Both the position numbers and the translations under genes were made by a program. Under the pieces are notes generated by a model. It was given only the letters and a program-made list of their open reading frames with translations. It had not been told where the DNA came from and searched no databases. This document shows positions 1 through 64,000 of a stretch of DNA of 64,000 nucleotides, in pieces (positions within the stretch are counted from its first letter, which is position 1; each line of letters opens with the position of its first letter). The DNA comes from Candidatus Thorarchaeota archaeon. Lineage in GTDB: Archaea > Asgardarchaeota > Thorarchaeia > Thorarchaeales > Thorarchaeaceae. The stretch covers positions 576,001-640,000 of the forward strand of contig CAVSBO010000003.1 of NCBI GenBank assembly GCA_963726195.1, given 5' to 3'.

Positions 1-88
1 ACTGGGGAATAATGGGTCTGTACAAATCAACACAGAACTCAAAACTAGCCCTTCAAATGATTCTCTGGTTGACCAAGCTCAAATGGCC

Positions 89-481
89 CTAGAGCAATGG
101 AGCTATTCTATCACAGGCAGTCTTCGCGGCGTAAACGAGAAGACCTGTCTTCAGGCTCTTAGCAGCAGCCAACACGAGAATGGCCTTGTCTCCTGCGCTC
201 TTCAACAGCATCATTCCATTCTCGTTGGTCACTAGGACTTCCTCTAGCGACCCTTGTTCTAATCTTTCTGCAGCAAGGTCAGCGACTCCAAGAATCGCGG
301 CAGACATCGCTGCAATCTCGGCTTCCTCCAGTCCCTGTGGTACGGCAGATGCAATGGGCAGACCCTCCTTTGATAGGAGCATCCAAGCGCGCACCCCAGA
401 GGCCATGGATGTGGCTTCCTCCATGATTTGTCTCAGCTTGCCCTGCAGTTTTTCAAACTCGGGGTTTAGGATGGCTGCCAC
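89..481 (-). CDS. Roadblock/LC7 (MglB/LAMTOR2-like) domain protein
   Basis: 130 aa with the roadblock pattern GVRAWMLLSKEGLPIAS...IAAMSAAILGVA...LEQGSLEEVLVTNENGMMLLKSAG...ILVLAA. Confidence 0.9.
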   Translation of the reverse strand: MAAILNPEFEKLQGKLRQIMEEATSMASGVRAWMLLSKEGLPIASAVPQGLEEAEIAAMSAAILGVADLAAERLEQGSLEEVLVTNENGMMLLKSAGDKAILVLAAAKSLKTGLLVYAAKTACDRIAPLL

Positions 482-649
482 TCTCCGAAATCGGCGTACT
501 GGTCGCTGATTTAGATTTGCGCGTTAATAAAGTTTGGTTGATGGACAATCGAAAGTGCACAAACCAGAATGCACACTCAGAGTAATAAGCCGTCCATCCA
601 CTAATAAGCTTACCATCATGTTGGAAGACCTCATTCCAGGTGTGGACCC

Positions 650-1270
650 ATGACCGATGACGTACACGACCTTGGATCATCCGAAGTTCACGAAGACACA
701 ACCGGATGGAAGATCGGTGCCCGAGCCCTTGGCATTGCAGAGAGCTTCGAGCAATCAGATGAATGCAGCACTGTCGCAGGAGTCGTGATGCGGGGTGACA
801 TGAGAATCGACGGTTATGGTTTCTGCCGTCCATCGATAGGCGGGGCCAACGCAACGGAGGAGCTGATATCCATGTATCATTCACTCAACAGGCAGGATAT
901 CAGAGCTTGGATGTTGGGTGGAAGCGTAATCTCTTGGTTCAATATCGTAGACATTCAAGAACTGCACGAAAGAACGGATACACCGGTTGCATGCGTATCG
1001 TATCGTCCGTCAGAGGGCATCGAGAAGTACCTGAAGGAGTATTTCCCAGACGACTGGCAAAAGAGAGCAGACGTGCTTGAACGGACTGGCGAGCGGGTCG
1101 AGATACACCTGAACACAGGCCACTCAGTATTCCTATCTGTGGCGGGAATAAGCATCAACAAGGGCCGCCGATTGATAGACATGTTTACCTTGGATGGTGC
1201 AGTGCCAGAGCCTATCAGAGCAGCGCGAATCCTCGCCGCTTCAATACGCCATTCAGGTTGCTTCCAATAG
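650..1270 (+). CDS. DUF99 (UPF0215, endonuclease V-like fold) family protein
   Basis: Typical archaeal DUF99 motifs RALGIAESF, AGVVMRGDMRIDG, LGGSVISWFNIVDI and VPEPIRAAR. Confidence 0.85.
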   Translation: MTDDVHDLGSSEVHEDTTGWKIGARALGIAESFEQSDECSTVAGVVMRGDMRIDGYGFCRPSIGGANATEELISMYHSLNRQDIRAWMLGGSVISWFNIVDIQELHERTDTPVACVSYRPSEGIEKYLKEYFPDDWQKRADVLERTGERVEIHLNTGHSVFLSVAGISINKGRRLIDMFTLDGAVPEPIRAARILAASIRHSGCFQ

Positions 1271-1272
1271 TC

Positions 1273-1884
1273 CTAGCCAGAGCGGCCGAGCCTGTTCCTG
1301 TGCATATCGTACAGCTGCTCAAATAGAGATTGGGCCACGTCCAAGTGGAGATTGGTGATTTCGGCTTTCGCATGTTCGAAGAATTCCTCGAGGTTTTGAG
1401 AAGGAAAGCCAGAACTCTCAAGACGAACTGCATGTGCTAACATGTCAAGCTTGTCAGCGGCAACGACGACCCTTGCTTCAAGGGTCTTGGAATCCTCAAA
1501 CTCATCCCATTGCTTTCTCAGCGTCTCCCCAGCTGCTCCGAGTGGACGAAGCATCAGCCTCATTGCGCTCCGCTCGGTCTCTCTCTTTCCCGATTTCATT
1601 GTCGTGCCGCCCAGTTCGACGGCTTTGTGTGGGATATCCGATATCATGGCTTCGGGCAAGTCATGAAGGACTGCCATTGTCAAGAGCCTCTCAATGTCGA
1701 CACTCGTTCCTTGGGATTTGATATGGTGCGCTAAGAGGAGAGCAATGAACACAGTCCCCCAGCAATGAGATGCGACGGTCTCGCACTCCGGAGGGTTCTG
1801 TCCAGCTAGAATCCAGCCAGTGCGCGAAAGTCGTTTGAGAGACTCCGATTTCAGGCAGACTTCAATAATCTCTTCTGCATTCAT
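1273..1884 (-). CDS. HD-domain phosphohydrolase (YfbR/5'-deoxynucleotidase-like)
   Basis: LKRLSRTGW, ETVASH, AVLHDLPEAMISDIP and ADKLDM motifs; start placed at ATG 1884 behind a GGAGG. Confidence 0.9.
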   Translation of the reverse strand: MNAEEIIEVCLKSESLKRLSRTGWILAGQNPPECETVASHCWGTVFIALLLAHHIKSQGTSVDIERLLTMAVLHDLPEAMISDIPHKAVELGGTTMKSGKRETERSAMRLMLRPLGAAGETLRKQWDEFEDSKTLEARVVVAADKLDMLAHAVRLESSGFPSQNLEEFFEHAKAEITNLHLDVAQSLFEQLYDMHRNRLGRSG

Positions 1885-1948
1885 ATAAGACGCCTCCCAC
1901 TCCATTGGGGCTGAGCACTTTTCGTTTGCCCTGTGACCATAATGCTAC

Positions 1949-3047
1949 TCATGGAGTGACGGTGATGGTGCCATTGACAATCATATCTTTGTAAATGCGA
2001 ATGACGTTGAATATGTTCGCAGATATGTACGTGTTACTGTACGAGAATGCTGTTACATTAGCACCACCGTTGGCCAAGTTGTATTGGAACTGATTATTGG
2101 GTGGGGCTGGGAACGCGTTCCACAGTGTCGCGTTGATTATCCAAGATACTGCCCAGTCTATGCGAGGAACGACACTGGTTGGAATCCAGCTCGGCGCAAC
2201 GGGCGCTAGAATATTGGCACAACCAAGGTAGTCTAGGTTGCCATCAGCAGCTATCACGAGAGGCATCCTGTGTTTGAGATGAAGAATCGTGCTGTTGGCC
2301 AAGAGCATTCCGTTGCGCACTCCGATGATGCTAGCACGGACAGGCGCGAACAACACGGATATTCCGGTTGCGGTGAACAAATGAAATGTTGCATTGCCGG
2401 CAGCAGAGTTGTTGTTGTAGCTGCCCACGTACTCTGTTGGCGCAAGTGTCACGTTCAACACATAGGTGGTATTCGCGGCAATGACGCCCTGCACGAAACC
2501 GTTGATTAGACTCGTGACCGCTGGATCATCACTCATCGATGCAAGAATCCCAACCACCTTAGTGTAGTTCGTGCTAGCGGAAAGGAGTGCTGCAAGAACA
2601 CCCGCAAGGAAAGGCGGCCTGTTCGGAATGGAATATGCCGCACGCAACATTAGGCAAAGTGACATTACCACCAATCATGGCAAACTTCTGGTGCGGGTAT
2701 GCTGCGGCAGTACTATTCAGCGCAGATGTAAGTTTCTGCCCAATGACCACAATAAGGTTGTACTGGCCTGAAGATGCAAGACTCCGCATCAAGGTCTCAG
2801 CCTCAACAGCCGTCTTCGGATATGGACTAGGTATGACATACTGAACAGTGAAGTTGCCAGAGATTTGATTCATCCCAATCTGGGCTTGGTCTGCCATGCT
2901 GAGGTCGCCGAAGCCAGGGTCCAGTACGACAATTGCAATCTGAGGAGGTCGGTACTGATTCGTGACATAGAGAAAAGCGCCCACAGAACCGAAGATCACA
3001 ATCACAATCACAAGTGAAGTAAGCAATGAGGTCCTTGTGCTCGGCAT
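1949..3047 (-). CDS. BMP/PnrA family ABC transporter substrate-binding protein (one frameshift at ~2610)
   Basis: N-terminal TM anchor and GFGDLSM motif. The EQAAF|LAGVLAA motif is split between ORFs 2574-3047 and 1949-2674 by one extra T in a T run. Also contains FVQGV and VIAADGNLDYL. Confidence 0.8.
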
Positions 3048-3222
3048 TATACTTCCCTCAGCGTCGAACGGGAGCCGAGCACCTCGGGGTTGATTTAAAC
3101 TTGTTGTTCAAAGAATCTTGGAACATGAATACTACATGGGTACGACGAGAAAGATACCACGAGTCTTTTCGCTCAATCAAGTGCGAATGACTACTTTTTC
3201 ATCGTCCTGCGGTTGACCACAG

Positions 3223-3230
3223 CTTATATA
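3223..3230 (+). promoter_or_regulatory. Putative archaeal TATA box for the tandem roadblock gene
   Basis: CTTATATA about 40 nt upstream of the 3268 start, in an intergenic region. Confidence 0.45.
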
Positions 3231-3267
3231 GCGGCAGTTGGTTACACGCTCGCAATAGAGGTTCAAG

Positions 3268-3996
3268 GTGATGGCTGGAGAAATACTTGGGAAAGTTGCA
3301 GACCTTCTCGCAGACGCATTGAAGGTCCACCGCTCCGTTAAGGATGTGATACTGTGCACTAAAGAGGGAGTGGTCGTAGCGGCGGTCTCCAGGAAGAATG
3401 AGAGCATCGACCCGAAAGTCCTGTCTACTGTATCAGCTGCACTTGTATGGGCTGGAACAAACGTACTCGGCCAAGTGGGCAAGGCCAAGCCGACGCATCT
3501 AATGCATTCCACACAGGGTGAGACCATACTCACGGTACTGCAACCACACTATCAACTGGTCGTTGTTTTGGCGAGAGCTGAGCAGACAGGAGTGGATTCT
3601 GCCACACTGGTTTCCAGGTTCCAGTCTGTCGCCACACGTATTGAGCTGCTCATGGGTTCAAGTGCCGCACCCTCAAGAGAGACGCTTCTTGGGAACATTG
3701 TGAAAGCATTCCCAGAGATAACTCAGGCCATGCTTCTCACGGCTGAGGGGTTGCCTCTTGGCTCGGTTGGTCTCGAGAATTACGTAGAGATTGCCGCGTT
3801 GGTCAGTTCCATCTTCGCGAACGGACTCACGTACTCGAATCGCACCGAGAGCATACTGATCAATTCTGAACAGGTTGACCTGTTAGTAACTCGAGTTGAC
3901 GAAACGCGCCTGCTCGCAGTTGTCTGCAGAGGCACTCAGCCCGATGTTCTGTCCAAAAAGGTGATGGCATTCATTCAGGAAAACTTGGCGCTCTAG
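3268..3996 (+). CDS. Tandem (double) roadblock/LC7 domain protein
   Basis: Two roadblock repeats: VKDVILCTKEGVVVA...LSTVSAAL and ITQAMLLTAEGLPLGS...IAALVSSIF. Confidence 0.8.
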   Translation: MMAGEILGKVADLLADALKVHRSVKDVILCTKEGVVVAAVSRKNESIDPKVLSTVSAALVWAGTNVLGQVGKAKPTHLMHSTQGETILTVLQPHYQLVVVLARAEQTGVDSATLVSRFQSVATRIELLMGSSAAPSRETLLGNIVKAFPEITQAMLLTAEGLPLGSVGLENYVEIAALVSSIFANGLTYSNRTESILINSEQVDLLVTRVDETRLLAVVCRGTQPDVLSKKVMAFIQENLAL

Positions 3997-4706
3997 TGAA
4001 CCTTGGTTGGTTCGGCAATCTCGGGGGGGACTGTATCATCTTCGCTGACTAAATCGAGTTGCCACTCCCTTAGATTAATCTTTATGTAGCAGTCTTTGCC
4101 TCTCTCGGGGCAGTCAATCCGAATGGTCACATGGTCCTGCGTCTTCTCTTTGATTTCCGGATTCAGACAACCGCCCTCCAACTTCTCCATCAACCACATA
4201 ACATACGCTTCTGTTATTGAGTTCAGGCTGCCGTCCAAAAGGGCTTGGCCCAGATGAGCCAGATAATGCCTCTTCTTCCGTCCTTGCTTTTCAACACTAA
4301 CCAGTCCAACCTCTTCCATGCGTGAGATGTGCCAACGGACTGTGTCGTGATGGACACCAAGAGTCTCAGCCATTTGTTCTTGATAACACCCGGGGTTGTT
4401 CACAATGTATGAGAATATTCTTCTGGCGGTCTCGCTGCGCATCGTCAGGTATGCCATTTCTGCTTCTTGAGACCTTAACATTCTAGGGTAGTAGAGTCTC
4501 TTTCCTGCGAACTTGATTGACTTTACGAGCCCTTCCCGTTCAAGAATCCTGAGATGCCATGTCAAAGTGCCAAGAGGACTCTCGAGCATCGACACAAGCT
4601 CGAGAAGGTAGGTGCCGGGATTCTCGCAGAGGACCTGATAGAGGTCCCGCCTAAACGGGTGAAGAAGCAACGTCAAGCGTTTTTGCTTTTTGCTTTTTGC
4701 TTGCAT
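3993..4706 (-). CDS. Double winged helix-turn-helix transcriptional regulator (ArsR-like, archaeal)
   Basis: Two wHTH repeats: ENPGTYLLEL...TLTWHLRILEREGLV and NNPGCYQEQMA...TVRWHISRMEEVGLV. Confidence 0.85.
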   Translation of the reverse strand: MQAKSKKQKRLTLLLHPFRRDLYQVLCENPGTYLLELVSMLESPLGTLTWHLRILEREGLVKSIKFAGKRLYYPRMLRSQEAEMAYLTMRSETARRIFSYIVNNPGCYQEQMAETLGVHHDTVRWHISRMEEVGLVSVEKQGRKKRHYLAHLGQALLDGSLNSITEAYVMWLMEKLEGGCLNPEIKEKTQDHVTIRIDCPERGKDCYIKINLREWQLDLVSEDDTVPPEIAEPTKVH

Positions 4707-4866
4707 CAGCCAGTCCTCTTGCGTCGGCGTTCATTCAAATGGGCTGAAAGGTCATAAAAGGTCTTCGACAAGTTGAGTGCCACGGAACATTAGACCTAAG
4801 CTTCGGAACCTTTTTCGGCGTATTGTGACATCCAAACGGTAGAATCTCGGCTTAGAAGGTCTTGAC

Positions 4867-6699
4867 TTGTGCGGCATAACTGGTATTGTGAGCCTCAACC
4901 GGGAGGACATTGGTGAAGTTCTTGTCAAGTGCGGCCGCAAGTTGACGTACCGAGGTTACGACTCCGTGGGGCTCGCAGCTGTTCATAATGGCACAGTTGA
5001 CCTCAGGAAAGACGTAGGGACAATCGATGCAGTGGACAAGTTGCTCGGATTGTCAAAAATGAAAGGAGACAGAGGCATCGTCCAACTTAGATGGGCGACC
5101 TACGGTCCGCCAACAAAGCTCAATGCGCAGCCACATTTCGGATGCGACGAGTCAATCTACGGGGCTCACAATGGCAACATCCACAATTATGTGGAGTATC
5201 GGAAGGAACTCGTGGAGACAGGTCATATCGTACGCTCTGAGAATGACGGGGAGCTTTGTGTCCACGCTGTCGACAAGTACTATGAACAGACTGGCGATAT
5301 GCTAGAGGCCGTAAGGCTTTCTACGCGGGACCTGAAGGGTGCGTTCTCGTTCGCCGTGGGCAGAGCGGATAGCAAAGAGATCTATGCCGTCAAGATGGGA
5401 TCCTCACTCGTTGCAGGAGTCGGCAATGGCGAGACAATTGCATCAAGTGACCTTCCCTCGATTCTGCCAGTCACAAACAATGTGATTTACCTTGCAGATG
5501 GCGAGATGCTAGCGCTTTCTCCAGATAGGGTTGAGGTCTACAGAATCGAAGATGGAAAGCGGCTGCAGCGAAAACCGGAGCCCACTACGATCGACGTACA
5601 CTCAGCCGAGAAGGGCGGCTTCCCACACTTCATGCTGAAGGAGATAAACGAACAACCAAAGGTTGCACAAGACGTGATGGGAGTTCTTCAGGGAGCGAAG
5701 TCTGACGAATGGCTCAAGTTGATAGAGGAAGCAAAGAGCCTCTACCTTGTGGCGTGCGGCTCGTCCTACAATGCGGGTATCGTCGGAGCGTACTACTTCA
5801 ATCGACTAGCCGGCATACCTCTAGTTCCCTCAATCGGCGGCCAATTCGAGCCTATGTACGGCCGGACTCTAGATGAAGATAGCTTATGCATCCTTGTTTC
5901 CCAAAGCGGAGAGACCAAGGACATACTGAACGTCCTGAATCTCGTGAAAGGTCAGGGCACCGGCAAGACTCTGGGCATCGTCAATGTCATCGGCAGCACC
6001 TTGATGTTCAACGCAGACGCGTACGTACCAATGGTCTGCGGATACGAGGTCAGCGTCCCTGCCACAAAGACCTACTTCTCTCAGACAGTCATCTTTGCAT
6101 ACCTTGCTGCGGTGCTAGGCGAGAGAAACGGTCGCCTTGACCGGAAGGAAGCAAGATCCATTGTTCGATTGTTGAGCCAAGACTTGCCAGTACTGGCTCA
6201 ATCAACAATCGACCGCACGGGAATCCTTGCAAAGAACCTCGCGAGGACATTGACCGGCACTAAGGACCTTTACTGTCTCGGTTATGGTATGACTGACGGC
6301 GTAGCGCATGAAGGGGCACTCAAGATCAAAGAGATATGTTACAACCATTGCGAAGGAATGTATAGCTCAGAGTTCAAGCATGGACCTCTAAGCATAGTCA
6401 CGAAGGATTACCCCGTGATATTCGTAACAACGCCAGAAGATAGCTGGATGGTCATTAATCATATCAACGAAGTCAAGTGCAGATTTGGTCGTGCCATAAT
6501 CGTGGGTGAACGGGAGAGCACTCTTGAGCCGTACGTGGCAAATGAGACCGACTACTTGGAAGTCCCAAAGGCGAATATCATTCTCAATCCTATGTTGGAT
6601 GTCATCCCGCTCCAGCTACTAAGCTATTTCCTCTCTGTTGACTTAGGAATTGACCCAGACTTGCCGCGCAATCTCTCTAAGACGCTAACCGTTGACTGA
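4867..6699 (+). CDS. glmS: Glutamine--fructose-6-phosphate aminotransferase (isomerizing)
   Basis: N-terminal MCGI, YRGYDSVG, RWAT, HNG, SQSGET, VPATKT, EGALKIKEI, EFKHGP and C-terminal PRNLSKTLTVD; 610 aa. Confidence 0.97.
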   Translation: MCGITGIVSLNREDIGEVLVKCGRKLTYRGYDSVGLAAVHNGTVDLRKDVGTIDAVDKLLGLSKMKGDRGIVQLRWATYGPPTKLNAQPHFGCDESIYGAHNGNIHNYVEYRKELVETGHIVRSENDGELCVHAVDKYYEQTGDMLEAVRLSTRDLKGAFSFAVGRADSKEIYAVKMGSSLVAGVGNGETIASSDLPSILPVTNNVIYLADGEMLALSPDRVEVYRIEDGKRLQRKPEPTTIDVHSAEKGGFPHFMLKEINEQPKVAQDVMGVLQGAKSDEWLKLIEEAKSLYLVACGSSYNAGIVGAYYFNRLAGIPLVPSIGGQFEPMYGRTLDEDSLCILVSQSGETKDILNVLNLVKGQGTGKTLGIVNVIGSTLMFNADAYVPMVCGYEVSVPATKTYFSQTVIFAYLAAVLGERNGRLDRKEARSIVRLLSQDLPVLAQSTIDRTGILAKNLARTLTGTKDLYCLGYGMTDGVAHEGALKIKEICYNHCEGMYSSEFKHGPLSIVTKDYPVIFVTTPEDSWMVINHINEVKCRFGRAIIVGERESTLEPYVANETDYLEVPKANIILNPMLDVIPLQLLSYFLSVDLGIDPDLPRNLSKTLTVD

Positions 6700-6700
6700 T

Positions 6701-7083
6701 TCAGTCTTGACCTGTCTCGCCGATTCTGATGACTCTCATGGCGGAAGAAGATACATTCCCTGCATCAAAGCCCTCTCTGATGTTGACCAACTCGTCGTCA
6801 CCAACTTGGAATACGCCAGTCAGCTTGGTCTCATCAGCCAGAGCCCACTGGCCAAAGATGTCGAGATTGGTGTCAGTCTTGCATTCGAGAAGACCAGTAG
6901 TCCCTGAGCTCGACCACCAGCTGAACACCTGCCACATTGGCCAAGACTGGCAAGCATCTCCCTCCACAGTTTCTTGAGCCGCGTAGGACCGTGACTGTTG
7001 AAGAATGTTATCACAACGTTGCCTTTTCGTCCTTCGAGCTCTTGACGGATTGTCCCCATCTCTGACTCTGAAAACAGCATCAT
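6701..7083 (-). CDS. Small hypothetical protein, probably one gene split by a frameshift
   Basis: Overlapping - strand ORFs 6820-7083 and 6701-6967 fill the gap between glmS and the RimK gene; the junction position is uncertain. Confidence 0.5.
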
Positions 7084-7161
7084 TTGACTGTGTGCCTAAG
7101 CCCGGTCCGTTAAAAGCTCCGCGCTACGGATAAAAGGAGAAGCAGGACCCGTTGAATCGAG

Positions 7162-8067
7162 TTGGACATTTTGCCGAAAGTATACTCCGAAGTCGGACTC
7201 TTTTCGTCCGATCCATACTCTCCTCGCGTGCAAAGCTTAACCACGGCATTTCAAAGCTTGGGAGTTGATACAACCCAGGTAATGCCCTGGAAGGTTGCAC
7301 GGACCGGCTCGACAAATATGCATAGTATCATGATAGACGGCAAGGACCTGACGGACCTAGACTTGATGCTCGTGCTAGACCTTGGCGCTACTGATATCGG
7401 GGCATTTTTCAATCGCGTGGGATTACTCTCGGCCTTGGCAGAACTAGGTGTGGAGATTGTGAACTCGGTTTCTTCGATACTTCTCATGCGGAACAAAGCC
7501 GAGACTATGCGGAAGCTAGTTTCTGCTGGGCTCCCCGTTCCGGAGACCCTCATCACGGAGTCAATCGACCACGCAGCTGAGTTCGCGAAATCGCACATCC
7601 CCTGCGTACTGAAACCCATAACTGGCTTCGGAGGGGAGGGCGTTCAGCTCATTGAACGCGAGTTCGACCTTGAGAACATCCATGACTACCTCAAGGTTCA
7701 CAACCAGTATCATGGAAAAGGAGCCTTTCTTCTTCAAGAGTACATCCGAAATTCCGGGTACGATATTCGCGCCCTCGTTGTCGAGAATGAGGTTATCGCG
7801 ACAATGCAGAGAGTAGGAGGAGAGGGCATCACTAGAAACATCCATGCAGGCGGCTTGCCGCGTCGAAATGAGGTAGATGTCACGGACCTGGCAGTTAGGG
7901 CGGCGAAGTCGGTTCGGGGTAGGCTCGTAGGAGTCGATCTCATTCCAGATGTCGACGGCCAACTCTGGGTCTTGGAAGCAAACGCCACACCGGGCTGGTC
8001 AGGCTTGCAGCAAGTTACGAATTTCGACATTTCAAGAAGGATAGCCCAAGTCTTTTGTCGCCGCTAG
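7162..8067 (+). CDS. RimK family ATP-grasp alpha-L-glutamate ligase (CofF/MptN/LysX-like)
   Basis: RNKAET, LPVPET, VLKPITGFGGEGV, LQEYI, DIRALVV, NIHAGG, GVDL and EANATPGW motifs. Confidence 0.92.
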   Translation: MDILPKVYSEVGLFSSDPYSPRVQSLTTAFQSLGVDTTQVMPWKVARTGSTNMHSIMIDGKDLTDLDLMLVLDLGATDIGAFFNRVGLLSALAELGVEIVNSVSSILLMRNKAETMRKLVSAGLPVPETLITESIDHAAEFAKSHIPCVLKPITGFGGEGVQLIEREFDLENIHDYLKVHNQYHGKGAFLLQEYIRNSGYDIRALVVENEVIATMQRVGGEGITRNIHAGGLPRRNEVDVTDLAVRAAKSVRGRLVGVDLIPDVDGQLWVLEANATPGWSGLQQVTNFDISRRIAQVFCRR

Positions 8068-8207
8068 CCCGTTATTTCCATAAGCTTAAAAGCAGGCCAG
8101 ATGGCGTGCCATTCGTCCGGTCCAGAGGGTAACCTCTGCCCGGCGGAATATCGTGGAATCCGTCCTGCTTTGCAGGACAGCAAGACGAAATTCTGAGGTT
8201 CAATTGG

Positions 8208-9227
8208 TTGACAGAAGCCGCTGAAACAGTTCCAGAAGACCTCGAGTTTCTGAGAACCAAGCTCAGAGAACTCAAAACCCAAGCACGTGAAGACCTAGAG
8301 CAGTTGCGTAGAGACCGCGACAAGATGCGGGAATACAAGACCATCCGCGACGAGCACAACAAGGAAGTGCGTGCCCTCATTGAATCGGTGAAGGCTGAAC
8401 GCGAGGAACGTGACCGCATCAACGCAGAAATCACCGAAGCTAAAGATAAGCGAACCGCAATTCACGCACAGCTCAAGAGCGTCTATGACGAGATCCGCGA
8501 CTTGAGGGACAAAATCGTGGGCAGTCCCTCAACAGATCAGAGAAGAATGATGCGGAGAGTCGAGGAACTGGAGTGGAGACAGCAAACAGAGCAGCTGTCC
8601 ATGGACGAAGAACGACAGATTGTCGATGAGATTGCAAAGATTGAAGCACAGCTTGTCAAGATAGGCCAGGAGAAGGAGAAGCAGGACAAGATAAGTGAAC
8701 TCCGACGAATGGCCCGAAGACTAAAGGAGGAGGCCACAGAAGCTCACCAGAAGGTGCTTACTCTTTCTGAGCAATCACAGGTACACCATCAAGAAGTCGT
8801 GAGAATCAGACCACAACTGGAACAATACAAGAAGTCTGCTGACACGGCGCACCAGAACTTCGTGGAATGGCTCAAGAAGGTCAAGGATGGAGAGACTAAA
8901 CTCAAGGACGCCCGCACTCAGATTGACGATATTCACGAGAAAATCAGGAAGCAGATGTCTGAAAGAAGAGAATCTGAGAAGACTGGCAAGAAGGCACAGT
9001 GAAGAGAACAAGACAAAGAACGTGCTGATCTCGCAGTCGAAAAGATGACCACTGGCAAGAGAATGACATTCGATGAGTTCATTCTTGCTCAGCGAGTCGT
9101 TAGTGATGACAAGAAGCGGGCAGATAAGAAGAAGAGAGCAACAGCAGACGAAACCGAAGAAACAACTGCGGAAACAACAGAATCAGAGCCAACCAAGGAT
9201 GAACCAGCCGAGGAAGATAAGGAGTAG
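8208..9227 (+). CDS. Archaeal long coiled-coil protein (COG1340-like), interrupted by an in-frame TGA at 9000-9002
   Basis: Heptad-rich E/K/R sequence with ELEWRQQTEQLSMDEERQIVDEI. ORF 9045-9227 is in the same frame and carries the family-like GKRMTFDEF motif. Confidence 0.75.
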
Positions 9228-9276
9228 CTGAGACTGTCTCTCGTCACGTGCATGAAAGACCGAGGCGACCAAAGCT

Positions 9277-10560
9277 TTGAGTAGCACAAGCGAGAGGCCT
9301 GTCAGCCGCCATTCTGCTGTTACAATCTTCTACTTTCTGGCTCTCGGTTCCGGAGTGATGCGTACATTCTCCGTCGGTTTTGACATTGTCGCTCTCAACA
9401 CTGTGATTGACCCTAAAATCGATGCATCCTACGCCTTTGCGTACGGTTTCATGGCACAGTGGGTCAGCTTCGTGGCCACAAGCCTACTCGTATTAGTCCT
9501 GAGTGCGAAGAAGAGAATCGACGAAAAGCCAAGGGCGCTAGGTTACTTGGTCGACCCCGACTTTGGCAGAATAGGTTTCCTCCCGAAGAAAGCCATGATG
9601 TACACTTTCATTGGCGGTGTCTTCGCAGGCATCTCGACCTACTCCTATTACTGGTTGATAGGGACCACCACAGACGCATCTGCTGTCCTACCTTTTGGTC
9701 AACTCGCCGTCATCTATCTTCTGATGGGAGACTTGATGGCCGAAAAAGACACGCCCACGATCATCGAAGTTCAATGCATTATGTCCATAATGTTCGGAGT
9801 GCTTCTTGTGGGAGTCTCTCCTCAAGGAGGGTTCAATATCGGTACATTGCTCGTAGTGCTCGTGCCAATGAACATGTCATCTGCAGTATTAACCTATTAT
9901 CAACGGAAGACAAAGCGCTACGAAATCAGGCCAGGACTTCAGGTCGACACAATCAATATGCGTCTCTGGTCACTGCTATTTCTAAACACGGTATACACTA
10001 TACTCGCCATTCCCTCGATGTCAGCAAGCTTCTGGCAGATAATGAATGTGACATTTGTGCCCTTGCTGTGGATAACCGTCGGCGGGTCTCTCACGGCATT
10101 CTTCTCAATCGTGATGTATTCAAGGGCGCTTGGACGGGGATCGATGGCTATCGTCAACTCATTGTCCTCGATTTCAGTCGTGCTCGGGATCCCCTTGATG
10201 CTGATTGGGAACCTAATTGTCCCCGGATCCTTTGGAGCAATTAGCGCCAATGTTTCCCAATGGATTTTCAAGATGTTTGGTGTTTCCCTTGTCATGATCG
10301 GAGTAATTGCTCTACAGGCATCAGATGTGAGAGCGATTGTCATAATCAGAGTGAGACCAGAAACCGGAGACCTACTGCCCCTGCTCTTCAATATCAAGGG
10401 AGTTGAGAGCGCTTCTGGGGTCGCAGGTGATCTTGATTACCTTCTGAGCATCAAGGCTCGCAGCCTCGCGAAGACACGGACTCAGATACTGAATCGGGTT
10501 CAGGAGGTTCCCGGTGTTCAGAGCGTTCACACGCTCATTGTCCTTAAGGATTACAGATAA
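9277..10560 (+). CDS. EamA/DMT-like multi-TM transporter fused to a C-terminal Lrp/AsnC ligand-binding (RAM) domain
   Basis: About 10 hydrophobic helices in two repeats. The C-terminal 80 aa (AIVIIRV...GVESASGVAGDLDYLLSI...VPGVQSVHTLIVLK) form a RAM domain. Confidence 0.75.
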   Translation: MSSTSERPVSRHSAVTIFYFLALGSGVMRTFSVGFDIVALNTVIDPKIDASYAFAYGFMAQWVSFVATSLLVLVLSAKKRIDEKPRALGYLVDPDFGRIGFLPKKAMMYTFIGGVFAGISTYSYYWLIGTTTDASAVLPFGQLAVIYLLMGDLMAEKDTPTIIEVQCIMSIMFGVLLVGVSPQGGFNIGTLLVVLVPMNMSSAVLTYYQRKTKRYEIRPGLQVDTINMRLWSLLFLNTVYTILAIPSMSASFWQIMNVTFVPLLWITVGGSLTAFFSIVMYSRALGRGSMAIVNSLSSISVVLGIPLMLIGNLIVPGSFGAISANVSQWIFKMFGVSLVMIGVIALQASDVRAIVIIRVRPETGDLLPLLFNIKGVESASGVAGDLDYLLSIKARSLAKTRTQILNRVQEVPGVQSVHTLIVLKDYR

Positions 10561-10601
10561 CAATGTGGATATGATTGGTCAAACCAGTTCGAGGTGGAAA
10601 G

Positions 10602-10857
10602 ATGGGTAACTCAATTCAAGCGTACGTGCTTATGGACATCGAAATAGGGCAGTTGGACAAAGTTGTTGAAAAGCTGAGACTCATTCAAGAAGCCAACAAG
10701 ATTGCCGTGGTAACAGGACATTACGACATCATAATGCGGCTTCAGGTCGAAAGCCTGGAGCGAACTCTACGATATCACTATCCAAAGAATCCATACGATA
10801 CCAGGAATTAGAGAAACAACCACGGCAGTGATTGAAAAAATATACGTAGTGCACTAG
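10602..10857 (+). CDS. Stand-alone Lrp/AsnC ligand-binding (RAM) domain protein (frameshift at ~10761)
   Basis: GAGGTG RBS then ATG 10602. AYVLMDIE...VVTGHYDIIMRLQVESLE continues after a one-base shift as ELYDITIQRIHTIPGIRETTTAVIEK to TAG 10857. Confidence 0.85.
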
Positions 10858-10962
10858 TTCATTGTTAGAGCGGCGCCAGTGCTGTTGCGACCCAACACCT
10901 TTTATGTCGACGACCCTCGCTCCTGACGTCGGCATGCCACCACAACGTAGTATTGGCACGCC

Positions 10963-11934
10963 ATGTCATGGTCTCTCATGGTGGTCTGTTTGTCAGAAGA
11001 AGTCGAAATACTTGGATTGACAAAGAACTTCGGGAAACTTGTCGCTCTCGACCACATTGAAGCCTCCATTCCTCAAGGGTCCATCTTCGGACTCCTTGGT
11101 CCCAACGGAGCAGGGAAGAGCACAACCATTCGGCTCCTATGCACACTGTTGAGGCCTACTGATGGAACGGCGAGAGTCTCTGAGTTCGACGTTATAGAGA
11201 ACCCCGTCAAGGTGAGAGAGATTACTGGTGTCCTCCCTGAAGAGGGAAATCACACTCTGTACCCCTCGCTGACTGTCTACGCCAATCTTGAGTACTTTGC
11301 GCGACTGTATGGAGTCCCAGAAGAAGAAATCCCCATCAGAATACAGGACCTTCTGAATTTCATGGAACTCTGGGAAAGAAAAGACGACAAGGCCGGGAAA
11401 CTGAGCACCGGCAACAGACAGAGGGTCGCTCTGTGCCGAGCCATGCTTCACAAGCCGAAAGTTCTGTTGCTAGACGAACCGACATCTGCTCTTGACCCTG
11501 TCGCGGCAAAGAGAGTTCGTGAACTGATTCTCAATCTCTCTCGAAAGTACAAACAGACGTTCTTCATCAACTCGCACAACCTAGCCGAGGTCCAACGTAT
11601 CTGCGATAGAATCGCGATAATAGACGAAGGGAAGATTCTACTGACAGGAATGACGACGGAGCTTCGTGAGAAACTCCATGGACAGCAGGAGTATAGGATA
11701 AGAGTCGTGGGCGACGTAGGCAAGGCTGAGTCAATAGTCCGGTCTGTCGACTTCGTGGAGTCTACAAGCACCGAGATTGATACGATTGTTGTGAAAGTCA
11801 AGGACCCACTGCAAAACAACTCAAAGCTCATTCGCAAGCTGGTCGATAGTGGTGTTAACGTCGTCGAGTTCTCCGAAGAGGAAGCAAGTCTAGAGGACTT
11901 GTATTTGCAGACAATCAAAGGAGGCACCAAGTGA
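10963..11934 (+). CDS. ABC-2 type exporter ATP-binding protein (DUF4162-like C-terminus)
   Basis: Walker A GPNGAGKST, signature LSTGNRQR, Walker B LLLDEPT, H-loop NSH. Confidence 0.95.
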   Translation: MSWSLMVVCLSEEVEILGLTKNFGKLVALDHIEASIPQGSIFGLLGPNGAGKSTTIRLLCTLLRPTDGTARVSEFDVIENPVKVREITGVLPEEGNHTLYPSLTVYANLEYFARLYGVPEEEIPIRIQDLLNFMELWERKDDKAGKLSTGNRQRVALCRAMLHKPKVLLLDEPTSALDPVAAKRVRELILNLSRKYKQTFFINSHNLAEVQRICDRIAIIDEGKILLTGMTTELREKLHGQQEYRIRVVGDVGKAESIVRSVDFVESTSTEIDTIVVKVKDPLQNNSKLIRKLVDSGVNVVEFSEEEASLEDLYLQTIKGGTK

Positions 11935-12698
11935 TGGCTCGTCGGAAGGCAATGCTGGTCGCGAGAACAGACTTAAAGATGGCTCTTCAAGTTAGATACG
12001 TAAAGCTCAGCCTGATTGCCATGGGAGCTTTGGGGCCCTTCATCGTGCTGTTTCTGATTGGTCTAATGGCAGCGGCCGTGCCGTTAGGGGCGGAATATGA
12101 TGTTCTCATGTCTATATTCCCACAAATCGGATCAACAATGATCGCTATGTTCTCGGTGATACCTGCTACGATGATAGCCGCGAACGCTCTAGTCGGTGAG
12201 AGGGAGCAGAACACATTGGAAGCAATCTTGTCCACGCCTCTTACAGACCGCGAACTCCTGCTCGGCAAGACACTCAGTTCGTTCATTCCGAGCATAGTTC
12301 TCCTCTTGAGTGGAACAGCCGCAGTCATGATAGGGACCACGGTTGAATTCTTCTTTGCGCATAAGCCTTGGATGATGATTCCAGGTGTCGAAGGCCTTTT
12401 CGTAATCCTAGCCGCAGCGCCCCTCGTAATCTTGGCTGCTGTATCCATAAACATCCTGATTAGCGGGAAGGTGAAGAGAGTCTACGAGGCATATCAGTCG
12501 TCAGGAGTGGTTATACTGGTTCTCATGATTCCCATGTTCATTCCTATCATCGGCCTCAATCCAAGCGGGGTTCCAAATCCAAACATCATTTGGTTTGGCA
12601 ACTTACTGACTTTCCTTGTCAGCGCGGTGCTCGTAACAGTCACTTGGGCAGTCGCACTTAGGCGGTTCAATAGGGATGCCATGGTTTCCCGAAGATAG
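11931..12698 (+). CDS. ABC-2 type transporter permease
   Basis: Six TM helices and the VGEREQNTLEAILSTPLTDRELLLGK motif; overlaps the ATPase stop (GTGA). Confidence 0.92.
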   Translation: MMARRKAMLVARTDLKMALQVRYVKLSLIAMGALGPFIVLFLIGLMAAAVPLGAEYDVLMSIFPQIGSTMIAMFSVIPATMIAANALVGEREQNTLEAILSTPLTDRELLLGKTLSSFIPSIVLLLSGTAAVMIGTTVEFFFAHKPWMMIPGVEGLFVILAAAPLVILAAVSINILISGKVKRVYEAYQSSGVVILVLMIPMFIPIIGLNPSGVPNPNIIWFGNLLTFLVSAVLVTVTWAVALRRFNRDAMVSRR

Positions 12699-12781
12699 GA
12701 AGAAGATGATGTACCACGCCTCTGTCTCTTTCTCAAGGTTGTTCGCAGCGAAGAGGAGAGTTGCCTACAGGGCTATGTGAA

Positions 12782-13309
12782 CTAATCACGTAAGAGCTTC
12801 AGACCCGTTGGATACCTTAAGGCTAGGTCTCTGTAGATTGCCTTGAACTTTGAGAGCTCTTCCTTGTGACGTTGCTGTACGTCGCCGATCACTTTCGCAG
12901 GCACACCGACTGCAATCTTCTCGTCAGGCACCTGAAGGCCCTGAGTAATGACCGTCCCTTCTCCAACAATGGCCCAGCGTCCGACAACGGCATAGTCCGA
13001 TACTATTGCGCCCATACCGATTACGGCTTCGTCTTTGACCGTGGCATTGTGGACAATACATCCATGTCCCAGCGTCACGTTCTTGCCAATGGTTGTCTTC
13101 TCTCCGGGCCTTGCGTGCACAACCACATTATCCTGAACACTCGTGCCATCACCTATCGTCACTTCCCCGTAGTCGCCCTTGACAACGGCCCCAGGAGCGA
13201 CATAGCAGAGACTCCCGATCGAGACCTTTCCAATCACTGTCGCAGAGTGACTGATGTACGCCTTGTCACTAATCGCAGGGACCCTACCTTCGAATTCGTA
13301 CACTGTCAT
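12782..13309 (-). CDS. Gamma-class carbonic anhydrase / hexapeptide-repeat protein (YrdA/PaaY-like)
   Basis: Hexapeptide repeats, VQDNVVVH, TLGHGCIVH (His ligands), IGMGA and GVPAKVI. Confidence 0.92.
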   Translation of the reverse strand: MTVYEFEGRVPAISDKAYISHSATVIGKVSIGSLCYVAPGAVVKGDYGEVTIGDGTSVQDNVVVHARPGEKTTIGKNVTLGHGCIVHNATVKDEAVIGMGAIVSDYAVVGRWAIVGEGTVITQGLQVPDEKIAVGVPAKVIGDVQQRHKEELSKFKAIYRDLALRYPTGLKLLRD

Positions 13310-13442
13310 GGAGAATCACGAGAATAGCAGGTGCCAACCTCGATATTAGTGTGAAGGTCAGTATTGCCTTTACAGGCGTATCTGGCGAAACGTTAAATGC
13401 CAGCGCGGCTGATTGATTACTGATTATATTCCAACGATAGGG

Positions 13443-13850
13443 ATGGCGTACATGACAAAGAAGACATCGAAGAGTGAAGAGCCACACGAGTTTCCCATCC
13501 TCAGGGGCGAATCGGTTGGACGAAGTGGCGAGTTCACTGGTCGAGTAGTCATTGTTGCCGATCCCAAGAACCTGAAACGGCGCTGGGCATCGGACGAAAT
13601 CGCGGTTTTGGGGATGAATCTCGAAAAGCACTTCAAAACAAACGCGCAGGACATGAAGAATCTGTTCAGCAAGGTGTCAGCGATACTAGCTGAGTTCGGT
13701 GAACCAATTGGTGAGTTCGCATCAATGGCCTACGCTCACCAAACAATGGGCATAATAAACGTCCGCGACGCAACGCACGTACTCGAAACCGACATGCACA
13801 TTCGCTTGCTGTCCTCAGAGAATCAGGGTGAAGTCTTCTTTATCTCATGA
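13443..13850 (+). CDS. Stand-alone PEP-utilising enzyme mobile (swivelling) domain-like protein lacking the phospho-His
   Basis: LRGESVGRSGEFTGRVVIVADP...SAILAEFGEPIGEFASMA...GIINVRDATHVL follows the mobile-domain pattern, but the SHAA His is absent. Confidence 0.55.
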   Translation: MAYMTKKTSKSEEPHEFPILRGESVGRSGEFTGRVVIVADPKNLKRRWASDEIAVLGMNLEKHFKTNAQDMKNLFSKVSAILAEFGEPIGEFASMAYAHQTMGIINVRDATHVLETDMHIRLLSSENQGEVFFIS

Positions 13851-14094
13851 ATGATGGAAACTGAAAGCCCTTATCGAGAGCAACCCTTGAGGCCTCTTGG
13901 AGACAAGTGATGCCCAAGCCAGAGGAACCAAAGAAGCAGTTAACGATGCTCGACCTCTTCACGTCCTAGTCTACGTGCCCTCCGTGTCGCCGCCTAGACG
14001 GGAGGCAGAGCACGAAGGAAATGGGCAGGCTGAGTGGACTGCTTGTCGCTAGATTCAATAAGACCCTTAGAACGTAAGTCTTCTGACAGTCAAA

Positions 14095-15288
14095 ATGGCA
14101 AGAACCATCGGCATAATCGGCAACGGCGTGACTGCAGTCACTGCAACACGTGAAATCGCACGTATTGATTCGAGTGCGAAAATCGACGTTTTCACTGACG
14201 AACGGCATGCATACTATCCCAGACCTAGACTCATAGACTACATAGCTGGTCACGTGAACGAACAGGACATAATTCAGTACGATCAGGATTGGTACGAGAA
14301 GCATGGCGCACACCTTCATCTCTCTCAAGCAGCTGTGAAAGTGGACCCCCAGACAAGAAGCATAGTCACCGAGTCCTCCAGTCATTCGGGCTACGATGCT
14401 GTTCTGATTGGAGTTGGAAGCTATCCATTTGTGCCCCCGATTCAGGGCATGGACAAACGAGGTGTGCACGTCCTCAGGACCTTAGACGATGCAATAACGA
14501 TTCGGGACACAGTAGCGAGTTCAAGGCAGGTGATCGTAGTCGGAGGAGGAATCCTTGGAATAGAACTCGCCGCTGCAATTAAAGAATCGGGTCAGGAGCC
14601 GATTGTTGTCACGAACATAGACACACTGCTACCCGCACAGTTAGATCGAAACGCAAGCGACCTGCTCGCGAAAAGACTCGAGAAGTTGGGCATAAGGGTG
14701 CTAACGAACTTCGCTTGCAAGCAGGTAACAGGAAATGAACAGGCTAGTGGTGTCATCTCAACAGCTGGGGGCACAGTTGATGGCGACATGATAGTTGCTG
14801 CTACGGGCGTCAAGCCGAATGTTGAGCTGGCGAAGACAACAGGTATTGGGATCGGCAAAGGCATAATCGTCGATGAAACAATGCAGACCTCCATTCCAAA
14901 GATCTTTGCGGCAGGCGACTGTATCGAATGGAAAGGAACCTACTACGGAATCATACCTGTAGCATTGGAGACCGCGAAAACCGCTGCACAGAACATGCTC
15001 AAGCTGGGTTCCAAGAAATACGAAGGCACTATTCCATCAAACACTCTGCAAGTTGCTGGCATAGACTTGACTTCTATGGGTGTGTTCAATCCACAGACAC
15101 CGGAGTACGAATCGTCAGTGCGAACCGACCCAAAGAGGGGAACATATCTCAAAGTTGTTAGCAAGGATGGTATTGCAGTTGGCGGCATTGCCTATGGTGA
15201 CAGGAAGTTCGCCATCAAACTGAGAGGCTTGGTGATGAACCACAGGGACATATCAAAGCTCAAGAATACCATATTCGATACGGAATGA
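14095..15288 (+). CDS. FAD-dependent pyridine nucleotide-disulfide oxidoreductase (NAD(P)H:rubredoxin reductase / NirB N-terminal-like)
   Basis: IIGNGVTA, YYPRPRL, GVHVLRTLDDA, VVGGGILGIE, ATGVKPN and IFAAGDC motifs. Confidence 0.9.
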   Translation: MARTIGIIGNGVTAVTATREIARIDSSAKIDVFTDERHAYYPRPRLIDYIAGHVNEQDIIQYDQDWYEKHGAHLHLSQAAVKVDPQTRSIVTESSSHSGYDAVLIGVGSYPFVPPIQGMDKRGVHVLRTLDDAITIRDTVASSRQVIVVGGGILGIELAAAIKESGQEPIVVTNIDTLLPAQLDRNASDLLAKRLEKLGIRVLTNFACKQVTGNEQASGVISTAGGTVDGDMIVAATGVKPNVELAKTTGIGIGKGIIVDETMQTSIPKIFAAGDCIEWKGTYYGIIPVALETAKTAAQNMLKLGSKKYEGTIPSNTLQVAGIDLTSMGVFNPQTPEYESSVRTDPKRGTYLKVVSKDGIAVGGIAYGDRKFAIKLRGLVMNHRDISKLKNTIFDTE

Positions 15289-15460
15289 TATTTCACTCTT
15301 GGGTTTCAGCCAAAGGCTGACGCCCTTTGTCTCCTTCAGAGTTTCCACATAACTCACGGAAACGGGACTATTGCTGACTGTCATGAAATCTAGTAGTGAG
15401 AGCGGCATGCGTTCTAGTATTTCCATATCTCTCCCATGAAGTGCACAAAGAAAAAGAAAC

Positions 15461-15530
15461 GCGGAGGAAGCGTGCTCACTCGATGACTACATCCTCCGCT
15501 TTGCCCGTTCTCACGAATTGCGAGACCGGG
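15461..15530. terminator. Twin stem-loops between convergent genes (possible terminator or structured RNA)
   Basis: GCGGAGGA (15461-15468) pairs with TCCTCCGC (15492-15499), flanked by an A-rich run and TTTG. A second hairpin, CCCG-TCTC...GAGA-CGGG, lies at 15504-15530. Confidence 0.4.
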
Positions 15531-15578
15531 AGGAAGACCGAGCGACAAACCAACTCAACGCAGACGATGTAAATCGCA

Positions 15579-17117
15579 TCAATCAGATGTGGCAAGTACC
15601 TGAGTATCGGTGGTCAGCGTCACGGGTTTGGCCTGTATGTGCGTTGCTCGAACAACCTTCTCGGAGTATGAAGACTTCATGAGTGCAAGAGTCGTGGGAC
15701 CAAGTGCACCCGACTCCCTTACTATGCGAAACTCCTCGCTATCCGCCATCAGCGCCTCTTCAAGAGCCATCAGGAATTGAACCGTGTCGATATTCCTGTT
15801 ACCCAGCATCAGAGCCAGTGTGTAGTGTGGAACCCCGTTCTCGACTAGACCTACCATGCAATAATCGGAGACCTGAACACCAGTCATTGAACATGCTGTG
15901 GCCATTGCTTTCGCAACATGCTTGTCGGAGAGCTTTTCGCCCGACATGCTCACAACCTTGCCTTTTCTTCCTATCGATCGAATCGTGTATGGGTCAGTGC
16001 TCGAGAACGTCACCATGTCACCAAGTCTGTACCTATAACATCCCGCATTGGTTGTCAGGACAATCTCGTAACGGAAACCCTTCCTAACCTCCAACAATGG
16101 TACGACCGTGGGGTCCGGTACGTCAACGTCACTCTCAGGAATAAACTCAAAGTAATTGAGGTTCGGAAGTAGCTGTACCCCAAGTTCTTCAAAGAGCTGA
16201 CCTCCATAGACCCCTTCGGACCCTCCATACATATCAAGAAGCGTTGTTGTGGGGAGAGTCTTACTGATCCATTCTCTGTAGGGTGCGCAGTCTATTCCTG
16301 TTGCTGTCATCAATCGGAGGTTAGGCCACAAACCTTGCACGTCCAAAGTGCCATCATCGTCAATGAAACGACGAATTCTCTCTTCATGACGAGTCCCCCT
16401 TAGGGTTTCGAGCAACCACGGACCATATTGGCTCTGCATCCGGCGAATCAATGCAAGCAATAGTGTGGTTATGCCCATTAGGGCAGTCACATTCTCCGTG
16501 GCAAGGAGTGTAGCGAAACGCCTCATTTTCTCATCAATATCCATGATATTGAAGACATCTTCGCCTGGTTTCATTAGTCGCTTCATTATTGGGTTCAGGT
16601 TCCGGGCTATGGCACCAGTCATGTAACCTACTGGGACGCCATTCATATAATCAACGACAGCCGGAGCGCCGAGTGTCACAAGGGATCCTTCAAACATCTT
16701 CGCATTTGCAGGGTCTCTGTTCACAAATGACAACAGAATGAGCATTGTCGCCTTGGACGAATCATCGGCTCCCCCTGTCGTCACGGGAATACACTTCGGC
16801 TTGCCCGTGGTTCCCGAAGTCTTATAGTAATGGATTACCGGGTCGGCCGTCAGAATATGTCCCTTTGGATTGTCATATGTCATCTTCCAGTACGGTTCCA
16901 TATCGTGGCAGTCGAACAGCGGGACCTTCGAAGAATACTCATCAGGATTTCTCAAAGAATCAAACCCGTATCTCTTGCCAAAGACGGTCTCTTTGTGGCG
17001 AGCAAGCACCGACATCAGCTTCTCTTCAGTGAGCTCGATTGGATTACTGAGGATTCGCTCGATTTCTCTTGCCTTCCTCTTGGCCATTGTTGAAACAAGT
17101 TGTCTCATAATCGACAT
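15579..17117 (-). CDS. GH3 family acyl acid-amido synthetase (adenylate-forming)
   Basis: GH3 motifs TSGTTGKPKCIP, YGGSEG, YFEFIP, YEIVLTTNAGCYRYRLGD and GEKL; start placed at MSIMRQ (17117). Confidence 0.9.
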   Translation of the reverse strand: MSIMRQLVSTMAKRKAREIERILSNPIELTEEKLMSVLARHKETVFGKRYGFDSLRNPDEYSSKVPLFDCHDMEPYWKMTYDNPKGHILTADPVIHYYKTSGTTGKPKCIPVTTGGADDSSKATMLILLSFVNRDPANAKMFEGSLVTLGAPAVVDYMNGVPVGYMTGAIARNLNPIMKRLMKPGEDVFNIMDIDEKMRRFATLLATENVTALMGITTLLLALIRRMQSQYGPWLLETLRGTRHEERIRRFIDDDGTLDVQGLWPNLRLMTATGIDCAPYREWISKTLPTTTLLDMYGGSEGVYGGQLFEELGVQLLPNLNYFEFIPESDVDVPDPTVVPLLEVRKGFRYEIVLTTNAGCYRYRLGDMVTFSSTDPYTIRSIGRKGKVVSMSGEKLSDKHVAKAMATACSMTGVQVSDYCMVGLVENGVPHYTLALMLGNRNIDTVQFLMALEEALMADSEEFRIVRESGALGPTTLALMKSSYSEKVVRATHIQAKPVTLTTDTQVLATSD

Positions 17118-17733
17118 CTGCGTGACTAGCCTCCAGACGCTTGGAACAGGGAGTCCCAAGCAGTGCTGCGGAATGCGACACACCCTGACAAATATCCCCA
17201 GCGCATCACGCGGAGCAGTATAATGCGAATCTCTACCAGCGTCTTGGATACTATGGAGCTCCCGAAATAGAAAATGCACTCTATTATTATGAATTCTTGA
17301 CACCAACAGGTTATGACATGCGTTACGATATACTCATTACGGAGTTCCTCGATTATTCAGCATTCAGTCGTGATTACTAGAGTGTGAAGTCAGGAGATCC
17401 ATGAAAACAACTCAAAATACCTACTAGCCCAGGCGCGCTTCTACGGCCTCAATGCACCGTAGGGCAGCACGCTAGCGATATGCCCACAGACTCTGCAAAC
17501 CCTTTCGATTCTCCGAATGCAAGGTGGTATCACAGGGCCTGCACTTCTCCGTAATCCCGTTGTTTGTACGGCCATCTTGTACCCCCGATGCTATGAAAAA
17601 GCATCCTAATGACTCTACTGCATCTCAGCGTTCCTTTGGCATTCGCTTGGGTCTTCTCTGGTTCTATACATGTCCACGACGTTGCATCCTAACACCCAAG
17701 AATCCAGTAAGGAGTTGTGATCATGGTGAAGAA

Positions 17734-18486
17734 ATGATAGCCAAGTTAGAGGCTCAGCTGCTTTCGCTCAGCGCAGTTCGCAGAAACGGCGTCGGCACGG
17801 TGGATGTCACAGGCCCACTTCAAGTGATGTTGAACAACGGAGACCGTTGCATCGTCAATGCAAGACTCCGATATCATGGGCCAGACACTAGTTCGTGGCT
17901 TGCGGTGGTAGTCGGTCTCAGGAGTCGAATTCTCGCCCCATTCAGCAGGTTCGACAGCGAGAGAAACCAGTTCTTGCCTTGTGACATCCCCGGTCTGGTC
18001 CCCGCTTTAGCTCTCACGGTGGCCCATCAGGATTGCGGACTCGCAGTGAGTGCCATAGCACATGATACATTCACCCACCTTGTCCTTGTGTTCGAAGGAG
18101 ATGTAGCCGCCAAGGGAGGTAATCTGAGATCGCTCGCCACGTCTGTTTGGAGCTTCATGAAACGTTGGACAGACTGGACGGATGTATTGCTGGCCACTGC
18201 TTCGCGTGATCCATCAGTAGCTCAGTGGAACGTGGACTGGCGTGAATTCCTCGCTGGAGAGTCAGGGTTCGTGACCATGCCCTGGTTCAAACCGATGAAT
18301 TACTCAGAGAGAGCTCTTGGGCTAGAGACAATCGTGGCGGCCTCTAAGTCTCTCTTGGCATCTGTTCTCAGCCAAGCTCAGATGGAGGATTCTGCAATTC
18401 GAACACTCACTTCTTGGCTGTATCAACTCGCACCACTTGTAGAGATTGTCGGGGGAATGGAAGCGGCAGAGGAGGCTGAAGTCTAA
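17734..18486 (+). CDS. Hypothetical protein (first gene of the recombination/repair operon)
   Basis: Long ORF with ATG 17734 behind GGTGA; Trp-rich WREFLAGESGFVTMPWF segment; no recognised family. Confidence 0.7.
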   Translation: MIAKLEAQLLSLSAVRRNGVGTVDVTGPLQVMLNNGDRCIVNARLRYHGPDTSSWLAVVVGLRSRILAPFSRFDSERNQFLPCDIPGLVPALALTVAHQDCGLAVSAIAHDTFTHLVLVFEGDVAAKGGNLRSLATSVWSFMKRWTDWTDVLLATASRDPSVAQWNVDWREFLAGESGFVTMPWFKPMNYSERALGLETIVAASKSLLASVLSQAQMEDSAIRTLTSWLYQLAPLVEIVGGMEAAEEAEV

Positions 18487-18487
18487 C

Positions 18488-18955
18488 ATGATGTGTGAAG
18501 ATGAATGTCGAAACCTTCCGAGATTGACTGTAGAGATCATGGGGCCCTCATGGATAGCCGGAGCAGTGACCGGCATCAAAGCGTCCAGAAGACGAAGCAC
18601 GGATTGGATTTGGGAATGTTTCGTCGAGGAGTTGTATGACACAGTCGAGCGGATGGGAGGAATTCAACCAGCCGAACCAGCCAGCTCACCGGCGGACGAG
18701 GACGGCTTCGCGGGCTCAGCATACGACACGCTGGGGGGTTACGTGAGCACAGCAGGCGAAATCCGTTCTCAGGGACTCTACTTCAGTCTCTCTCCGAAAC
18801 ACTATGAGAACGTTATGAGCCTGCTTCCGGACTTTGTGATGCTCAGGGCAAGAGGTGGTCTCATTGTGCCACACTATGAACTACGTTCCTTCCTGAATCT
18901 CGTGCCTGTGAACGGGCCGTTGTTGGACCAACTAGCCGAGGGGGGCATGCAATGA
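18488..18955 (+). CDS. Hypothetical protein
   Basis: Starts 1 nt after the previous stop; its stop overlaps the RadA start (ATGA). Confidence 0.7.
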   Translation: MMCEDECRNLPRLTVEIMGPSWIAGAVTGIKASRRRSTDWIWECFVEELYDTVERMGGIQPAEPASSPADEDGFAGSAYDTLGGYVSTAGEIRSQGLYFSLSPKHYENVMSLLPDFVMLRARGGLIVPHYELRSFLNLVPVNGPLLDQLAEGGMQ

Positions 18956-20028
18956 CAGAGCTTGAGGCGGTATCAGGAGTCGGGCCTGCAGTTGCCAAGA
19001 AACTGCGAGAAGTGTTTGTGACAACAGCTGAACTTCTAGCTGTGCAGAATCATGTGGACTTGCAGAACAAGACCAAGATGGGAGAAGGCACCGCTCTGAA
19101 GATCATACGAAACGCCAGACAATTGGTTGGGCTTTGCGGTTTCAAATCCGGTCTCGAAATCGAGCAAGAGATGTCGAGCAAGCCTAGGTTGAGTGTGGGA
19201 ATCGACAAGGCAAATGCAGCACTTCTTGGCGGAATTGAAACAGGTTCGGTCGTGGAGTTCTACGGTGCTGCCCGAAGTGGGAAGACACAGTGGTGCGGTC
19301 AACTTGCTGTTATGGTTCAGCTACCCAAGGAAAAGGGAGGACTTGAAGGCCGTGTGCTTTGGCTGGACACGGAGAGCTCCTTCAAACCATGGATTATCCG
19401 GGCAAACGCAGTGCGGTTTGGTCTGGACCCGGATGTTGCCTTGGGAAACATAGGTCATGCTCACATCGTAATGACTGAACAGATGACGCAGCTGTTTGAG
19501 AATATACCGCAGCTGTGCGCGGAGCAAGACTACAAGCTCGTAGTGATTGACTCATTGACTGGACTGTTCAGAGCTGAATACACCGGGCTTGAGCTACTGA
19601 GAGTGAGGCAGCAGGAAATGAACAGCCTCCTCAATCTGATGAGACGAACTGGTACCGCGACTGGCACAATCTTCTGCTACACCAACCAGGTCATGGCGAG
19701 CATGGGGACATTCAGGTCGAACCCGAACTCGCCCGTTGGCGGGCACATACTCTCGCACGCTTCTGACTATAGGTTCTACGTCAAGAAGAAGCTGAAGGAT
19801 GTGAGGGGTCTTCAGCTTCAAGATAATGCTGGAATACCCGAATTCGATCTTGATGTTGTCATTGGTTGGGGAGGGTTTTACACAGATGCGAAAACGAAGA
19901 AGAAACTCGAAGCAGACGTTCTAGAGTATCTTAGGAAAACCGGCTGGAACCCTGAGATCGCAGAGAGTGGCGAGGACTCTGAGGAAGTAAAGGAAGAGAC
20001 TGAGGAGATTGCGGAGGAAAACGAATAG
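18952..20028 (+). CDS. radA: RadA/Rad51-family recombinase (divergent paralog with acidic C-terminal tail)
   Basis: N-terminal HhH (VSGVGPAVAKKL), polymerisation-like FKSG, GGIETGSVVEFYGAARSGKTQ, VQLPKEKGGLEG, LDTESSF, LVVIDS, FRAEY, RQQ, TNQV and PVGGHILSHAS. Confidence 0.85.
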   Translation: MTELEAVSGVGPAVAKKLREVFVTTAELLAVQNHVDLQNKTKMGEGTALKIIRNARQLVGLCGFKSGLEIEQEMSSKPRLSVGIDKANAALLGGIETGSVVEFYGAARSGKTQWCGQLAVMVQLPKEKGGLEGRVLWLDTESSFKPWIIRANAVRFGLDPDVALGNIGHAHIVMTEQMTQLFENIPQLCAEQDYKLVVIDSLTGLFRAEYTGLELLRVRQQEMNSLLNLMRRTGTATGTIFCYTNQVMASMGTFRSNPNSPVGGHILSHASDYRFYVKKKLKDVRGLQLQDNAGIPEFDLDVVIGWGGFYTDAKTKKKLEADVLEYLRKTGWNPEIAESGEDSEEVKEETEEIAEENE

Positions 20029-20048
20029 TGCTGGCCAAAGAGAGAGGC

Positions 20049-20474
20049 ATGTTCCGCATATATCAGTGCCCTCGATGTCGAAACATTGGATTTGCCCAAG
20101 TCGAAAGCGAGGAGTGTGTTTCACGATGCAGCCTGTGTCAAGGGCCCATTGTGCATATGCCCGCCATGCAGTATGCTGCGACCATTCAGGAGGCAGAGTC
20201 GTACGTCAAAGAGGCCGTAGCCGGATCGAAGCTGAAGCCAAGATCCGCAGGCAGCCTACGAACGATAGGGCTGAAGAAGCGAGTGTTCAACATAATTGAA
20301 GCTCTCGTGGACATGAACAGGGGTTTCCCAGTAACGCTGGACGAGGTTCTTCGTGAATGCACAGATGCCGGCATAGATACGGATAGGGCAACGGACTTCA
20401 TTGAAGCGCTTCTCACTGAAGGAACTCTCAGTGGAGACAAGCTCGGAATGAAACCAGCAGGGAGGCCTTCGTGA
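20049..20474 (+). CDS. Zn-ribbon plus winged-helix protein (DUF5817/MCM C-terminal-like)
   Basis: CPRC...CSLC zinc ribbon followed by a VTLDEVLRECTDAGIDTDRATDFIEALLTEG wH domain. Confidence 0.65.
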   Translation: MFRIYQCPRCRNIGFAQVESEECVSRCSLCQGPIVHMPAMQYAATIQEAESYVKEAVAGSKLKPRSAGSLRTIGLKKRVFNIIEALVDMNRGFPVTLDEVLRECTDAGIDTDRATDFIEALLTEGTLSGDKLGMKPAGRPS

Positions 20475-20475
20475 G

Positions 20476-21102
20476 ATGTCCGACACCGAGCATACAACGA
20501 CACCCATCTGGGTAGCGCCCACGCCCCCGAATGTCGCAGGAAGCTCTCTCATAAACTTGGCCAACCTGCTTCTAAGAGAGACAAACAACCGGGTCACAAC
20601 GCTCCGACAATGCGATGGCCCGAATCCGGAGCTCTTCATCGTTTCAAGAGTAGATTGGAAGGATTCCGACCCAGAGAAGCCCATGCTGCCTCAGTTGCCA
20701 AAGATTCTTTCTCTGCTTGAGACTTTGCGTGAGACGAAAGGCGTGCCTCACGAGATATTCTTGGATAGTAATGATGGTGTCGCAGTCTACTTGCCAACTG
20801 GATCAAGGGTTTCTGACCTGCCGCGGAACCCAAAAGAAGCCCTTCGGGTTCTCATGGCTCTCGTCCATGACACCGTCGCGAATATGCTCTCAACAATGCA
20901 AGATGTAGAAAACTGCTTCTGGATTGCCGCTCGCAGAAAGGGGTTCAGCCCTGAGATAGTCCAGAGAATGGCACTGAAGGAGCAACACTACGACTCGCCT
21001 GCGCTGGTTAGGGAGTTTCATAGAATATTGAGGAAGTACTTCTCGATTCGTTTTCACATTCAGAGGAGCGAGTCATGCCTGTACGTTGAGGAGGAAGACT
21101 GA
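20476..21102 (+). CDS. Hypothetical protein
   Basis: 208 aa ORF coupled to neighbours (TGATG overlap with the helicase). Confidence 0.7.
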   Translation: MSDTEHTTTPIWVAPTPPNVAGSSLINLANLLLRETNNRVTTLRQCDGPNPELFIVSRVDWKDSDPEKPMLPQLPKILSLLETLRETKGVPHEIFLDSNDGVAVYLPTGSRVSDLPRNPKEALRVLMALVHDTVANMLSTMQDVENCFWIAARRKGFSPEIVQRMALKEQHYDSPALVREFHRILRKYFSIRFHIQRSESCLYVEEED

Positions 21103-23058
21103 TGGCAACTGTGAACGGTCCTCTCCGATACTTTCCATATACGCCCAGGCCGTACCAGGACCGGGCCGTTGCATTCGCCGCTCAAGTATTCTCATCCAAA
21201 TCGGTGGGACTTCTCTCTGCAGATTGTGGAGTGGGAAAGACCATCGCATCTCTTTCAGGCTACCTCGCTGCGCGTGCAGACGATGGCGAATCAAGGTTGA
21301 TTGTTCTCACCCGGACACACTCACAAGCTCGCGTATTCGAGAATGAACTAGTGACACTAAGACGCCTTCTTCCTTCTCTGACTGCCACGACAATCCAGTC
21401 GAGGGTCCATACCTGTCCAATAAAGGAGCAGGTTGGGTCAGTGTCTCTCACGGGGTTCATGAGAGCATGTGCGAATCTGATCAGGACAGGCAATTGTACT
21501 CATTACTGGGCCTTCTACAGGAAAGGGGATGGTAGAACTCAGATAAGGGACGGGGTTCAGCACGAAGTAGACGACCTGCTCGACTCCGGTGTTGTCACCC
21601 GGGACATTGTCGATGATCGTGCACGTGACATGGCTGTTTGCCCATATGAACTGATGAAACATTGTGCTAGGGAGAGCCGCATCGTGATAGGCCCCTATAG
21701 CTACCTGTTTCGCGCCCGTGTACGTGATGCGACTCTCAGTTCGCTGGCTACGAGCCTAGAGAAGCTCGACGTCATAGTCGATGAAGCTCACAATCTTCCA
21801 GGTCATATTCTGGAATCAGAAGCGGCCAAATTGAGTTGGGACGATCTCAAATGGCTGAAAGAGAACTCTGCTGAAATTGCCAAGGATTCTAGCGTGAAGT
21901 GGTTGGCCCAAGCCACGAACTTCCTCTGGGAGACAGTGACGATTGCCCTTGACGGATTGAATTCACGCAATGAGAAGGTACTTGACAAATGGGACGTGGC
22001 TCCAAGGTTCGTGGACGAGAACGGCTTGCGGCTTGTGAGTGCGGCTGACACGCTACTTGGAGACCCGGATGCTCTGTCGACCGTTGAGACTCCCTTCGAC
22101 AGACTGATTGAGTTTCTACTCGCAGCATTACGGGCGGCGAAGAGCGACGACTGGCACATATCAGTCGAAACTCGAAAATCGTTTCAGGAAGAACAGAGCC
22201 ATCCGGCTTGCGAACTCGTGATCAGGCCGCTGAACTCTGCCGGTCTTGCCGCGCCCGTGTTGAGGGGTGCGCGTTCTGCCCTTCTAATATCCGGCACTCT
22301 GAGACCTCTCGAGTACTATGCGAGACAGCTAGGTATAGCCAAACCACTCTCAGAGGACCTAGCGAGTCCCTATCGACGTGGGACAAGACTCATACTGGTT
22401 GACAAGAGTGTGACTACCAAATATGAAGCTTAGAAACGATGAACTCTGGCGTCGAATGGCTCAACGAATCCAAACCGCTCTCTTGTCACTGCCCGCAAAC
22501 AAGAGCGCTCTCATAGCCTTCCCGAGTTATGCGATTCTGCATGAAGTCCTCAGCTATGGGATAGACACAGGATATCGGGGGACGATTGTAGAGAGTCCGC
22601 GAGAGCGAATAGAGAACCTTGTGGAAGCAATCCTTGAAGGTCCAAAGGCCGTTTTTTGCGTCTATGGCGGGAAGTTCAGCGAGGGCGTGGATTTGGCTCG
22701 AGACGGTTCGAGCCTACTCGAAATGATAGTCGGTGTGGGGTTACCGTTTACGCCACCTAGTAGCTACTTGGAGGCACAGCGGAATTGGCTCGACGCAAGA
22801 TTCGGTGAGGGCACGGGGTACTTCTATGGCTCAGTCATTCCGTCCGTAAGGCAGGTTCTGCAGCTGATTGGCCGATTGAGAAGATCGCCGGAGGATTCAG
22901 GCGTAGTAATCCTACTTGACAATCGTTTCCTAAGGTACACATCTGTCTTGGGCGAGGACATGGTATCTGACATCTGGCCATTTGCAGACCTCGAAGAAAT
23001 GAGACTAGCTATTTCTGAGTTCCAGAGACAGAGGGAGGTATGCACGATTGCGTCTTGA
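21102..23058 (+). CDS. XPD/Rad3/DinG-family Fe-S DNA helicase (frameshift at ~22428)
   Basis: Q motif FPYTPRPYQ, motif I GVGKT, TRTHSQ, four Fe-S cysteines (HTCP, RACA, GNCT, VCPY), DEAH and SGTL. The second ORF has FPSY, GGKFSEGVDL, VGLPF, QLIGRLRR and LLDNRF. Confidence 0.9.
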
Positions 23059-23650
23059 TTCAGTTCGAAATGAGTGGGTCCTGCTGTCGGTGCTACTCTT
23101 GTTTTGGTCCTACAAGTCAGTCACAGAGACTGGCATTCCCATCTCGGAACTAGTGTGGCTTGCCGGTCTAACAATCACAGTGGCAATCATGGTGATTCTC
23201 AAAGGGACGAACCGGAAACCACTCGTTTTGTGGAACGACCCCGATGGAATCCTGATGCTGGTGAGACCTTGGAGAGTAGAAGCATGCGCCGCCAGACTGA
23301 TGACAAGCGTCCCGTTGGGAATAGACCTCACTCGTTCTGCCTGGCGGGTATTGCAGTCAATGCATCCCGCAATGTCGGATGGCAGGAGTCGTTCACTGAG
23401 ATTCTTTGTTTGCAGGCCTCTAGGACAAGGGCCTTCACGTGTTGGCATCATCGTGGCGCGATCAAGATTCAGAATCGGTAACAGTGGAAGAAGGAGCGCG
23501 GCACTTTCGGATAGTGTTCTGCAAGATGCGAGAATCCTTGAGGGTGCAATGAAGGCAGCTTATCCACATATGCCCATCGAGAAAGCCGGCTTGCCCGATA
23601 TCATGATGGTTGTCCAAGGAGGAGTCCAATCCGTTGCAGAGCTCGAGTAG
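23048..23650 (+). CDS. Hypothetical membrane protein (2 N-terminal TM helices)
   Basis: Hydrophobic WVLLSVLLLFWSY and LVWLAGLTITVAIMVIL; GGAGGT RBS; overlaps the helicase stop. Confidence 0.7.
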   Translation: MRLDSVRNEWVLLSVLLLFWSYKSVTETGIPISELVWLAGLTITVAIMVILKGTNRKPLVLWNDPDGILMLVRPWRVEACAARLMTSVPLGIDLTRSAWRVLQSMHPAMSDGRSRSLRFFVCRPLGQGPSRVGIIVARSRFRIGNSGRRSAALSDSVLQDARILEGAMKAAYPHMPIEKAGLPDIMMVVQGGVQSVAELE

Positions 23651-23942
23651 TCAGAGAACCGGGTTGACCCTGCCTCACAACGTGAAACCCGAGGCATTGA
23701 TGGATGCCCTCACAAAAGGTCATGGGTATCAATGGATTACCCTCGCAAGGCGGCCCGTCCTGTTAGTGTACGGTGAAGCGACTTCTCAAGAAATGCCCCA
23801 GCTTCTCTTTACGGGAAACACCACGCTCGTTGTTTCGAGTGCTGACCCAGCTTATGTGGAGCGTCTAAGAAGAATGCTGCAAGTACTCGAGCAGCAGGAA
23901 GAGAAGCAGTTCCTAGCACAGGAGGCCAAGAGCGGTGAGTAA
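23634..23942 (+). CDS. Small hypothetical protein
   Basis: TTG behind GGAGG; overlaps both neighbours. Confidence 0.6.
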   Translation: MQSSSSQRTGLTLPHNVKPEALMDALTKGHGYQWITLARRPVLLVYGEATSQEMPQLLFTGNTTLVVSSADPAYVERLRRMLQVLEQQEEKQFLAQEAKSGE

Positions 23943-26271
23943 AGGGTTAGTGGTGGGTCCCAAGCCCGAATATGACCCCTTTGGCGAAAGGACACAGTCT
24001 CCACAGGAGACATCTCCAACCGGAGAAATCAGGTGGGACAACAGAACTGCAGGCAGGTCCTTCAGACAATTAGGTGCAATGGGAATACTCATAGCTGTGC
24101 TTGGCACCGCATATCCTGAAGGTCTTCTCATTGGAACCGCGGCGATTCTCGCAGGCATCTTCTTACTATCTCGATTGAACGGACCTATGAAGATCGATGG
24201 CTGGATAACGTTGCAGCAGGGCGACGTTAGTCTTTCTTCGTCTGCTGGCAACCTTGAAGTCACCGATGTGAGGGGACGCAAGTATGCTGTCGGCATGACC
24301 TTGGACTCTGCTGGTGTCCACCTACTCGGAGACATGGGAGCACTCGTGCGGGCCGCGGACGACTCTAGCGGACTGTGTCTGTTGGTGAGTTTGAAGCCGA
24401 AAGATGGCAAAGCAATCCTGCAGGAAGACAAGATTAGCAGGTCCACTTGCAGGTTCTTGAATTCTCTTTCTGAAGAGGCGCTCAAGGGGTACTTCGATTC
24501 TCGTGGGGGTCTGTGGGCAGTCCATGCGACACTTATCGGATACGCAAGAGAACAAATCGGATTGCCTGTTCTTGAGTCCGCTTTGAAAGCGGCTGTGCCC
24601 GACCGCGGCTGGCAGACCATGAAGCCATTCGAATTACGTTCGCACATTGAAGAGGATGATGTCGTCGCCGACAATTCATCTTTCTATGGGACCGGGGAGG
24701 AGTTGTCCAAATGGCTGGTCCAGATGGCGACAGAACTATCGTCAGAAGTGGGCACAAACGTCCCGGCGGAATTCGTTGCGCCAATCAGAGAAAGAGAAGC
24801 AGACTACAAGCTAGGGTTCGTAATCAATCCTGAGACATTGCGGCTAGGTCCTCGAGTTGGGCTGTCCCACGGGGATCTCCTAGGCGGACTGATGGTTTGC
24901 GGGGGAACCCAGCCCGAAAGAGGGCTTGTATTGTCCCTTCTCACGGCGGAACTCCTGCAATCAGGCAAGAGAATCATCCTTGTGACCAATGACCGTGGCA
25001 CATTATCCTTGACAGGTCTGTGTGATGGCGCAGTCGGCCTTGAGCTTGGAAAGGACTTGGTGTTGAATCCTGCAGACCCAGAAGGAATGCAGAGAACAGA
25101 GTACGTGCCGCAGCTCATCGCGGCGCTCGAAGTGCTGTGTGGCACTGAGCTACGAACTGCAGTCGAGCTTGAGATTGCCGTCAACAGGGCGGCGAGTCTA
25201 GGAAACGGAACTGTGGCCGACATTGCGATGGCTGATTCCGCGGCAATGGGCACGACCACTGAGACTGATGCTTCGATTGGGACCACTGTGTCGAAGGCAT
25301 CACTGCTCGGCTTTGATGCTGTCCGCTCATTGCGTCAAGGCTCAGGGGCCAATGCATTCTATGGCACACAGACTGTATCGCTCCAGACGATGGCTCAAAC
25401 ACCCCTAGTTGTCATCGTGATGTCCCTGGAATCTTCGGCACTTCAGAGATTCGCTTGGGACCTGTTGTCAATAAAGGTCAGTGGAATGAAACCAGACTCC
25501 GATTTGGTTGTCATCCTTGATAACCCAGAGAACCTGCGAGTCAGGAATAGACCATTTGGAAATCGTGATGTTCGAAGCGAGAACATAATTCGCAAGCTGA
25601 TAATCAGAGGACCATTACTTGTTGCTTTGGACCATCCTGCTGACATGGCCGTCGGAGCCATCGGCAACCTTTCTTCATGTCTATCACTTCGACTCCGCGA
25701 TAGTGCAGACCTGAAAGTTGCTTCCGATCTTTTGGGTCTTGGAGTCATCGCCACGGGACTACACAGCAAGGCCAGACAATCATCCAGAGAGACATCCTTC
25801 CTGCGTGTCATGCCGCCGGACGTGGCGGTTCTGTCACGCGGCAGATCGGAGATTGGTATCCCAATTAGGTTGGACAAGACACCAACATCCCTCGGAACAC
25901 CTCCTCCACAGGAATTGTCGCGCAGGATATCTCGGTTTTCGCCGAGCTCCAAGGACAAAGAGACTCAGGCCAAGACTCTGCTTGAACAAGTCGCAGGCGG
26001 AGACACGGAGTTGGCCCGGAGTGTCCTCCGTTTGTTGATGAGGTACGAGCCTCTCACTGAGGAGGCCGTTCGGAAATTCATTAGGTCGGACAAGCGTCAT
26101 GAGAATGCGGACGTCGAGGGAATCTTGGCCCGCTTGGAAAGGGCGAACATGATTCTTCGTGGGCACGAAGTGCACGGCGGTGTATCTTACACTAACTTCC
26201 GTGTTACGATGAAAGGAACAATGGCAATGCGGCAAGAAGTCCCAGAAGGTGGTCGCGATGTTGGTCACTGA
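23935..26271 (+). CDS. Membrane-anchored HerA/VirB4/CedB-like (DUF87) ATPase homolog with degenerate Walker motifs and C-terminal wH domain
   Basis: Two N-terminal TMs. VGLSHGDLLGGLMVCGGTQPERG at the Walker A position, ELGKDLVLNPADP, VVILDNPENL at the Walker B position, and ALDHPADMAVGAIGNLSSCLSLRLRDSADL. Confidence 0.65.
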   Translation: MSKGLVVGPKPEYDPFGERTQSPQETSPTGEIRWDNRTAGRSFRQLGAMGILIAVLGTAYPEGLLIGTAAILAGIFLLSRLNGPMKIDGWITLQQGDVSLSSSAGNLEVTDVRGRKYAVGMTLDSAGVHLLGDMGALVRAADDSSGLCLLVSLKPKDGKAILQEDKISRSTCRFLNSLSEEALKGYFDSRGGLWAVHATLIGYAREQIGLPVLESALKAAVPDRGWQTMKPFELRSHIEEDDVVADNSSFYGTGEELSKWLVQMATELSSEVGTNVPAEFVAPIREREADYKLGFVINPETLRLGPRVGLSHGDLLGGLMVCGGTQPERGLVLSLLTAELLQSGKRIILVTNDRGTLSLTGLCDGAVGLELGKDLVLNPADPEGMQRTEYVPQLIAALEVLCGTELRTAVELEIAVNRAASLGNGTVADIAMADSAAMGTTTETDASIGTTVSKASLLGFDAVRSLRQGSGANAFYGTQTVSLQTMAQTPLVVIVMSLESSALQRFAWDLLSIKVSGMKPDSDLVVILDNPENLRVRNRPFGNRDVRSENIIRKLIIRGPLLVALDHPADMAVGAIGNLSSCLSLRLRDSADLKVASDLLGLGVIATGLHSKARQSSRETSFLRVMPPDVAVLSRGRSEIGIPIRLDKTPTSLGTPPPQELSRRISRFSPSSKDKETQAKTLLEQVAGGDTELARSVLRLLMRYEPLTEEAVRKFIRSDKRHENADVEGILARLERANMILRGHEVHGGVSYTNFRVTMKGTMAMRQEVPEGGRDVGH

Positions 26272-28463
26272 GACTGACATACCAAGCTACGTTCAGAAAG
26301 TGCTTGGTGGCATCGGCCTAGCACCGCGGGGCGTCCAAAAGGCGGCCATTGACAACGGGTTGCTCGAAGGAAAGAGCATCATGGTATGCAGTCCGACTGG
26401 TTCAGGCAAGACTCTCGTTGGCGAAATGGGTGTTCTTCGAGCTGTGGTTTCTGGTCGAAAGGGGCTGTATATGGTACCACTTCGGGCTCTTGCGCTTCAG
26501 GTCGCATCGATATTCAGAGAGAGGTACGGAAGAATCGGCATCAGAGTCGGAATGAGCACTGGAGACTATCAGACCGACGGATCGGAGTTGGCAGAATGTG
26601 ACGTTGTTGTTACAACATATGAAAGAGCCGACTCTCTCCTGAGGCATCAAGCGTCTTGGATAACCGAGATAGGCACGATCGTGATTGACGAGGTTCAGAG
26701 TATTTCAGAACCAAGAAGAGGAGCCCGCCTCGAGAGCACGATTATTCGATTCAACCGGCTTGTCGACGACCTACAAATCATAGCTCTCTCGGCTACGATA
26801 GCAGCTCCCGATGAACTGGCAGAATGGCTTCGATGCGATCTTATCGAGAGTGACGAGAGGCCCGTTCCGCTCCACTGCAAAGTCCTATGCTGCAATAGCA
26901 AACAGGGAATGGTCAAGGACCTAGTTATGACTACTGTGCAAGGGAACGGACAAGCAATCGTTTTCCATCGAACCCGAAGAGAAGCTGAAGTTGAGGCGTT
27001 CCGTCTAGCGTCAGATGTAGGCCGTCAGACTCACAATAGCAGAGAGGAACCGCCTCGACACCGAGCTGGAGTCTCTCGAGAACTGGGCAGTCAGAGTACC
27101 GTCGGAATTGAAGACTGTGATGCACGATGGTACCGGCTTCCACCATGCGGGTCTCAACGCTAGAGTCCGTGATGTTGTTGAACGGCTGTTTCGCACCGGG
27201 CTCATTAGGGTGGTTTGTGCCACAACAACTCTCGCCGCCGGCATGGACCTGCCAGCTCGCACAGTCATAGTCACATCAGTGATTTCGCCTGAGAACAACG
27301 GAGAACTCCTAAACGCCAATAGGGTGCACCAGATGCTCGGCAGAGCAGGACGCCCGAGCCATGACAAGATTGGAGTCGGCATCATACTTGCAGGAAGCGA
27401 GGGCGAAGCTGACGAGCTTGAAGTGAGGTACTTTGAAGACAGAACTGGAGAAGCTGCCGAAGAAGTTCTAATCCCGAAGTATGACAGAGCCAGAAGTGTC
27501 CTAGGTTCTCCGAGTTCGACCACTGAGCAGCTTTTGGTTGCCCTCGATGCAATGGGAGAAGCGTCACTGCAGGAAGTCGAGGACGGAATAATGAGCCAGT
27601 CATTCTTGACGTATTGCGGTATTAGGGACACCCATTCTCCCGCGCGCCTGATCAATCTCGGGGAAATTACGGCTCAGGCCGCAATTGAACACCATGCTCT
27701 GCCCGATTCGCTTCGTGCAGCCAGACAGAAGCTGCTGGGTGCTGTGACTTTCAGAGAGAAGGACGAGACCGCCATAGGTGCCATAGTCACGGACTGGGAC
27801 CGCACTCAATACACATGTCGGTATTCCACTCGGCTATCAAGCAGTGGACTTGTGGATGGCCCACAATGCTCCTGCGGCCGGCCCATTGACCCCCAAGGCA
27901 TACTCTGTACGCACCTGCTTGTGTTGGGTCTGTCAGCGGCCGCGGAGCTGGGTAGCTTGGCAGACTATGTCATTCCCTTGTCTCTCAGCGAATCAAGTCC
28001 ACTTGGTGTCTTGACCAAGCTCGGACTAGTGGAGGGCGCGGAAGAGGGAAAGCTTAGGCCAACTAAGCTTGGGCGTTTGGTCAACCGGTTGTATCTAGGT
28101 CTGCCAACAGCCAGGGAAATGATTGCCCTTCTGCCTACAGTGGAGGACAGTACTTCCCTGCTCTGGCTCGTCAGGCACTTGGTTTCACTGGAAACGGGCA
28201 TGGCGCTAACCGAGCAATTCGAACAGCTAATCGCTGCATTAGCGTCTACTGACACAACAATCGCGGATTTGGCAAGGATTGCGGAACTTCACGAAGGAGA
28301 CGTATACGGTCTCATAGAGACAGTGCGATGGTTGCTGCATTCCATTGACGCCGTTGCGGCCCTCGGTGGATTGTCGAATGTCTGCGGAATGACAACCCGG
28401 TTGTCAGATGCTATCGAATCTAGAATGAAAAAGGGTGAATCCAATGACAACAACGGAAGCTGA
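26258..28463 (+). CDS. Ski2-like (Hel308/HELQ-type) DNA helicase with inserted SWIM zinc finger (frameshift at ~27029)
   Basis: SPTGSGKT, PLRALA, TTYERADSLLR, IDEVQ, LSAT, RPVPL, FHHAGL, ATTTLAAGMDLPA and QMLGRAGRP; SWIM CSC-x11-CTH; PTKLGRLVNRLYL. Confidence 0.88.
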
Positions 28464-30219
28464 CACACCAATGGATATTCCCGAGAAGACCAAGCAATCT
28501 CCTGGAACAGCCAATCAAACGGCAGCGCAGGAAGAGACCAGACGAGAAGCCAGTGACATCACTGCCATCCTAAAGAGCTCGGGTCACAGGGTTCATGTCT
28601 ACTCAAATGGGATCATACTAGGAGTCCGACTAGAGGCAATTCCCGGGACCCACAGCGTGCATGTTGACATCGCGCACGTGGTTGACCTGCGTTCAGGGAA
28701 AGTCTGGAAGACCACTACCGCTATGATGGCTGCGGTATTGGGACTTGTTAACAAATCGCTCCAAAGCATTCTCGAGGACATCGGTCTTGAGGAATCGCTG
28801 AAAGAGAAGCTATTGACTATGCCTTGGGGTCGAATTCGCCTGTCCACGCTTTTGGCACAATCAGGGAAGACCTCCTCGATAGCAATTGAGACGAGATGGG
28901 CGTATGTTATCTACAACGAAGTCCGACCCAAAGCAGACCTTTCCTGGCTGACAGATACAAAGAGAGTACTGAGTATCACCGACTTTGCTCTTTCGCGCCA
29001 GAGCGACATAAGGGCGTCAGCTGCGAAGCTGAGAACCATAATAGCCACTAACAAGACCAGCATGATTCGGGGTGCTGTGGGAAACGGGTGGTATGGCGTG
29101 CTAGCCCTTGTCGCCTCATTGGGTGGACTGATGACTGCCTCAGCGGTCGGCCTAACGCATCCAACCGGAATGGCCATTCCGCTCGTCTTTGCAGGAGTGG
29201 CGGGAGCCGTTGCCATCGACCTTCTATTCACATCAAGAAAGAGGTTCAAAAAACTCGTAAGCGTATTGAAGACCGAGAACCTACGTGCGTCTGAAGTGGG
29301 AGACTCTGTCAGAGCCAAGGAATCGGCTGCAAAGAACCGAGATCTGCTAGAGCTATTGGAAGACCTCACTTTCGTGGTTTCTCCCCTGATGGTGATGGCG
29401 GCTGAAGCACTGCAAGCAGGAGAAGTTGACCGCGCTGTTTCGTCAGCCTCTTGCGTTCTGGATGAGTGTGTACGGCTCGCGCCTTACTCTGGAGACAACG
29501 TGGAACCTATCCTTGGGAGAACAGACGAAGGCCTGAGGAGGTTTCTCGGATTCATGAAACGTCTCGGGGCCACATCAGAAGAAGAGACCTTGGCGGTTGC
29601 CTACGTGGGACTCACGGGACATCTATCGAGTCCGATTGGATTCAGTGAGGTTGTCGCCCACATGACATCACTGACCAATGCGCTCTATGATGTTGGAGTG
29701 CTCAGCCAAGAAGCAAAGGACAAACTCGACAACGTCATGAACACGTGGGCCATGAAGAAGTACGCTGGTGAACTTGAAAATAGCCTTCGAGAACCAGATG
29801 AACCCGAGCCGGTTCCATCTTCGACGCGGGCAGAAGTAGGGACTCAACCAGAACTCACCCACCCTGTGGCGCGCAAGAGGCAAACCGACAGACAAGGTGA
29901 TGTCAAACAGACGTTTGGGCTCATCCGTGATTCTACAACCACTCCTGAAGACTCGCCGCCCATAGAGAAAGTGAAAACACCTGTTGTGTTGCCGATGCAG
30001 GAGTCGCTTGACAGAGCGGATCCTATGAAGTCTACCGGCCGCGACGACCGAGGTCCATCTGAGAAGGGAGGCGAAGTTGTCAAGGTTACGATTCGCAAGA
30101 GAGACAACAGGATTACTCAACTGCAGAGTCAGAAGCCTCTCGCAGAGGCTGTGGTCGGACAGCCTGCCAGCGGACATGCCGCGAAAGGAGAAGAAAGCAA
30201 TGAGGACCCAGACGTGTAG
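28444..30219 (+). CDS. Hypothetical membrane protein (central TM hairpin, disordered C-terminal tail)
   Basis: Hydrophobic WYGVLALVASLGGLM...MAIPLVFAGVAGAVAIDLLF; P/E/K-rich C-terminus; overlaps both neighbours. Confidence 0.7.
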   Translation: MTTTEADTPMDIPEKTKQSPGTANQTAAQEETRREASDITAILKSSGHRVHVYSNGIILGVRLEAIPGTHSVHVDIAHVVDLRSGKVWKTTTAMMAAVLGLVNKSLQSILEDIGLEESLKEKLLTMPWGRIRLSTLLAQSGKTSSIAIETRWAYVIYNEVRPKADLSWLTDTKRVLSITDFALSRQSDIRASAAKLRTIIATNKTSMIRGAVGNGWYGVLALVASLGGLMTASAVGLTHPTGMAIPLVFAGVAGAVAIDLLFTSRKRFKKLVSVLKTENLRASEVGDSVRAKESAAKNRDLLELLEDLTFVVSPLMVMAAEALQAGEVDRAVSSASCVLDECVRLAPYSGDNVEPILGRTDEGLRRFLGFMKRLGATSEEETLAVAYVGLTGHLSSPIGFSEVVAHMTSLTNALYDVGVLSQEAKDKLDNVMNTWAMKKYAGELENSLREPDEPEPVPSSTRAEVGTQPELTHPVARKRQTDRQGDVKQTFGLIRDSTTTPEDSPPIEKVKTPVVLPMQESLDRADPMKSTGRDDRGPSEKGGEVVKVTIRKRDNRITQLQSQKPLAEAVVGQPASGHAAKGEESNEDPDV

Positions 30220-30883
30220 TCATTCCTTTCCGACCTTATTGAAAATCACAGGGCTGGTCCATGTTTGGGGTCCTGCAGGTGCTGGCAAGAGCCTGCTCGC
30301 CATCGCAATTGCGGCCGAGGCATCTCTCGACTCTCGTGTCGAGTGGATCAGCACAGATGGCAAATCATCTTTCATATCTCATCTGAAAAGAAACGTGCAA
30401 CACCGTGGGAGTGCTGCCAATGTTTTCGTCACAATGACGCACAACCACAATGAGGTGCGGCAGACCATTCTCGACCTTGTCACCTCTCTTGAAGGCATGA
30501 GTGCGTTGATTGTGGTCGACCCCTTGACACGTGTCGTGGACATGGCACGTTCCGAGCCTGTAATGTGGGGCCAAGAACTCATCGAAGAAGCCTTGCCAAC
30601 TCTAGCAGCCCTCGCAGCTGGCGGATCAATTGTGCTTGTTACGAGCGAGTGCAGGTCACTTGAGGAAGGAGAGAAGACGCCTGTTCATCACAAGACCATC
30701 AGACGCTGGGCGGACAACGAAATCCTCGTGCAGAGGGAAAAGGCCAGCATGTACTCGACAATCACCAGCATTGATCCGAAGTCTGGTGCACAGAAAGAAG
30801 TCGGCCGACTAAGACTCCTGGAAACAGGATTGATTGAGATTAGTATCTGTCAGCCCGGGTCAGAAACAAGGAGGAGCACTTAG
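30200..30883 (+). CDS. RadB-like RecA-fold ATPase (Rad51 paralog without N-terminal domain)
   Basis: VHVWGPAGAGKS Walker A, WISTD, LIVVD Walker B, VLVTSECR. Confidence 0.75.
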   Translation: MRTQTCSHSFPTLLKITGLVHVWGPAGAGKSLLAIAIAAEASLDSRVEWISTDGKSSFISHLKRNVQHRGSAANVFVTMTHNHNEVRQTILDLVTSLEGMSALIVVDPLTRVVDMARSEPVMWGQELIEEALPTLAALAAGGSIVLVTSECRSLEEGEKTPVHHKTIRRWADNEILVQREKASMYSTITSIDPKSGAQKEVGRLRLLETGLIEISICQPGSETRRST

Positions 30884-30886
30884 GAC

Positions 30887-31858
30887 ATGTTTGGAGGCAT
30901 TCTATGGAAAGGAATTGTGTTCGGCATGGCAGTCATGCTGGTCTTGACTGTCGGGACCGAACTCTTGGCATCAGTCGTGTCCGTCGTGGTGTCTGCCCGC
31001 CGCGGCGACCTAATTCCTATTGTCACGGTCTTTCTCGGTACTCTCTTCATTTCCCTAATCCTGCGGCGACTCAAGAAGCACTCTCCGACCAAGTTACTCT
31101 TGTCAATCTTGGTCTACGGAACAATCGGATACGCAGCCGTGGTTTCATTCATAGCTGTTCTTCCATGGGGCCTTCTTCCATCTCTCATGTCCGCGTCGAT
31201 GACAATACTTGGCTTCTCGGTTGCAGCGACTCCCACGCGGTTTGGAGCGTATCGTTCGCAGACCAAGCTTCGTTCTCTGGCACTGCGTACAGACAACCCA
31301 TCAGGTCGAATTACATCATCGGCGATTGCTGCTCTGTCCGACGCCCTCACGGAACAGGCAAGGGTTGTAATCATTCAGGAAGGGGACAGGGACAAGGTCG
31401 TTCAGCTCATGAAGGAGCGACCCCTTCTGCCCGTATCGATTACTCGCCTTGCCGACTGTTATGCAGTTGTCGTCACGTCCCCAAATTCCGACGAGGTTGT
31501 CTTTCGCAGAGCAATCGACACATTGTCAGAGTTTGGCATATCCCGTGTGAAGCGCGCACGGCATTTGCTCGCAGAGGCTATCCTCATGCTTCCGCTCATT
31601 GACGAGTCATATGGTTTCAGCATGCGTGAGTACCGAGTTGTAAGGGACGACACGACGATGACGCACGTGATTTCTCAATGGCCCGAAAGACTGACTATCT
31701 TTGCGACCAAAGAAGGTCTCGGGGCTCTGGTTCCGGAACGGGCCGCCACAGGTCTGAAGACTGAGCAACTCCCGCGCGGCCTTGAAACCGACGTGGTTCT
31801 GTTTAGGAATTACTCTCTGCTCCAAGGAGATGATGAGTCTGGATCACAAGCCGCTTGA
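30887..31858 (+). CDS. Hypothetical membrane protein (about 4 N-terminal TM helices plus soluble domain)
   Basis: Hydrophobic first ~115 aa; AGGAG upstream; 3 nt after the previous stop. Confidence 0.72.
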   Translation: MFGGILWKGIVFGMAVMLVLTVGTELLASVVSVVVSARRGDLIPIVTVFLGTLFISLILRRLKKHSPTKLLLSILVYGTIGYAAVVSFIAVLPWGLLPSLMSASMTILGFSVAATPTRFGAYRSQTKLRSLALRTDNPSGRITSSAIAALSDALTEQARVVIIQEGDRDKVVQLMKERPLLPVSITRLADCYAVVVTSPNSDEVVFRRAIDTLSEFGISRVKRARHLLAEAILMLPLIDESYGFSMREYRVVRDDTTMTHVISQWPERLTIFATKEGLGALVPERAATGLKTEQLPRGLETDVVLFRNYSLLQGDDESGSQAA

Positions 31859-32561
31859 AGAGATTGAAGTGGACACTACTCCTCGTTTTTCGTTAGTGCC
31901 CAAAACACTAGACGCGGTGTTGGGAAGACTGCTCGCGCCTAGCCAAGTCAGCCTGCTGCATGGTCCCAACCGTGCGCCACTGACAGCGCTTGCACACTTG
32001 GTTACTGTATGTGCAGCCAAAGCCGACGGAAAACGTTCCGTCTATCTGCATGCCGGGAACAACTACAGTCCGACGTTGGCAAGATCGTTGTGCGGCCGCA
32101 ACCAAGACGCTTCGGACATCCTTCAGCGCATAGCAGTCGGAAAGGTGCTTGGTCTGTCAGACATAGAGCACGAGCTATCACTGATTCGCGACGCAGAACG
32201 CGTTCAGTTGGTTGTGGTTGATAGCCTCACGTCAGTCCTTGACTTGAGCGATAGCAGCACCGGTCCAGGAAGACAAAGAAAGCTCTTTCACGCGCTCGAA
32301 ACAATGAGGGAATTCGTCAATAACAGTTCGGCCCACTTGATGATGACAGATCACTCCTCACCAAGTTGGGGCTCAGACGAGCCTTCTCCAATCGGTGGGA
32401 ATGTTGTAGCACACAACGTTGACAGCGTCATACGCGTTGAGAGGTTGGACATCGCTTCCGACGACCTAATCAGCATAGTTGTGGAGAGATGTCCTCTTCC
32501 CAGTCCGCCAACAGGTGTGGTTGTCAGGTTCTCAGCAAAGAGCATCAGTAGCATCAAGTGA
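31830..32561 (+). CDS. Catalytically degenerate RadA/Rad51 paralog
   Basis: LDAVLG, Walker A position LHGPNRAPLT (no GKT), VYLHAGNNYSP, ILQRIAV, LVVVDSL, RQRKL and PIGGNVVAHNVD. Confidence 0.75.
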   Translation: MMSLDHKPLEEIEVDTTPRFSLVPKTLDAVLGRLLAPSQVSLLHGPNRAPLTALAHLVTVCAAKADGKRSVYLHAGNNYSPTLARSLCGRNQDASDILQRIAVGKVLGLSDIEHELSLIRDAERVQLVVVDSLTSVLDLSDSSTGPGRQRKLFHALETMREFVNNSSAHLMMTDHSSPSWGSDEPSPIGGNVVAHNVDSVIRVERLDIASDDLISIVVERCPLPSPPTGVVVRFSAKSISSIK

Positions 32562-32570
32562 GGTCTCTAG

Positions 32571-33557
32571 ATGGGCGTGAAGAAATTCAGCGTGATACCG
32601 TGGATCTGGGTCGGTTCAGACGAAATCTTGGGAACGATTGCTATTGATGCGCCGAACTACATCACGCGAAGAATCTCAGTCTTCAAGCAGAAGAACAAGT
32701 ACAAAGACCGAGTACCTCTTGAGCACCTTCTACTGGGATTCGGCCTTATCAGGACTGCACTCCTGAACAAGGTCTTGCCAGTCTTGATTTTCGATGGACC
32801 GCCAGAATCATTGAAGAGGGAACCAAATCCGGAGCTCGTAGCAAGAGCTCACGAAGTCTATTCTGAGTACTCGCAAGACGGCGACCCATACAACGAAGAA
32901 GTCGCCAAGAGCCTTTCAAGTAGCCCAGCGCTACGCATGTACTTCGCGGCCCAGCACCTCAGAGACTTGGGCCGTGCGATGGGTGTGCCCACTTTGACTG
33001 CATCATCTGAGGCGGAAATGCTGTGCGCGGCAATGTGCAGAGACTCCCTTGTCAAGACAGTCGTATCAAATGATGCAGACGCCATGCTCTTTGGAAGCCC
33101 TCACGTGACGAACCACATGGAGTTATCTCGAGGCCGCATCTGTCGAGCCACCCTTCATGACCTTGAAGAATCATTGTGTCTCGGCCTGGACCAACTGAGG
33201 GACTTGGCAGTTATCTGCGGCTGTGACTTCAACAATGAGGGCATCAAAGGGGTGGGTCCTCATCGGGGAGCCATCCTGTTGAAGAGATACGGGAATCTGG
33301 AAGCTGTGTTGAGAGCGAAAGGGTATGGACGAGCTGAGAGAGAACCGCTGCTTCTTGCGCGTGAAGTCTTCGAACAGACTGCGTACATTTCGCTGGCAGG
33401 TCTCGACATCGCACTTAGACCGCCCATGGTCTCACGGCTGGTTTCGATTCTTCTGCCTTGCTTTGGTCGCCAAAGAAGCGAGGATTCCGCTGAACAGATG
33501 GTCAGCATCTGGCGGGATTTTGGAAAACATCAAGCCACTTTGGAGCAGTGGGTGTAG
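32571..33557 (+). CDS. FEN1/XPG-family 5' flap nuclease paralog with C-terminal PIP box
   Basis: MGVK, IAIDA, IFDG, SEAE, SNDADAMLFG, GCDFN, H3TH GIKGVGP and terminal QATLEQWV. Confidence 0.9.
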   Translation: MGVKKFSVIPWIWVGSDEILGTIAIDAPNYITRRISVFKQKNKYKDRVPLEHLLLGFGLIRTALLNKVLPVLIFDGPPESLKREPNPELVARAHEVYSEYSQDGDPYNEEVAKSLSSSPALRMYFAAQHLRDLGRAMGVPTLTASSEAEMLCAAMCRDSLVKTVVSNDADAMLFGSPHVTNHMELSRGRICRATLHDLEESLCLGLDQLRDLAVICGCDFNNEGIKGVGPHRGAILLKRYGNLEAVLRAKGYGRAEREPLLLAREVFEQTAYISLAGLDIALRPPMVSRLVSILLPCFGRQRSEDSAEQMVSIWRDFGKHQATLEQWV

Positions 33558-33571
33558 AAAAAAGTCCGGAA

Positions 33572-35530
33572 TCAGGACCACGGGTCTATCCAGTTCCTAG
33601 AAACAGAATCATACAACCTATTGAGAACAGTCATGTAGTATGATCTATATGACTGAACAGCCGCGACCATGAACTCACAGCCAACCTCCTCTAGACGGTC
33701 TCTGAGCACTTCCGATGCGAGAGCACTTCTTAAACGAGGAACTCTTGCTAATGTAACTACATCGCCCGCCGACCTGTTCGTGAGTATGCGACAATACGGA
33801 AAAGCGCCTGCGATCCATCTCGTGAAATACAGCATTTGCCTCGCGGACATGCCCTTCGAGCACGCAAAGATACCTTCTGGCAGTCTACAGTACTCGAGTG
33901 CGGGAAGATACATGAGTCCCACGAGTCTCTTCTTGAACAGGTTAGGCACGACGTGTTCAGCCGTGCCTGAAGGATACCCCATCCTTTCGAACAACCATTG
34001 CCGTGCCGGCCGAGTCCCCTTGAAGCTCCACAGTATGCTCAGAGCGTCTAACTCTCGTTGCAGTGGGACAGTGGAATGCTCAGGTGCAAGAGGCTCAGCT
34101 TTTGTTAGATGCAGGATGGATGACCTTGGTACTGGTCGCCGCTCGTTCCATGGTTCCCTCCATGTCGACTTCCCAGCATCATACAAATCTAGGCGCATTG
34201 ACAGAGATTCAGACCCCACTGCAACGCTAAACGAGTTCTTTGGTAGTTCCCGTTCGTCAGGACCCTGCGAATTGATAGGCTCAAGATGAGCGACCGCACT
34301 GCGAAGCCCCATGGTTCCGACCTTCCTTCTGGTGCTGCTTGTCTCGCGCTCATCACGGAAGAGGCACTTCTCAACCACGGCTATTGAATTGCCCTTTCCT
34401 CTCTCTTGAGAAGTGATCAGATATCTGTATTGAAGACCAATGGACCCGAGGAAAGGTAAGTAGCTCTCAGTAATCACATTGTGAAGGAATTTCGATGCAT
34501 GATAGGACTCGCTCTGTGTCATGCCTGTAGCGTTCATCACATCTGCACCCGTAGGGCTTCCTGACATCGGGCGGTCTGCCAAGTATGCACAGACATCCCG
34601 GACCGGTTTGTAATCCAAAATGTTGATTTCCTGCCGAAGCTCGTTCAGCATTGACTCGGATTCGGCTGCCACTGGGCCGTCAGACCTAAGAGTCAAGACC
34701 GGCCAAGCAACCCAAGGAGGCTGCAGAAGGTCGAGTTCTTGATAGATTCCGTTTATGCTCTCTTCTCCACGCATTTCGCCATATCTCAGTTTGTCGAGGA
34801 CCTCCTTGGGCAGCCGTCGAGCCATGTGAGCCGGTATCATGGCAAGCCAGGAATTAATGGTGCTAGTTCCCAGTCGGTCTTGGGGCATCACCTTCTTTAG
34901 ATAGTCACGGGTCTTCTGCAAACGCTTTCGCATTTGGCCAGCCATAGGTGTAGCCCGCAGTGCCGAGACCAGATTCCTCAGGGCATCTATCTTGAGCCGC
35001 TGCATGTCAATGCGCCACAAGACCTCTAACCACGCAGGTCTCTTGCCAATCACCTTGCCCACCTCATGAATTCCTAGAAAGGCACCAACAACGGAATCGA
35101 GGCCGGGATTGAAAAGCTGCAAGTTGATCTTCGAGGATGTGTCGTCAGTAACGATTCTGCAAAGAGCGTAAGTGATTGATGGACTACTTGGAATACTATC
35201 GGGAAGCAATGACTCAATTTGCGTTCTTAAGGAGCTGCCTTTGGGCGGGAGAGGAAGCTCCCAGCCGATAACCGATTCCGTCGCTCGCGAGGCACCAAGC
35301 GTCGAATCAACCTTGACTTCATCGAAGGCAGAGATTGGAAGGGGCTTGACCCCGGCTGTAGACTCGAAGAGTGCTTCATCAAGCACAAGTGAACGAACCT
35401 GCAATGCAGCCGGGAGCAACACAAGTCTTCTGAGTAATTGAAGATCATCCTCAACGACTTTCCTATCTCGAGCACTGTGTAGCCGATCGATGACCGGCCT
35501 TGCGCGTGCACCATGCGAAGCCTTAGACAT
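33572..35530 (-). CDS. Large hypothetical protein with Lrp/AsnC-like wHTH plus alpha/beta C-terminal region
   Basis: 652 aa ORF; C-terminal ~250 aa is visibly homologous to 44221-46242. Confidence 0.7.
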   Translation of the reverse strand: MSKASHGARARPVIDRLHSARDRKVVEDDLQLLRRLVLLPAALQVRSLVLDEALFESTAGVKPLPISAFDEVKVDSTLGASRATESVIGWELPLPPKGSSLRTQIESLLPDSIPSSPSITYALCRIVTDDTSSKINLQLFNPGLDSVVGAFLGIHEVGKVIGKRPAWLEVLWRIDMQRLKIDALRNLVSALRATPMAGQMRKRLQKTRDYLKKVMPQDRLGTSTINSWLAMIPAHMARRLPKEVLDKLRYGEMRGEESINGIYQELDLLQPPWVAWPVLTLRSDGPVAAESESMLNELRQEINILDYKPVRDVCAYLADRPMSGSPTGADVMNATGMTQSESYHASKFLHNVITESYLPFLGSIGLQYRYLITSQERGKGNSIAVVEKCLFRDERETSSTRRKVGTMGLRSAVAHLEPINSQGPDERELPKNSFSVAVGSESLSMRLDLYDAGKSTWREPWNERRPVPRSSILHLTKAEPLAPEHSTVPLQRELDALSILWSFKGTRPARQWLFERMGYPSGTAEHVVPNLFKKRLVGLMYLPALEYCRLPEGIFACSKGMSARQMLYFTRWIAGAFPYCRILTNRSAGDVVTLARVPRLRSALASEVLRDRLEEVGCEFMVAAVQSYRSYYMTVLNRLYDSVSRNWIDPWS

Positions 35531-35791
35531 CTTGAGGACATTATCCGCTTATGGAACCACTTATCGGTATCGGTCAAAAGCTAAAAACGCCGTAACTGAG
35601 AGGTTGGTGTAGGACTTTGGTAGCCCCGAACACAGCCGATGCAACAATGAATATCTAGTAGTCGCACCTAGGTCATATGCATGGCCCAAATTCGCTCTAG
35701 AACATTATGATAACTTATCGCTCTTGATGGTTAACCATTTAGACATTCAGACCGCTTCCATTATACAAACTAAGCAGAGTCGGGAAGCAGA

Positions 35792-36388
35792 GTGCAGTCT
35801 GACATTATTGGACTTCTGATTGGCAATATGGAGTTCTCCTTGAGAATCGCGCCTTACGTCATCGTGATTGCGACGCTGTTGAGAAGCGCATTGCTTCTCA
35901 GAGGATCCAAGCGTGCCTTCAGAACTTGGACAAGGAACACTGTGCTGTCGGTACTCAGCATCATATTGGCCCCCGGCATTTTCATCAATACTGGGATTCG
36001 GTACGCGGTGTGCTCAGTCCTAGGCGTCCACGTCGAGGGCGTTGGTCTTGGTACCACATATGCAGAGGTGAACGCTTTCATACACGTGGACAGACCGCCC
36101 AGGGTCGCTGTCCTTCTTATTGCACTCTTCCTAAGCTCTCTGGTGTCTGTCTTTGTCGGGTTCTTCTTTCTGTTTGCACCTTTTGGTCTCTCCATGGATC
36201 TACCTTTGGTCATCGTATCATGGTATCTATCAGTAGCTGTCCTGCTTAACAGCTGCATTCGAAGCGGCGACCTTTCGTTGCTCGGAACTTCTTTGAAGAT
36301 GCATGGCCGTCGCGGCGCAATCGAACTAGTCGCCGTGATAGCTGGTCTTGTCGTCTTCTATACTCAAATCGTGGGGGTGTATCTGTAG
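35792..36388 (+). CDS. Membrane protein resembling DUF3267/M50-like zinc metalloproteases but lacking HExxH
   Basis: About 5 TMs; APGIFINTGIRYAVCSVLGVHV matches PGxxxHExxH...cxxlGvxV with the metal ligands replaced; distal SGD. Confidence 0.55.
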   Translation: MQSDIIGLLIGNMEFSLRIAPYVIVIATLLRSALLLRGSKRAFRTWTRNTVLSVLSIILAPGIFINTGIRYAVCSVLGVHVEGVGLGTTYAEVNAFIHVDRPPRVAVLLIALFLSSLVSVFVGFFFLFAPFGLSMDLPLVIVSWYLSVAVLLNSCIRSGDLSLLGTSLKMHGRRGAIELVAVIAGLVVFYTQIVGVYL

Positions 36389-36390
36389 GC

Positions 36391-39300
36391 ATGAGAACCA
36401 AATGTCTTCTTGTTGCGGCTGTCCTAGTCGTGCTCATTGCATGCACGTACCAGTATCCGGCCACCAGCGGTTATCCGGCGTCGGCACCGATTCCTGCCTT
36501 TGCTCTAGGCCCTCAGAAAACAACTATGAGCCTAGCATCAGATGATGGGGCTCCTGTTGACATGAAGCCCTACTTCATAATCGAGATGCCAAATTCGAGC
36601 ATTCCAGCACGAGGGAGGGTCTGGTCAGCAATCCTAAACTCCGCGGGCATCGTAAGTCACGTGTTTACCATACAACAAATCATGGCAAAGCCCACATTGC
36701 TACAGCATGTCCCCGCAGCTCTCCTAGATGCAAGCTTGGGTTCAGCAAACGGGAGCCAAGTGTCAAGCTCGTTCATGCATTTGCTCGTCTCCTGCGATGT
36801 CGCTTTGGTACTGACCGGCAGAGCAGCTTGGCTCTTGCACAGTCTGAGGGGAACACCTTTGGGATCAGTGACCGCAACGGCTTCTCAAAGACTCCTCACA
36901 GCTCAAGGATACGAAGCGGCAATATTCCTCAGCCTCTCCAATCGCGCTGTCGGTGAATTCCGCGCTCACGGAAGAGACCAATATTCAGTTACCAGTTGAC
37001 CAAGTTCAAGGCGAGCATTCTCGCATTGTGAATCTCACTGGGGCGGAGAATCCAACAAGCGTCGCAGCGCTTCGATATGATTCGTACCCGCTTGACACAT
37101 TCCTGTTTGGTCCCGATGACCCCTCCAAGTTAACAGACCAAGGTCGTGGACTGTTGGTCAACATGATATCATTTGCGGTTTCTCTCAGAGAGACTCCTAC
37201 CACCCAAGCAGTGAGCCAGCTTCAGGCACCCTCCGAGGCTCCGCTTGCTGGAGGATATCACTATCCGCATGAACCGACTCTGAAGGCAGCCTACGCCGCG
37301 GTGCACTCAGTCAAGTCTGCGCTGGACGCATCAAACTGGTCTAGCTGGAGTTCCCAGCATCAATCACTGATTGAAGAACTCCTAGATAGTCTGTTCATTG
37401 ACTACGGCTCACAGGCCGGGTTCATGAACTCGGTGAGTGAAAACACGGTCGGTCTTCAGAGCACAGCAGAAGGACTGTGGCTGGCTGCCTCTATGGGCCT
37501 ACTTCCACGATATCACTCCGACAAGATTGTTTCGTATCTCAGCTTCAAGAGAAGACGCCGGGGGAGGCTTCGCCAACGATATTGCGACAACGTACTTGGT
37601 TGTCGAGAGTCTTGGTTTGTCAGGCAATCTTGGAAGCATCAACACAGTCAGTCTGGAATCTTGGTTGCGCAGCTGCATCATAGATGGATCCAAGACATCC
37701 AACCCCGATCTCTGGGGTGCAGTGGGACAGAATCCGAACAGCACCGCGGCGAGGACATCCTACGCGGCTCAATATGTACTATCTCTGCAAGTACTGGGGA
37801 AAACTCACGGCGACCCGCTCAAACTGACGAGCTGGATCAAGACCCGCATGTCCAATGGTGACGGTTCATACATGGAAGTTTTTGGCTCAAGTGGTGAACT
37901 CGTCACCGGAACCTCGTCAGCTCTCACGGCTATGGCAATCATGAACACACTCAGCGCTCAAAACCGGACGACAGGACTGTCTTGGCTGGCTTTCAACCAA
38001 TTGCCTTCGGGCGGCTTTGGTTTGACCGTAGCGGCCACTGACAACGTGGGCAAGACGTGGCCCACTCTAACAGTCGCCCTATGCATCCAAGCGATTGGAC
38101 AACAATCTGAGTCGATGGCAAGGAATGTGATTAGCTTCGTATCGCTTTGTGAGAACCGATATGGGCTTTGAAGCGATGGAACCAATACCATCGCTCATGT
38201 GGAGCGATTGGCTCGCGTCAATCTCAAGGCTGTCACATTCGGAAGGATTCTCGGATAGTGCTCTTGCCGAAATGTATGCCGTTAGCATGCTTGGGTGGTC
38301 TGAATACCCAGGCAATGTGACCGCTGCAACATCTATTGAGTACGGGCCCACCCAGTACCGAATGCAGAGCGTTTGGACACAGTACTTCGGGGCAGCCACC
38401 TACTCCGCACTCGGCAGTGATATTCCTGATTCCGCGGTCTCGGCTGCCGAGTCGTATCTTTACCAGTGTCAAGATTCGTCAGGACATTACAAGCCAACGT
38501 CATTTATGGGAACGCCGCAGATGCAATACACAGTTGCGGCCGTCGAAGCTCTCTATTTGATGAACGCACTCAACACGATTCGTTACAGGACCAGCCTAGG
38601 CTCGGCGATTCTGGCCGAGTTTAGATTGGGGCACTGGTCAATGGATGGTTGGACTCTCAGACCATTTACCAACCAGCAATCTGCAATTGACTGGCTCTGT
38701 ACAAGAGCCGCTCTCAGACTTGGTATACTCGACTCTGCAAAAGCCCTGCAGATAGTGCAATCAATCAAGGCGAGAATCCAGTACTCTGACATCTGGGCAC
38801 TCAGCAGAGATGTTGCAACTCTGGCACTTCTCAATGCATCGGGATTTCAGGCGAGTCTTGGGTGCATCAACACACAGGCAGTCATCCAGTCTCTAGGCAG
38901 CACGCCCTTCTCAAACGGATGGCTCAACTCGACTGACCTGTGGCAGCCCGTCTATACCGCAGGAGCGCTGGAGATGATTTCAATCCTAGGTCTCCGCGCA
39001 CGCCTTGCGAACCTGTCGAGCGGCTCTATTCACGCGACCGGACCATCAACGGGAGAGATTAGCTCCTCTCTCAATCTAATGGTCTCGATTTCTCCACTCT
39101 CCGGTCATCATAGTGTCCTTGTCTTTGCGTTCGGAAACTGGCTCCTGTTTCGGAACGTGGGTGACAACGATTCGATTGAACTCACAATTCCCAGTGACTA
39201 CAGAGTTCTTGGTCCAAGCAACATATCCGTTATGCTTCGGGACTTCGGCGTGACAAAGGCATACTCCATAGTCCCACTGCAAGTACGAGGCGTACTTCAA

Positions 39301-42300
39301 GGGAGCCTGCAAATAGCAGCTTCCAGACTGCCACGAGGCCACAATGTCAACGGCAGCGTTGTTTGGTCATTGGAACACGGATTATCTGCGGGTCAAACGC
39401 ATGCTGTGATCAGCCTCGGAGACGGAATTCTTCACCAACAATGGGAATACTCTGCTCTATCGCCGCTTTCATTCTCAATACCGTCCTCAGGATTCCCGAA
39501 CGGGGTATACAATCTCACTGTGCGACTAGACAGTCCATACTGCCAGAACCTCAACTTAACAGGACAAGTCGCACTTCTCGAACCCGTAGAGACCTACATC
39601 TCAGCACCAGCTTTCATTCAGGGAAATGTGAATGCGACGCTGAGCGTACCGTGGTCTTTGCGCTACAGCAGTAACGGCAGTAAGGTGCAAGCACAGCAAG
39701 TCAGAATCACTATCAAAGATCAATCAGGGGCTACGGCACTTAACCAATCAGGGGTACTGTCTCCGTTCACCTGGGCTCCTAGTCAAAGAGGGAACTACAG
39801 CTTCATTCTATCGTTCTCGGGCCATGACAGTCTTGAGGGCTCATACTTTGCTGGAGCAATCAGCATCTACGAGAATACGAGAGTAGAGTGGCTGGGGGTG
39901 CAAGTGCAGAACCAGTATTCGAGTGCATTCTATGTGGTGAAGTTGTCTACACAGCGCGGAGTACCGTTGTCGAACCGTACTATACAAGTTACTGTTACGT
40001 CTCCGTCCTCTGCAATAGTCTTGCATACGCAAATGATCACGAACTCGACGGGGTTCGTCAAACTCAGCTTCTCACTGAATGAGAATGGAATCTATCTCTT
40101 GGACGCATCATTCTCAGATTGTGGGTTCCTGATAGGGTGTGCGGCCAACCAAGGTCTTGTGTCTTGGTCGTCCAGTTCGCTAGTTGTAGGCGGGGCGACA
40201 CCCGAAGCATTGGTCCAGACACCGTGGAATCTGTGGGCACAACTATCTGATTCTGGCTCTGCAGCAGTTGCAGGTGCACAGGTGACAGTGAGAATCATAT
40301 TCTTGCCATCAACAGTTGTAGTGCAGCAGACACTAACCACAAACCTGACCGGCTACGTAATGATTCACTGGTCGGGTAACACCGCAGGCACATACAGGTT
40401 CGAAGCGGAGTTCAACGCAACCCTTTCCAGAGGCCATTCCATCAGTTCGGTTGTCTATGAGCTCCGGATTCCTCTGGTTCTTGTTGTGACCGTGGGCGAC
40501 AACCCTCAGGTAGGGCAGGATAACTGGATTGAACTCTCAGCTCTGGATTACAGAGGTTCTCTAGTTACGGGCTTGACGGTGGCGATTGTTGTTAGGGGGC
40601 CGACCGGCCAAGTAGCATATCAGACGACACTAGTGACACAGAACGGGTCAGTTCGTGTGGCATGGCGACCTGGCAACCGAGGAGTCAACACGATACTAGC
40701 CACCGCGGGACGTCAGAACTGGTACGAGAGTGCAGAGAAGGACATCGATGTCGCGGTCATGGAGTCCCCTCAAGTCTCAATCGAAATACCAACATCTCCA
40801 GTCGCCCCGGGTTCCATACTTATTGCAGTAACTGTCAGAGACCAGAATCAGTCTAGGATCCCCAGTGTCTTGGTAACAGTGGCTGCGTCTATTGATGGGC
40901 AAATCATTCTTACTTCTACGAACCTCACTTCCAGTGCAGGCGAAAGTGACTTCCTTCTCCTGATGGGGCACCCGGGCACACTAAGTGTAAACATAACATG
41001 CCCGACACAGGGATGGCTAATTCGAATATCAGTACTGAGTCAGCGTACCGTGCTCGGTCTAACAAGCCTGAGCCTAACGTCACCGGGCCAACCGGTCAAG
41101 CAAGGGTCGCTTGCAGGGATTGTAGTAACATTGACCGACTACTCGGGAAACCCAATTATCGGTGCTCAGATTAACTTCATCATTGGCTGGCCCAATGGAA
41201 CGATCTGTGCATCTGCTTCTAGGACCACCGGGGCTAGCGGAAAGTGTAGTCTAGCATACACTTTCAACACGGTTGGGGATTTCGTGATCAATGCCTCCTT
41301 CGCAGGCGCCGGGCTCCAAGCTCCTTCAAGCCAGTGTGAGCCCCAAAGAGTCTATGTCATTCCCACCGTCGTTATAGTGCACGACCCCTCCTATGTCGTT
41401 GGGCAGAGCATTGACTTGGGCGTCGGGCTGAGAGATGCGCTCGGATACAACATCGCAGGCAGAAGCCTGCTCTTGAGAATCAGCAATGGCAATCAAAGCC
41501 TCTTTCAGACGCAAATCCAGACAGCTGACAGTCTCGCGCACATCTCTTGGACTCCAACGAGTCGAGGACAGATGACTATCTTAGTTGTATTTGCTGGAGA
41601 CACATACTACCTGGCAAACTCAACAACATCCCCAGTGTCTATCATGGAACTCGCCACAGGGACCCTCCTACTGTCTGCGAAGCAGATAGACATGTTCGGA
41701 ACTGTTCAGTTCCAATATTCTCTGACCAGCCAAGGTAGCGTAAGTGGAATTACGGTGCATTTCCAAGTGCTGGATGTCAACTTGGTTCCGGTCTGGACGT
41801 TTGAAGGTACGACGAACAGTTCTGGCATTGTCATGGTGTCATATGCGGCTCAACAAGCGTATGGAATCCTGATGGCCCAGGCCGAGCCGGAAACGGATGA
41901 GTGCTTGTTAGGCGCGGGAACACAGAAGCAGCTGATAGTTGTAACCAATGCTCAGCTGTCCGTAGAATTCGAACCCGAGCCGCCTTGTGCAGGCAACGAA
42001 GTAGACGTGTCAATACGTGTCCAAGATGAGCTTGGATTACCCATAGATGGTATCTCTGTTGTGGTCAAAATCTACGATCCCTACGGACAGCAAGTCAAAC
42101 TGGGATCGATGTCAATGTCAGTCACACTTCAGGTAAGAAACGGGACAGCCCAACTAGCGTTCACGCCTCAATACTCCGGCCTTTACACTCTTGATGCCTC
42201 CTCCTCAGGTTCTGTTGTCGTACACACGTTCCAAAGCACCACACTGCACACGGTGTATTCACTGACATCACTGACGTTGTTCGTTCAGTACCCATGCATG

Positions 42301-44206
42301 GAGGTCGGAACTTGCTTGAGCGTGTCAGTTCGGTTAGCTGATCACAACGGGGTGCCCATGACCGGGCGGACAATCACAATGCAGTTGAATGGGCCAGGTG
42401 GCCGGGTAAAAGGACCAATTGATTCTACGACCAACGCAACAGGATATGGCACATGGATAGTCCAGATGGACGAGATAGGTTTGTGGAAACTCGAAGCGGA
42501 CTTCGCTGGAATCGGAGTATATCTTGCGGCTAGTGCCTCGGCTCAGATTGATGTGAGATACGCCACAGTGCTTGAAGCATCTTTGGCGAGCACTAGCGAG
42601 ATAATCGCAGGCAAGAACCCTGCTCAGCTGCGAATACTTCTCTCTGATTCCGGAGGTACTCCTCTTGAAGGCTTCAGTATTCACTATGAGGTCTATCATG
42701 AGTCCATCGGGCTTTGCGTTGAGGGAGACATCATACAGGTGGGACAGAGCCCTCTTCTCCTCAACTTGGCTCTTCCCTTGGCTGGCAACTACACGACCAT
42801 AGTATCATTCGCCGGGACAATTCACTATCTGCCTTCATCAGCCGCCGTGAGTATGTGGGCGCGAGGAACCACAAACATCAGAATCCAGTGCCCTGCCAGA
42901 ACGGACAGATCAGAAAACTCGCAATTGGTAATTGGGGTCTTCGACGAATCAGGCTCTGAGATGAGTATTGAGGGTCTCGGTCTCCAGATTCAGACTGACT
43001 GGCTCCAACGGATCGATTACCCTCACGGGTCTTTCTCAAGTTAAAGGTTCAGAGTTGATCATACGCTTGAGAGGATTTGCTCTTGGAGACTATCACCTTA
43101 CTGCTGCCGTTCCGGACTCCAGACTGCGGCTGGGATGCTCAGCGCAATTCAATTTCACGGTGTATACTGCTGGCACTATTATCATGAAAGAAAGGGCAAT
43201 GCCGGGAGTACTTGGCCGACAACACTCTGTCGTTTTCTTACTTGTCGATTCTCTCGGTGATGCTATGCCCGGCATGACGGCCTTCGTTAGCCTATACGAC
43301 CCGAAGGGTCGGGAGATTTACGGTAGTCCACTTACAACAAGGACACCAGTTCTTACCAGTGTTGCTGGGACCCGGATTGAATGGACACCATCAGAGCTCG
43401 GCAACTACACATTGGTGCTTGCCTTCGAAGGAGACTCGTACAGGCTTGGTGCATCAGAGCAGATCGTGATTCTGACGCGTTATGAATCCAACTTGGACCT
43501 GATGATTCCGAGTCAGATAACCTATGGTGATGCATTGTCCATCCAAGTGACGTTGTCTGGACCGACGTCAAGAATACAGGGGGCCCAGGTCGTCATCATC
43601 GTAAGTCTTGGAGGAATCGAGGAGAGACAAGTCTCTGTCCTGACGGACTTGGCCGGCAGGGCAACTGTAAGCATCCAAGCATTGGGCGCCGGCAATCATA
43701 CTGTGCTCGTCGCATACGGGGGATCTTCAACGTTCAATGCATGCACAAAGTCAGTCGGTCTGGCTGTTCTTCCGGTGGTGTCAATGAAAGTGACAGGCAG
43801 TTCAGACGTTGTCTTGGGATTTAGCTGCACGTTGACCATAGAGTATCAAATAGCCGGGATTGAATCGGATTGGACAGGCACCCTCATCATCGTCGCATTA
43901 GAACCGGATGGCAGTCTCGTGAGCGATTGGACGTTTCGGGCTGCAATGAATGGGTCACAGCCAGTCACATTCTTACCAGAGAAACAAGGAGTCTATCACC
44001 TCAACGTCACATTTCTTGGTCTGCCAGTGCTTGGGGCAGAAAGCAAGACATTCGCATTCTCCGTTACAGAGTCTTCTCCAATTCGGCTTGATGAGAGCAC
44101 CGTTTCGATAGTATCCGAGATAGGCATCGTAGCAGGAGTAGCCCTGTTCTTGAACAGGAGACTCAAACGGATGGAATCGCTGTTGCCTGGAGAATGGGAA
44201 TCCTAG
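36391..44206 (+). CDS. Giant (~2600 aa) cell-surface protein: signal peptide, prenyltransferase/squalene-cyclase-type repeats, many Ig-like repeats and C-terminal TM; four frameshifts (~36935, ~37545, ~38157, ~42987)
   Basis: Five consecutive overlapping + strand ORFs join by single-base shifts. Repeats EDAGGGF, SNGDGSY, NQLPSGGFG and CQDSSGHY; Ig-like repeats such as TNSTG...GxYxxxAxFxG; C-terminal IGIVAGVALFLNRRLKR. Confidence 0.8.
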
Positions 44207-44220
44207 AAGGGACTCGTCAA

Positions 44221-46242
44221 TCACAAATCACCGACTTCTTCTCCACCAGATGCCGGTAGCCGAATCTGGGATAGCAAGTCGCTTACATCCTCATCCCATG
44301 TGCCGTCCTCTTTGAGGAGCCTCTGATAGAGCGTGCTCATGTACCCACGGTAGGAAGTGACGCGTTGGCAACGAAGGCTAATGTCATGCTCCATTGCCCG
44401 CTCTTCAAGAGAGACTGCAAGCCTATGCGCAGACCTTTCCGGCACTCGAGACGCGATGTAGCATTTTCGTCCGTCGCCGCCTATCTCGACAGAGGATGAT
44501 GGCGTATGAAGCAGAAATGCTCTTGCCAAGCTGCATACTTGTTCAGGAGGACCGTCTGCGACGGTGAATATCGAATCGACGCCCAAGGGGTTCGTACTGT
44601 ACTGCAAGCGTATGACGCCTTCATCCCTCAACGAAGACAACGTGCTCTCCAGTTTCCGCCGGTCAATACCCACTGAGCGCAGATACGACTCCTGCTCACA
44701 GGCCGAGAGAAACATCTTAGTTGACACCACATCGAGGACCTTGGCCTCTGTCAAAGTTGGATGATGGGACACGCCCTGCCTCACGCCAAATTCGCTCTTC
44801 AGCCTCTGAAGTGTCCTCGTCTCACCCATCGAGTTCAGTATCTTGGTGCTGCCTATCGTCCATTCTCTCCTCTTTGTGCTGTAAAGCCCCAGGTTCACGG
44901 ATTTGGCTGAGAAGTCAATCTCCACAACCGTCGGCCTTACCCTCCGGACACGCTCGACCGCTGCAGGCGGCATGACCATGAGATGCACGTAGGGGGGTTT
45001 TTCGCTAGCGAATCCAAGTCGGGCGGTCCATGCAAGGTGTCTGTGAGGCCATCTGTGTGCTGTGCCGACATAAACAAGATTGCGCAGCCCAAGTGCGTTA
45101 TTGTTGACCTGAGCCCTGAGCCTCAGCCCGTGCACTAACATAGCAAGCCTATCACCCCAAGCTCTAACGGATGCGCGAGCATCCGACTTTGACACGGGAA
45201 GACGTGTGAGAATCCTGCCCGATGAGTTCAGGGTCTCCGCATAGTCATTGACTCTATCGACCCAGTTGGGTATCTGCTCTATGATCTCGTACAACGCTAC
45301 TAGCCAAGCGCTCCCCCGAATCGGTTCAGGTATCTCCATTCGCCCGGTACGGAGTTGACCCATGTCCGCTTCTCTCATAATCCTGACGTATTCCGGAGGA
45401 GCGACTCCGTCAACTCTACACTGGATGTGAGCAAAGGTGAGCCGCCTAAGAAGAGAGTGAGGAAGGAGTTCCTTCCCTAAGTCGACCGGGTCTTTCTTGG
45501 GAATCCTGTTCTTCGTGACCCAAGCTAAGAACGCCATGATTTCTTCTCTGGCTTGCGGTGGGAAGGAATTAGGTACCAATTGCTCAGTGAGCTCACGCAT
45601 AGTCTTTCCCCTGTGAAGACCGGGAATCTCGACTCCCTGTGTAAGACTAGCAATCGACTTCCAGGAAGGAGCAGGGCCGGCCAACAACTTGCGGGTTTGT
45701 TCTAGCACTTCCTCTTTGTCGTCGGACTCTGTAGAGGCTTCTATCGACCAGAAGTACTCCGAATCCTCTTCCAATGCCAGCATGGCCAACTCGTAAGGTC
45801 TTATCGTGTGCGACTCGTGAATCGCGCCAGTCTCAGGGTCAAAGATAGTGAGCCAATATGCCGGGGCCCCCACAATTTGCTGAACCCCGTACTGCGTATC
45901 GTATCTGTGACTGACGAGTCTAGATGTCCAACCGCGACTGCTCGGTGGATACATGTCGTCGACAATCGCACTGACCACTCGATCTTCGTATCCTCTGCGA
46001 ACCATCATTAGCGGTTTCATTCTGGCAGTAAGCGGCTTAGGGAGCTGCCGCGCCCCCGACACTCCAGGCTGACTTAGAAGAACTTCCTCGTGCAGGGTCA
46101 AAGCCATGTTCTGTGATTCTTCGACAATCTCGCCGGTCTGAAGAAAGACTCTTGGTCCTGACTCGGACCACCTCAGAACGCCCCATGCGCGTCCATAGTG
46201 GGGACCCTGCAACTCGACTTTGAGTTCTCTGATGTCAGGCAT
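44221..46242 (-). CDS. Large hypothetical protein with Lrp/AsnC-like wHTH plus alpha/beta C-terminal region (paralog of 33572-35530)
   Basis: VGIDRRKLESTLSSLRDEGVIRLQY HTH-like segment; shares C-terminal motifs with 33572-35530; start placed at MPDIRE. Confidence 0.7.
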   Translation of the reverse strand: MPDIRELKVELQGPHYGRAWGVLRWSESGPRVFLQTGEIVEESQNMALTLHEEVLLSQPGVSGARQLPKPLTARMKPLMMVRRGYEDRVVSAIVDDMYPPSSRGWTSRLVSHRYDTQYGVQQIVGAPAYWLTIFDPETGAIHESHTIRPYELAMLALEEDSEYFWSIEASTESDDKEEVLEQTRKLLAGPAPSWKSIASLTQGVEIPGLHRGKTMRELTEQLVPNSFPPQAREEIMAFLAWVTKNRIPKKDPVDLGKELLPHSLLRRLTFAHIQCRVDGVAPPEYVRIMREADMGQLRTGRMEIPEPIRGSAWLVALYEIIEQIPNWVDRVNDYAETLNSSGRILTRLPVSKSDARASVRAWGDRLAMLVHGLRLRAQVNNNALGLRNLVYVGTAHRWPHRHLAWTARLGFASEKPPYVHLMVMPPAAVERVRRVRPTVVEIDFSAKSVNLGLYSTKRREWTIGSTKILNSMGETRTLQRLKSEFGVRQGVSHHPTLTEAKVLDVVSTKMFLSACEQESYLRSVGIDRRKLESTLSSLRDEGVIRLQYSTNPLGVDSIFTVADGPPEQVCSLARAFLLHTPSSSVEIGGDGRKCYIASRVPERSAHRLAVSLEERAMEHDISLRCQRVTSYRGYMSTLYQRLLKEDGTWDEDVSDLLSQIRLPASGGEEVGDL

Positions 46243-46393
46243 TCTAGCTGTTCCGGACTGTTGTCTTGAGAATGGAGTGAATATGCACTGTGGAAACATC
46301 AAAGAGAAGGCAACCCCTCAATTTCCGGAACCAGAATTGACAGTTGATAGAATCAGGGCAAGGCTCATGAGAGCCACTGTATCGAATCTCATT

Positions 46394-46962
46394 ATGGAAA
46401 TCAAAACCGTCTACTTCGATGAAGCCTCGCCTGAGCACACTGATCGCGTGATTTCAACAGTGCATGAATTCATGCAACGTAACAAAACCGTGGAGCACAT
46501 TGTAGTTGCCACAACCGAGGGTTCAACCGGGCTCGCAGTAGCCAAGGCATTTCAGGACAAGAAGGTGGTCGTTGTCACCCACTCCTACGGATTCGCCGCG
46601 CCGGGTGAAAACGAGCTGAGTGATGAAAACAGGGCGGCAATTGAAGAGCTCGGAGCGAGAGTGTTGACTACAACTCATGCTTTCGCAGGTGTTCTCGAGG
46701 AATTCGCAAGGCCTTGAATACCTATCAGACTCCCGAGGTGCTCGCTGTTGCATACCGAACATTCGGTCAAGGTACGAAAGTGGCAGCAGAAATTGCGATG
46801 ATGGCCGCGGACTCAGGCCTTGTGCCAGTGGACAAGGACGTAATCTGCATTGCTGGCACCGGACGAGGGGCTGATACAGCTTGGCTGGTTCAACCTACGT
46901 ACACCAGCAGTTTCACAGAGCTCAGGATGAGAGCTTGCTTGTGCAAGCCGTTGGATTTCTAA
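46394..46962 (+). CDS. Pyruvate kinase C-terminal-like alpha/beta domain protein (COG1751/MTH1675-like), frameshift at ~46694
   Basis: TVYF, IVVATTEGSTG, VVVTHSYGF, THAFAGV|SRGIRK, TFGQGTKVAAEIAMMAADSG and GTGRGADTA; one T missing from a T run. Confidence 0.88.
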
Positions 46963-48022
46963 CCAAACACCTGTTGAAACCTTTGAAGATACTCCTCTTG
47001 CTCCTTTGTAAGATGCTTGGGCACTCGTATGTTCACGCGGACAAGCTGATCTCCTTTCCTTCCATCAGCGGCATGAACACCTTTCTCCTTCATCCGTAGG
47101 ACGGTTCCGGACTGTGTCCCCTTCGCCACTTTGATCTTGCTGTTGCCATACATGGTCGGAACTTCGACTTCTCCACCAAGTACCGCAACGGAATACGGTA
47201 TCTCGTTCTCTAGGTAGACGTGGAGACCACGCCTCATGAAAACCTCATGTGGTTCTACGCTGAATACCACGATAAGGTCCCCCGGTGGACCTCTCCTCTC
47301 TCCCGCGTTGCCGCCGCCCGGATTCGCTGGTACATTCCATCCTCGACCCCTGCTGGAACTGGTATTCGGACTTCTCTTCGTTCCTTCATCACGCCAGTGC
47401 CTTTGCACTTGGCGCATGGCGACCCGATGCTCTGACCGAGCCCGCCGCAGGTCGGACATGTCTGAGCCATCGTTATGAAACCGGACATCTGTCTTATGAC
47501 CTGACCCCGCCCCCCGCATGTCTTGCAGCGGACAGGCGAGAATCCAAGCTTGGCACCCGAGCCATTACAGGTGTCGCATTTCACAAGACGTTGAAATGCG
47601 ATTTGTTTCTCGGTTCCGAAGAAAGCCTCTTCGAATGTGACGCTTATGTTGACTCTCAAATTGCCTCCAGGCGGCGGACCAGCACGACCTGTTCCAAAGT
47701 CACCGAATCCTCCGAATCCTGAGAAGTCCCTGAAAAGCTGACTGAATATGTCTCCGAATCCGGTGTCTGCATTCCAGTTGATGCCTTGAAAGTCAGTCGT
47801 CCCATATCTGTCATAGGTAGCCCTTTTCTGAGGATCACCTAGGATTTCGTATGCCTGATTGATTCTCTTCAGCTTCTCTTCTGCCTGCTTGTCGCCGGGG
47901 TGTAAGTCAGGATGGTATTCTTTTGCGAGGTGTCTATAGGCTTTCTTGATTTCCTCATCTGACGCACTGCGGCTTACGCCCAAGATATCATAGTAGTCGT
48001 CAGGCTCGGACAACGGAGTCAC
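46959..48022 (-). CDS. dnaJ: Chaperone DnaJ (frameshift at ~47320)
   Basis: J domain DYYDILGV...YHPD, G/F region, four CxxCxGxG repeats and C-terminal GPPGDL...GDQLVRV; one G missing from a G run. Confidence 0.95.
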
Positions 48023-48037
48023 CTTTGGCAGGCAATC

Positions 48038-49948
48038 TCAGCTGCCCAGATCTTCGAAGTCTACATCTACGGCGTCCTCTTCTTCATCTGACGGCTTCTT
48101 TCCCGGCGGGGGCTTGGGCTTCTTGGAACGCCCTCCTCGCGGAGCGGCAGCCGGGCCTTCACCATATCCCGGTCCACCAGGTCCTTGATAGCTTGGTCCA
48201 CCTGGTCCACCGGGTCCGGCAGATGCATAGATCTTCTCGCTGATCTTGAAGATAACCTGCTGGAGAGCGTCTGTTCCCGATTTGATGTTCTCGAAATCGT
48301 CACTCTGCATAGTCTTCCTCAGCGCATCGGATTTACTTTGAAGCTCTTTCTTCAAATCGTCTGGGACTTTGTCCCCGAATTCCTTCACCAGCTTCTCCCC
48401 CTGGTAAATCATCTGATCGGCGTTGTTCTTCGCTTCAATCTGTGCCCGGAGCTTGGTATCATCCCGAGCGTAGCGTTCCGAATCCTTAACCATTCTCTGG
48501 ACATCGGCGTCTGACAGATTTGTCGTTGCCGTGATTCTAATCGATTGCTTGTTGCCAGTCGCCATATCCTTGGCCGTCACGTTCACTATACCATTCGCGT
48601 CAATGTCGAATGCAACCTCAATTTGGGGCATGCCACGAGGCGCAGGGGGTATCCCGAGAAGCTGGAATCGCCCCAGCGTCGTGTTGTCTTTGGATAGAGG
48701 TCTCTCTCCTTGAGTGACGTGAATCTCCACTCCAGTCTGCCCGTCCGCTGCCGTGGTGAAGATCTTGCTCTTTCTGGTTGGAATGGTAGTATTGCGCTCA
48801 ATCAAAGGAGTTGCTACCCCACCGAGAGTCTCGACAGCCAAGGTGAGGGGCGTAACGTCGAGCAGGACAATGTCTTTGACTTCCCCAGAGAGTACTCCGC
48901 CCTGAGCTGCGGCCCCAAGTGCCACGCATTCGTCCGGGTTGATCGTCTTGTCGCCCTCTTTGCCGAAAGTGTCTCTGACACTCTTCGCAACCTGCGGCAA
49001 CCGGGTTGTTCCGCCCACAAGCAGAATCTTGTCAATCTGCTCCGGCTCCAACTTTGCGTCAACGAGTGCCTGTCTCAAAGGTGGAAGAGTAGCCTGCATT
49101 AGATCCTCAGTCAGCTGCTCGAATTTCGAACGAGTCAAATCAAGATGGATGTTCTTTGCTCCCGAGGCATCAGACGTAATGTAGGGGATATCAATCGTTG
49201 TCTGCATGACCGTCGAAAGTTCAATCTTGGCTTGTTCGGCAGCATCAAGAATCCGCTGCATTGCTGAGGCATTCTTCGTAATGTCAGTCTTGGTTGACCT
49301 CTTGAACTCAGAGACTATCCAATCAACGATCTTCTGGTCAAAGTCGTCACCGCCAAGGCGAAGGTTACCGTTAGTCGAGAGAACTTGGTACACGTTCTCA
49401 CCGATGTCAAGTATTGTTACATCGAACGTCCCTCCGCCGAAGTCGTAGACTAAGACTTTCATTTCCTTGCCTTTGTCAATACCATAAGCGAGGGCGGCTG
49501 CAGTGGGTTCGTTGATAATGCGTAGGACGTCTAGCCCCGCAATCTTACCTGCGTCCTTGGTTGCCTGCCTTTGACTGTCATTGAAGTATGCGGGTACGGT
49601 GATTACAGCCTGCGTAATCTTCTCTCCAAGAAATGACTCAGCATCCGTCTTCACCTTGCGCAGTATCATTGCTGAGATTTCCTGAGGTGTATACTGCTGG
49701 TCACCAATCTTCACTTTGTAGTCTTGGCCCATCTTTCTCTTTATGGAATGCACAGTACGGTCAGCCATCGAAACGGCTTGCCTCTTCGCCATCTCTCCGA
49801 CAATGATCTCTCCATTCTCCTTGATGCCCACGACCGAAGGAGTGATACGCTTGCCCTCGGCATTGATGATCATCGTGGGTCTGCCTCCCTCAAGGTAAGC
49901 CATTCGTGTGTTAGTAGTCCCAAGATCGATGCCAACTATCTTTCCCAT
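48038..49948 (-). CDS. dnaK: Chaperone DnaK (Hsp70)
   Basis: [45 protein letters not shown] and [10 protein letters not shown]. Confidence 0.98.
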
Positions 49949-49950
49949 TT

Positions 49951-50559
49951 CTATTCATCTCCTGCCTTTGAGATACCCTCTCTGTCTTCTGATTCTTTTT
50001 CTACTTCAACAGGGGTCTCGTGCTTGTTGACGCATACTAGTGCTGGACGAAGGACCTTCTCCTTCAACATGTATCCTCGCTTGTATTCCTCCACGACGAT
50101 GTTGTCGGGTTTGTTTGGATCATATGTGCACTGAACAGCGTGCTGGTAGTAAGAATCGAAGGGTTTGCCAACCGAGTCTATTGGCTGGACACCTTCTTGT
50201 GAGAGCATCTTCGCCAGATTGGCACGTATGCCCGCAATTCCCTTCATCGTGGCCTCAGGATCTTTTGCGGAGTCAGCCTGCAATGCCCTGTCAAGGTCGT
50301 CCAGCACGTCTACAACTTTGAGCAGGACACCCTCGCTGGCGAATTTCGTGACCTCCGCATATCTGCTCTCAGTCCGCTTCTTGTAGTTCTCGAAATCTGC
50401 CTGCTGTCTTTTCAGCCGCTCAACGAGATCCTCATTTCTCAATCTCTCAATCTCAAGTGGGTCTTCGAGAACTATCTCGAAAGCCTCGGCCTGAGATTCG
50501 GTAGCAGTTGCTTCCGACGCTTGTTCTGTGCTCTGATCTCCTTTCTTCTTCCTAACCAT
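49951..50559 (-). CDS. grpE: Nucleotide exchange factor GrpE
   Basis: [22 protein letters not shown]...HAV and [14 protein letters not shown]; directly upstream of dnaK. Confidence 0.95.
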
Positions 50560-50784
50560 CGGAGTCTCCTCCGCCTATCTAGGAATACCCCTGCGATGCA
50601 AGCTGTACAGAAGCATCCCGAGTTCTAAGCCTCGGTCAATAGTACCGATGACTGCGCCGTTGTACTCGCCGGTGACTCTCCGGCGGACTGTCAGCTGTAA
50701 GAAGAAAAGCTTTCGACATGATGCAGCTGGCAACGAGGATGGCCTCGCAGAAAAGCAGTCACCCAGTTCCATCCACGACCGAAA

Positions 50785-51561
50785 ATGACATCTTGTGAGA
50801 TGAGAGCATTCCTGACCATGCCTCCGCGCGACAACATCCGACAGGCGCGACAACTTGTCGATGAAGCCACGAGAATATCGGCCCTCACCGGAGCTGGCAT
50901 AAGCGTCGCATCAGGAGTACCAGACTTCAGATCCGAGGGTGGGCTGTGGAAGAGGTACGACCCTCTCGAATTCGCCACTTATGAAAGCTTCCTCAGCGAC
51001 CCAGCTAGGTTTTGGACCATGGGCCGAGAACTGGCCGAGGTTTTTCTCAAAGCAGTGCCAAATGCGGCACACAGTTCCCTAGCAAGACTCGAGGAGCAGG
51101 GCAGACTGATCGGCGTGATAACGCAGAACATCGACAACCTACATCAAGCTGCGGGAAGCAAGAACGTAATCGAACTGCATGGCAACTATCTCAGGGCGTA
51201 TTGCATGACCTGCGGAAAGCTGTACGTAGGAGAGGGTGTGCATCGGCGAGTTGCTCAGGGTGAGATACCACCCAAGTGTGACAATTGTGGCGGTGTTCTA
51301 AAGTCGGAGGCTGTCCTTTTTGGCGAACCTCTGCCCCAAGATGCAATGCGGAAAGCTGTGGAGGTGTGTCGTAGAACTGACTTGATGCTGGTGATTGGCA
51401 CAAGTTTGCAGGTCTATCCTGCGGCGTATCTTCCTGAACTCGCAAAGAAGTCAGGAGCTAAACTAATCATCATCGATCTCGAAGGCAGGACGGACTCAGC
51501 AGATCTTGTTATCAAAGGAAAGGCCACCGATGTTGTTCCCAGAGTATTGGGATTGCAGTAG
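50785..51561 (+). CDS. cobB: Sir2-family NAD-dependent protein deacylase
   Basis: TGAGISVASGVPDFR, PNAAH, ITQNIDNLHQAAG, ELHG, CxxC/CxxC, VLFGE and IGTSLQVYPAA; true start may be 50818. Confidence 0.93.
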   Translation: MTSCEMRAFLTMPPRDNIRQARQLVDEATRISALTGAGISVASGVPDFRSEGGLWKRYDPLEFATYESFLSDPARFWTMGRELAEVFLKAVPNAAHSSLARLEEQGRLIGVITQNIDNLHQAAGSKNVIELHGNYLRAYCMTCGKLYVGEGVHRRVAQGEIPPKCDNCGGVLKSEAVLFGEPLPQDAMRKAVEVCRRTDLMLVIGTSLQVYPAAYLPELAKKSGAKLIIIDLEGRTDSADLVIKGKATDVVPRVLGLQ

Positions 51562-51640
51562 CTGTACTGCAAACAGCTCAATGAGTCACTCAGCATAATG
51601 CGAAGTCTTAAGCCGTGTGAGTCATTTCTCAGCAAATACG

Positions 51641-52606
51641 ATGAGCGAACTTGAATGGACCTTGTCCAGCATAGGCCAACTGGCGATACTGCTTGAAGCT
51701 AGTTCGCCCAAGCCGGGAAATGTAAACCGACTCAGACGGTTCTCTGATGCTGGTTATCGTCACTTCGTTGCCAGTGCTTGCCTTGCGGGAAGGGGTCTGC
51801 ACATTGCAGCGTCCAGAGGTGTCGAACTCGCTCGCAACACTATACAACCCAGTGATGTCAGGATAGGTGAAATCATCCACGAATGTGCGCTGGATGTTTA
51901 TACCGGCCTCAATAGAAGCAATACGATTCTCGGCACCATGCTTCTAGACATACCTATCATTGTCAGCTGTGCAGCGGCGGTAGAATCTGAAGGTCGATTC
52001 TCGATAAAGGGAGTGGAGCGATGGGCAAAGTCGGTTCTAAAGCATACTTCCGTTGAGGATACCTTGAATGTGTACAGAGCCTTCCATCTTGCGCGTCCCT
52101 GGGGCAGCCTCGACAAGGACGCACTGGGATGGACGGACGCTCACAGTCGCTTTGATATTGCAAATCCCGATGTGTATGACAACATCAAGGAGGACCGAAT
52201 CACTCTTTACGATCTATTCAGGGCCGCCGCAGATGTGGATATGATCTCCAATGAATGGTCACATTTCTTCCGAATCACTCTCCACGAGTCTTTTCCGTTC
52301 TTGGACAATGTAAGTCATGGGCTTGAGGATCTAGAGGAAGGAATCGTAATGACATTCCTGTATCTGCTTTCGAGACACCCTGATGGTCTTATCATCAAGA
52401 AGGCGGGTCGTGAAAAGGCGGAGGAGGTTAGGAGGGTGGCAGAGCAGGTGTTCGGGAACGTAATGAAGAGCGGAACCGCAGACCCGCTCCTGATTAACCT
52501 CGATGAATTATTGAGGAGAGAAGGAAATCTGCTGAACCCTGGTACGACTGCAGACCTAGTGTCCGCTGTCACAGTGTGCAAGCTGACTTCTCTTACGTAC
52601 CCGTGA
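51641..52606 (+). CDS. CitG-like triphosphoribosyl-dephospho-CoA synthase family protein (archaeal type)
   Basis: LEASSPKPGNV, NTILG, PDGLIIKKAG and NPGTTADL. Confidence 0.88.
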   Translation: MSELEWTLSSIGQLAILLEASSPKPGNVNRLRRFSDAGYRHFVASACLAGRGLHIAASRGVELARNTIQPSDVRIGEIIHECALDVYTGLNRSNTILGTMLLDIPIIVSCAAAVESEGRFSIKGVERWAKSVLKHTSVEDTLNVYRAFHLARPWGSLDKDALGWTDAHSRFDIANPDVYDNIKEDRITLYDLFRAAADVDMISNEWSHFFRITLHESFPFLDNVSHGLEDLEEGIVMTFLYLLSRHPDGLIIKKAGREKAEEVRRVAEQVFGNVMKSGTADPLLINLDELLRREGNLLNPGTTADLVSAVTVCKLTSLTYP

Positions 52607-52630
52607 ACAAGAATGCTTCACTAGCAAGTT

Positions 52631-52649
52631 CCGGGTCCACAAAACCCGG
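52631..52649. terminator. Short inverted repeat between convergent genes
   Basis: CCGGGT-ccacaaa-ACCCGG. Confidence 0.3.
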
Positions 52650-52672
52650 CCCAAGAGCTGGGTTCGCAATAG

Positions 52673-52945
52673 CTACATCATGAACTGCTTGAAAACGTGC
52701 TGGTATCTGGCCTGGAATTCCCTCGCCCTTTCGAGGTTGGCTAGGTAGAGCGGTTGTCGCATATCTTGGAGGTTCGGGACTTTCCTGCAGAGCTCTTGGC
52801 CGACAAGTTTCCTCAGAGCGAATGAGACTGTCCGAGGTGCAAGATTCACCTTGTTGGATATGTCCTTAGGGGTCATCGGTCCATCATGAGTCAACCGGTC
52901 TAGGACTATCATTGCACTCCTGGGCAGTTCCATCACGATGCTCAT
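52673..52945 (-). CDS. Small MarR/ArsR-like winged-helix regulator
   Basis: LPRSAMIVL...GPMTPKDI...LAPRTVSFALRKL...PNLQDMRQPLY. Confidence 0.85.
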   Translation of the reverse strand: MSIVMELPRSAMIVLDRLTHDGPMTPKDISNKVNLAPRTVSFALRKLVGQELCRKVPNLQDMRQPLYLANLERAREFQARYQHVFKQFMM

Positions 52946-53149
52946 CTTAATCACTCAATTTCAAAGCGGTTCAAGTTCTTATTGCTAGTTCTGCTTCCAA
53001 CAAATATAAGCAAATGTTTGCACGCATTCCGTGACGACGGTGAGTAATTACCTAGATTTGAGTCATAAACCTTGTCTCTCAGGTAGCATCATTGAAGAGC
53101 AGCGCATCACTTATTCGATTCCGATGTGATTATTCAAGGCGAGCGGAAG

Positions 53150-54136
53150 ATGAAGACGCGCGTGTTTGTCACAAGGAGAATACCTGACGAGGGTCTAGCG
53201 ATTATCAGACAGAATTTCGAAGCAATAATCTGGGAACTTGAGACACCACCAACATCAAAGGAAATCGTGCAGAATGCAGAAGGTTGCGAAGGGCTCGTTT
53301 CCCTCTTGTCCGACTCGATCAGTGCTGATGTAATCAAGGCCTTGCCCAAGTTGAAGGCGATTGCTCAGTATGCAGTTGGCTACGATAATATTGATGTGAG
53401 CGCAGCAACCAAGCGAGGCATCATTGTTACAAACACACCCGGGGTGCTTACAGATACTACTGCAGACCTCGCGTGGGCTTTGATAATGGCCGCTTCTCGC
53501 AGAATAGCTGAAGCGGACCGTTATGTCCGGTCTGGTCAATGGCGCGTCGCTTGGGGACCCCAATTGATGCTAGGCATAGATATTCATGGCGCCACTCTCG
53601 GCATAGTAGGAATGGGAAGAATCGGGGCGGCGGTTGCTCGGAGGGCAAAGGGGTTCTCCATGAACATTCTTTACACCGATGTATCGGACAGTCAGGAGGC
53701 ACAGTCCATCGAGAAAGAGACCGGAGCCACGAAGACGGATCTCCGAACTCTGCTTCGTCATTCAGACATCGTCACAATCCACGTTCCTTTGACAGCCCAG
53801 ACAAAGAAGATGATTAACGCAAGCGCATTTGCAGCAATGAAGAAAGGCGCAGTGCTAGTGAACACCTCTAGAGGCGCCGTCGTCGACGAAGAGGCTCTTG
53901 CCGCCGCTTTGTCAACGGGTCAGCTTCGCGCAGCAGGGCTCGACGTTTTCGTGGACGAGCCGCTTCCTGTGAACAGTCCACTCATGATCCTCCCCAATGT
54001 GGTGCTTCTTCCTCACATGGGCAGCGCTAGCTTCGCCACAAGATCAAGGATGGCAGTCATCTGCGCAGAGAATATTGTTGCTGCACTTAAGGGTACGCGG
54101 CCACCGAACATTGTCAATCCGGAAGTCATGCTGTGA
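53150..54136 (+). CDS. gyaR: Glyoxylate reductase / D-2-hydroxyacid dehydrogenase
   Basis: AVGYDNID, NTPGVLTDTTAD, GIVGMGRIG, NTSRG, LDVF..EP and PHMGSA. Confidence 0.9.
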   Translation: MKTRVFVTRRIPDEGLAIIRQNFEAIIWELETPPTSKEIVQNAEGCEGLVSLLSDSISADVIKALPKLKAIAQYAVGYDNIDVSAATKRGIIVTNTPGVLTDTTADLAWALIMAASRRIAEADRYVRSGQWRVAWGPQLMLGIDIHGATLGIVGMGRIGAAVARRAKGFSMNILYTDVSDSQEAQSIEKETGATKTDLRTLLRHSDIVTIHVPLTAQTKKMINASAFAAMKKGAVLVNTSRGAVVDEEALAAALSTGQLRAAGLDVFVDEPLPVNSPLMILPNVVLLPHMGSASFATRSRMAVICAENIVAALKGTRPPNIVNPEVML

Positions 54137-54269
54137 CATGGATTAGACCCGCATCTGAACGAAGGCCATTGAGTTCCGCGAATTGTCAGGATGGCACGCG
54201 GGCTGAGCCGGGCGGAGAATAGAAAAAGAGAGGTATGGGGACTATAAGTCCCCATAGTGTTGCACTAGT

Positions 54270-57200
54270 TTACTTCTTCCTGACCAAGAACAGCATTAGC
54301 ACGACCAAGATACCGACACCAATGCCGCCGAACAGACCAATCCAAAGTGGATCGATTCCGCCGGTAACAGGAGTTGTGGTTGTTGTGGTAGTCGTAGATG
54401 TAGTGGTTGTTGTCGTAGTTGTGGTGACCGTACCAGCCGTGAACGACGCAGACGCCCTTACAGCGGTAAGTCCAGGCCAGTAGCTGCCGTAAGCAGCTGC
54501 GTGGTAGGCTGGATCATCGTCATACACAGTGATTCTCACTATGTATGTGCCTTGCGTGAACCCTGTCGAGTCCCACGTGTAGCTAGTCGTGTTAAGGTAG
54601 CCTGCTAGTAGCTGGAACGTGACACCGCCGTCTGACGAAATGGCTAGGTCGTAGAAGTGCTGGTCGCCTGAGTTGAGGTCAGAGACACTCCAAGTGATTG
54701 TCTTGACCGCTCCAGACCCACTGACCGACACTGGGCCAAGGTGTGGGTAGAGGAAGTTGTCAGTCTCGACCGTAATCGAGTCTGAGTACTTGAAGTTGGT
54801 ACCAGTATCGACGGAGACCAACACAGCGGTAGAGCAGTTGGATTGCAGAGGGTAGGTGTCAACCTCAGCTGTATTGCTATAGGCTGATTTTCCGACGCCG
54901 GTTCGCGTGTCAACAGTGACATACGCGCTACCAGCCTCACGGGAGTAGTCGAATAGGCCTACAGCAAGAGTGCCAGCCCTGTCAGCAAGGAAGGAACCGT
55001 ATTCAGGTACTGCGCCAGTAGCCAGCTTCTCGCCAAACAGGTCGGAGGCGGCTGTCCAAGTGGTGTTGTCAGTGTCCGCCCAGTACGACAGGATATCAAC
55101 ATCGGTGACGTCGAAATCAACTGTCAGTCTGACGTTGTCACCTGCCTTGATGCCGGGCACATAGACCCAGACGAATTCGTTGAGGTGCAGCATGCCACTG
55201 TACGGGCTGTAGCCGCTTGTTGGAATATGCAGCGCGTGGGTGCCCGTGAAGAGGAGACCCTTCAGGACCTGCAGACTGATTCCTGTTACCTTGTAGTCTG
55301 GCATATTGGTGAGCACAGCGTCAGTCCATGTTGCATTCATTCTGACATGGTCACCCACAGCCTTACCGCCGTCGGTCACGACTGTGTATGAAGGACTGTC
55401 AATAGAGCGCCAAGAGTATGTTACGGTAGGCGCTGGTACCTCTGTCCAACACATCACCTTGAGGGTGAAGTTGGAGGGCAGCTGCTCATAGTAAAGCTCG
55501 TTGGTGGTCACATAGACTAGGTAGTCTCCTGGAACCGCCGACAGCTCTCCTATCGCAGACGCACTAACGCTCGAAGTCTTGTTGGCATCCGTTGAAGTCC
55601 CTAACTCCACGCCAGTCATGCTGACTATTGCCACATCGAAGCTGCTGGCCGCATTAGCCCATTCTACCTTCGCACCAATGTACTTGGCCGAGGTGTCGCT
55701 GACATGCACAATGAAAGCGTGGTGGTCAGCTGACTGCGTTGTATAGTAGTAATCCTGGCTAACGAAGCTTGCACCGTCTTCCATTGGGTTCAGCACATTG
55801 CCGTACCCGCTGGCCACGGTTGTCTCCGAACCATCTGCAGTCGCGACTTCAGCGCTCACAAAGTACGAGTATGGAATCAGGTAGTTGGTTGCACCTTCTG
55901 CCACCAAGTAGCCCTCATGGACTCCTGGCTCTGCGTCGTTAGGAACTGTCAGATCGACTGACAAGCCGCCAGCTACGTTGTTACTGACTGCAAGCTCGCC
56001 GTTGCTGACCGGCTTCCAAGTGATGATGGTGACATTCACGTCGGTGCCGCTAGTGTACGGCCACTTCCAGATCGATTGATCGTGTATAGCCACAATTGGC
56101 GTGTTCGTCGGGAAGAGACTGCCGACTCCAGATGGACTGCTAAGGTCCATCCTGATGGTGTGCTGAGCGCCACCATACTGAATCCTTGTCAACTCATCAC
56201 CGTGACCGGTTGTCGGGTTGTAGTAGTCAGGTACTCCGTTCGCTGGGTCTGTGTCACTCCAATCAAAGACAAACGCGTAGAACTTGGCAGTGTAAGCCGT
56301 GGGAACAGGATTGAGGCTCGTAGGACCGCCAATCAGAATCGTAGCAAATGGAGCGGCAGCGAAGTTTGAGTAGGCAGTATCTAACTCAGTTTGAAGGTCA
56401 AACCACCCTGCCTTGATGCTGTTCGATCCTGTTGATGTGGTCTCGTTGTAGATGTAGGTGTTCCAGATACCGTGCCAGACATTGTCAACCTCATAGTTCT
56501 GGCTGTCCCATGTGAAGTCGGTCGCGTCGACATCGGTCGTGTCCGCATATACCCCTGCCATTGACAGAGACACTGTGGCACCTGGCGATACGACACCGTA
56601 GTACAAGGTTGCGTCGAGGAAGTCAGTTGGCATTGCAGTGCTGTTGATGAAGAGACCGGAATTCTCACCTTCCCATCCCGTCGAGCCATCCATGTAGTGG
56701 GCCCAAGCCACATCTATAACGGCTCCGTAGTTGATTGTGGAGTCGTAAGTGCCCCAAACAACGCCTGAACCAGCTCCATCGAGGTATTGCACAGCAGCAT
56801 AGGCGTCAATCCGACCGTGTCCCTGGGCCATTCCATCGAGGCCAAGGTCTACGGCTGTGCTCTCTATGACGACCTTGTACGCATCAGGCCTGGCAACTCC
56901 TCCAGTCTCCTGAGCCAACAGAGCTACGGTTCCAGCCACCATCGGACAAGCCATGCTTGTACCAGCGTAAGTAGCGTAGAGTGGGTATGCACCCGGCTCA
57001 ACGTACGCTAGCATGTAGTCAGCATGTCCTGGCACGATACCAAAGGTATTCTGGCCCGGTGCAAGTACATCAGGCTTAGAGTACCCTGTGGATAGCGGAC
57101 CTCTCGATGAGAAGCTCAGCTATCTGATCGTAGCCTTGGTTAGGACCGTAGGCGTTCTCGTAGGTGTGGTAGCTTGTGGACGCACCAACTTGGAGAATCT

Positions 57201-59079
57201 GTGCTGCACAAGGCGCGCCGATTGTTGCATAGCCTGGACCTGAGTTGCCCGCTGCGAAGCAGTAGAGCATTCCTGGGTAGCTCACATCGAAGAATCCCGG
57301 AGTCGACAATGCCGCATACATCAGTGAGTACAGCGGCTGCAACTCAATGTACTGCGGAGCAACCCAACCCCAAGAGTTGCTTGACACGACAGCCTGGTGG
57401 CCGCTCGTGCTGCTCCATTCAAAGAATCCAGTGCCTGAATTGTAGACAAATCCCGCTTCCCAGATGTTAGCAGCCAAGTGCGATCCAGTTCCGATGACCG
57501 ACTCACCAATGAGCTTGCTGCCGTTTGCCACTCCGTAGAGTTTGTGCTCCTCGCCGTTAAGACCGACAGGATATGAAAGCACACCACGGCCAGCAATCTG
57601 ACCTGAGACAAAAGTGCCGTGAGCACCAGTGTCATACAGGATAGCAACCATTCGTCCACCCAGAGCGAAGCCCGCGACTGGGCCTACTCCGTAGCCAATG
57701 CTCTCCCAAGACGTGCAAATAGCACCGAGGCCGAAGTCAGCGATGCTATCGCCGGTGTAGTCGTGAGCAAGCACAACATGGTCAAGTCCAAGATTGCCAT
57801 CGTTGCTGTACCATTCATCGTTTACTAGGTTGTCAGTGAAGTTCCAGTCACCAAGGTTCTCGATGTAGTTGCGGTCAGCTGTGACATTGAAGTCGAGTGC
57901 ACCGTAGTTGATGGCCAGGTTCCAGAACTGTGTGTGAGCGTTAGCTGTCTCCCAATCTATGATCAGCCTTGTGCCGTTCATCACAACAGCCGGAGCGAAG
58001 ACCTTCAAGTAGGGATTATTCCTCTGCTGGAAGATGTATCCTGCGAAGAAGACTCGCACAGGAGAAGGCTGACCACCCGAGTATGTGGTAGTGCTGGCAT
58101 TTGGCACTTCCATCCTCTGCCTTACGACATCAGTGTAGAACTCAGTCAGGTTCACTTGGTTAGGATATTCATCGCCCCACCAAGAGGTTAGGTAGAGACT
58201 GACAAAGTCGTCCAATAATCGTAGGCCGTTCAGGTTGTTGACGTTCGGGTTCCATGTTCCAGGTATGTAGATCTTGTGAGTCACTGGATCCACAGTGCTG
58301 AGTCTGTTCCAACTCGATGCAGCAAGCCACTTTGTAGTGTTTGTTACATAGGTCAGGTTGAAACGATACATTGTAAGACCCACACCGTATCCACTCGGAT
58401 CGAAGCCAGAGGGCATGCCTGTCACTGGGTCATAGTACATCGCACCCTGCAAGTCAGGATGGCTGAAGTCGACACCAGTGTCACAGACACCGACCACCTG
58501 ACCGGTTCCAGTATAGCCGTAGTCTGTCACAACTTCGTCTGCGCCAATCAGCTTCTTGTTCTCGTACATGGCGGGCTCATCCGGCAGAGTCGTGATCGTA
58601 GTTGGACGCGCCTCAAGGCCGTCTACTCTTGCCGTGTAGAGTCTGTCCGACAGAACGCCTGCTACACCCTTGTAGTTCTGGAGTCTGTCCAGATTTGCTC
58701 TGTCTACATAGGCACTGACAACGATTGCGACCTTGAAGTCCATCATCCACTTAACATCGACAATCGACTTCAGGCCATCAATGTCCGCGCCCTTCGAAAT
58801 TGCTATCAGGACTGAGGGCTTACCTCCTGCACCGACAGCAACATCTGAAGGAATGACACCAGTGTCCTTGTAGGACGTGAGCAGAGAGTCTAGCTTAGAC
58901 TGAGGACGGGCCTCATCCAAATAATTGACCCAATCCTGCAGAACTGACTCGGTTAGCGACGATGTTGGGACAACCTGCGTGCTAGCTTTGGCTACGGGAG
59001 TAGCAGGAGCAACGGCTGTCATGCCGACAAGCATTGCTACGAGCAGCGCCATAGCCGCAACATTTCGTAGGTTATTCAT
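54270..59079 (-). CDS. Large membrane-anchored S8 (pyrolysin-like) serine protease (frameshift at ~57115)
   Basis: Signal peptide and catalytic motifs DTGVDFSHPDL, HGT, AAGNSGP, FSSRGP (restored across the shift) and GTSMACP. Thr-rich linker and C-terminal TM followed by RKK. Confidence 0.92.
54371..54428 (-). repeat. Poly-Thr coding low-complexity linker (ACN repeats)
   Basis: Encodes TVTTTTTTTTTSTTTTTTTTP just before the TM anchor. Confidence 0.85.
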
Positions 59080-59396
59080 TTTCCATCTCATCCCTCACGC
59101 TGAGCAGAGAACGATGGCAGAGATTAGAATCATCATCGATGACTACATCTCCACCGCATACCTCATGCGTCTGAAACACACGGCCCGACGGGCGAACAGA
59201 CGTCTCTCCTCTAACGCGTTCTCTAAAGCTCGTGTGATTGAATATCAATCGGGCCAATGGCTCTTAATAAGGCTTCTGTCCAAATGAGCACGTAGAAGGG
59301 CAAGATTGGCCGAGTACACGTTTGGTTATTTCGTTCTGGTTGCTAGACTGCCGATGCCGAGACTCAGAAAGCTGCAAACGTATCGTGGTTGAATCC

Positions 59397-60513
59397 TCAG
59401 GTAGCTCTGGTCATTTTCTTTACCGTATCAACGATTTCATGAATCATCATGACGGCGCCAATGATTTCCACCTTGGGCTCCTCGGCAGTCTTTTCCCCAG
59501 TCGGTCGAGAAACCCTGTTAACGGCTTTGCCCAAGCTTTCTATCAGCGTGGCTATGACCTTCTTGGCTTGTGCATCCAGCTTGCTCGATTCAACTTGAGA
59601 TATCAGGTGTGCAAGGTCAGAGATTACACTGTCGGCCACTTCTGTTGCTGTCTCAGCCCGCCGATTCAGGCTTTCGAGCTTGGCTTCGTCAAACTTGAGC
59701 TTGGTCTCAAGTGCTTTCAATGTGGCCTGATCGCCACCGGGAGACACGCTCGGAACCCCTGGCTTCGACTTGAGAGTCGTCATCTCAGACTGCAATGCAC
59801 TGATTCTCTGGTCCTTTTGAGCAATCGTCGCTAGCAGTTCCTCTTCTTTTCCTGCACCAGACTCGGCTTGCGCAGTTGCCGCCCTTCAGCTTGGATTCCA
59901 TATCCGCAAAAGACTTGCTTCCTTCACCGACCTGCGACTCGAGTGTATCTAGCTGGCTCTGGAGAGAAGCGAGCTTGTCCTCGTTCTCCGAGACAAACTC
60001 CTTGAGCCTCTTGTTCTCGCCTTCAAGATTCTGAACTTGGGACTTCGCACCCTTCATCTCTTCATTGGCTGTCTTCAGTTCCTCATTCAACTTCACAAAA
60101 TCAGGGTTCGGAGGAGAAATGATAGTGTAGGCAAAGACGCCAAACAGTACGCACACAATTGTCAGGTACAGCAATCCAACCGCGATTGAACCAAACACTG
60201 CATTTGTCAGACCCTGCAGACCAGTCACGAAAGCCCACCACGAGCCAAAGGTGAATGATGGCGGTGCCCACCATCCTGAACCGAATCCAGCATATAGAAT
60301 CATAAAGAACGACGCTGCAAAGCACACGATTCCCAAGAGTATGAACAGATTCCGACGCATGCCCGCATGAGGAAGATACCTCTGATACAGAATGAATAGC
60401 GTTCCAACGAAAACCAATGGCAGAACATACGGAATGACTGCAACAAGATCGCTCATCGGGAACTGGAAATCAATCTTTCCAACAATGCCTGCTGCTAAGC
60501 CGTACGACATCAA
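59397..60513 (-). CDS. Membrane protein (3 TMs) with long C-terminal coiled coil (frameshift at ~59884)
   Basis: ORFs 59785-60513 and 59397-59795 join after removing one G (ESKLK|AATAQAESGAGKEEELL). Confidence 0.75.
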
Positions 60514-60620
60514 GGCGAAACCTCCGTTGGCGTCTTGGGCTAATCAGCAAGCCAGAGCATAAATGTGTTCGTTGTACATGCCCCGTCCGGTGGAAACATC
60601 CCGGACAGGAGCATGCAGGC

Positions 60621-60911
60621 TTACTCTTTCCAGAGCTTCGCCTTTTGGTCTTCGTGCTCTTCAACTGTTATCTCAAGCGACTTGATTAGTCGACACGCTT
60701 CGTCGATGGAAAGAAGAAAGCTTCCTTTGACGTCTCGCTCCTCACCGATCGAGAGCCTAAGCTTTCCGTCATTGACCCAACCTTCCGTCGTCTTCTCAGG
60801 GAGCTGCAGCTGGATTTCCATCCAGGTTCTTCTAGTCTGCCCTGTCTGTCGATCATCGAAGAAGTGCTTAATCTGAAGACGCCGCTCGTAAACAGGCGGT
60901 TTTGAACTCAT
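60621..60911 (-). CDS. Small hypothetical protein
   Basis: 96 aa with a GGAGA RBS-like element; beta-rich N-terminal part followed by one helix. Confidence 0.7.
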   Translation of the reverse strand: MSSKPPVYERRLQIKHFFDDRQTGQTRRTWMEIQLQLPEKTTEGWVNDGKLRLSIGEERDVKGSFLLSIDEACRLIKSLEITVEEHEDQKAKLWKE

Positions 60912-61097
60912 AGCTGGTTTCTCCTTCTATGTTTGGGGAATTGAATCCCGCGTCTAAGAGTAAGCTCGCACAACAAGATATGTCTTCGTTCCTAGCAGTA
61001 TGTTGGCCCCTGTGGTTCCTAGGAAGCCAACGCGCAATTGCGCCAAGAAAACGCTTATTTGAGAACCACTATTGCAGGAGGCGAAGGGCCTGTGAAA

Positions 61098-63997
61098 ATG
61101 CAAAGAGACTGGACAAATGTCTTGAGAGCATCAATACTGCTGGTTCTCATGCTTACTGCGTCTGTGCCTGCGTTTGTCGTTCAACCGGTTGCAGCCTTGG
61201 GAGCTCATGAATCTCCGAAGATTGCAGGATCACTCGCCGCTGAGATGTCCTCGCAACCAAGCGGACAAATGCTTCCTGTCTTCATGCAGTTCCAAAACGG
61301 GACTGACCCTCAGACCATGCTGGAAGCAATCACCAAGACAACAGCGACAGGGTTCATCATCAGACACGCTTTCCATCTGATTCCGGTTGTGTCTCTCTAT
61401 GCCACAGGCGAGACAATCCGTGAAATGGCCAGCTGCATCATCGTGAACGCTCTGGGATTGGACCAGAAGTGGTACGCCTTGGACCTAGACACACCGTCAA
61501 ACTACTTGCATGTTTCCTCATCCACGGACTACCAAGGCCCTGAAGATATATTGAACGCGAACGACCTCTGGTCACAGGGTTACAACGGTACTGGTATCAA
61601 GGTAGCCATCATCGACACGGGCGTCCAGTCAACACACCCCGATTTTCAGCATTGCCTGATCGGTTTTCGTGATTTCATTAACGGTCTCGACGACATGGAT
61701 CCTTCTAACGGAATTACTGCATACGATGACAACGGCCATGGCACAGCTTGCGCTTGGCTGATTGCAGGCTCCGGTCAAGCCAGCGAAGGAGCATTCAAAG
61801 GAATAGCGCCTGGCGCCAGTCTGCTGGTTGAAAAGGCTCTCCAGAGCGATGGGACGGGAGACGACTCAGTGATAGCACAGGCAATCGAGTTTGCCGTTGA
61901 TCATAATGTAGCCGTTGTCAGCCTGAGCCTTGGCGGACCATGGCAAGACTCGAGTGTCACGGAGCCCTCAGTTCTTGCTTTGCGCAATGCAGTCGCTGCA
62001 GGAGTCACTGCAGTAGTTGCCGCGGGTAATGACGGACCTGCTCCGCTTTCCGTAGACTCTCCGGGAATCGCCGAGGAAGCGATAACCGTTGGTGCTTCAG
62101 TTGGAAATGCGACCGTCGTGTCGTTCAGCAGCCGAGGACCAGTCGAGCGCACTCTCACACAACCTATCGGACTGAGCGCAAAGCCCGACATTGTCGCCCC
62201 AGGATACAGATCGTCTCAGGAAGAGCCTCTGGGGCAAGCACAACAGAGTTTCCCTTCTATAACTCCTCACAGTACGGGACCAGTTATGCTGTCTGGTCAG
62301 GTACGTCTGCATCAGCGCCTGAAATCGCGGGCCTAGTCGCCATACTGATGAACAAGTATGTGGGACTCACCCCCGTCGAGGCCAAGGCTTTTCTTATGGC
62401 AGGAGCAACCGACCTTGGAGACGACCCGACGGCCGAAGGCTATGGGTTGGCCAACGCCTCAAAATCCTCAGAACTCATTCAAACCACCTCGCGAATAATC
62501 TCCATTCTAACCCCTCACAAGTATCCGACTCTGCCAGGGGGTGACCATGTTTACATTGTGGGTGAACAGAGAGAAGAACAAGTCGTGAGCGTCATATCGA
62601 CTGTATCACTAGGACAACTGGCGATAGTGGCTAACGGCAACGCTAGCACGTTTGTCAACCGCACCGTGAACTCGCTTGCGGTCACCGGCGGTTACACATA
62701 CTTTGGCATTAACCTCAGAATCCCTGATGGTCTGCCTCTCTCTGCAGTAGGGCACTACGTCGGTAACCTCAGTCTTGTTTCAGGCAACACGACTATTGCT
62801 TCGATGAAGCTCGATATGTGGATTACGACTTATGGCGGCCGGGTGCTCGATGACATGACACATCAATCCACTAGCGACATTGACTCTCCTTCCGATTTCC
62901 GCTACTTCGCACAGTACCTCGGAGAACAAGGAATCGAAATCACCGAGTATGGCAGTCCCACCGCCACCATACCAAGATTGATTGATTCTGAAGGACTGTC
63001 TACTGGCGAGACTTTCATGATCGCAGATACGGAGATAGATTACACGCAAAACGAGATTGCCGCGCTTCACACATTCGTCAACAATGGTGGCACGCTTCTA
63101 ATCCTGTCAGAATTCTATAACAGCACAAGCAACCAGGCTAGCTTTGCAATCGATTCGTACAACGAAATCCTCGCTCCGTACGGCATTCAATGCGAAAGGA
63201 TGCAGATAGGTGTAGGTCCGTACAACACGGGTGTCGTTTATGGCGCCGACCATGGCGGTGCTGTGAACTCTAGTCCGCTTACAGACGGGGTCAAGAATCT
63301 GTACATTCTCTATGGGAGTACGCTCTCTGTGAATCCATCAGTTTCCGGAGCACAGGGTCTCGTCTGGGTGGACGCAGGGAGAACACATGCGATTGTAGCC
63401 TCCGCTACGCATGGCCGCGGAAAGGTCATTGCCGTCTCGGACGGTTCCACACTGTATGATAGCGTGTTGTACGAGGCAATCCAAGAAGGCGCCGACAACC
63501 TTAGGCTCATTGAGAACATTGCCACGGCAGTCGTGCCACAGATGCCCCGAATATACGAGACAACGTTCAGTTATCATCGAATAGGACAAATGGCCAATGT
63601 GACCGCCTACGTATTTGACCAAGACCTTGACAACGTCAGCATAACCATCACGAAGGCAGACGGTTCGAACATCACTGCCCCAGTCATCGAATCTCTTGGA
63701 TACAGGTTCGACACATCATTCCTTCTAACTTCAGGTGGGTTCCTTGAAATAATCGTCTCGGCCACAGACAAAAGCGGAAACTCAAGAACCTACGAAGTCA
63801 TGATACTTATACCGGTGGACGTGGTCAACGACATATTCCTACAGGACGTGATTTACGTCATGCTAGGTGTGGTTGTGATTGGGCTTGCTTACGTGGGACT
63901 ACTGAAGCTGGGTTCGGGTAGGAGAATCAGCCGCAGAGCGGAAGAAGCATGGGAAGTGCCGGTTGAGGGTGGAGGATCGCCCCCATCTATCCAATAG
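61098..63997 (+). CDS. Membrane-anchored S8 protease with Site-1 protease (SKI-1/MBTPS1)-like architecture (frameshift at ~62208)
   Basis: Signal peptide, I9-like prodomain, IIDTG, DDNGHGT, AAGNDGP, FSSRGP, KPDIVAPG and WSGTSASAP (restored). A GATase-like (DUF4350/IFT52-type) domain and a C-terminal TM follow. Confidence 0.88.
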
Positions 63998-64000
63998 GAC

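Follow-up and report, generated by a model that had tools for sequence, protein, structure and literature searches.

A Thorarchaeota Operon Joins a Second Set of Recombination Enzymes to Four Membrane-Anchored Proteins, Including an ATP-Dead Relative of VirB4

Ced in Sulfolobales and Ted in Thermoproteales are DNA-import systems, both of them domesticated type IV secretion systems (PMC9905601, PMC11823120). Their CedB and TedB proteins are homologues of VirB4, and Ted loci adjoin recombination genes such as herA and rad50 (PMC9905601). CedB is believed to drive translocation in Ced, where import cannot proceed without a further ATPase, CedD. VirB3 and VirB4 occur both as separate proteins and fused. 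In eukaryotes, HELQ is found with the RAD51 paralogues of BCDX2, and SWIM occurs in the Shu complex. For the Asgard archaea, the main texts of two papers report a second RadA clade in some lineages and treat Fen1-2 as a replisome gene (PMC12680538, PMC12722695); in those main texts the paralogues stand in isolation, with no shared operon with helicases and membrane proteins, unlike the situation described here.

The operon that we describe lies in a Thorarchaeota genome, within a stretch of 64,000 nucleotides (the window). In it, a second set of recombination enzymes is combined with four proteins anchored in the membrane, among them a VirB4 relative that is ATP-dead, and we found no publication describing this gene set. 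Every gene between positions 17734 and 33557 is on the plus strand and overlaps or abuts its neighbours. The initial annotation had counted 15 near-contiguous genes; the layout holds, but the assembly contains 17 ORFs, and the count of 15 is reached only by reading through positions 22431 and 27029. Pfam and PDB searches confirmed the RadA, XPD, Hel308 (core), and FEN1 families that it had named and showed its two further RecA-fold paralogues to be a RadB-like protein and a weak Rad51-like RecA fold, and hydropathy identified its four transmembrane (TM) proteins as g08, g10, g13, and g15. The upstream region and the genes are as follows.

17307..17733, no strand: 427-nt gap between a divergent GH3-family gene and g01, the presumed operon promoter
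17734..18486, plus: g01, soluble protein of no known family, 250 aa, the first operon gene in eight relatives
18488..18955 (ORF open from 18446), plus: g02, soluble protein of no known family, ~155 aa
18952..20028, plus: RadA2, a second RadA/Rad51 recombinase, full length, whose C-terminal tail is acidic (Pfam Rad51, 181 bits, and an HHH_5 N-domain)
20028..20474, plus: g04, Zn-ribbon (CxxC...CxxC) and winged-helix-like protein, 148 aa (cysteine pairs in the translation)
20476..21102, plus: g05, soluble protein of no known family, 208 aa (no family or PDB-profile match)
21102..23058 (one extra base at 22431), plus: XPD2, Fe-S SF2 helicase (DEAD_2, Helicase_C_2)
23048..23650, plus: g08, TM hairpin and cytoplasmic alpha/beta domain (TM at 32-50, N-terminal hydrophobic helix)
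23610..23942, plus: g09, small soluble protein, 110 aa (80 aa from ATG 23700), with orthologues in five relatives
23935..26271, plus: g10, TM hairpin, VirB4-type N-domain, VirB4-fold P-loop domain, and C-terminal winged helix (AF2 model, pLDDT 75.6)
26258..28463 (one extra base at 27029), plus: Hel308-2, Hel308/HELQ-type helicase (DEAD, Helicase_C)
28444..30219, plus: g13, cytoplasmic N-domain, TM hairpin (222-265), helical C-domain, and acidic disordered tail (hydropathy)
30200..30883, plus: g14, RadB-like ATPase of the RecA fold whose Walker A (GPAGAGKS) is intact (NCBIfam RadB at 31.5 bits, under the cut-off)
30887..31858, plus: g15, four N-terminal TM helices and a cytoplasmic domain of ~200 aa (hydropathy; alignment of eight orthologues)
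31830..32561, plus: g16, RecA-fold paralogue (Pfam Rad51, 29 bits; alignment)
32571..33557, plus: Fen1-2, divergent flap endonuclease (XPG_I, 59.7 bits; FEN1 the best PDB match)

Like Ced and Ted, the operon is chromosomal, lies off mobile elements, and encodes a TM-anchored VirB4-fold protein together with other small membrane proteins, and like Ted it is associated with recombination genes. It differs from both in that the Walker A lysine is absent from its VirB4-like protein, in that no VirB6/CedA-like pore of six or seven TM helices, VirB2-like pilin, or VirD4-like CedD was recognised in it, in that it encodes no extracellular parts, in that its recombination enzymes are dedicated paralogues within the operon itself, and in that its hosts are Asgard archaea rather than Thermoproteota. 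The archaeal HerA-NurA/Mre11-Rad50 end-resection operon also joins a ring protein of the HerA/FtsK superfamily to recombination functions; however, HerA is active, soluble, and paired with the NurA nuclease, whereas g10 is membrane anchored and inactive, and the Thorarchaeota operon contains no NurA, Mre11, or Rad50. A likeness to HELQ/BCDX2/Shu lies in the combination of a Hel308/HELQ-type helicase, SWIM, active and inactive RecA-fold accessories, and a Rad51-type recombinase, but the eukaryotic SWIM is carried by a protein of its own, and the eukaryotic parts have no link to membranes.

The junctions between the genes are tight. Gaps of 1 nt separate g01 from g02 (18486/18488, ORF coordinates) and g04 from g05, with gaps of 3 nt between g14 and g15 and 9 nt between g16 and Fen1-2. 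The g02 and RadA2 genes share an ATGA overlap at 18952 and g05 and XPD2 a TGATG at 21102; overlaps of 1, 11, and 8 nt occur for RadA2/g04 (at 20028), XPD2/g08 (at 23048), and g09/g10 (at 23935), and others are found at 26258 (g10/Hel308-2), 28444 (Hel308-2/g13), 30200 (g13/g14), and 31830 (g15/g16). If g09 starts at TTG 23610 it overlaps g08, but if it starts at ATG 23700 there is a 49-nt gap. The 5′ neighbour of the operon is divergent and the 3′ neighbour convergent, and a comparison of the 427-nt upstream region between genera, made on 8-mers, showed no conserved motif. The operon is not accompanied by an integrase, a tRNA, or bracketing repeats, and its flanks are ordinary and themselves syntenic, which places it outside any integrated element.

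The synteny in relatives that the initial annotation had proposed as a check is present: all 15 genes, in unchanged order and with both flanking genes, were found in at least eight other genera of the family, with protein identities of 30 to 65%, and the arrangement is therefore not a product of chance. The gene overlaps and conserved order suggest coupling of the genes and their products. A reduced version occurs in a genome of the same order (G025), and a looser core, in which a RadA paralogue, a dead (split) VirB4-like protein, a SWIM-Hel308, and a RadB-like protein stand together, is found in other Asgard families. The g10 protein was detected in 53 of 85 family genomes, and at least two of five apparent absences that were checked were due to contig breaks. 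Nevertheless, the operon was not found in about one-third of family genomes, three of which are >85% complete and carry canonical RadA only, showing that it is dispensable. Vertical inheritance within the Thorarchaeota family is part of the reading that we favour below.

As assembled, XPD2 consists of two ORFs (21102-22433 and 22423-23058) with one inserted base at 22431, and Hel308-2 also consists of two (26249-27163 and 27108-28463) with one inserted base at 27029, whereas in relatives each is a single ORF of ~650 and ~730 aa, respectively. It could be argued that the operon is decaying in the source strain and that the two genes are real pseudogenes, given that single-base insertions break both and that neither insertion is within a long homopolymer. 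We regard this as very improbable. An independent contig (L045), 99.0% identical, carries both genes intact, and over 8.3 kb its alignment with the window has only two gaps, precisely at the two breaks. Codon differences between the two are mainly synonymous (51 synonymous versus 27 nonsynonymous, pointing to purifying selection), also in the split helicase genes themselves (15:6 and 10:5), and elsewhere in the same assembly similar splits affect an Lhr helicase and the essential leucyl-tRNA synthetase. Because L045 has both genes intact and the leucyl-tRNA synthetase gene is split in this assembly, single-base errors in the assembly are the most likely cause of both apparent splits.

That the operon enzymes are second copies was borne out by the location elsewhere in the genome of canonical radA, fen1, xpd (659 aa), and hel308 (741 aa), all of which score higher than the operon copies (313 bits for canonical RadA versus 182 bits for RadA2). 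The top PDB matches of RadA2 are archaeal RadA and eukaryotic RAD51, and in alignment it keeps Walker A (GAARSGKT), DTE, Walker B, L1, and L2. In the tree it groups in a long-branch clade that is separate from canonical Asgard RadA (98/98 support), with branches ~5 times longer than those of the housekeeping paralogue. An arms race, of the kind seen in defence systems, is another possible source of such long branches. Orthologues of XPD2 show no variation in GVGKT, the four Fe-S cysteines, DEAH, or motif VI. Hel308-2, which has Hel308 as its top PDB match over the core only, keeps motifs I and II, lacks the canonical C-terminal HhH domain 5, and carries in an insert of ~110 aa a SWIM zinc finger with a conserved CxC...CxH. 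By PDB scores, neither RadA2 nor Hel308-2 has a eukaryote-specific affinity. Fen1-2 retains all catalytic carboxylates, shows a deletion of 8 residues compared with the canonical copy, and carries a PIP box-like C-terminal QxxLxxW(V/F) tail, with D26, D75, E147, E149, D168, D170, D219, Q321, and L324 invariant; it shares the deletion and long branch described for Asgard Fen1-2 in the main text of PMC12680538. No loss of catalytic residues across most operon-enzyme orthologues was seen; these enzymes, fast evolving with their catalytic motifs kept, apparently form a working set.

Two accessory RecA-fold proteins accompany them. In g14, G24, G29, and K30 are invariant and the catalytic motifs are retained in alignment with RadA, and g14 homologues adjoin the module in other Asgards; in g16, the P-loop is dead (GPNRAPLT) and Walker B is retained. 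The g04 protein, with a fold assigned from sequence alone and no Pfam match, is conserved in eight relatives and weakly in the same-order genome.

The initial annotation had described g10 as a HerA/VirB4/CedB-like translocase homologue. The fold was upheld: the leading Foldseek matches of the g10 model are TrwK/VirB4 (E 7e-14), its P-loop domain superimposes on that of Thermoanaerobacter pseudethanolicus VirB4 (4ag5) with a Z of 28.1 and an rmsd of 2.6 over 320 residues, full-length TrwK aligns to residues 91 to 667, and the fold is nearer VirB4 than HerA (Z of 28 versus 24). The motor was not. The P-loop position reads GGTQPER, without the Walker A lysine (G323, G324, and R329 are invariant), and the lysine is absent in every close family member examined, in TM-less Asgard homologues, and in approximately the top 125 representative clusters, so that g10 cannot be a CedB-type motor. 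The succession of a TM hairpin (45-80 by hydropathy), N-domain, and P-loop domain resembles VirB3-VirB4 (R388 TrwM/TrwK, 8rtd and 7o43; 4ag5), as does the fact that the g10-type N and C modules are separate adjacent genes in other Asgards. Identity to VirB4 is ~13%, g10 differs in its eroded ATPase motifs and an extra C-terminal winged helix, and the operon lacks other type IV secretion components. We consider g08 a paralogue of the g10 N-terminal module on profile grounds, since both profiles match the ORF directly upstream of the TM-less g10 homologues in other Asgards; direct hhalign comparison gave only a 29-column match (E 0.019), and the g08 model (pLDDT 79.8) had weak, generic fold matches.

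No known family was matched by g01, g02, g05, g09, g13, or g15; these six and g04 may contribute key activities that the model favoured below does not include. For g01, Pfam, NCBIfam, PADLOC, and PDB profiles gave no match, and its orthologues share invariant D37, D84, W169-R170-E171, and E176. Orthologues of g02 occur in five relatives, the alignment beginning at residue 15, and those of g05 occur in nine, including G025, where g05 belongs to the reduced version; g09 has a Secretin_N match below threshold only, and g13 has conserved blocks at 40-215 and 270-460. As judged solely from hydropathy and the positive-inside rule, with short inter-TM loops (4 to 12 residues in the hairpins) and basic residues after the TM helices, g08, g10, g13, and g15 appear to hold their bulk in the cytoplasm, and the operon encodes almost no extracellular mass.

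The initial annotation proposed DNA import or exchange between cells coupled to recombination. A channel would be formed by the TM helices of g15, g10, g08, and g13, and the helicases, not the dead VirB4-like ring, would pull DNA in, as ComFA does during bacterial competence, for immediate recombination by RadA2. A TM-anchored VirB4-fold protein at the centre of the operon, as in the Ced/Ted importers, and the recombination genes of Ted loci are consistent with this, and incoming single strands would be well served by a recombinase, a flap nuclease, and two helicases that run in opposite directions. However, the Walker A lysine is missing from the g10 relatives examined, whereas Ced is believed to be powered by CedB and needs CedD; no operon product has a Pfam match to a VirB2-like pilin or a VirB6/TrbL pore; extracellular domains are not encoded; and the sole polytopic protein, g15, has four TM helices compared with six or seven in CedA. 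Import is thus possible but unsupported, and we think it unlikely.

A defence or conflict system acting on invading plasmid or viral DNA at its entry point, with helicases and nuclease dismantling it and RecA-fold proteins as sensors, would fit the long RadA2 branches, the patchy distribution, and the presence of the Hel308-like and HerA-fold defence proteins HamB, SIR2-HerA, and DUF4297-HerA among sequence and fold matches. Against it, PADLOC gave no significant match (the best, limited to short stretches, had E values of 7e-4 to 0.03), a toxin-type effector is lacking, the operon keeps one chromosomal position and one set of neighbours from genus to genus, unlike defence islands, gene content is constant rather than modular, and close strains show purifying selection; its probability seems to us very low. 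Only slightly less improbable is a device, placed where the chromosome attaches to the membrane, that maintains the cell's own DNA and no other, in fork restart or repair or in the processing of chromosome ends or dimers. XPD, Hel308, and FEN1 are fork and repair enzymes, the Fen1-2 tail resembles a PCNA-binding PIP box, and FtsK, of the same ATPase superfamily and acting on chromosomes at the membrane, is among the g10 fold matches, but a far better conserved housekeeping set is already present, the operon is dispensable in some genomes, and genes for replication or division are not linked to it.

We therefore favour, as on balance probable, the reading that the operon is vertically inherited and specifies a second, specialised apparatus for homologous recombination, held on the inner side of the cell membrane. 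In this apparatus, g08, g10, g13, and g15 would form a membrane platform with almost wholly cytoplasmic mass, and the dead VirB4-like g10 would serve as a ring or scaffold, perhaps binding DNA via its C-terminal winged helix. On this platform, XPD2 (5′-3′) and the SWIM-bearing Hel308-2 (3′-5′) would unwind or strip DNA, the RadB-like g14 and the inactive g16 would aid the loading of RadA2, by analogy with Rad51 paralogues as mediators, and Fen1-2 would trim the flaps remaining from strand exchange. The DNA so processed may have been imported, may belong to an invading element, or may be the chromosome of the cell itself, at the membrane.

The operon extends from 17734 to 33557, and all of the sizeable open reading frames (ORFs) in this interval that fit a consistent gene model lie on the + strand, with neighboring genes overlapping or abutting, in the order g01, g02, RadA2, g04, g05, XPD2, g08, g09, g10, Hel308-2, g13, g14, g15, g16, Fen1-2. 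Upstream, a 427-nt gap separates it from a divergent GH3-family gene, and downstream lies a convergent gene encoding a 652-aa protein. The enzyme families assigned in the initial annotation were borne out by Pfam and PDB sequence searches, which returned a full-length RadA/Rad51 protein (RadA2; Pfam Rad51, 181 bits, with an HhH N-domain, HHH_5), an XPD-type Fe-S helicase (XPD2), a Hel308-type helicase core (Hel308-2), an XPG/FEN1 nuclease (Fen1-2), a RadB-like P-loop protein (g14), and a weak Rad51-like RecA fold (g16). Six products (g01, g02, g05, g09, g13, and g15) had no Pfam, NCBIfam, or PADLOC family match, and the g05 and g01 profiles matched nothing in the PDB. No promoter motif common across genera was found upstream of g01, an Rfam search of the window gave no match, and a sigma-70/terminator scan, which is not applicable to archaea, remained at background level.

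In the window assembly, XPD2 and Hel308-2 each appear as two ORFs, whereas in relatives they are single ORFs of ~650 and ~730 aa. An identity look-up identified L045, an independent contig of short-read origin (SRR18214449; 8272 nt, 99.0% identical to the window), in which both helicase genes are intact. The two sequences differ by two gaps in all, each of a single base, at 22431 and 27029, which are exactly the positions of the two breaks, and the motifs of the window copy of XPD2 become readable once one base is skipped at 22431. Between window and contig, 51 codon differences are synonymous and 27 nonsynonymous, with ratios of 15:6 for XPD and 10:5 for the other helicase. A sign of single-base indel errors in the same genome assembly is the splitting of the essential leucyl-tRNA synthetase gene (G000, contig C5, L047:991-3893) into two overlapping frames of 326 aa (profile positions 6-279) and 670 aa (positions 294-946). 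An Lhr-type (PRK13767) helicase gene on contig C16 (L048:1110-3880) is also present as two ORFs, of 247 and 676 aa with a 4-nt overlap, reflecting either a further assembly indel or a genuine split. Given the intact genes of L045 and these two splits, we read the breaks at 22431 and 27029 as assembly errors and count 15 genes. The gene number proposed initially thus holds once the two one-base breaks, which had gone unseen, are read through. A very recent lesion in the window strain is a less likely explanation of the breaks. A genuinely split XPD gene with coupled translation, in which an ATG at 22423 overlaps the stop codon, was rejected because the gene is intact in the 99%-identical contig.

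The initial annotation had taken the operon enzymes to be second copies rather than the housekeeping set, and we found higher-scoring homologs of them elsewhere in the genome: a radA gene (313 versus 182 bits for the operon copy), fen1, an xpd gene encoding 659 aa, and hel308-like genes encoding 741 and 881 aa. A tree built from 24 Asgard RadA sequences grouped the canonical copies in one short-branched clade (98/98 support) and the operon copies in a separate, long-branched clade (100/99) whose sister is the same-order version. We concluded from this topology that RadA2 is no recent duplicate of the family's own radA, its deeper placement being limited by long-branch effects. A eukaryote-specific affinity of RadA2 and Hel308-2 was also considered and was not borne out by PDB scores.

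Judged by their conserved residues, the operon enzymes look functional. RadA2 has the features of a RadA/Rad51 protein, with an HhH N-domain and a RecA core in which alignment to canonical RadA shows that Walker A and B, the catalytic glutamate (DTE), and the L1 and L2 loops are kept. In XPD2, the GVGKT motif, the four Fe-S cysteines, DEAH, and motif VI are invariant across five aligned sequences, including the canonical copy. All seven Fen1-2 carboxylates (D26, D75, E147, E149, D168, D170, and D219) are invariant; compared with the canonical copy, the protein carries a deletion of 8 residues, and its C terminus ends in a conserved QxTLExW(V/F) resembling the PIP box of canonical FEN1 (QRSLTDYF), which suggests that it may still bind PCNA via this tail. 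Hel308-2 has the core motifs, including I and II (DEVQ/DEIQ), and an insert of ~110 aa with a conserved CxC...CxH SWIM signature, and it lacks the C-terminal HhH domain 5 of canonical Hel308. It falls outside the standard Hel308/HELQ definition and is a Hel308-derived variant rather than a standard member. GPAGAGKS is kept in the RadB-like g14, and the P-loop of g16 is dead (GPNRAPLT).

Hydropathy analysis identified transmembrane (TM) segments in four products, in agreement with the number claimed initially, as follows.

g08, + strand: TM hairpin near the N terminus, plus a 140-aa cytoplasmic-type domain
g10, + strand: TM hairpin at residues 45-80
g13, + strand: TM hairpin at residues 222-265
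g15, + strand: four TM helices within the first 115 residues, the sole polytopic product of the operon

In all four, the loops between TM segments are short and basic residues follow the TM helices. By the positive-inside rule, the soluble parts of these proteins would be cytoplasmic, with no extracellular portion encoded.

An AF2 model of g10 (pLDDT 75.6) matched TrwK/VirB4 first (E = 7e-14) and HerA next in Foldseek. With VIA-align, its P-loop domain was closest to VirB4 of T. pseudethanolicus (Z 28.1, rmsd 2.6, 320 residues), with DndH-C (Z 25.1), HerA (Z 24.1), and TrwB (Z 20.9) following. Full-length TrwK aligns to g10 residues 91-667, showing that the N-domain is also common to g10 and VirB4; the g10 sequence profile found nothing in the PDB beyond a match at E = 0.15 to a defense HerA. 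The Walker A position of g10 reads GGTQPER, with G323, G324, and R329 invariant, and GK[ST] is absent from 24 g10 orthologs and from four TM-less Asgard homologs. When the g10 profile was searched against 1.84 billion representatives, 532 clusters were found at E <= 1e-10; the Walker A lysine is missing from all of roughly the best 125 of these 532, and the canonical GxTGxGK[ST] is confined to the weakest matches among those listed. The absence of this lysine across its relatives indicates that g10 is a long-standing pseudo-ATPase. The VirB4 fold is thus upheld for the translocase homolog originally proposed, which has a TM anchor and lacks the lysine of an active motor. The same dead VirB4-like domain also occurs mid-protein (approximately residues 540-1100) in a large class of 1230-1340-aa proteins (P0112-P0195) belonging to another large Asgard family (f9).

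The g10 homologs of other Asgard families are 520-570 aa long and have no TM segment, and the ORF directly upstream encodes 250-360 aa with TM helices. These upstream ORFs match the N-terminal part of the g10 profile (positions 19-256; E = 1e-8 to 1e-13), and the g08 profile finds their C-terminal end (E = 7e-5 to 1e-3). We infer that other Asgards encode the VirB4-like protein as separate N and C genes, which are fused in Thorarchaeota, and that g08 is probably an additional copy of the g10 N-module. The case for g08-g10 homology rests on their joint match to the upstream ORFs; direct hhalign comparison of the two is weak (29 columns, E = 0.019), in the g08 model, the secondary-structure elements follow one another as they do in the g10 N-module, and an ES-A-x-x-AA-x-P motif is common to both. 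A VirB8-like NTF2 fold for g08 was dropped, as the model gave generic alpha/beta-sandwich matches alone (E ~1e-3).

All 15 genes, their order, and both flanking genes are kept in at least eight additional genera within the family (30-65% identity), so the proposed gene block is syntenic among relatives. A reduced set (RadA2, g04, g05, XPD2, g10, Hel308-2, and g13) occurs in one same-order genome. g10 was found in 53 of 85 family genomes. Five genomes apparently without it were examined: one, from the same genus, carries RadA2 (91% identical) together with g05 where a contig ends, another has fragments, and three (85-92% completeness) have canonical RadA alone. In other Asgard families, a lower-scoring RadA paralog clusters within a few kilobases with a dead VirB4-like pair encoded by split genes, a Hel308-like helicase bearing a SWIM finger, a RadB-like protein, and, in some cases, a FEN. 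Genomes carrying this core module retain canonical RadA too, and in the five Asgard genomes examined from other lineages the second, lower-scoring RadA is on the module's contig or adjoins the module. The presence of the core in these families implies that it is older than Thorarchaeota. A locus-level search for related loci among genome contigs found no relative. At one locus from another Asgard family (L038, G149:C1:2527000-2546999; positions 5309-7975 and 11251-11766), an 888-aa M28-peptidase-like protein lies between the RadA paralog and the split VirB4-like pair, and an Imm5-like immunity protein adjoins them. Some Asgard genomes show a strong expansion of the RecA-fold family: G160 and G365 each gave 12 RadA/Rad51-family matches, several of which are full-length copies with intermediate scores.

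An integrated element had been raised as an alternative origin for the block, and the operon proved to lie outside any such element: there is no tRNA in the window, no integrase at the operon, and no bracketing or att-like repeat around it, and the flanking genes are ordinary, with identical neighbors in other genera. GC content is 0.52-0.54 inside the operon versus 0.49-0.53 around it, with no marked compositional shift. PADLOC, searched for defense systems, gave marginal partial matches alone for 10 products (E = 7e-4 to 0.03) and nothing significant. Elsewhere in the window, 38149-44206 is probably a giant surface protein locus: its 1631-aa product combines Big_1, Filamin, and macroglobulin-type Ig-like domains, and the next gene encodes a 412-aa Ig-like protein. 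Genes for two large unknown proteins on the minus strand bracket this locus, at 33572-35530 and 44221-46302.

The DNA-import systems Ced (Sulfolobales) and Ted (Thermoproteales) are defined by an active VirB4 motor, a VirB6-like pore with 6-7 TM helices (CedA/TedA), and a VirB2-like pilin (CedA1/TedC), a small 2-TM protein that forms a pilus (PMC9905601), and Ced additionally requires the VirD4-like ATPase CedD (PMC11823120). The operon shares with them a TM-anchored VirB4/HerA-like protein (g10, compared with CedB/TedB), and import of DNA is possible, in that the helicases could pull DNA in. However, g10 is without the Walker A GxxGxGK[ST] of an active ATPase able to power translocation, and neither the pore nor the pilin was found in the operon, in which g15 has 4 rather than 6-7 TM helices and is unmatched in Pfam and NCBIfam, no small ORF is 2-TM only (g08 joins its hairpin to the 140-aa domain), and almost no intergenic space is left (a pilin could be encoded elsewhere in the genome). 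We favor a membrane-tethered recombination complex on the cytoplasmic side, a reading that follows from the predicted cytoplasmic location of the soluble parts and whose steps are drawn from the protein families. The dead VirB4-type ring, the N-module paralog g08, g13, and g15 would form the platform; the two helicases, of opposite polarity, would prepare single strands; loading of RadA2 would be aided by one active and one inactive RecA-fold partner; and flaps would be removed by Fen1-2. A far broader idea, which we consider improbable, is that the operon is the most complete survivor of an ancient Asgard-wide machine that would take up external DNA, or DNA of a partner cell, and recombine it at the membrane as a prokaryotic precursor to sexual exchange, using paralogs (Fen1-2, a second RadA, and a HELQ-like SWIM helicase with Rad51-paralog-like mediators) with relatives that eukaryotes subsequently drew into their recombination toolkit.

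Full-text literature searches found no description of the operon. PMC12680538 describes an Asgard Fen1-2 that is divergent and long-branched, carries a hairpin deletion, and is placed beside eukaryotic Fen1, and the operon nuclease fits that description; in PMC12722695, some Asgards are reported to have two clades of RadA. The searched portions of the two papers give the gene context of the operon in neither case. The reading of both published observations is altered: the Fen1-2 paralog, for which the closest kinship to eukaryotic Fen1 has been proposed, is located in a recombination/membrane operon and not among replisome genes, and the second RadA of the five genomes examined from other lineages shares a contig with the module or adjoins it. 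The dead VirB4 ring, the SWIM-bearing Hel308, and the six proteins with no known family are targets for biochemistry and structure determination. DNA exchange and recombination in Asgards bear on how sex and the eukaryotic repair toolkit originated, and here a whole second recombination apparatus, beyond scattered paralogs, is kept together with membrane proteins across the family, with a core common to other Asgard lineages.

Follow-up and report, generated by a model that had tools for sequence, protein, structure and literature searches.

A second RadA and two short, complementary RadA-family paralogs in a conserved Thorarchaeota operon

Results

Organisation and conservation of the operon

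The window, a 64,000-nt stretch of a Thorarchaeota (Asgard) MAG, contains a plus-strand operon of 17 genes (17524-33557) that overlap or lie no more than 9 nt apart. Three RadA/Rad51-fold genes, RadA2, g14 and g16, are located inside this single operon (Table 1), an observation well beyond chance. The original prediction had claimed three such open reading frames in one operon; all three were recovered with their motifs in place, and their reading as one operon is borne out by the gene spacing together with a gene order kept in other genera. Synteny of all 17 genes extends over at least 12 genera. Among 11 full-length loci of other Thorarchaeota genera, 10 carry the whole set in identical order, the eleventh having no detectable match only for the small g09; the flanks of the operon are syntenic on both sides. 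Across 24 family genomes RadA2, g14 and g16 are either all present or all absent, and the short pair never occurs without RadA2. A related operon is present in a sister family, in which the cassette "short RecA, TM protein, short RecA, FEN" was found again, and related cluster-linked short paralogs lie near a RadA2-type gene in other Asgard families.

Table 1. Coordinates of operon genes and motifs within the window
Feature	Position	Strand	Description
RadA2	18952-20028	+	full-length divergent RadA paralog, 358 aa
RadA2 linker	19138-19152		GFKSG
RadA2 Walker A	19264-19287		GAARSGKT
RadA2 DTE	19363-19377		DTE
RadA2 C-terminus	19864-19881		invariant GWGGFY; acidic tail also present
XPD-like helicase, first part	21102-22433	+	DEAD_2 part of split gene (Pfam)
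XPD-like helicase, second part	22423-23058	+	Helicase_C_2 part of split gene (Pfam)
g10	23935-26271	+	778 aa, N-terminal TM segment(s), weak HerA likeness
Hel308/Ski2-like helicase, first part	26249-27163	+	DEAD part of split gene (Pfam)
Hel308/Ski2-like helicase, second part	27108-28463	+	Helicase_C part of split gene (Pfam)
Hel308-like segment	27867-27914		conserved CxCx(n)CxH
g13	28435-30219	+	594 aa, two central TM segments
g14	30200-30883	+	RadB-like core-only paralog, about 225 aa, no N-terminal domain
g14 Walker A	30269-30292		GPAGAGKS
g14 STDGK	30350-30364		replaces DTE
g14 Walker B	30506-30523		LIVVDP
g15	30887-31858	+	membrane protein, 3-4 N-terminal TM segments and a soluble C-terminal part (hydropathy scan)
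g16	31830-32561	+	RadA-like pseudo-ATPase, core plus short N-terminal arm
g16 arm	31851-31865		PLEEI, L9 invariant
g16 degenerate P-loop	31962-31985		GPNRAPLT
g16 Walker B	32211-32231		VVVDSLT
g16 GRQRKL	32268-32285		GRQRKL
g16 PIGGNVVAH	32388-32414		PIGGNVVAH
FEN1/XPG-like nuclease	32571-33557	+	second copy; Pfam XPG_I 3.8e-16

The split of the XPD-like helicase is common to all orthologous loci and to genome G025, while contig C16 carries a single 659-aa open frame matching the same Pfam domain. The cysteine-containing segment of the Hel308-like helicase matched Pfam SWIM only at E 1.2, and two longer Hel308-like frames are found elsewhere in the host genome. The FEN gene follows directly after g16, here and in G025, and FEN1 on contig C16 scores higher than the operon copy (90.6 vs 62.8 bits). 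A hydropathy scan placed TM segments in four operon proteins, g08, g10, g13 and g15. The g10 family profile matched four HerA entries at E 0.004-0.05, which is weak evidence, and its family consensus lacks a GK[T/S] where the P-loop would be; g13 gave no family match, and g15 had no match in Pfam or PDB. The g15 gene is separated from g14 by a 3-nt gap and overlaps g16 by 29 nt. Its orthologs were found at 14 loci, a membrane protein gene always separates g14 and g16, a 404-aa protein with three N-terminal TM segments occupies the g15 position in the sister-family operon, and G025 retains the order "RecA, TM protein, RecA" despite diverged sequence. Since canonical RadA, FEN1, XPD and Hel308 are encoded elsewhere in the genome, the operon is a second, divergent recombination and repair toolkit, and it carries membrane proteins.

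RadA2

RadA2 has an N-terminal helix-hairpin-helix domain (Pfam HHH_5, 27.7 bits against a cut-off of 27) ahead of a Rad51-type ATPase core (Pfam Rad51, E 2.4e-53, 181-182 bits). Walker A, the catalytic DTE, Walker B and the L1/L2 signatures are all intact, and G110, K111, T112, D139, E141, D200, R219, Q220, G263, G264 and H265 are invariant in 13 orthologs. It falls below the curated RadA equivalog cut-offs (NF003301, 258.9 vs 259 bits; TIGR02236, 235 vs 361), for which the canonical RadA, encoded about 55 kb upstream of the window, scores 474 and 465 bits, respectively; with Pfam Rad51 the canonical protein scores 313 bits vs 182 bits for RadA2. In the tree RadA2 forms a clade of its own (support 100/100), and it clusters with second RadA proteins from other Asgard families, separately from canonical RadA (82/89). 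The sub-cut-off scores, the better canonical copy and the separate clades exclude RadA2 as the RadA ortholog and main recombinase of the cell. The "full RadA" originally predicted, with its helix-hairpin-helix domain and intact GKT, is a full second recombinase, a divergent copy.

The RadA2 linker reads F-x-S-[G/A] in most orthologs, while canonical RadA has GFETA, the textbook donor motif. That the linker, FKSG here, ends in Gly or Ala counts against a mediator reading of the short paralogs.

Short paralogs g14 and g16

RadA or RadB entries of Pfam and NCBIfam ranked at the top for both g14 and g16, and the top structural matches of both models were all Rad51, Dmc1 or RadA, with KaiC and ArlH appearing only at E 0.01 or worse. 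Sequence, profile and model matches thus agree with the predicted RecA-fold paralogy; g14 and g16 are true RadA/Rad51-fold paralogs and belong neither to the KaiC-like nor to unrelated P-loop families.

For g14, homology among orthologs sets in at about residue 42-55 of the longest open reading frame, which supports a start at 30200. RadB is its best NCBIfam family (E 1.5e-7) and, as 2cvf, the best full-length PDB sequence match of its family profile (E 5e-6), while its scores are below the curated RadB equivalog cut-offs (TIGR02237, 31.5 vs 172.4 bits; NF006861, 19.3 vs 278). A KaiC or ArlH identity was rejected: ArlH reached E 0.026 vs 1.5e-7 for RadB, no KaiC model reached E 0.1, and the g14 profile matched KaiC at E 0.011 vs 5e-6 for RadB. 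The model is a single RecA-type core (pLDDT 84.7) that superposes on RAD51 with Z 20.8 and rmsd 2.8 A over 200 residues, and hhalign linked g14 to g16 at 92.9% and to RadA2 at 94.9%. Walker A and B are retained and the L1/L2 signatures are gone; the position of the catalytic Glu is ambiguous, falling on Asp53 in the MAFFT alignment and on Lys55 by hhalign.

In g16 the opposite set is kept, with Walker A and the catalytic Glu of DTE lost and Walker B and the L1/L2-like signatures GRQRKL and PIGGNVVAH retained. The replacement P-loop, HGPxRAPLT, is conserved among orthologs. Pfam Rad51 recognises g16 with 29.2 bits (cut-off 22), its profile matches RadA/Rad51/DMC1 at E 4e-17, and it was found in 31 clusters of the wide library. 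Its model (pLDDT 87.4) superposes on RAD51 with Z 27.4 and rmsd 2.5 A over 234 residues, and its N-terminus overlays the linker region of RAD51 (residues 80-100). In G025, the protein at the g16 position has an intact ATP site, so the cassette does not depend on the pseudo-ATPase state, a point against the mediator reading.

The graded degeneracy noticed originally is real and kept across genera, and it is complementary: g14 has an ATP site without DNA loops, and g16 has DNA loops without an ATP site. Open frames of both are intact in all 15 orthologous loci, and dN/dS values indicate purifying selection (0.09 for g14, 0.08 for g16, more exactly 0.081, and 0.10 for the FEN gene), although these are rough since dS is close to saturation. 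In a tree built without euryarchaeal RadB references, g14 lies on the RadB-like side with Asgard RadB-like proteins and g16 on the RadA-like side (split 99/96), and monophyly of g14 and g16 was rejected (p-AU 0.017). The g14 clade is distinct, with a long stem, and its sister is formed by cluster-linked paralogs of other Asgard families rather than by the host genome's own RadB-like gene; deeper relatives of both proteins are archaeal, in a tree without eukaryotic paralog sequences. Judged by their sequences, g14 and g16 are RadA-family paralogs with separate origins. Outside the operon, the host genome encodes the RadB-like paralog L003 (TIGR02237, 142 bits) and L004, another short paralog.

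Predicted g14-g16 complex

Complex prediction scored the g14-g16 pair at 0.73, with the best control at 0.36; of 80 solved complexes, 58 attained the mark used, as did 2 of 110 mismatched pairs. As Rad51-type filaments have already been solved, this pass may owe something to likeness, and a model might place any pair of RecA-fold cores next to each other in this manner. Runs shared at least 82% of contacts, with partner pLDDT of at least 80. The pair is predicted to be a filament-like heterodimer, arranged like adjacent protomers of a Rad51 filament: the arm at the g16 N-terminus (PLxxI, with the invariant Leu9) is modelled as a strand at the edge of the g14 core, and Rad51/RadA protomers accept the FxxA polymerisation motif at the corresponding edge. 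The P-loop of g14 is modelled opposite the invariant g16 residues R150, R160 and H195. Anchor residues of the model are invariant (L9 in g16; W49, K55, L62 and R152 in g14), while conservation of the interface residues taken together does not significantly exceed that of the remaining residues (p 0.11 and 0.22). As far as pairing is concerned, this one complex prediction supports, as a model, the heteromer proposed by the original prediction, and the pass may come from the likeness to solved filaments.

Discussion

Eukaryotic RAD51-paralog complexes, including BCDX2, XRCC3-RAD51C-RAD51D-XRCC2 and Rad55-Rad57, consist of RecA-fold subunits of unequal ATPase competence, have a filament-like assembly and act on a recombinase. 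The predicted g14-g16 pair resembles them in unequal ATPase competence and modelled filament-like assembly, and chains of such complexes are among the top structural matches of both proteins. On the other hand, it has two subunits only, shares its operon with a private recombinase, has a membrane protein gene between its two subunit genes, and its pairing is a predicted one. Preferential affinity to a eukaryotic paralog was not seen in the profile of g14 (RAD51D, E 5e-3 vs 5e-6 for RadB), and that of g16 matched RAD51D at E 1.4e-7 vs 4e-17 for RadA/Rad51/DMC1, the other eukaryotic paralogs not reaching E 0.001. The operon, with its second recombinase and two short relatives, looks like an archaeal counterpart, of independent origin, to the eukaryotic Rad51-paralog helper complexes. 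Overall, the observation is confirmed, and the interpretation is plausible and half tested.

We tentatively propose, at somewhat less than an even chance, that the operon holds a private recombination module of a second, membrane-associated repair and recombination toolkit, in which the g14-g16 pair nucleates or caps RadA2 filaments, possibly held at the membrane by g15. RadA2, read from its intact motifs, may be the active strand-exchange ATPase, and g14 and g16 would be complementary half-proteins supplying a nucleotide site and DNA-binding loops, respectively. If the two join through the g16 arm as modelled, the lack of a donor arm in g14 would make the pair a dead end on that side, leaving a single free acceptor site, on g16. 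RadA2 would dock there through its F-x-S-[G/A] linker motif, and docking at g16 would allow the pair to nucleate or cap the RadA2 filament. By analogy, the human XRCC3-RAD51C-RAD51D-XRCC2 complex caps RAD51 filament ends (PMC7618403); iRadA, bound via an oligomerisation-like motif (PMC11791011), and RadB in its reported mediator role (PMC5480776) are further precedents, and the recurrence of the cassette in the sister-family operon also favours the proposal. We infer RadA2 as the client, the capping and the membrane tether through g15, each of which may apply to the pair.

Alternatively, g14, g15 and g16 might belong to a membrane complex with g08, g10 and g13 and not act directly on RadA2 filaments. 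In such a complex an ATP-binding switch of RecA fold, together with an inactive partner, would sit on a membrane anchor and regulate or tether a DNA-handling machine, much as the archaellum motor is controlled by the KaiC/RecA-like ArlH. The wedged position of g15 with its 3-4 TM segments, the order maintained in G025 despite divergence, the TM segments of g08, g13 and the weakly HerA-like g10, and the loss of L1/L2 DNA-loop signatures from g14 all speak for such a complex. However, L1/L2-type signatures are under purifying selection in g16, where a pure regulatory subunit would have no use for them, the nearest folds are recombinases, with KaiC and ArlH at E 0.01 or worse, and a complete recombinase of the same operon is inherited along with them; we regard this reading as unlikely. 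As an observation in its own right, a membrane-complex role fits the position of g15 and the four TM proteins at least equally well, which counts against the mediator reading.

The other alternatives concern the client of the short paralogs or their being functional at all. There is a small chance that g16 accepts an oligomerisation-like motif not from RadA2 but from the FEN nuclease or the Hel308-like or XPD-like helicase, as an ATPase-dead RadA-core adaptor resembling iRadA of the PolB2 mutasome, which lacks an N-terminal domain, has a dead ATP site and is predicted to bind PolB2 via a Rad51-type oligomerisation-like motif (PMC11791011). Like iRadA, g16 has no N-terminal domain, has lost ATPase active-site residues and makes, in the model, a Rad51-type oligomerisation-like contact, and the FEN gene comes immediately after it, here and in G025. 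Yet g16 is a predicted motif donor to g14, in which role iRadA has not been described, and not a receiver only, it retains L1/L2-like signatures, and neither in FEN nor in the helicases was a donor motif found. The analogy with PolB2 operons drawn originally fails by context: neither polB2 nor PPB2 (arCOG07300) is a neighbour of g16, no operon protein matched DNA_pol_B, and both family-B polymerase hits of the host genome lie on other contigs (C13 and C7). It is also improbable, and has only a slim chance, that the short paralogs serve canonical, housekeeping RadA as mediators in general, as proposed for RadB in Haloferax, with an incidental operon position. While g14 groups with RadB-like proteins in the tree, canonical RadA carries the textbook GFETA motif, and RadB is reported to be a recombination mediator (PMC5480776), a separate RadB-like L003 and the short L004 already exist outside the operon, inheritance of g14 and g16 is in every case tied to that of RadA2, and the cluster-linked short paralogs of other Asgard families lie near a RadA2-type gene. 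The likeness of g14 to archaeal RadB comprises a core-only architecture, intact Walker A/B and the best family match; it differs in the replacement of DTE by STD, a score far under the equivalog cut-off and a distinct long-stem clade. That either short gene is a decaying, functionless duplicate is hardly credible: the lost Walker A and catalytic Glu of g16 and the long stems of both proteins could suggest it, but the conservation data already contradict it, with open frames in 15/15 orthologous loci, dN/dS of 0.08-0.09 (rough), a conserved replacement P-loop in g16 and confident models for both.

Returning to the recombinase of the proposed RadA2 module, a second RadA clade has been described in Heimdall-, Gerd-, Njord- and Lokiarchaea, Thor being unmentioned, and that study describes neither the operon nor the short paralogs (Matsuo et al. 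2025, PMC12722695). RadA2 resembles the members of this clade in being a full-length second RadA.

A divergent second recombination toolkit

Seventeen plus-strand ORFs occupy 17524-33557, with neighbours overlapping or at most 9 nt apart, in an assembly of 2.9 Mb that is 88.9% complete. The original prediction had recognized three RecA-fold paralogs in this operon, and every motif it quoted was found in its place, confirming that observation. The longest of the three, RadA2, had been described as a full RadA; it does carry a Rad51 core with an HHH_5 domain, but it is a divergent second copy, and the canonical RadA lies elsewhere in the same genome, ~55 kb upstream of the window (Pfam 313 bits vs 182 for RadA2). 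While the canonical RadA exceeds both NCBIfam cut-offs (NF003301, 474; TIGR02236, 465), RadA2 reaches 258.9 against a cut-off of 259 and 235 against 361, respectively. Higher-scoring copies of FEN1 and XPD, the latter in a single 659-aa open frame and thus unsplit, and two longer Hel308-like frames were also found elsewhere in the genome; the operon is therefore a paralogous and divergent second toolkit. The tRNA and Rfam scans of the 64-kb window were empty.

Features of the RadA2 operon in window coordinates, with motif states read across 13-16 orthologs per family
Feature	Position	Strand	Pfam	Motif states
RadA2	18952-20028	+	full Rad51/RadA with HHH_5 domain	Walker A, DTE and Walker B kept; L1 RQQ kept; L2 GGH kept
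GWGGFY of RadA2	19864-19881
Variable tail of RadA2	19950-20025
XPD-like helicase, split	21102-23058	+	DEAD_2 gene / Helicase_C_2 gene
Hel308/Ski2-like helicase, split	26249-28463	+	DEAD gene / Helicase_C gene
C-terminal half of Hel308-like helicase	27108-28463
CxCx(n)CxH segment, CSCGRPIDPQGILCTH	27867-27914
g14, short RadB-like paralog	30077/30200-30883	+	sub-threshold P-loop matches only	Walker A GxxGxGK[T/S] kept; DTE position [S/x]TD; Walker B Asp kept; L1 and L2 lost
g16, short RadA-like paralog	31782/31830-32561	+	weak Rad51, 29.2 bits vs 22-bit cut-off	Walker A replaced by conserved HGPxRAPLT; DTE Glu lost; Walker B VVDSLT kept; L1 GRQRxLF kept; L2 PxGGNVxAH kept
FEN1/XPG-like nuclease	32571-33557	+	FEN1/XPG-like
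Convergent 652-aa gene	33572-35530	-	no match

Past the ATPase core, a GWGGFY motif is invariant among RadA2 orthologs, and the tail behind it is variable and either acidic or rich in lysine; both features are absent from canonical RadA. Both operon helicases are divided at the junction between their two RecA-like motor halves, and these splits are kept in the orthologous loci across genera, which excludes assembly frameshifts. The C-terminal half of the Hel308-like helicase contains a SWIM-zinc-finger-like CxCx(n)CxH pattern, which is kept in 14/14 available orthologs and likewise in four other Asgard families with related clusters; SWIM was the sole family returned by Pfam for this segment, at E 1.2. 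The eukaryotic SWIM protein SWS1/Shu2 is a partner of Rad51 paralogs.

Conservation and related clusters

RadA2 orthologs (52-91% identity) were found in ~46 assemblies, mostly titled Candidatus Thorarchaeota, beyond which identity falls to 47% (one contig) and then to ~40%, as seen for the canonical RadA of other archaea. Examination of ~20 kb around each of 15 g16 orthologs showed the full set of 17 genes in unchanged order in 10 of the 11 full-length loci of other genera, and in the eleventh (L024) only the small g09 had no detectable match. Both flanking genes are syntenic across genera, thus the operon is a stable chromosomal locus, and a mobile or defence island is ruled out. RadA2, g14 and g16 are jointly absent from five genomes of the family (completeness 85-92%). 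In a library of 1.84 billion proteins, g16 forms a small, discrete family of 31 clusters at E 1e-30 or better, past which scores drop to generic RadA/RadB levels, and strong g14 matches are likewise limited to the family. The convergent gene just downstream of the FEN gene adjoins the operon in 13/15 orthologous loci and may therefore functionally belong to the locus.

A homologous operon was identified in G025, a genome from a sister family within the same order, with RadA2 (47%), g04, g05, split XPD, HerA-like g10 and Hel308, followed by a cassette of short RecA, 3-TM protein, short RecA and FEN. Its Hel308-like gene is unsplit (731 aa), and between the helicase and short RecA genes lie those for a 2599-aa protein that has TM segments at its termini and for a 6-TM protein (L160:4591-12390, minus strand). 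Looser clusters of RadA2-type, Hel308-like, g10-like, short RadB-like and FEN genes occur in three other Asgard families. A second full-length RadA clade has been reported in some Asgard groups, in a paper that never mentions Thor (PMC12722695). Full-text literature searches returned no account of the operon described here, nor of the g14 and g16 families. iRadA/PolB2 has been described (PMC11791011), and a PolB2/ImuA-like context is ruled out here by the lack of PolB on the operon's contig.

Two short paralogs with complementary losses

Both g14 and g16 are RecA-fold recombinase relatives. The best NCBIfam families were RadB for g14 (E 1.5e-7) and RadB/RadA for g16 (E 3.6e-10 and 4.8e-8), with all scores far under the equivalog cut-offs. 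The g16 family profile retrieved RadA/Rad51/DMC1 chains at E 4e-17 to 1e-11, RAD51D at 1e-7 and RadB at 2e-7. A PDB search with the single g14 sequence gave P-loop-level AAA+ noise only; with the family profile that g14 needs, the best full-length match was RadB 2cvf (5e-6), then RAD51D (5e-3), and matches to KaiC and AAA+ spanned the P-loop only. By hhalign, g14 matched g16 (92.9%, E 3.6e-7) and RadA2 (94.9%, E 4.6e-8). Confident AlphaFold2 models (pLDDT 84.7 and 87.4 for g14 and g16) fell among RAD51, DMC1, RadA and human paralog-complex chains in Foldseek and VIA-align comparisons, g14 with a match of Z 20.8 (rmsd 2.8 A, 200 residues) and g16 matching RAD51 at Z 27.4 (rmsd 2.5 A, 234 residues; g16 2-243 spanning RAD51 80-338), although the Z values for recombinases and paralogs lie within 1-2 units of one another, so that structure does not tell the nearest subfamily. 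A KaiC-like or unrelated P-loop identity, which would have undone the original prediction, is thus ruled out by both sequence and structure, with profiles and Foldseek returning recombinases for the two proteins.

The graded degeneracy proposed for the three paralogs is borne out in their orthologs, and the losses of g14 and g16 are complementary. The catalytic Glu position of g14 is occupied by a near-invariant Asp53 in the gap-free MAFFT alignment, or by an invariant Lys55 according to hhalign, a two-residue shift. Against same-genus orthologs, dN/dS was 0.094 for g14, 0.081 for g16 and 0.101 for the FEN gene, values that are approximate due to a dS of 1.1-2.3. Neither g14 nor g16 is decaying. 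The G025 protein in the g16 position keeps GKT and DTE, thus the dead ATP site is specific to g16 of the Thor family.

A predicted g14-g16 pair

That the two short proteins form a heteromeric pair is supported by complex prediction, with a score of 0.73 (runs 0.71-0.74) against 0.36 for the best control; 58 of 80 solved complexes reach the mark, as do 2 of 110 mismatched pairs, and this pass may partly reflect likeness to Rad51/RadA-type filaments, which are solved. At least 82% of contacts were common between runs, with partner pLDDT at least 80. The best-defined predicted contacts join g16 residues 6-12 (P8, invariant L9, I12) to strand 72-78 and helix 59-66 of g14, in an area that includes invariant W49 and L62, and the g14 P-loop (25-27) and D53-K55 are predicted to lie opposite g16 Q39, R150, R160 and H195. 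Taken as a set, the interface residues showed no significant excess of conservation over the remaining residues (p 0.11 and 0.22). Rad51/RadA filaments polymerise by docking of an FxxA motif, and their ATP site is sandwiched between protomers. The predicted contacts have the geometry of both, and we read the L-x-x-[I/L/F] arm of g16 as a putative variant donor motif, g14 having no such arm. It is reasonable to infer that the pair may act as a mediator for RadA2.

Origins of the paralogs

The LG+G4 tree comprised 58 RadA-family sequences, all from 11 Asgard genomes; it has long stems and relies on a single substitution matrix, and the names of its groups were partly given once a first tree had been seen. 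The tree divides into a RadB-like and a RadA-like side (99/96). On the former, g14 (100/99) has as its sister the G025 protein of the same position (96/89); the two then join short paralogs linked to such clusters in two other families (98/92), and this group adjoins the ordinary Asgard RadB-like group. On the latter, g16 (100/100, long stem) forms a three-way fork with the family of L004, a short paralog outside the operon, and all full-length RadAs, and RadA2 (100/100) clusters with second RadAs from other Asgard families (82/89), separately from canonical RadA. The AU test rejected a single clade of g14 and g16 (p 0.017) as well as one of g16 and RadA2 (p 0.018), and a recent derivation of g16 from the operon's own RadA2 is disfavoured.

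The data give no support to direct ancestry of the eukaryotic Rad51 paralogs, which bears on claims of eukaryote-like recombination complexity in Asgard archaea. The likeness to eukaryotic paralogs noted in the original prediction stands as an analogy in function, for which no sign of shared descent was found.

Membrane context and significance

Eukaryotic recombination depends centrally on accessory RecA-fold paralogs (BCDX2, XRCC3 complex, Rad55-57, Shu). To our knowledge, their archaeal counterparts are poorly understood, RadB and aRadC being mostly single genes with unclear partners. The Asgard operon provides a compact genetic case, with a second recombinase dedicated to it, two paralogs whose losses are complementary, and conserved partner genes for split XPD-like and Hel308-like helicases, a FEN-like nuclease and membrane proteins, and the predicted interface, g16 Leu9/Ile12 entering a g14 pocket, is specific and testable. 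Should both the heterodimer and an action of it on RadA2 be borne out, division of labour among recombinase paralogs would have arisen more than once, and the operon would offer a small archaeal system in which to study filament nucleation or capping.

TM segments were predicted in g08, g10, g13 and g15. The g15 gene lies between g14 and g16, 3 nt from the former and overlapping the latter by 29 nt, and its family profile had no informative match in PDB; the g10 family profile matches HerA weakly (E 0.004-0.05), with no GK[T/S]. Human XRCC3-RAD51C-RAD51D-XRCC2 caps RAD51 filaments (PMC7618403). On the wider reading, which we regard as rather unlikely, Thorarchaeota, and in a looser form other Asgard archaea, would have evolved their own Rad51-paralog-like capping or loading complex independently of eukaryotes, in which a filament-like heterodimer of ATP-binding g14 and the DNA-loop pseudo-ATPase g16, tethered to the membrane by g15, serves RadA2 inside a membrane-anchored machine coupling envelope DNA handling, possibly uptake or exchange, to homologous recombination. 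Among recombinase paralogs, such a tie to the membrane would be a novelty, and it hints at recombination coupled to cell-envelope events.

Short RadA paralogs outside the operon

The RadB-like L003 scores 142 bits for TIGR02237, under the 172-bit cut-off. At G000:C16:169794-172959, the canonical unsplit XPD match lies ~2 kb from it, thus pairing of XPD with a short RadA paralog occurs twice in the genome. L004 (G000:C3:692395-692799; locus L004:1426-2202), located outside the window, is a 258-aa RadA paralog with a textbook FRTA polymerisation/linker motif, in which Walker A is lost (reading YGDRCLTED) together with the Walker B Asp. Alongside g16, it is an independent, second pseudo-ATPase RadA of this genome, and its family forms a 100/99 clade occurring in several Asgard families.

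Follow-up and report, generated by a model that had tools for sequence, protein, structure and literature searches.

A membrane-anchored VirB4-type protein with a remodelled nucleotide site in a recombination-enzyme operon of Asgard archaea

The ORF at 23935-26271 (+) of a 64,000-nt stretch of Thorarchaeota DNA (the window) encodes, from a GTG start, a 778-aa protein whose predicted structure places it in the FtsK-HerA fold class as VirB4-type and not HerA-type. VirB4-type proteins are understood as motors, whereas the Asgard family to which this protein belongs keeps the VirB4 body under strong constraint without the canonical catalytic residues. A membrane hairpin and a winged helix have been added to that body, and the gene is fixed within an operon that encodes spare enzymes of recombination. 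With moderate confidence, we propose that the protein is a VirB4-type member of the fold class that has lost its motor and acts as an oligomeric membrane hub, linking the membrane proteins of the operon to its DNA enzymes.

Neither Pfam nor NCBIfam has a model for the family, whose members are labelled as hypothetical proteins or, misleadingly, as PadR/HTH regulators; for this reason the structural assignment is useful for annotation. It also provides an entry point to two questions: what role a VirB4 scaffold can have without ATP hydrolysis, and whether Asgard archaea, which are close to eukaryotes, possess a membrane-coupled apparatus for DNA exchange or repair.

Domain layout and structural assignment

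The coordinates of the protein, its domains and motifs, and its immediate neighbours are collected in Table 1.

Table 1 Features of the 778-aa protein and adjoining genes, in window coordinates.
Feature	Coordinates	Strand	Remarks
Two-TM protein, 200 aa, upstream	23048-23650	+	Same position in 5/5 same-family loci; no family match
Small protein, 110 aa, upstream	23610-23942	+	Found in 4/5 same-family loci; no family match
Whole ORF	23935-26271	+	GTG start overlaps the stop of the preceding small gene; orthologues share the aligned start; no indel in public contigs
N-terminal tail, aa 1-42	23935-24060	+	Short motifs (G8, P11, D14, P15; W34, R37), all nearly invariant in 31 sequences; low pLDDT
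Two-helix membrane hairpin, aa 43-81	24061-24177	+	Model helices 43-59 and 61-81; very short turn YPEG
VirB4-type N-domain, aa 84-278	24184-24768	+	Folded alone: pLDDT 78, pTM 0.71
RecA-like P-loop domain, FtsK-HerA superfamily, VirB4-like, aa 279-665	24769-25929	+	VIA-align, Foldseek, family profile
Remodelled Walker A loop CGGTQPERG, aa 322-330	24898-24924	+	R329 aligned with K of GSGKS in HerA (HMM alignment)
LGKDLVLNP motif (strand and NP turn), aa 371-379	25045-25071	+	N378 in 63/70, P379 in 64/70
Walker B strand ILDNPE, aa 527-532	25513-25530	+	HMM alignment to HerA: vvllDdaen versus VVCEEAHN
LDHP...IGN...LRLRD segment	25627-25701	+	Aligned with HerA SQRPS ... LRL..D
HSKARQSSRE loop	25762-25791	+	R614 in 68/70, K612 in 45/70
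PadR-like winged helix-turn-helix, aa ~680-770	25972-26244	+	Model (aa ~680-768): helix-helix-helix-strand-strand-helix; profile matches
Hel308/Ski2-type helicase gene, downstream, two frames in window	26249-28463	+	Pfam DEAD, Helicase_C

The relationship to VirB4 was revealed by a family profile and by structure, and not by direct family searches. The protein matched no Pfam family at E ≤ 0.1 and no NCBIfam family at E ≤ 1, the curated VirB4/CagE/TrbE and DUF87 sequence models of both collections being among those without a match. A PHROGs search gave no match, and phmmer against PDB sequences returned a single chance match (E 1.1). The ORF was also unmatched in a PF01935 scan of the genome; Pfam DUF87 exceeded its cut-off in at least eight other ORFs of the genome and not in this one.

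The structure of the whole protein was modelled with a mean pLDDT of 83. Comparison of the model with known structures by VIA-align gave VirB4 (4ag5_A) as the best fold match, with Z 28.5 and an rmsd of 2.8 Å over 326 aligned residues (model residues 281-653), followed by the C-domain of DndH (Z 24.9), HerA 4d2i (Z 24.4), TrwB (Z ~21) and FtsK (Z ~15). Foldseek recovered the superfamily fold with the whole-protein model at E 3.5e-13, and the family profile, run against PDB sequences, matched HerA 8ziq at E 1e-6 from Walker B to the RLR stretch. The earlier note, made from the sequence of the window, had placed the protein in the HerA/FtsK/VirB4 family; the comparison with HerA, TrwB and VirB4 does yield a RecA-like fold, and the assignment stands at the level of the fold and is narrowed to the VirB4 type.

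It is the N-domain that separates the two types. In a Foldseek search of the PDB with the N-domain model, all 11 matches at E ≤ 0.001 were TrwK/VirB4 chains (best E 1.1e-5, TMq 0.61, 179 columns), and the first unrelated chain appeared at E 0.1. In VIA-align of the same model on 48,161 chains, 7o42_A (TrwK) alone reached Z ≥ 8: 178 residues were aligned, within residues 210-405 of that chain, at Z 8.9 and rmsd 5.0. The runner-up stood at Z 6.1 over 90 residues. The TrwK match leaves the first half of the VirB4 N-domain uncovered. Because VirB4 is the best fold match and the N-domain matches VirB4/TrwK alone, the model identifies the protein as VirB4-type and not HerA-type. HerA proteins, both archaeal HerA-NurA and bacterial defence HerA, share the superfamily fold and the profile similarity given above. 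HerA is further characterized by an N-terminal barrel and by NurA or another effector as partner, whereas here the HerA N-domain is absent from the convincing matches, which need not mean that the two folds differ, and family searches of the operon recognised neither NurA nor another HerA partner. A HerA-NurA-type reading was set aside on these two grounds.

The N-terminal two-helix hairpin is an anchor in the cytoplasmic membrane. The hydropathy peaks of the protein (aa 48-66 and 61-79) agree with the model helices, in line with the two N-terminal TMs already noticed in the sequence, and the TM segments are retained in split and longer forms of the protein in other Asgard lineages.

A remodelled nucleotide site

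Motif statistics were obtained from 70 aligned family members, with the motif positions located by script. All motifs named in the earlier note were found at their places, namely GLSHGDL (aa 309-315, nt 24859-24879), CGGTQPERG, LGKDLVLNP, ILDNPE, and LDHP, IGN and LRLRD (aa 565-568, 576-578 and 585-589), with Walker A starting at 24898 where about 24892 had been given, and Walker B at 25513 where about 25510 had been given (ends at 24924 and 25530 in both cases).

The CGGTQPERG loop has the length of GxxxxGK[ST] and carries R329 at the lysine position, where Arg is found in 66 of the 70 members. The P-loop glycines are kept as well (G323 in 66/70, G324 in 55/70); position 330 is variable, and the Walker A signature lacks its Gly as well as the Ser/Thr for Mg2+ coordination. 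A canonical GxxxxGK[ST] occurs in 0/70. The Walker B strand retains D529 (D or E in 61/70), and the position of the catalytic Glu is occupied by N530; just 8/70 members have E there, and 18/70 have D. The absence of GK[ST] from Walker A and of DE from Walker B, as originally read, is confirmed by these counts, and the orthologue alignment reveals the Walker loss to be a conserved trait.

NP motifs of the LGKDLVLNP type are a hallmark of VirB4/VirD4/HerA relatives. The DHP element aligns with QRP of HerA. A conserved polar sensor residue, the Gln of QRP in HerA, and an arginine finger are features of active superfamily ATPases; the HerA Gln position, 566, is D, E or N in 45/70 and Q in 9/70, with R at the next position in 4/70. 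P568 is found in 59/70, R586 of the RLR motif as R or K in 68/70, and D592 in 63/70. Among 31 sequences, the invariant motif residues are G323, G324, R329, N378, P379, P568, R588 and D592. The most conserved family-specific motif, HSKARQSSRE, lies in a low-confidence model loop (aa 605-614) that may contact DNA or a partner.

To judge from the alignment, the remodelling of the nucleotide site is ancient and conserved across the Asgard family, and the motif pattern, which is kept down to 17-25% identity, reflects constraint and not decay. The same window does contain a pair of frame errors, each of a single base, in the adjacent helicase genes, which raises local decay or sequencing error as the source of the missing Walker motifs. 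We rejected this explanation, whose probability is negligible: the motif is lost in 70/70 relatives, the ORF has its full length and lines up with the orthologues from end to end, and independent assemblies agree. Contigs from four public runs and two studies cover the ORF, and the differences listed between these contigs and the window include no indel inside the ORF and no change in the P-loop codons. Comparison with the orthologues of loci L038, L019 and L017 left dS undefined with the synonymous sites saturated, and hence no dN/dS statistic is given for the protein; closer homologues, at 85% and 72% identity, are available as protein sequences.

The description of the protein as catalytically dead holds for the canonical Walker A and the catalytic Glu, both lost, and may be too strong in its wording. 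Because the P-loop length, the glycines, the basic residue, the Walker B acid and the Arg of RLR are all kept, the protein may still bind nucleotide or phosphate, or even hydrolyse slowly. A protein that is still a nucleotide-dependent machine, taking up ATP or another nucleotide through its Arg-type P-loop and working as a slow NTPase or nucleotide-gated switch and not as an inert scaffold, would account for these residues and for D592, and so strong a conservation of the site suggests that something is still bound. We consider it rather unlikely, given the lack of a Ser/Thr for Mg2+ at the variable position 330 and the rarity of both Glu at the catalytic position and Gln at the HerA sensor position; Walker A Lys-to-Arg changes, moreover, usually abolish hydrolysis.

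The C-terminal winged helix

The model topology and the profile matches bear out the wH-like C-terminal domain of the earlier note. Run against PDB sequences, the family profile matched PadR/MarR-type chains at the C-terminus (3l7w at E 9.1e-4, 1xma at E 0.01, as well as several PadR chains in the range E 0.07-1), and Pfam PadR/HTH_34 matched two relatives weakly, below cut-off. These matches, together with the names of PadR-family, wHTH or HTH regulator proteins that some relatives carry in their sources, would fit a protein that is chiefly a membrane-tethered transcription regulator, with the winged helix binding an operator and the VirB4-like body serving as a sensor or sequestration module. 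Such a role is very unlikely: the winged helix makes up about 90 of the 778 residues, the VirB4-like body is conserved at least as strongly, the gene lies mid-way in a tightly packed enzyme operon, and the source names are automatic.

Family distribution and operon context

The features seen in the sequence go beyond chance: 46 homologues of the protein were recovered, at 38-99% identity and mostly ~780 aa long, and the mean column identity is 58% in an alignment of 31 sequences. Its gene is single-copy in the genome. No RNA run was listed as containing the stretch, which has no bearing on expression. A hand count put the genomes of the same family with a strong orthologue at only 51 of 76. 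Two genomes of the same genus, 93% and 85% complete, gave weak generic matches alone, so that the gene either is not universal or escaped detection in them.

Among curated families, CedD (NCBIfam NF053655) comes nearest: of 63 members, 9 match it at E ≤ 0.001, and none of the other ATPase families is matched repeatedly. The best of these matches (E 2.2e-12) scores 46.4 bits against a cut-off of 600 bits; the CedD model does not match the 778-aa protein itself, and no ORF of the genome exceeds its cut-off. A full-text literature search, with the homologue tables of PMC11868833 and PMC11823120 outside its reach, found no account of the Asgard family or operon, and neither is mentioned in the available portions of PMC12993045 and PMC10946056.

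The operon includes second-copy genes for RadA, XPD, Hel308 and FEN1 and genes for four membrane proteins; RadB-like proteins are also encoded. The enzymes form a dedicated second set, since the RadA, FEN1 and XPD of the operon score below the other copies in the same genome. All 17 pieces of the operon are conserved in order in three of five same-family loci, while the remaining two loci retain 15 and 14; a second family has a reduced RadA-XPD-target-Hel308 set, and a third has RadA and Hel308 nearby. The Hel308/Ski2-type gene adjoins the target in 6/6 Thor-type loci; one of its bases, at 27029 of the window, is missing from the contigs of runs X1, X2 and X4. Paralogy between the 200-aa two-TM protein and the target N-domain was considered and not borne out; the similarity is weak, with an hhalign probability of 27% over 30 columns (A3) and 1.3% (A1).

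Known HerA-associated anti-virus systems (Sir2-HerA, DUF4297-HerA, Dnd/DndH-like) resemble the locus in two respects, the structural matches of the protein to defence HerA proteins and the DndH C-domain (Z 18-25) and the matches of the C-terminal half of the neighbouring helicase to HamB models. The latter are limited to the generic helicase C-domain. PADLOC placed no model on the ATPase-like body, its sole match to the protein being a weak one of the wHTH to JetA (E 0.002), and on the operon unknowns it placed no ATPase or effector model, giving only weak matches to Cas5d (E 0.006, 110-aa protein) and LmuB (E 0.00066, Zn-ribbon protein). With no nuclease or Sir2-type effector recognised, and with a stable gene order across the family and nothing to indicate an island, a defence role is highly improbable and was rejected as unsupported.

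Proposed function

The earlier note had suggested a ring or scaffold able to channel DNA or to hold the helicases at the membrane, with motor activity from the neighbouring helicases or from a partner ATPase encoded elsewhere; gene context is the basis on which such a role may be supposed. Our proposal develops it into a membrane hub. The protein would no longer be an ATP-driven motor, and would instead form an oligomeric, probably ring-shaped, hub at the membrane. This hub would connect the small membrane proteins of the operon with the second-copy RadA, XPD and Hel308, the RadB-like proteins and FEN1. Contacts with DNA or a partner would be made through the winged helix, perhaps together with the HSKAR loop, and the flanking SF2 helicases would power any movement of DNA. 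The place of the protein in the complex would resemble that of CedD/VirB4 in the Ced/Ted DNA-import and type IV secretion systems.

The protein might alternatively be part of a Ced/Ted-like or T4SS-like apparatus for intercellular DNA transfer across the membrane, with an active VirB4/VirD4-type ATPase from another locus as its partner, in the way that CedB partners CedD. VirB4-type N- and C-domains on a membrane anchor, CedD as the only recurring curated match, and four membrane proteins encoded alongside recombination enzymes for incoming DNA are all consistent with such a system, for which the accessible text of PMC9905601 offers a precedent in Ced/Ted. On the other hand, family searches of the operon proteins at the sequence level recognised no VirB6/CedA-like channel, VirB2-like pilin or VirB4/CedB, and a family-profile search of the genome found no membrane-bound active VirB4/HerA partner. 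The two other ORFs best touched by the profile, of 637 and 769 aa, retain GKS/GKT and, on reading, show no hydrophobic stretch; they were rejected as the partner ATPase, being soluble and unlinked, with nothing to tie either to the operon. No score, moreover, reaches a curated cut-off. Participation in such an apparatus is unlikely on this evidence.

More speculatively, and with the odds against it, the operon may encode a membrane machine for DNA handling that is the Asgard archaea's own. It would descend from a VirB4/CedD-type secretion ATPase whose motor chemistry was given up ahead of the divergence of the Asgard lineages, and which would now be the membrane hub of a dedicated second recombination system of RadA, RadB-like, XPD, Hel308 and FEN1 paralogues, with SF2 helicases pulling the DNA. 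Were this DNA to come from another cell, the machine would correspond, in Asgard archaea, to the chromosomal DNA exchange of Ced/Ted.

Comparison with known systems

Both domains of the protein match VirB4, represented by TrwK of plasmid R388 and VirB4 of Thermoanaerobacter pseudethanolicus (PDB 4ag5, 7o42 and 8rtd). As with VirB4, the protein is membrane-associated, and small membrane proteins are encoded just upstream, an arrangement that recalls virB3-virB4. In contrast to VirB4, the Asgard protein lacks the Walker A GK[ST] and the catalytic Glu and has its own two-helix membrane hairpin and C-terminal winged helix, and sequence family searches recognised no other T4SS component near its gene, although the four membrane proteins of the operon, which matched no family, may be remotely related to VirB2, VirB3, VirB6 or VirB8.

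According to the available text of PMC9905601 and PMC11868833, type IV secretion and conjugation systems and their archaeal Ced/Ted derivatives have a single ATPase in common, the VirB4-type protein. CedD, as far as PMC11868833 was accessible, has a TM, an N-domain related to part of the VirB4 N-domain and a HerA/VirB4-like C-domain, and it is needed for DNA import (PMC11868833 and PMC11823120, accessible text). In the Ted loci of Thermoproteales, VirB4-like and HerA-like genes occur together with Rad50 (PMC9905601, accessible text). Among the CedD/CedB and TedD/TedB proteins of these systems, it is CedD with which the Asgard protein shares the architecture of TM, N-domain and HerA/VirB4-like C-domain and a link to homologous recombination (available sections of PMC9905601 and PMC11823120). 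The same sections term CedD an ATPase, whereas the Asgard protein has lost the motifs. It also differs from CedD in its extra winged helix and in an operon where no CedA, CedA1 or CedB was recognised. The organism-named members of the family all come from Asgard lineages, whereas the papers, in their accessible parts, place CedB/CedD in Crenarchaeota.

FtsK/SpoIIIE proteins are structurally more distant, with a match much weaker than that to VirB4 (Z about 15). The Asgard protein gives no FtsK_SpoIIIE family match, its N-domain is VirB4-like and its motifs are lost. The layout of membrane anchor, motor-like domain and C-terminal winged helix is nevertheless shared, and the Asgard winged helix is comparable to the FtsK gamma domain.

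Predicted fold of the protein

P0001, the protein under study, is read from a GTG start in the longest frame at its place, overlapping the stop of an upstream gene for a 110-aa protein and the start of the downstream helicase gene. Every motif quoted in the earlier note was located by script where that note had placed it, and its two N-terminal transmembrane (TM) segments correspond to a pair of hydrophobic helices at aa ~43-81.

Coordinates of P0001, its sequence elements and related genes (nucleotides refer to the window unless a contig is named)
Feature	Nucleotides	Residues (aa)	Strand	Remark
P0001 ORF	23935-26271		+	778 aa
N-terminal cytoplasmic tail	23935-24060
GLSHGDL		309-315
CGGTQPERG	24898-24924	322-330	+
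LGKDLVLNP		371-379
ILDNPE	25513-25530	527-532	+
LDHP, IGN, LRLRD		within 565-589
HSKARQSSRE loop	25762-25791
Operon RadA	18952-20028			second copy
Operon XPD	21102-23058			second copy; frames 21102-22433 / 22423-23058, frame change at 22430
200-aa two-TM protein	23048-23650
110-aa protein	23610-23942
Hel308	26249-27163 / 27108-28463			two frames, frame change at 27029
Further operon membrane proteins	28435-30219, 30887-31858
Operon FEN1	32571-33557			second copy
1631-aa ORF	38149-43044
Better-scoring RadA, XPD, FEN1 copies	among C3:520799, C16:169794, C16:54239			other contig positions in the window's own genome

The whole protein was modelled with AlphaFold2 on a 63-sequence family alignment (A2), giving a mean pLDDT of 83.2 and a pTM of 0.62. 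A Foldseek search of the PDB returned 147 matches at E<=0.001, led by TrwK/VirB4 of R388 (8rtd_O, E 3.5e-13) and followed by HerA (4d2i, 2.0e-11), defence HerA proteins, TrwB and VirB4 of Thermoanaerobacter. The top VIA-align match was the VirB4 C-domain (4ag5_A, Z 28.5, rmsd 2.8 Å over 326 residues, model 281-653), ahead of DndH-C (Z 24.9), HerA 4d2i (Z 24.4), TrwB (Z ~21) and FtsK (Z ~15). The RecA-like HerA/VirB4 fold that the earlier note had proposed is thus present in the model, with VirB4 ranked above HerA and TrwB.

Because alignments to full-length TrwK began at about residue 94 of the model, aa 84-278 were folded separately on a 35-sequence alignment (A3; pLDDT 78.0, pTM 0.71). At E<=0.001 Foldseek matched this N-domain to 11 chains, every one of them TrwK/VirB4 (best 1.1e-5, TMq 0.61); unrelated chains began at E 0.1. 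An independent search of 48,161 chains gave Z>=8 for a single one, TrwK 7o42_A (Z 8.9, rmsd 5.0), across 178/195 N-domain residues and chain positions 210-405; the second-ranked chain reached Z 6.1 over 90 residues. Together, the matches of the two models indicate that P0001 is VirB4-type in both domains, its coverage of the VirB4 N-domain being limited to the second half.

Searched against PDB sequences, the A2 profile matched HerA chains along the stretch from Walker B to RLR (8ziq, E 1e-6; 8xau, 1.5e-6; 8yho, 2.6e-6). The winged-helix-like C-terminus described earlier is borne out by the last ~90 residues, which form a helix-helix-helix-hairpin-helix unit in the model and drew profile matches to PadR/MarR-type chains (3l7w, E 9.1e-4).

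Loss of the canonical nucleotide site

In an HMM alignment to HerA, GGTQPERG of P0001 lies over G-S-T-G-S-G-K-S, so that the loop is of canonical length and Arg-329 occupies the place of the P-loop lysine; LDNPEN pairs with HerA EEAHN, and DHP with QRP. Residues were counted in a family-HMM alignment of 70 sequences. Besides the 63 A2 sequences it includes seven ORFs of the fetched loci: five forms of 1261-1417 aa, a 790-aa form and one C-domain gene of the split type. A canonical P-loop, [AG]xxxxGK[ST], was found in 0/70 members, and the Walker loss read from the single sequence is therefore conserved in orthologs. In its place, Arg is found at position 329 in 66/70 sequences, with Gly-323 in 66 and Gly-324 in 55, while position 330, which is Ser/Thr in active enzymes, varies. 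The Walker B position retains D/E in 61/70; where the catalytic Glu would stand, 8 sequences have E and 18 have D, and where HerA has its Gln, 9 have Q. Highly conserved family-specific residues include Asn-378 (63/70), Pro-379 (64), Pro-568 (59), Arg-586 (R/K in 68) and Asp-592 (63). The most conserved family-specific element is the HSKARQSSRE loop, predicted to be flexible, in which Arg-614 is kept in 68/70.

These counts indicate that loss of the canonical catalytic residues preceded the divergence of the Asgard lineages sampled, a new form of the site being kept since. From the same residues, we infer that P0001 would be incapable of ATP hydrolysis; the conserved Arg-containing loop and the retained Walker B Asp could bind nucleotide or phosphate.

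Distribution and forms of the family

P0001 matched no Pfam family at E<=0.1, no NCBIfam family at E<=1 and no PHROGs entry, phmmer against all PDB sequences gave no meaningful match, and the sole PADLOC match was a weak winged-helix one. From 5.8 billion proteins, a word-indexed search returned 46 matches at E<=0.001 (38-99% identity, nearly all 760-786 aa), none carrying a precomputed Pfam domain; where named, these are 'hypothetical protein' from Thorarchaeota MAGs, two Promethearchaeota and one Lokiarchaeota. When phmmer was run exhaustively over 1.84 billion cluster representatives, 65 matched at E<=0.001, 48 at 1e-10 and 26 at 1e-30; among them are proteins that are 500-980 aa long and 21-28% identical. 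Distant relatives with an organism name belong to Freyrarchaeum/Freyarchaeota, Baldrarchaeia, Asgardarchaeia and Njordarchaeota, and no non-Asgard member was found among those so named, most members carrying no name.

The family profile matched 266/301 genomes of the window's phylum at E<=1e-5, although many of these matches are weak (1e-6 to 1e-20) and probably reflect generic HerA/VirB4 similarity. Matches at E<1e-100, taken as strong, are spread over nine families of the phylum. By hand count of the profile-search table, 51/76 genomes in the family of the window have one, and two from the same genus (93% and 85% complete) lack it. The gene, single-copy in the window's genome, is thus widespread but may not be universal.

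Other architectures occur. In some other Asgard lineages two adjacent genes, divided at the domain boundary, encode it (L050, 8531-10947): the first, TM + N-domain, gives a ~280-aa protein with the TM hairpin, and the second, C-domain + winged helix, a ~520-aa soluble protein. Long forms of about 1230-1420 aa in other Asgard lineages have TM segments and long N-terminal extensions (e.g. L051:8458-12243 and L053:8169-12422). The long forms adjoin conserved ~285-aa and ~250-aa membrane proteins.

A search of full-text literature, supplements aside, returned no published description of the family or its operon. The fold and its kind are already known; the novelty lies in a conserved variant, its named members all Asgard, with an Arg-type P-loop, its own membrane hairpin, a winged helix and a place in a recombination operon.

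A conserved recombination operon

Twelve 20-kb loci of other genomes were queried with the operon proteins, as 17 pieces representing 15 genes, two frameshifted helicases being queried in halves. The operon runs through two unknown proteins, RadA, a Zn-ribbon protein, another unknown, XPD, a 200-aa TM protein and the 110-aa protein to P0001, followed by Hel308, a 594-aa TM protein, a RadB-like protein, a 4-TM protein, a degenerate Rad51-like protein and FEN1. Three loci of the same family (L047, L048, L056) contain all 17 pieces in this order, and two more have 15 (L055) and 14 (L057). A locus from a second family (L049) keeps RadA, Zn-ribbon, unknown, XPD, P0001 and Hel308, and one from a third (L050) RadA, the split protein and a divergent Hel308; two of the loci with the 1260-aa form (L051, L054) have Hel308 nearby, and none of the queries was found in L052, L053 or L058. 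The position of P0001 within the conserved operon is fixed, between membrane proteins and DNA helicases.

The operon copies of RadA, FEN1 and XPD are outscored by copies elsewhere in the same genome (313 vs 182, 90.6 vs 62.8 and 102.5 vs 70.7 bits, respectively), which points to the operon as a second, dedicated set of recombination genes. At least eight ordinary DUF87/HerA-like ORFs in this genome exceed the Pfam cut-off; two of these were read, and in both the GKS/GKT motif is intact, a TM segment is absent and the gene is unlinked to the operon.

Several minor features were observed. The other XPD copy (C16:169794) lies ~2 kb from another Rad51-like ORF (C16:172366). The 200-aa protein shares an LE.A.(K/R)AA.P motif and a similar element order with the N-domain of P0001; hhalign gave a probability of 27% over 30 columns, too low to establish it as a paralog of that domain. 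The 110-aa protein has a sub-threshold Pfam Secretin_N match (E 4.2e-5, 24.1 bits, cut-off 28.2), and the 1631-aa ORF is located downstream, 4.6 kb from the operon.

Sequence reliability and habitat

The stretch 21000-28500 is covered by contigs of four public runs (X1-X4) from two studies, two peat and two freshwater-sediment metagenomes, gap-free in two of them. Among the differences listed, those in the P0001 ORF are substitutions alone and none alters a P-loop or Walker B codon; 21 further differences on the stretch fall outside the listing.

Compared with the public contigs, the window carries one extra base at the exact frame-change point of each split helicase gene, XPD and Hel308: X1 and X2 lack both bases and X4 that in Hel308, the XPD point being outside the coverage of X3 and X4. 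Both helicases are single-frame in relatives. The splits are therefore most likely assembly errors or a strain-specific frameshift, and do not count as evidence of operon decay.

Contigs of the two peat runs cover nearly all of the stretch at about 99% likeness, and those of the freshwater-sediment runs cover it in pieces (differences: X4 none, X3 one), placing the organism in those habitats.

Proposed role

P0001 would oligomerise like its relatives, having given up motor activity, and act as a membrane hub coupling the membrane proteins of the operon to its DNA enzymes. Translocation would be supplied by Hel308 and XPD, with the winged helix, and possibly also the HSKAR loop, in contact with DNA or partners.

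The functional models nearest to P0001 are CedD/CedB and TedB/TedD. PMC11868833 and PMC11823120 describe CedD as TM + N-domain + HerA/VirB4-like ATPase, on which DNA import in Sulfolobales depends, and PMC9905601 reports co-localisation of Thermoproteales Ted loci with HerA-like and Rad50 genes, read by its authors as import coupled to recombination. NCBIfam CedD matched 9/63 family members at E<=0.001 (best 2.2e-12) and was the only ATPase family to recur, but at 46 bits it falls far under the curated cut-off of 600. Sequence searches of the operon's membrane proteins recognised no pilin or VirB6/CedA-like protein.

The N-terminal tail of P0001, a low-confidence region of the model, carries near-invariant short motifs (Gly-8, Pro-11, Asp-14, Pro-15; Trp-34, Arg-37) and may be a docking peptide.

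Follow-up and report, generated by a model that had tools for sequence, protein, structure and literature searches.

A probable Asgard-specific Hel308 DNA helicase paralog with a SWIM-type zinc-finger insert, encoded among recombination genes in Candidatus Thorarchaeota

The question raised by this locus was whether a helicase gene located beside genes for Rad51-paralog-like proteins encodes a prokaryotic counterpart of the network of HELQ, the Shu complex and the RAD51 paralogs, as the initial annotation had proposed. The analyzed stretch of DNA, hereafter the window, was 64,000 nt long and belonged to Candidatus Thorarchaeota archaeon (GCA_963726195.1, CAVSBO010000003.1:576001-640000); all coordinates are given relative to the window. 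Positions 26258–28463 on the plus strand corresponded to one gene encoding a Ski2/Hel308-type SF2 helicase of about 735 aa, with an ATG start codon at 26258 (GTG at 26249 in the listed ORF) and a stop codon at 28461–28463. The ORF was broken over two frames (26249–27163 and 27021/27108–28463). The 5′ part of the gene (26258–27028, +), which encodes RecA1 and the beginning of RecA2 (Pfam DEAD, E-value = 1 × 10−30, and translation), aligned in frame with residues 1–257 of the orthologous protein at 85% identity, and the 3′ part (27030–28463, +), which encodes RecA2, the winged helix with the SWIM insert and the ratchet and ends with the stop codon (Pfam Helicase_C, E-value = 5 × 10−8, and translation), aligned with residues 246–734 at 79% identity. 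Alignment with the DNA of the orthologous locus L016 placed a single-base insertion between these parts, namely, an extra A at 27029 (+) that shifted the frame by +1 (CAG-A-CTC in the window versus CAG-CTC in the 80%-identical orthologue DNA). The orthologues were all intact, with sizes of 726–741 aa, and nearly all full-length sequences among the approximately 300 homologues found had sizes of 716–752 aa.

The motifs of the SF2 motor were all intact, namely, Walker A SPTGSGKT (26390–26413, +), motif II DEVQ (26687–26698, +), which the initial annotation had read correctly, and motif VI HQMLGRAGRP (27327–27356, +). Motif II was DEIQ or DEVQ in the close orthologues and DEIH in the distant ones, and the DExQ form found in the Thorarchaeota clade differs from that of Hel308/Hjm. 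The order of domains was as in Hel308, i.e., a full SF2 motor followed by the winged helix and the ratchet, and this RecA1–RecA2–winged helix–ratchet order is common to the helicase under study, Hel308/Hjm (PDB 2p6r, 2va8 and 2zj2) and the helicase domains of HELQ and POLQ. The RecA core shared 38% identity with the canonical Hel308 that this genome also possesses. This canonical protein (L007, 710 aa, five domains, with HHH_5 at residues 622–674) is encoded elsewhere in the genome and matched Hjm over its full length with 534 bits, whereas an orthologue of the SWIM helicase matched solved Hel308 with 258 bits, at residues 8–392 (RecA core) only. Orthology with HELQ/Hel308 was rejected on this comparison; the SWIM helicase is a paralog standing beside a canonical five-domain Hel308, and its sequence similarity to solved Hel308 ends at the RecA core. 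A further relative, the ATP-dead SWIM-bearing paralog P0123, was found on contig C8 of the same genome and was collinear with the SWIM helicase over the full length (22% identity, E-value = 7 × 10−15). It likewise carries the SWIM finger at the same insertion point and lacks domain 5; unlike the SWIM helicase, it has lost Walker A, motif II and motif VI.

The helicase gene belongs to a 15-gene operon kept across Thorarchaeota; other Asgard lineages retain its core, which comprises the helicase gene together with FEN1 and RadA-family genes. In the window, the operon includes the gene of the RadA recombinase (18952–20028, +), whose product shared 61% identity with the RadA encoded at the syntenic locus L001 (a protein with Pfam Rad51/RecA_N matches), and the gene of an XPD-type helicase (21102–23058, +). 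The latter was recovered by tblastn with the L001 XPD as two collinear pieces in different frames (ORFs 21102–22433 and 22423–23058, with the split near 22425–22431). The 3′ end of the next gene considered (23935–26271, +), encoding a 778-aa protein with no Pfam match, overlaps the helicase start; it is located directly upstream of the helicase in L001–L004, L014 and L016, in which the gene order was identical. The helicase stop is overlapped by the start of an ORF (28435–30219, +) for a 594-aa protein, which had a hydrophobic central stretch and no Pfam match. Downstream are the genes of a short, RadB-like ATPase of the RecA fold in which Walker A is intact (GPAGAGKS; 30200–30883, +; weak Pfam AAA_25 match and translation), a RadA paralog in which Walker A is degenerate (GPNRAPLT; 31830–32561, +; Pfam Rad51, E-value = 7 × 10−7, and translation), and, as the last gene of the operon, a FEN1/XPG-type flap endonuclease (32571–33557, +; Pfam XPG_I, E-value = 4 × 10−16), which was syntenic in L001–L004, L013 and L125. 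The RadB-like gene was located on the same contig, 2–3 kb from the helicase, in nearly all Thorarchaeota genomes searched, and the two were adjacent in approximately 28 of the 29 genomes in which both were located; RadB-like homologues with a Pfam Rad51 match adjoined the helicase in L013 and L015. The RadA paralog with the degenerate Walker A was present in 37 of the 41 genomes of the helicase family, and in Jordarchaeum and three further lineages the helicase was adjoined by RadB-like, RadA or FEN1 genes. The presence of Rad51-paralog-like neighbors, noted initially for this locus, is thus an arrangement with RadA-family genes kept across deep Asgard lineages. This conserved neighborhood, a recombination/repair setting which the SWIM helicase has in common with Hel308/Hjm, provides good support for a functional link between the helicase and recombination; it indicates a shared pathway, not physical contact.

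According to these data, the gene quite probably encodes a paralog of the DNA helicase Hel308 specific to Asgard archaea and is most likely intact in the living cell, and two other readings were weighed against this one. If the copy were a real pseudogene, the frameshifts at 27029 and in the XPD gene would be signs of an operon decaying in this lineage; two of its 15 genes are indeed frameshifted, both of them helicase genes, and the extra A lies outside any homopolymer run. Nevertheless, 14 of the 82 genes compared (17%) were split over frames in this assembly, the compared set being the orthologue-like genes of a same-genus genome and the splits being found on several contigs in genes of unrelated functions, which fits assembly indels and not a small genome with 17% of its content in decay. 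Moreover, both halves of the helicase gene retain the identity to the orthologue and the motifs given above, with no further break, and the frame is open in the same-genus genome G155 (755 aa). In view of the proportion of split genes, the frameshift is probably an assembly error, the extra A being most likely an assembly indel, and decay of the operon appears highly improbable. The other reading concerns the substrate, as an enzyme of the Brr2, ASCC3 or Ski2 kind would act on RNA in surveillance or ribosome rescue and not in DNA repair. The family profile matched PDB chains of Brr2, Hjm, ASCC3 and Hel308 at E-values of about 1 × 10−100 with 353, 351, 345 and 344 bits, respectively. The RecA core scored nearly as high against the RNA helicases Brr2 and ASCC3 as it did against Hel308, and the RNA helicases Mtr4 and Ski2 are characterized by an accessory domain within the winged helix (PMC10946056). 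In the single-sequence search, however, the best score went to Hel308; the genome encodes a separate ASH-Ski2-type helicase elsewhere (L008); and, across the lineages examined, RadA, XPD, FEN1 and two RecA-fold paralogs are encoded in the operon that contains the gene (core only outside Thorarchaeota). A role in RNA metabolism is accordingly very unlikely, and the assignment to a paralog of the DNA helicase Hel308 was retained, with both the substrate (DNA or RNA) and the polarity of the enzyme being presumed ones.

The C-terminal region was modelled with AlphaFold2 (pLDDT 88), and about 200 of the 325 modelled residues superposed on domains 3–4 of Hel308, the remainder being the insert. The Z scores for Hel308/Hjm were 12–14; in VIA-align, the model matched residues 418–660 of Hel308 2va8 (Z = 14.0, rmsd = 2.4 Å, 191 residues) and residues 403–664 of Hjm 2zj2 (Z = 14.0), and it also superposed on Brr2 (Z = 16). 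Together with the single gene and the intact motifs, this superposition bears out the initial reading of 26258–28463 as a Hel308-like helicase. The hhalign alignment with the genome's canonical Hel308 resumes past the insert, at the wing of the winged-helix domain (27993–28097, +), which contains the PTKLG segment; it starts from residue 434 of the canonical protein (probability 95.8%, E-value = 8 × 10−9) and spans residues 434–602. The wing is followed by the ratchet domain, or domain 4 (28101–28451, +), a helical bundle that reaches the C-terminus and was recognized by VIA-align and by Pfam Helicase_dom4_arc, which matched 29 of the 32 family members (best E-value = 2 × 10−7). HhH domain 5, reported as apparently missing in the initial annotation and present in Hel308/Hjm, was not detected, as none of the Pfam matches of the 32 family members belonged to HhH families. 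In the profile alignment, the last residues of the family coincided with the end of domain 4 of canonical Hel308, and in the AlphaFold model the entire C-terminus was the helical ratchet bundle. These results support a helicase that lacks domain 5 and ends with the ratchet domain.

The insert distinguishing the SWIM helicase from Hel308/Hjm comprises about 120 aa within the winged-helix domain (27627–27992, +), as delimited by the AlphaFold2 model, superposition and profile alignment, and in the model it consists of linker helices, a four-stranded β-sheet, the SWIM finger and two helices. The zinc-ligand motif CSC-x10-CTH was found between motif VI and the PTKLG segment exactly where the initial annotation had placed a CxC…CxH cluster (27867–27914, +). 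Its spacing of ten residues falls in the usual SWIM range of 6–16 residues (PMC5727457). In the AlphaFold2 models (pLDDT 85–88), strand 4 ends at Cys-x-Cys, which closes a β-hairpin, and a helix begins at Cys-x-His. Conservation of the Cys/His cluster in orthologues had been set beforehand as one test of the initial reading, and the four ligand positions, together with the Leu after the His, were invariant in 23 orthologues and in 32 homologues with identity down to 20%; judged from these alignments, ligand conservation is far above that of a chance Cys pattern. The proposed search with the SWIM profile (PF04434) gave a divided result. The window protein scored 9.4 bits (E-value = 1.1), below the curated cut-off of 19.6 bits, whereas it was passed by homologues whose motif occupies the same columns of the alignment, namely, the active family member L097, 33% identical to the orthologue (32.9 bits), L110 (26.8 bits), ATP-dead paralogs (21–24 bits) and the ATP-dead paralog of this genome (22.5 bits). 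SWIM membership of the window motif therefore rests on homology and not on its own score. Comparison by hhalign with 18 non-helicase Asgard SWIM proteins was in register (P = 2.3 × 10−4). The invariant ligands, the model fold, the homologues above the cut-off and the in-register alignment thus uphold the SWIM identity claimed initially and support a SWIM-type zinc finger that presumably binds zinc. Structural searches with the isolated insert model returned no Foldseek match at E ≤ 0.001; the best VIA matches (Z = 5.0) were sulfatase C-terminal domains, and the match to the SWIM region of ZSWIM8 was a weak fold match (Z = 4.4, 74 aa, 20% identity).

Several known systems resemble the SWIM helicase in part. 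Founding members of the SWIM architecture, the bacterial and archaeal SWI2/SNF2 ATPases with SWIM fingers, also combine an SF2 motor and a SWIM finger in one polypeptide. They are Snf2-type double-strand translocases, and their finger lies outside the accessory domains of the motor, whereas here the motor is of the Ski2/Hel308 type and the finger is within the winged helix. In Mtr4 and Ski2, an inserted module recruits partners and substrates. This module, the arch, is inserted in the winged helix, so that an accessory module at this place of a Ski2-like helicase is common to these proteins and the SWIM helicase (PMC10946056). The insertions are not homologous, since that of Mtr4 and Ski2 consists of a stalk and a KOW barrel and that of the SWIM helicase is a SWIM finger on a small β-sheet; the context also differs, being the RNA exosome in the former and DNA recombination in the latter. 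Shu2/SWS1 are likewise SWIM finger proteins functionally linked with Rad51/RadA paralogs; unlike the SWIM helicase, they are small stand-alone proteins without a helicase.

By its similarity to Hel308, the motor would be expected to thread ssDNA in the 3′ to 5′ direction between the RecA domains and the ratchet in an ATP-driven manner. Domain 5 of Hel308 is a brake and an annealing element (PMC13623763), and an enzyme devoid of it may run without a brake or be controlled in trans. The SWIM module occupies the position at which Mtr4 and Ski2 carry their partner-binding arch, and it probably serves as a docking or targeting surface that would direct the motor to other operon products or to a particular DNA structure in RadA-dependent recombination or repair. 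A more specific version, drawn by analogy with Shu2/SWS1 and the Rad51 paralogs, is that the helicase might dock through this module directly onto the RadA paralog whose Walker A is dead or onto the RadB-like protein. Such docking would agree with the helicase and RadB-like genes remaining neighbors from Thorarchaeota to Jordarchaeum and other lineages, with the solved structure of the Shu complex, in which Shu2 contacts the Rad51 paralog Shu1 through its SWIM domain (PMC5727457), and with HELQ binding the BCDX2 paralog complex (PMC13623763). Nevertheless, it appears doubtful, as no specific sequence or fold similarity between the insert and Shu2/SWS1 was found beyond the generic SWIM motif: no Shu2/SWS1 chain was retrieved from PDB when the insert was used in a profile search (E ≤ 10), and none was among the matches listed in the fold searches, although a distant relationship may exist. 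Moreover, the 778-aa and 594-aa proteins, whose genes overlap the helicase upstream and downstream, are equally good partner candidates, and the same insert occurs in the ATP-dead P0123, in a locus without recombination genes (succinyl-CoA ligase, RsmB and PUA), unlike the operon of the SWIM helicase, so that the finger is not tied to RadA-paralog neighbors. The retention of the finger in ATP-dead paralogs outside any recombination operon would fit with a module that binds nucleic acid (e.g., a branch point or a duplex arm at the motor entry) or acts as a structural zinc brace, and not as a protein-docking site. The winged-helix domain is described as the substrate-recognition domain in a HELQ/Hel308 review (PMC13623763), and the original prediction for SWIM fingers was DNA or protein binding (Makarova et al. 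2002, as cited in PMC5727457). The surface of the insert beyond the ligands, however, differs widely between lineages, which would be unusual for a DNA-contact surface, and this reading is a tentative one, somewhat on the unlikely side. Returning to the docking or targeting surface, its most elaborate form would have the SWIM module dock an unbraked Hel308-type motor onto the pair formed by the RadB-like protein and the dead RadA paralog, with this pair held at the membrane by the membrane proteins of the operon and the 778-aa scaffold protein; this is improbable as a whole. If it were true, Asgard archaea would already have had a helicase–SWIM–paralog mediator module, a functional forerunner of the eukaryotic HELQ–BCDX2 and SWS1–SWSAP1 partnerships.

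Of the proposed counterpart of the HELQ/Shu/paralog network, the parallel in gene neighborhood stood, whereas a specific tie to Shu2/SWS1 and a eukaryotic relative of the C-terminal region were not found. A search with the C-terminal region among 1.84 billion proteins gave 17 matches, the named ones all being from Asgard archaea, with no eukaryotic relative. Because orthology was rejected and neither a Shu2/SWS1-specific tie nor a eukaryotic relative was found in these searches, the resemblance to the HELQ/Shu/paralog network amounts to an analogy by gene neighborhood and not to a demonstrated counterpart. The survey of the architecture across Asgard archaea, suggested together with that proposal, revealed the helicase family in 189 of the 301 genomes sampled, and its genes usually adjoined RadA, RadB-like and FEN1 genes.

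The helicase with a SWIM-type insert in its winged helix, encoded at 26258–28463 (+), is a real feature, and its reading frame was reconstructed from two ORFs. The segment 26249–28463 (+) contains two overlapping ORFs in different frames, 26249–27163 and 27108–28463. The former encodes a DEAD-type RecA1 domain with the Walker A motif SPTGSGKT and motif II DEVQ (Pfam DEAD, E-value = 1 × 10−30), and the latter, translated from 27042, encodes a RecA2 domain (motif VI HQMLGRAGRP; Pfam Helicase_C) followed by a C-terminal region of 350 aa. A database search revealed about 300 relatives of the second part in Thorarchaeota and other Asgard metagenome-assembled genomes; full-length relatives were nearly all 716–752 aa in size, the closest being 733 aa and 82% identical. 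Since these proteins are encoded in one piece, the two ORFs can be assigned, by comparison with relatives, to one gene starting at ATG 26258. DNA alignment with an 80%-identical orthologue showed exactly one extra A in the window, at 27029 (CAG-A-CTC versus CAG-CTC), and the two halves, 79–85% identical to the orthologue, had no other defect.

The extra A may be read as an assembly error or as a true mutation that makes the gene a pseudogene. From a same-genus genome, 82 ORFs encoding 200 aa or more were taken, each of which had an orthologue-like counterpart here at 55% identity or higher, and 14 of them (17%) matched the present assembly (2.9 Mb, 19 contigs) in at least two frames. These genes were unrelated and lay on several contigs, for example at 98840–99782 of contig C5, 214648–215347 of C4, 812436–814084 of C3 and 78326–79520 of C16. 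Such a rate suits assembly indels and not the decay of one gene in six; therefore the frameshift is probably an assembly indel error, and a real pseudogene, with the single extra base as a genuine mutation, is judged very unlikely. A programmed +1 frameshift was ruled out, as every orthologue has a continuous frame at the 27029 site. Indel errors seem to be numerous in this assembly, and the reads should be consulted before any of its genes is called a pseudogene. It should be noted that the XPD-type helicase gene of the same operon (21102–23058 (+)) is also split between two frames (ORFs 21102–22433 and 22423–23058, with the break near 22425–22431; the orthologue is a single 652-aa protein), and that a PLP-dependent enzyme (Pfam PALP) on contig C8 of the same genome (locus L012, 14821–16372 (−)) lies in two ORFs, one more example of an assembly frameshift.

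Four proteins of the Ski2/Hel308 kind were found in the genome: the SWIM helicase (about 735 aa), a canonical Hel308 (710-aa ORF, matching Hjm over its full length with 534 bits), an ASH-Ski2-type helicase (873 aa, with the DUF5814 domain) and an ATP-dead relative of the SWIM helicase (739 aa). The nearest family of the SWIM helicase is Hel308/Hjm; its orthologue matched solved Hel308 over residues 8–392 only (258 bits), with Brr2 scoring barely lower (224 bits). The protein belongs to the wider Ski2/Hel308 clade but falls outside the canonical five-domain Hel308/HELQ orthologue group; it is a paralog and not an orthologue of Hel308. The full-length ATP-dead protein, encoded on contig C8 at about 28283–30502 (−) (locus L010, 1321–3540), is collinear with the SWIM helicase at 22% identity and has lost Walker A, motif II and motif VI, with TYDYDEAY at the Walker A position and ERLD at motif II; a SWIM finger is present at the same insertion point (18–22.5 bits against Pfam SWIM). 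Its gene is surrounded by those for succinyl-CoA ligase, RsmB and a PUA protein, and thus lies outside a recombination context. Orthologues of the ATP-dead protein occur throughout the taxonomic family to which the window belongs. The ATP-dead protein may pair with the active helicase in the manner of the two Brr2 cassettes. A quick ML tree of the active and dead SWIM helicases with Hel308 and ASH-Ski2 of the same genome did not resolve and gave long-branch warnings; it was left aside as regards the monophyly of the active and dead SWIM proteins and the age of the duplication.

The Cys/His cluster reported in the initial annotation was found exactly in place, as CSC-x10-CTH at 27867–27914. Five positions were invariant across 23 orthologues: all three Cys, the His and the Leu that follows it. 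An exhaustive search with the C-terminal region gave only 17 matches among 1.84 billion representative proteins, of which those with a named source came from Hermodarchaeia, Jordarchaeum and Helarchaeales; when the distant relatives were added, the same five columns remained invariant down to 20% identity, with nearly all surrounding positions varying. The spacing of 10 falls inside the range of 6–16 typical of SWIM (PMC5727457). When the C-terminal region was modelled with AlphaFold2 (pLDDT 88), four beta-strands were predicted, with CxC at the end of strand 4 and CxH at the start of the next helix, and the insert modelled alone had the same arrangement (pLDDT 85), so that structure prediction agreed with the SWIM reading in both models. 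Profile comparison upheld this reading in part: the motif of the window scored 9.4 bits against Pfam SWIM (E-value = 1.1), below the cut-off of 19.6, but homologues exceeded the cut-off and the ligands were conserved. Pfam SWIM matched 6 of 32 family members at E ≤ 1 (best E-value = 7 × 10−4). In a survey of 81 Asgard genomes, in which passing frames were then checked for family membership, Pfam SWIM exceeded its curated cut-off within helicase-length open frames, and these frames were family members. One active member, with Walker A and DEIH intact and 33% identity to the orthologue over residues 23–711, had the textbook form CSCPDF...CKH and scored 32.9 bits; other members scored 21–27 bits. 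Profile–profile alignment of the insert with 18 unrelated non-helicase Asgard SWIM proteins placed CxC and CxH in register (P = 2.3 × 10−4, probability 44%).

Searches with the isolated insert gave less. Foldseek of the insert model against the PDB returned no match at E ≤ 0.001, and a sequence-profile search of the PDB returned chance-level matches alone, to L31 and eIF1. The best of the weak VIA-align matches among 48,161 chains were C-terminal domains of sulfatases (Z = 5.0), and the SWIM region of ZSWIM8, likewise a weak match, ranked fifth (Z = 4.4, 74 aligned residues) with the highest identity listed (20%). These matches are too weak for a fold to be named from the insert searches alone. 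The assignment of the insert as a SWIM finger is taken as established by homology, and rests on the homologues because the window's own score lies below the Pfam cut-off. In the Thorarchaeota clade, the SWIM sequence has drifted from the Pfam consensus with the four ligands kept.

The C-terminal model was superposed on domains 3 and 4 of Hel308 (2va8; Z = 14.0, rmsd 2.4 Å, 191 residues, chain 418–660), of Hjm (2zj2; Z = 14.0) and of Brr2 (Z = 16.0), with about 200 of its 325 ordered residues superposed. In a profile alignment with the genome's own canonical Hel308, the match restarted directly past the insert, at the wing segment bearing PTKLG, and covered the ratchet domain as far as residue 602 of canonical Hel308 (probability 95.8%, E-value = 8 × 10−9), in which Pfam places the winged helix at 355–446, domain 4 at 489–615 and the HhH domain at 622–674. 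From the superposition, the alignment and this layout together, it follows that the insert of about 120 aa lies within the winged helix, between its helices and the wing, and that the protein ends with domain 4. HhH families were absent from the Pfam matches of the 32 family members, and the initial annotation was therefore correct in describing a protein that lacks the brake domain. In Hel308, domain 5 acts as a brake on the ATPase and helicase activities and as a DNA-annealing element (PMC13623763).

The gene order around the helicase was identical in four Thorarchaeota-type loci. RadA, preceded by two unknown genes, is separated from XPD by two small genes; another two small genes and the gene for a protein of about 780 aa without a Pfam match lead up to the helicase. 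Next come a protein of 490–590 aa, a RadB-like ATPase (30200–30883 in the window), one of about 320 aa, a RadA paralog (31830–32561) and, last, FEN1. Most members of the series overlap or touch a neighbour. The 594-aa and 323-aa operon products are membrane proteins. In about 28 of the 29 family genomes in which both were located, the helicase and RadB-like genes shared a contig at a distance of 2–3 kb, and 37 of 41 genomes had the Walker-A-dead RadA paralog. In Jordarchaeum, the order was a 631-aa protein, the helicase, a small gene, the RadB-like gene and FEN1, with RadA upstream; in another lineage outside Thorarchaeota a Rad51-family gene lay two genes from the helicase, and in two further family-level lineages RadA, or RadA and FEN1, lay less than 4 kb from it. 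This neighbourhood, kept in Thorarchaeota and beyond, is strong evidence that the SWIM helicase shares a pathway with RadA-family proteins. The sole exception seen to the adjacency was genome G055, in which the helicase and the pair of RadB-like gene and dead RadA paralog lay on different contigs (C10 and C4). A GH3-family gene (PF03321) flanked the operon upstream in every Thorarchaeota-type locus seen (L001, L002, L003 and L014), so that the block keeps the same place in the chromosome and seems to be inherited vertically rather than mobile. Downstream of the operon, at 36391–41658 (+) (612391–617658 of contig C3), lies a giant surface-type protein broken into at least four frames, whose orthologues are at least 2600 aa long with faint Prenyltrans, MG2, MG4 and Big_1 matches; in the distant locus L014, the giant gene lies within the operon, directly past the downstream neighbours of the helicase.

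The analysis shows a complete SF2 motor with a Hel308-type winged helix and ratchet, a conserved SWIM module in the winged helix and no domain 5, encoded in a conserved recombination operon. Together with the following mode of action, this is considered a likely picture. Judging from the Hel308 structures and a review of HELQ/Hel308 (PMC13623763), the protein would use ATP to travel 3′-to-5′ on single-stranded DNA that passes between the ratchet and the RecA domains; with the internal brake and annealing element lost, control, if any, would come from partners. By analogy with Mtr4 and Ski2, whose arch sits in the same winged-helix domain (PMC10946056), the SWIM module would be the surface at which a partner is recruited or a DNA structure recognised. 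That the partner is one of the two RecA-fold paralogs seems unlikely; their genes stand in the same operon, and when the two proteins, RadB-like and dead RadA paralog (30–32 alignment rows each), were co-folded with the C-terminal region of the helicase, the score was 0.00, a value that speaks neither for nor against binding. Somewhat less doubtful, though still improbable, is that the module binds DNA instead. The initial annotation had gone further and proposed a possible counterpart of the HELQ/Shu/paralog network. The likeness to Shu2/SWS1 is limited to the generic SWIM motif and the neighbourhood, and the helicase is not a Hel308 orthologue.

Fusions of SF2 motors with SWIM are known among Snf2-type ATPases. 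No description of a SWIM finger inside a Ski2/Hel308-type helicase was found in the searchable literature (SWIM with Hel308, Ski2-like or Asgard). The architecture is absent from a 2024 survey of archaeal Ski2-like helicases (PMC10946056) and from a 2026 review of HELQ/Hel308 (PMC13623763). Asgard archaea keep a second Hel308-type motor in which the self-inhibiting domain 5 is exchanged for a SWIM finger and which is still encoded next to RadA paralogs, XPD and FEN1. Hel308 and HELQ govern the extent of recombination, and animal HELQ works with RAD51 paralogs. The Asgard proteins form an expressible set with which to test whether helicase–paralog coupling is older than eukaryotes and what role a SWIM finger plays within a helicase.

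In the survey across Asgard genomes suggested in the initial annotation, 301 genomes of the phylum were sampled and 189 of them matched the C-terminal-region profile; matches at about E = 1 × 10−6 are probably ordinary Hel308 ratchet domains, and 189 is therefore an upper bound for the SWIM family. In the window's own family, all 76 genomes were matched, usually two or three times each, corresponding to an active copy, its dead counterpart and a weaker match. In another Asgard family, f9 (for example, contigs C35 of G040, C5 of G147 and C9 of G210), matches to this winged helix–SWIM–ratchet profile at E of about 1 × 10−40 fell in longer open frames of 840–860 aa, and these forms seem to bear an extra domain.
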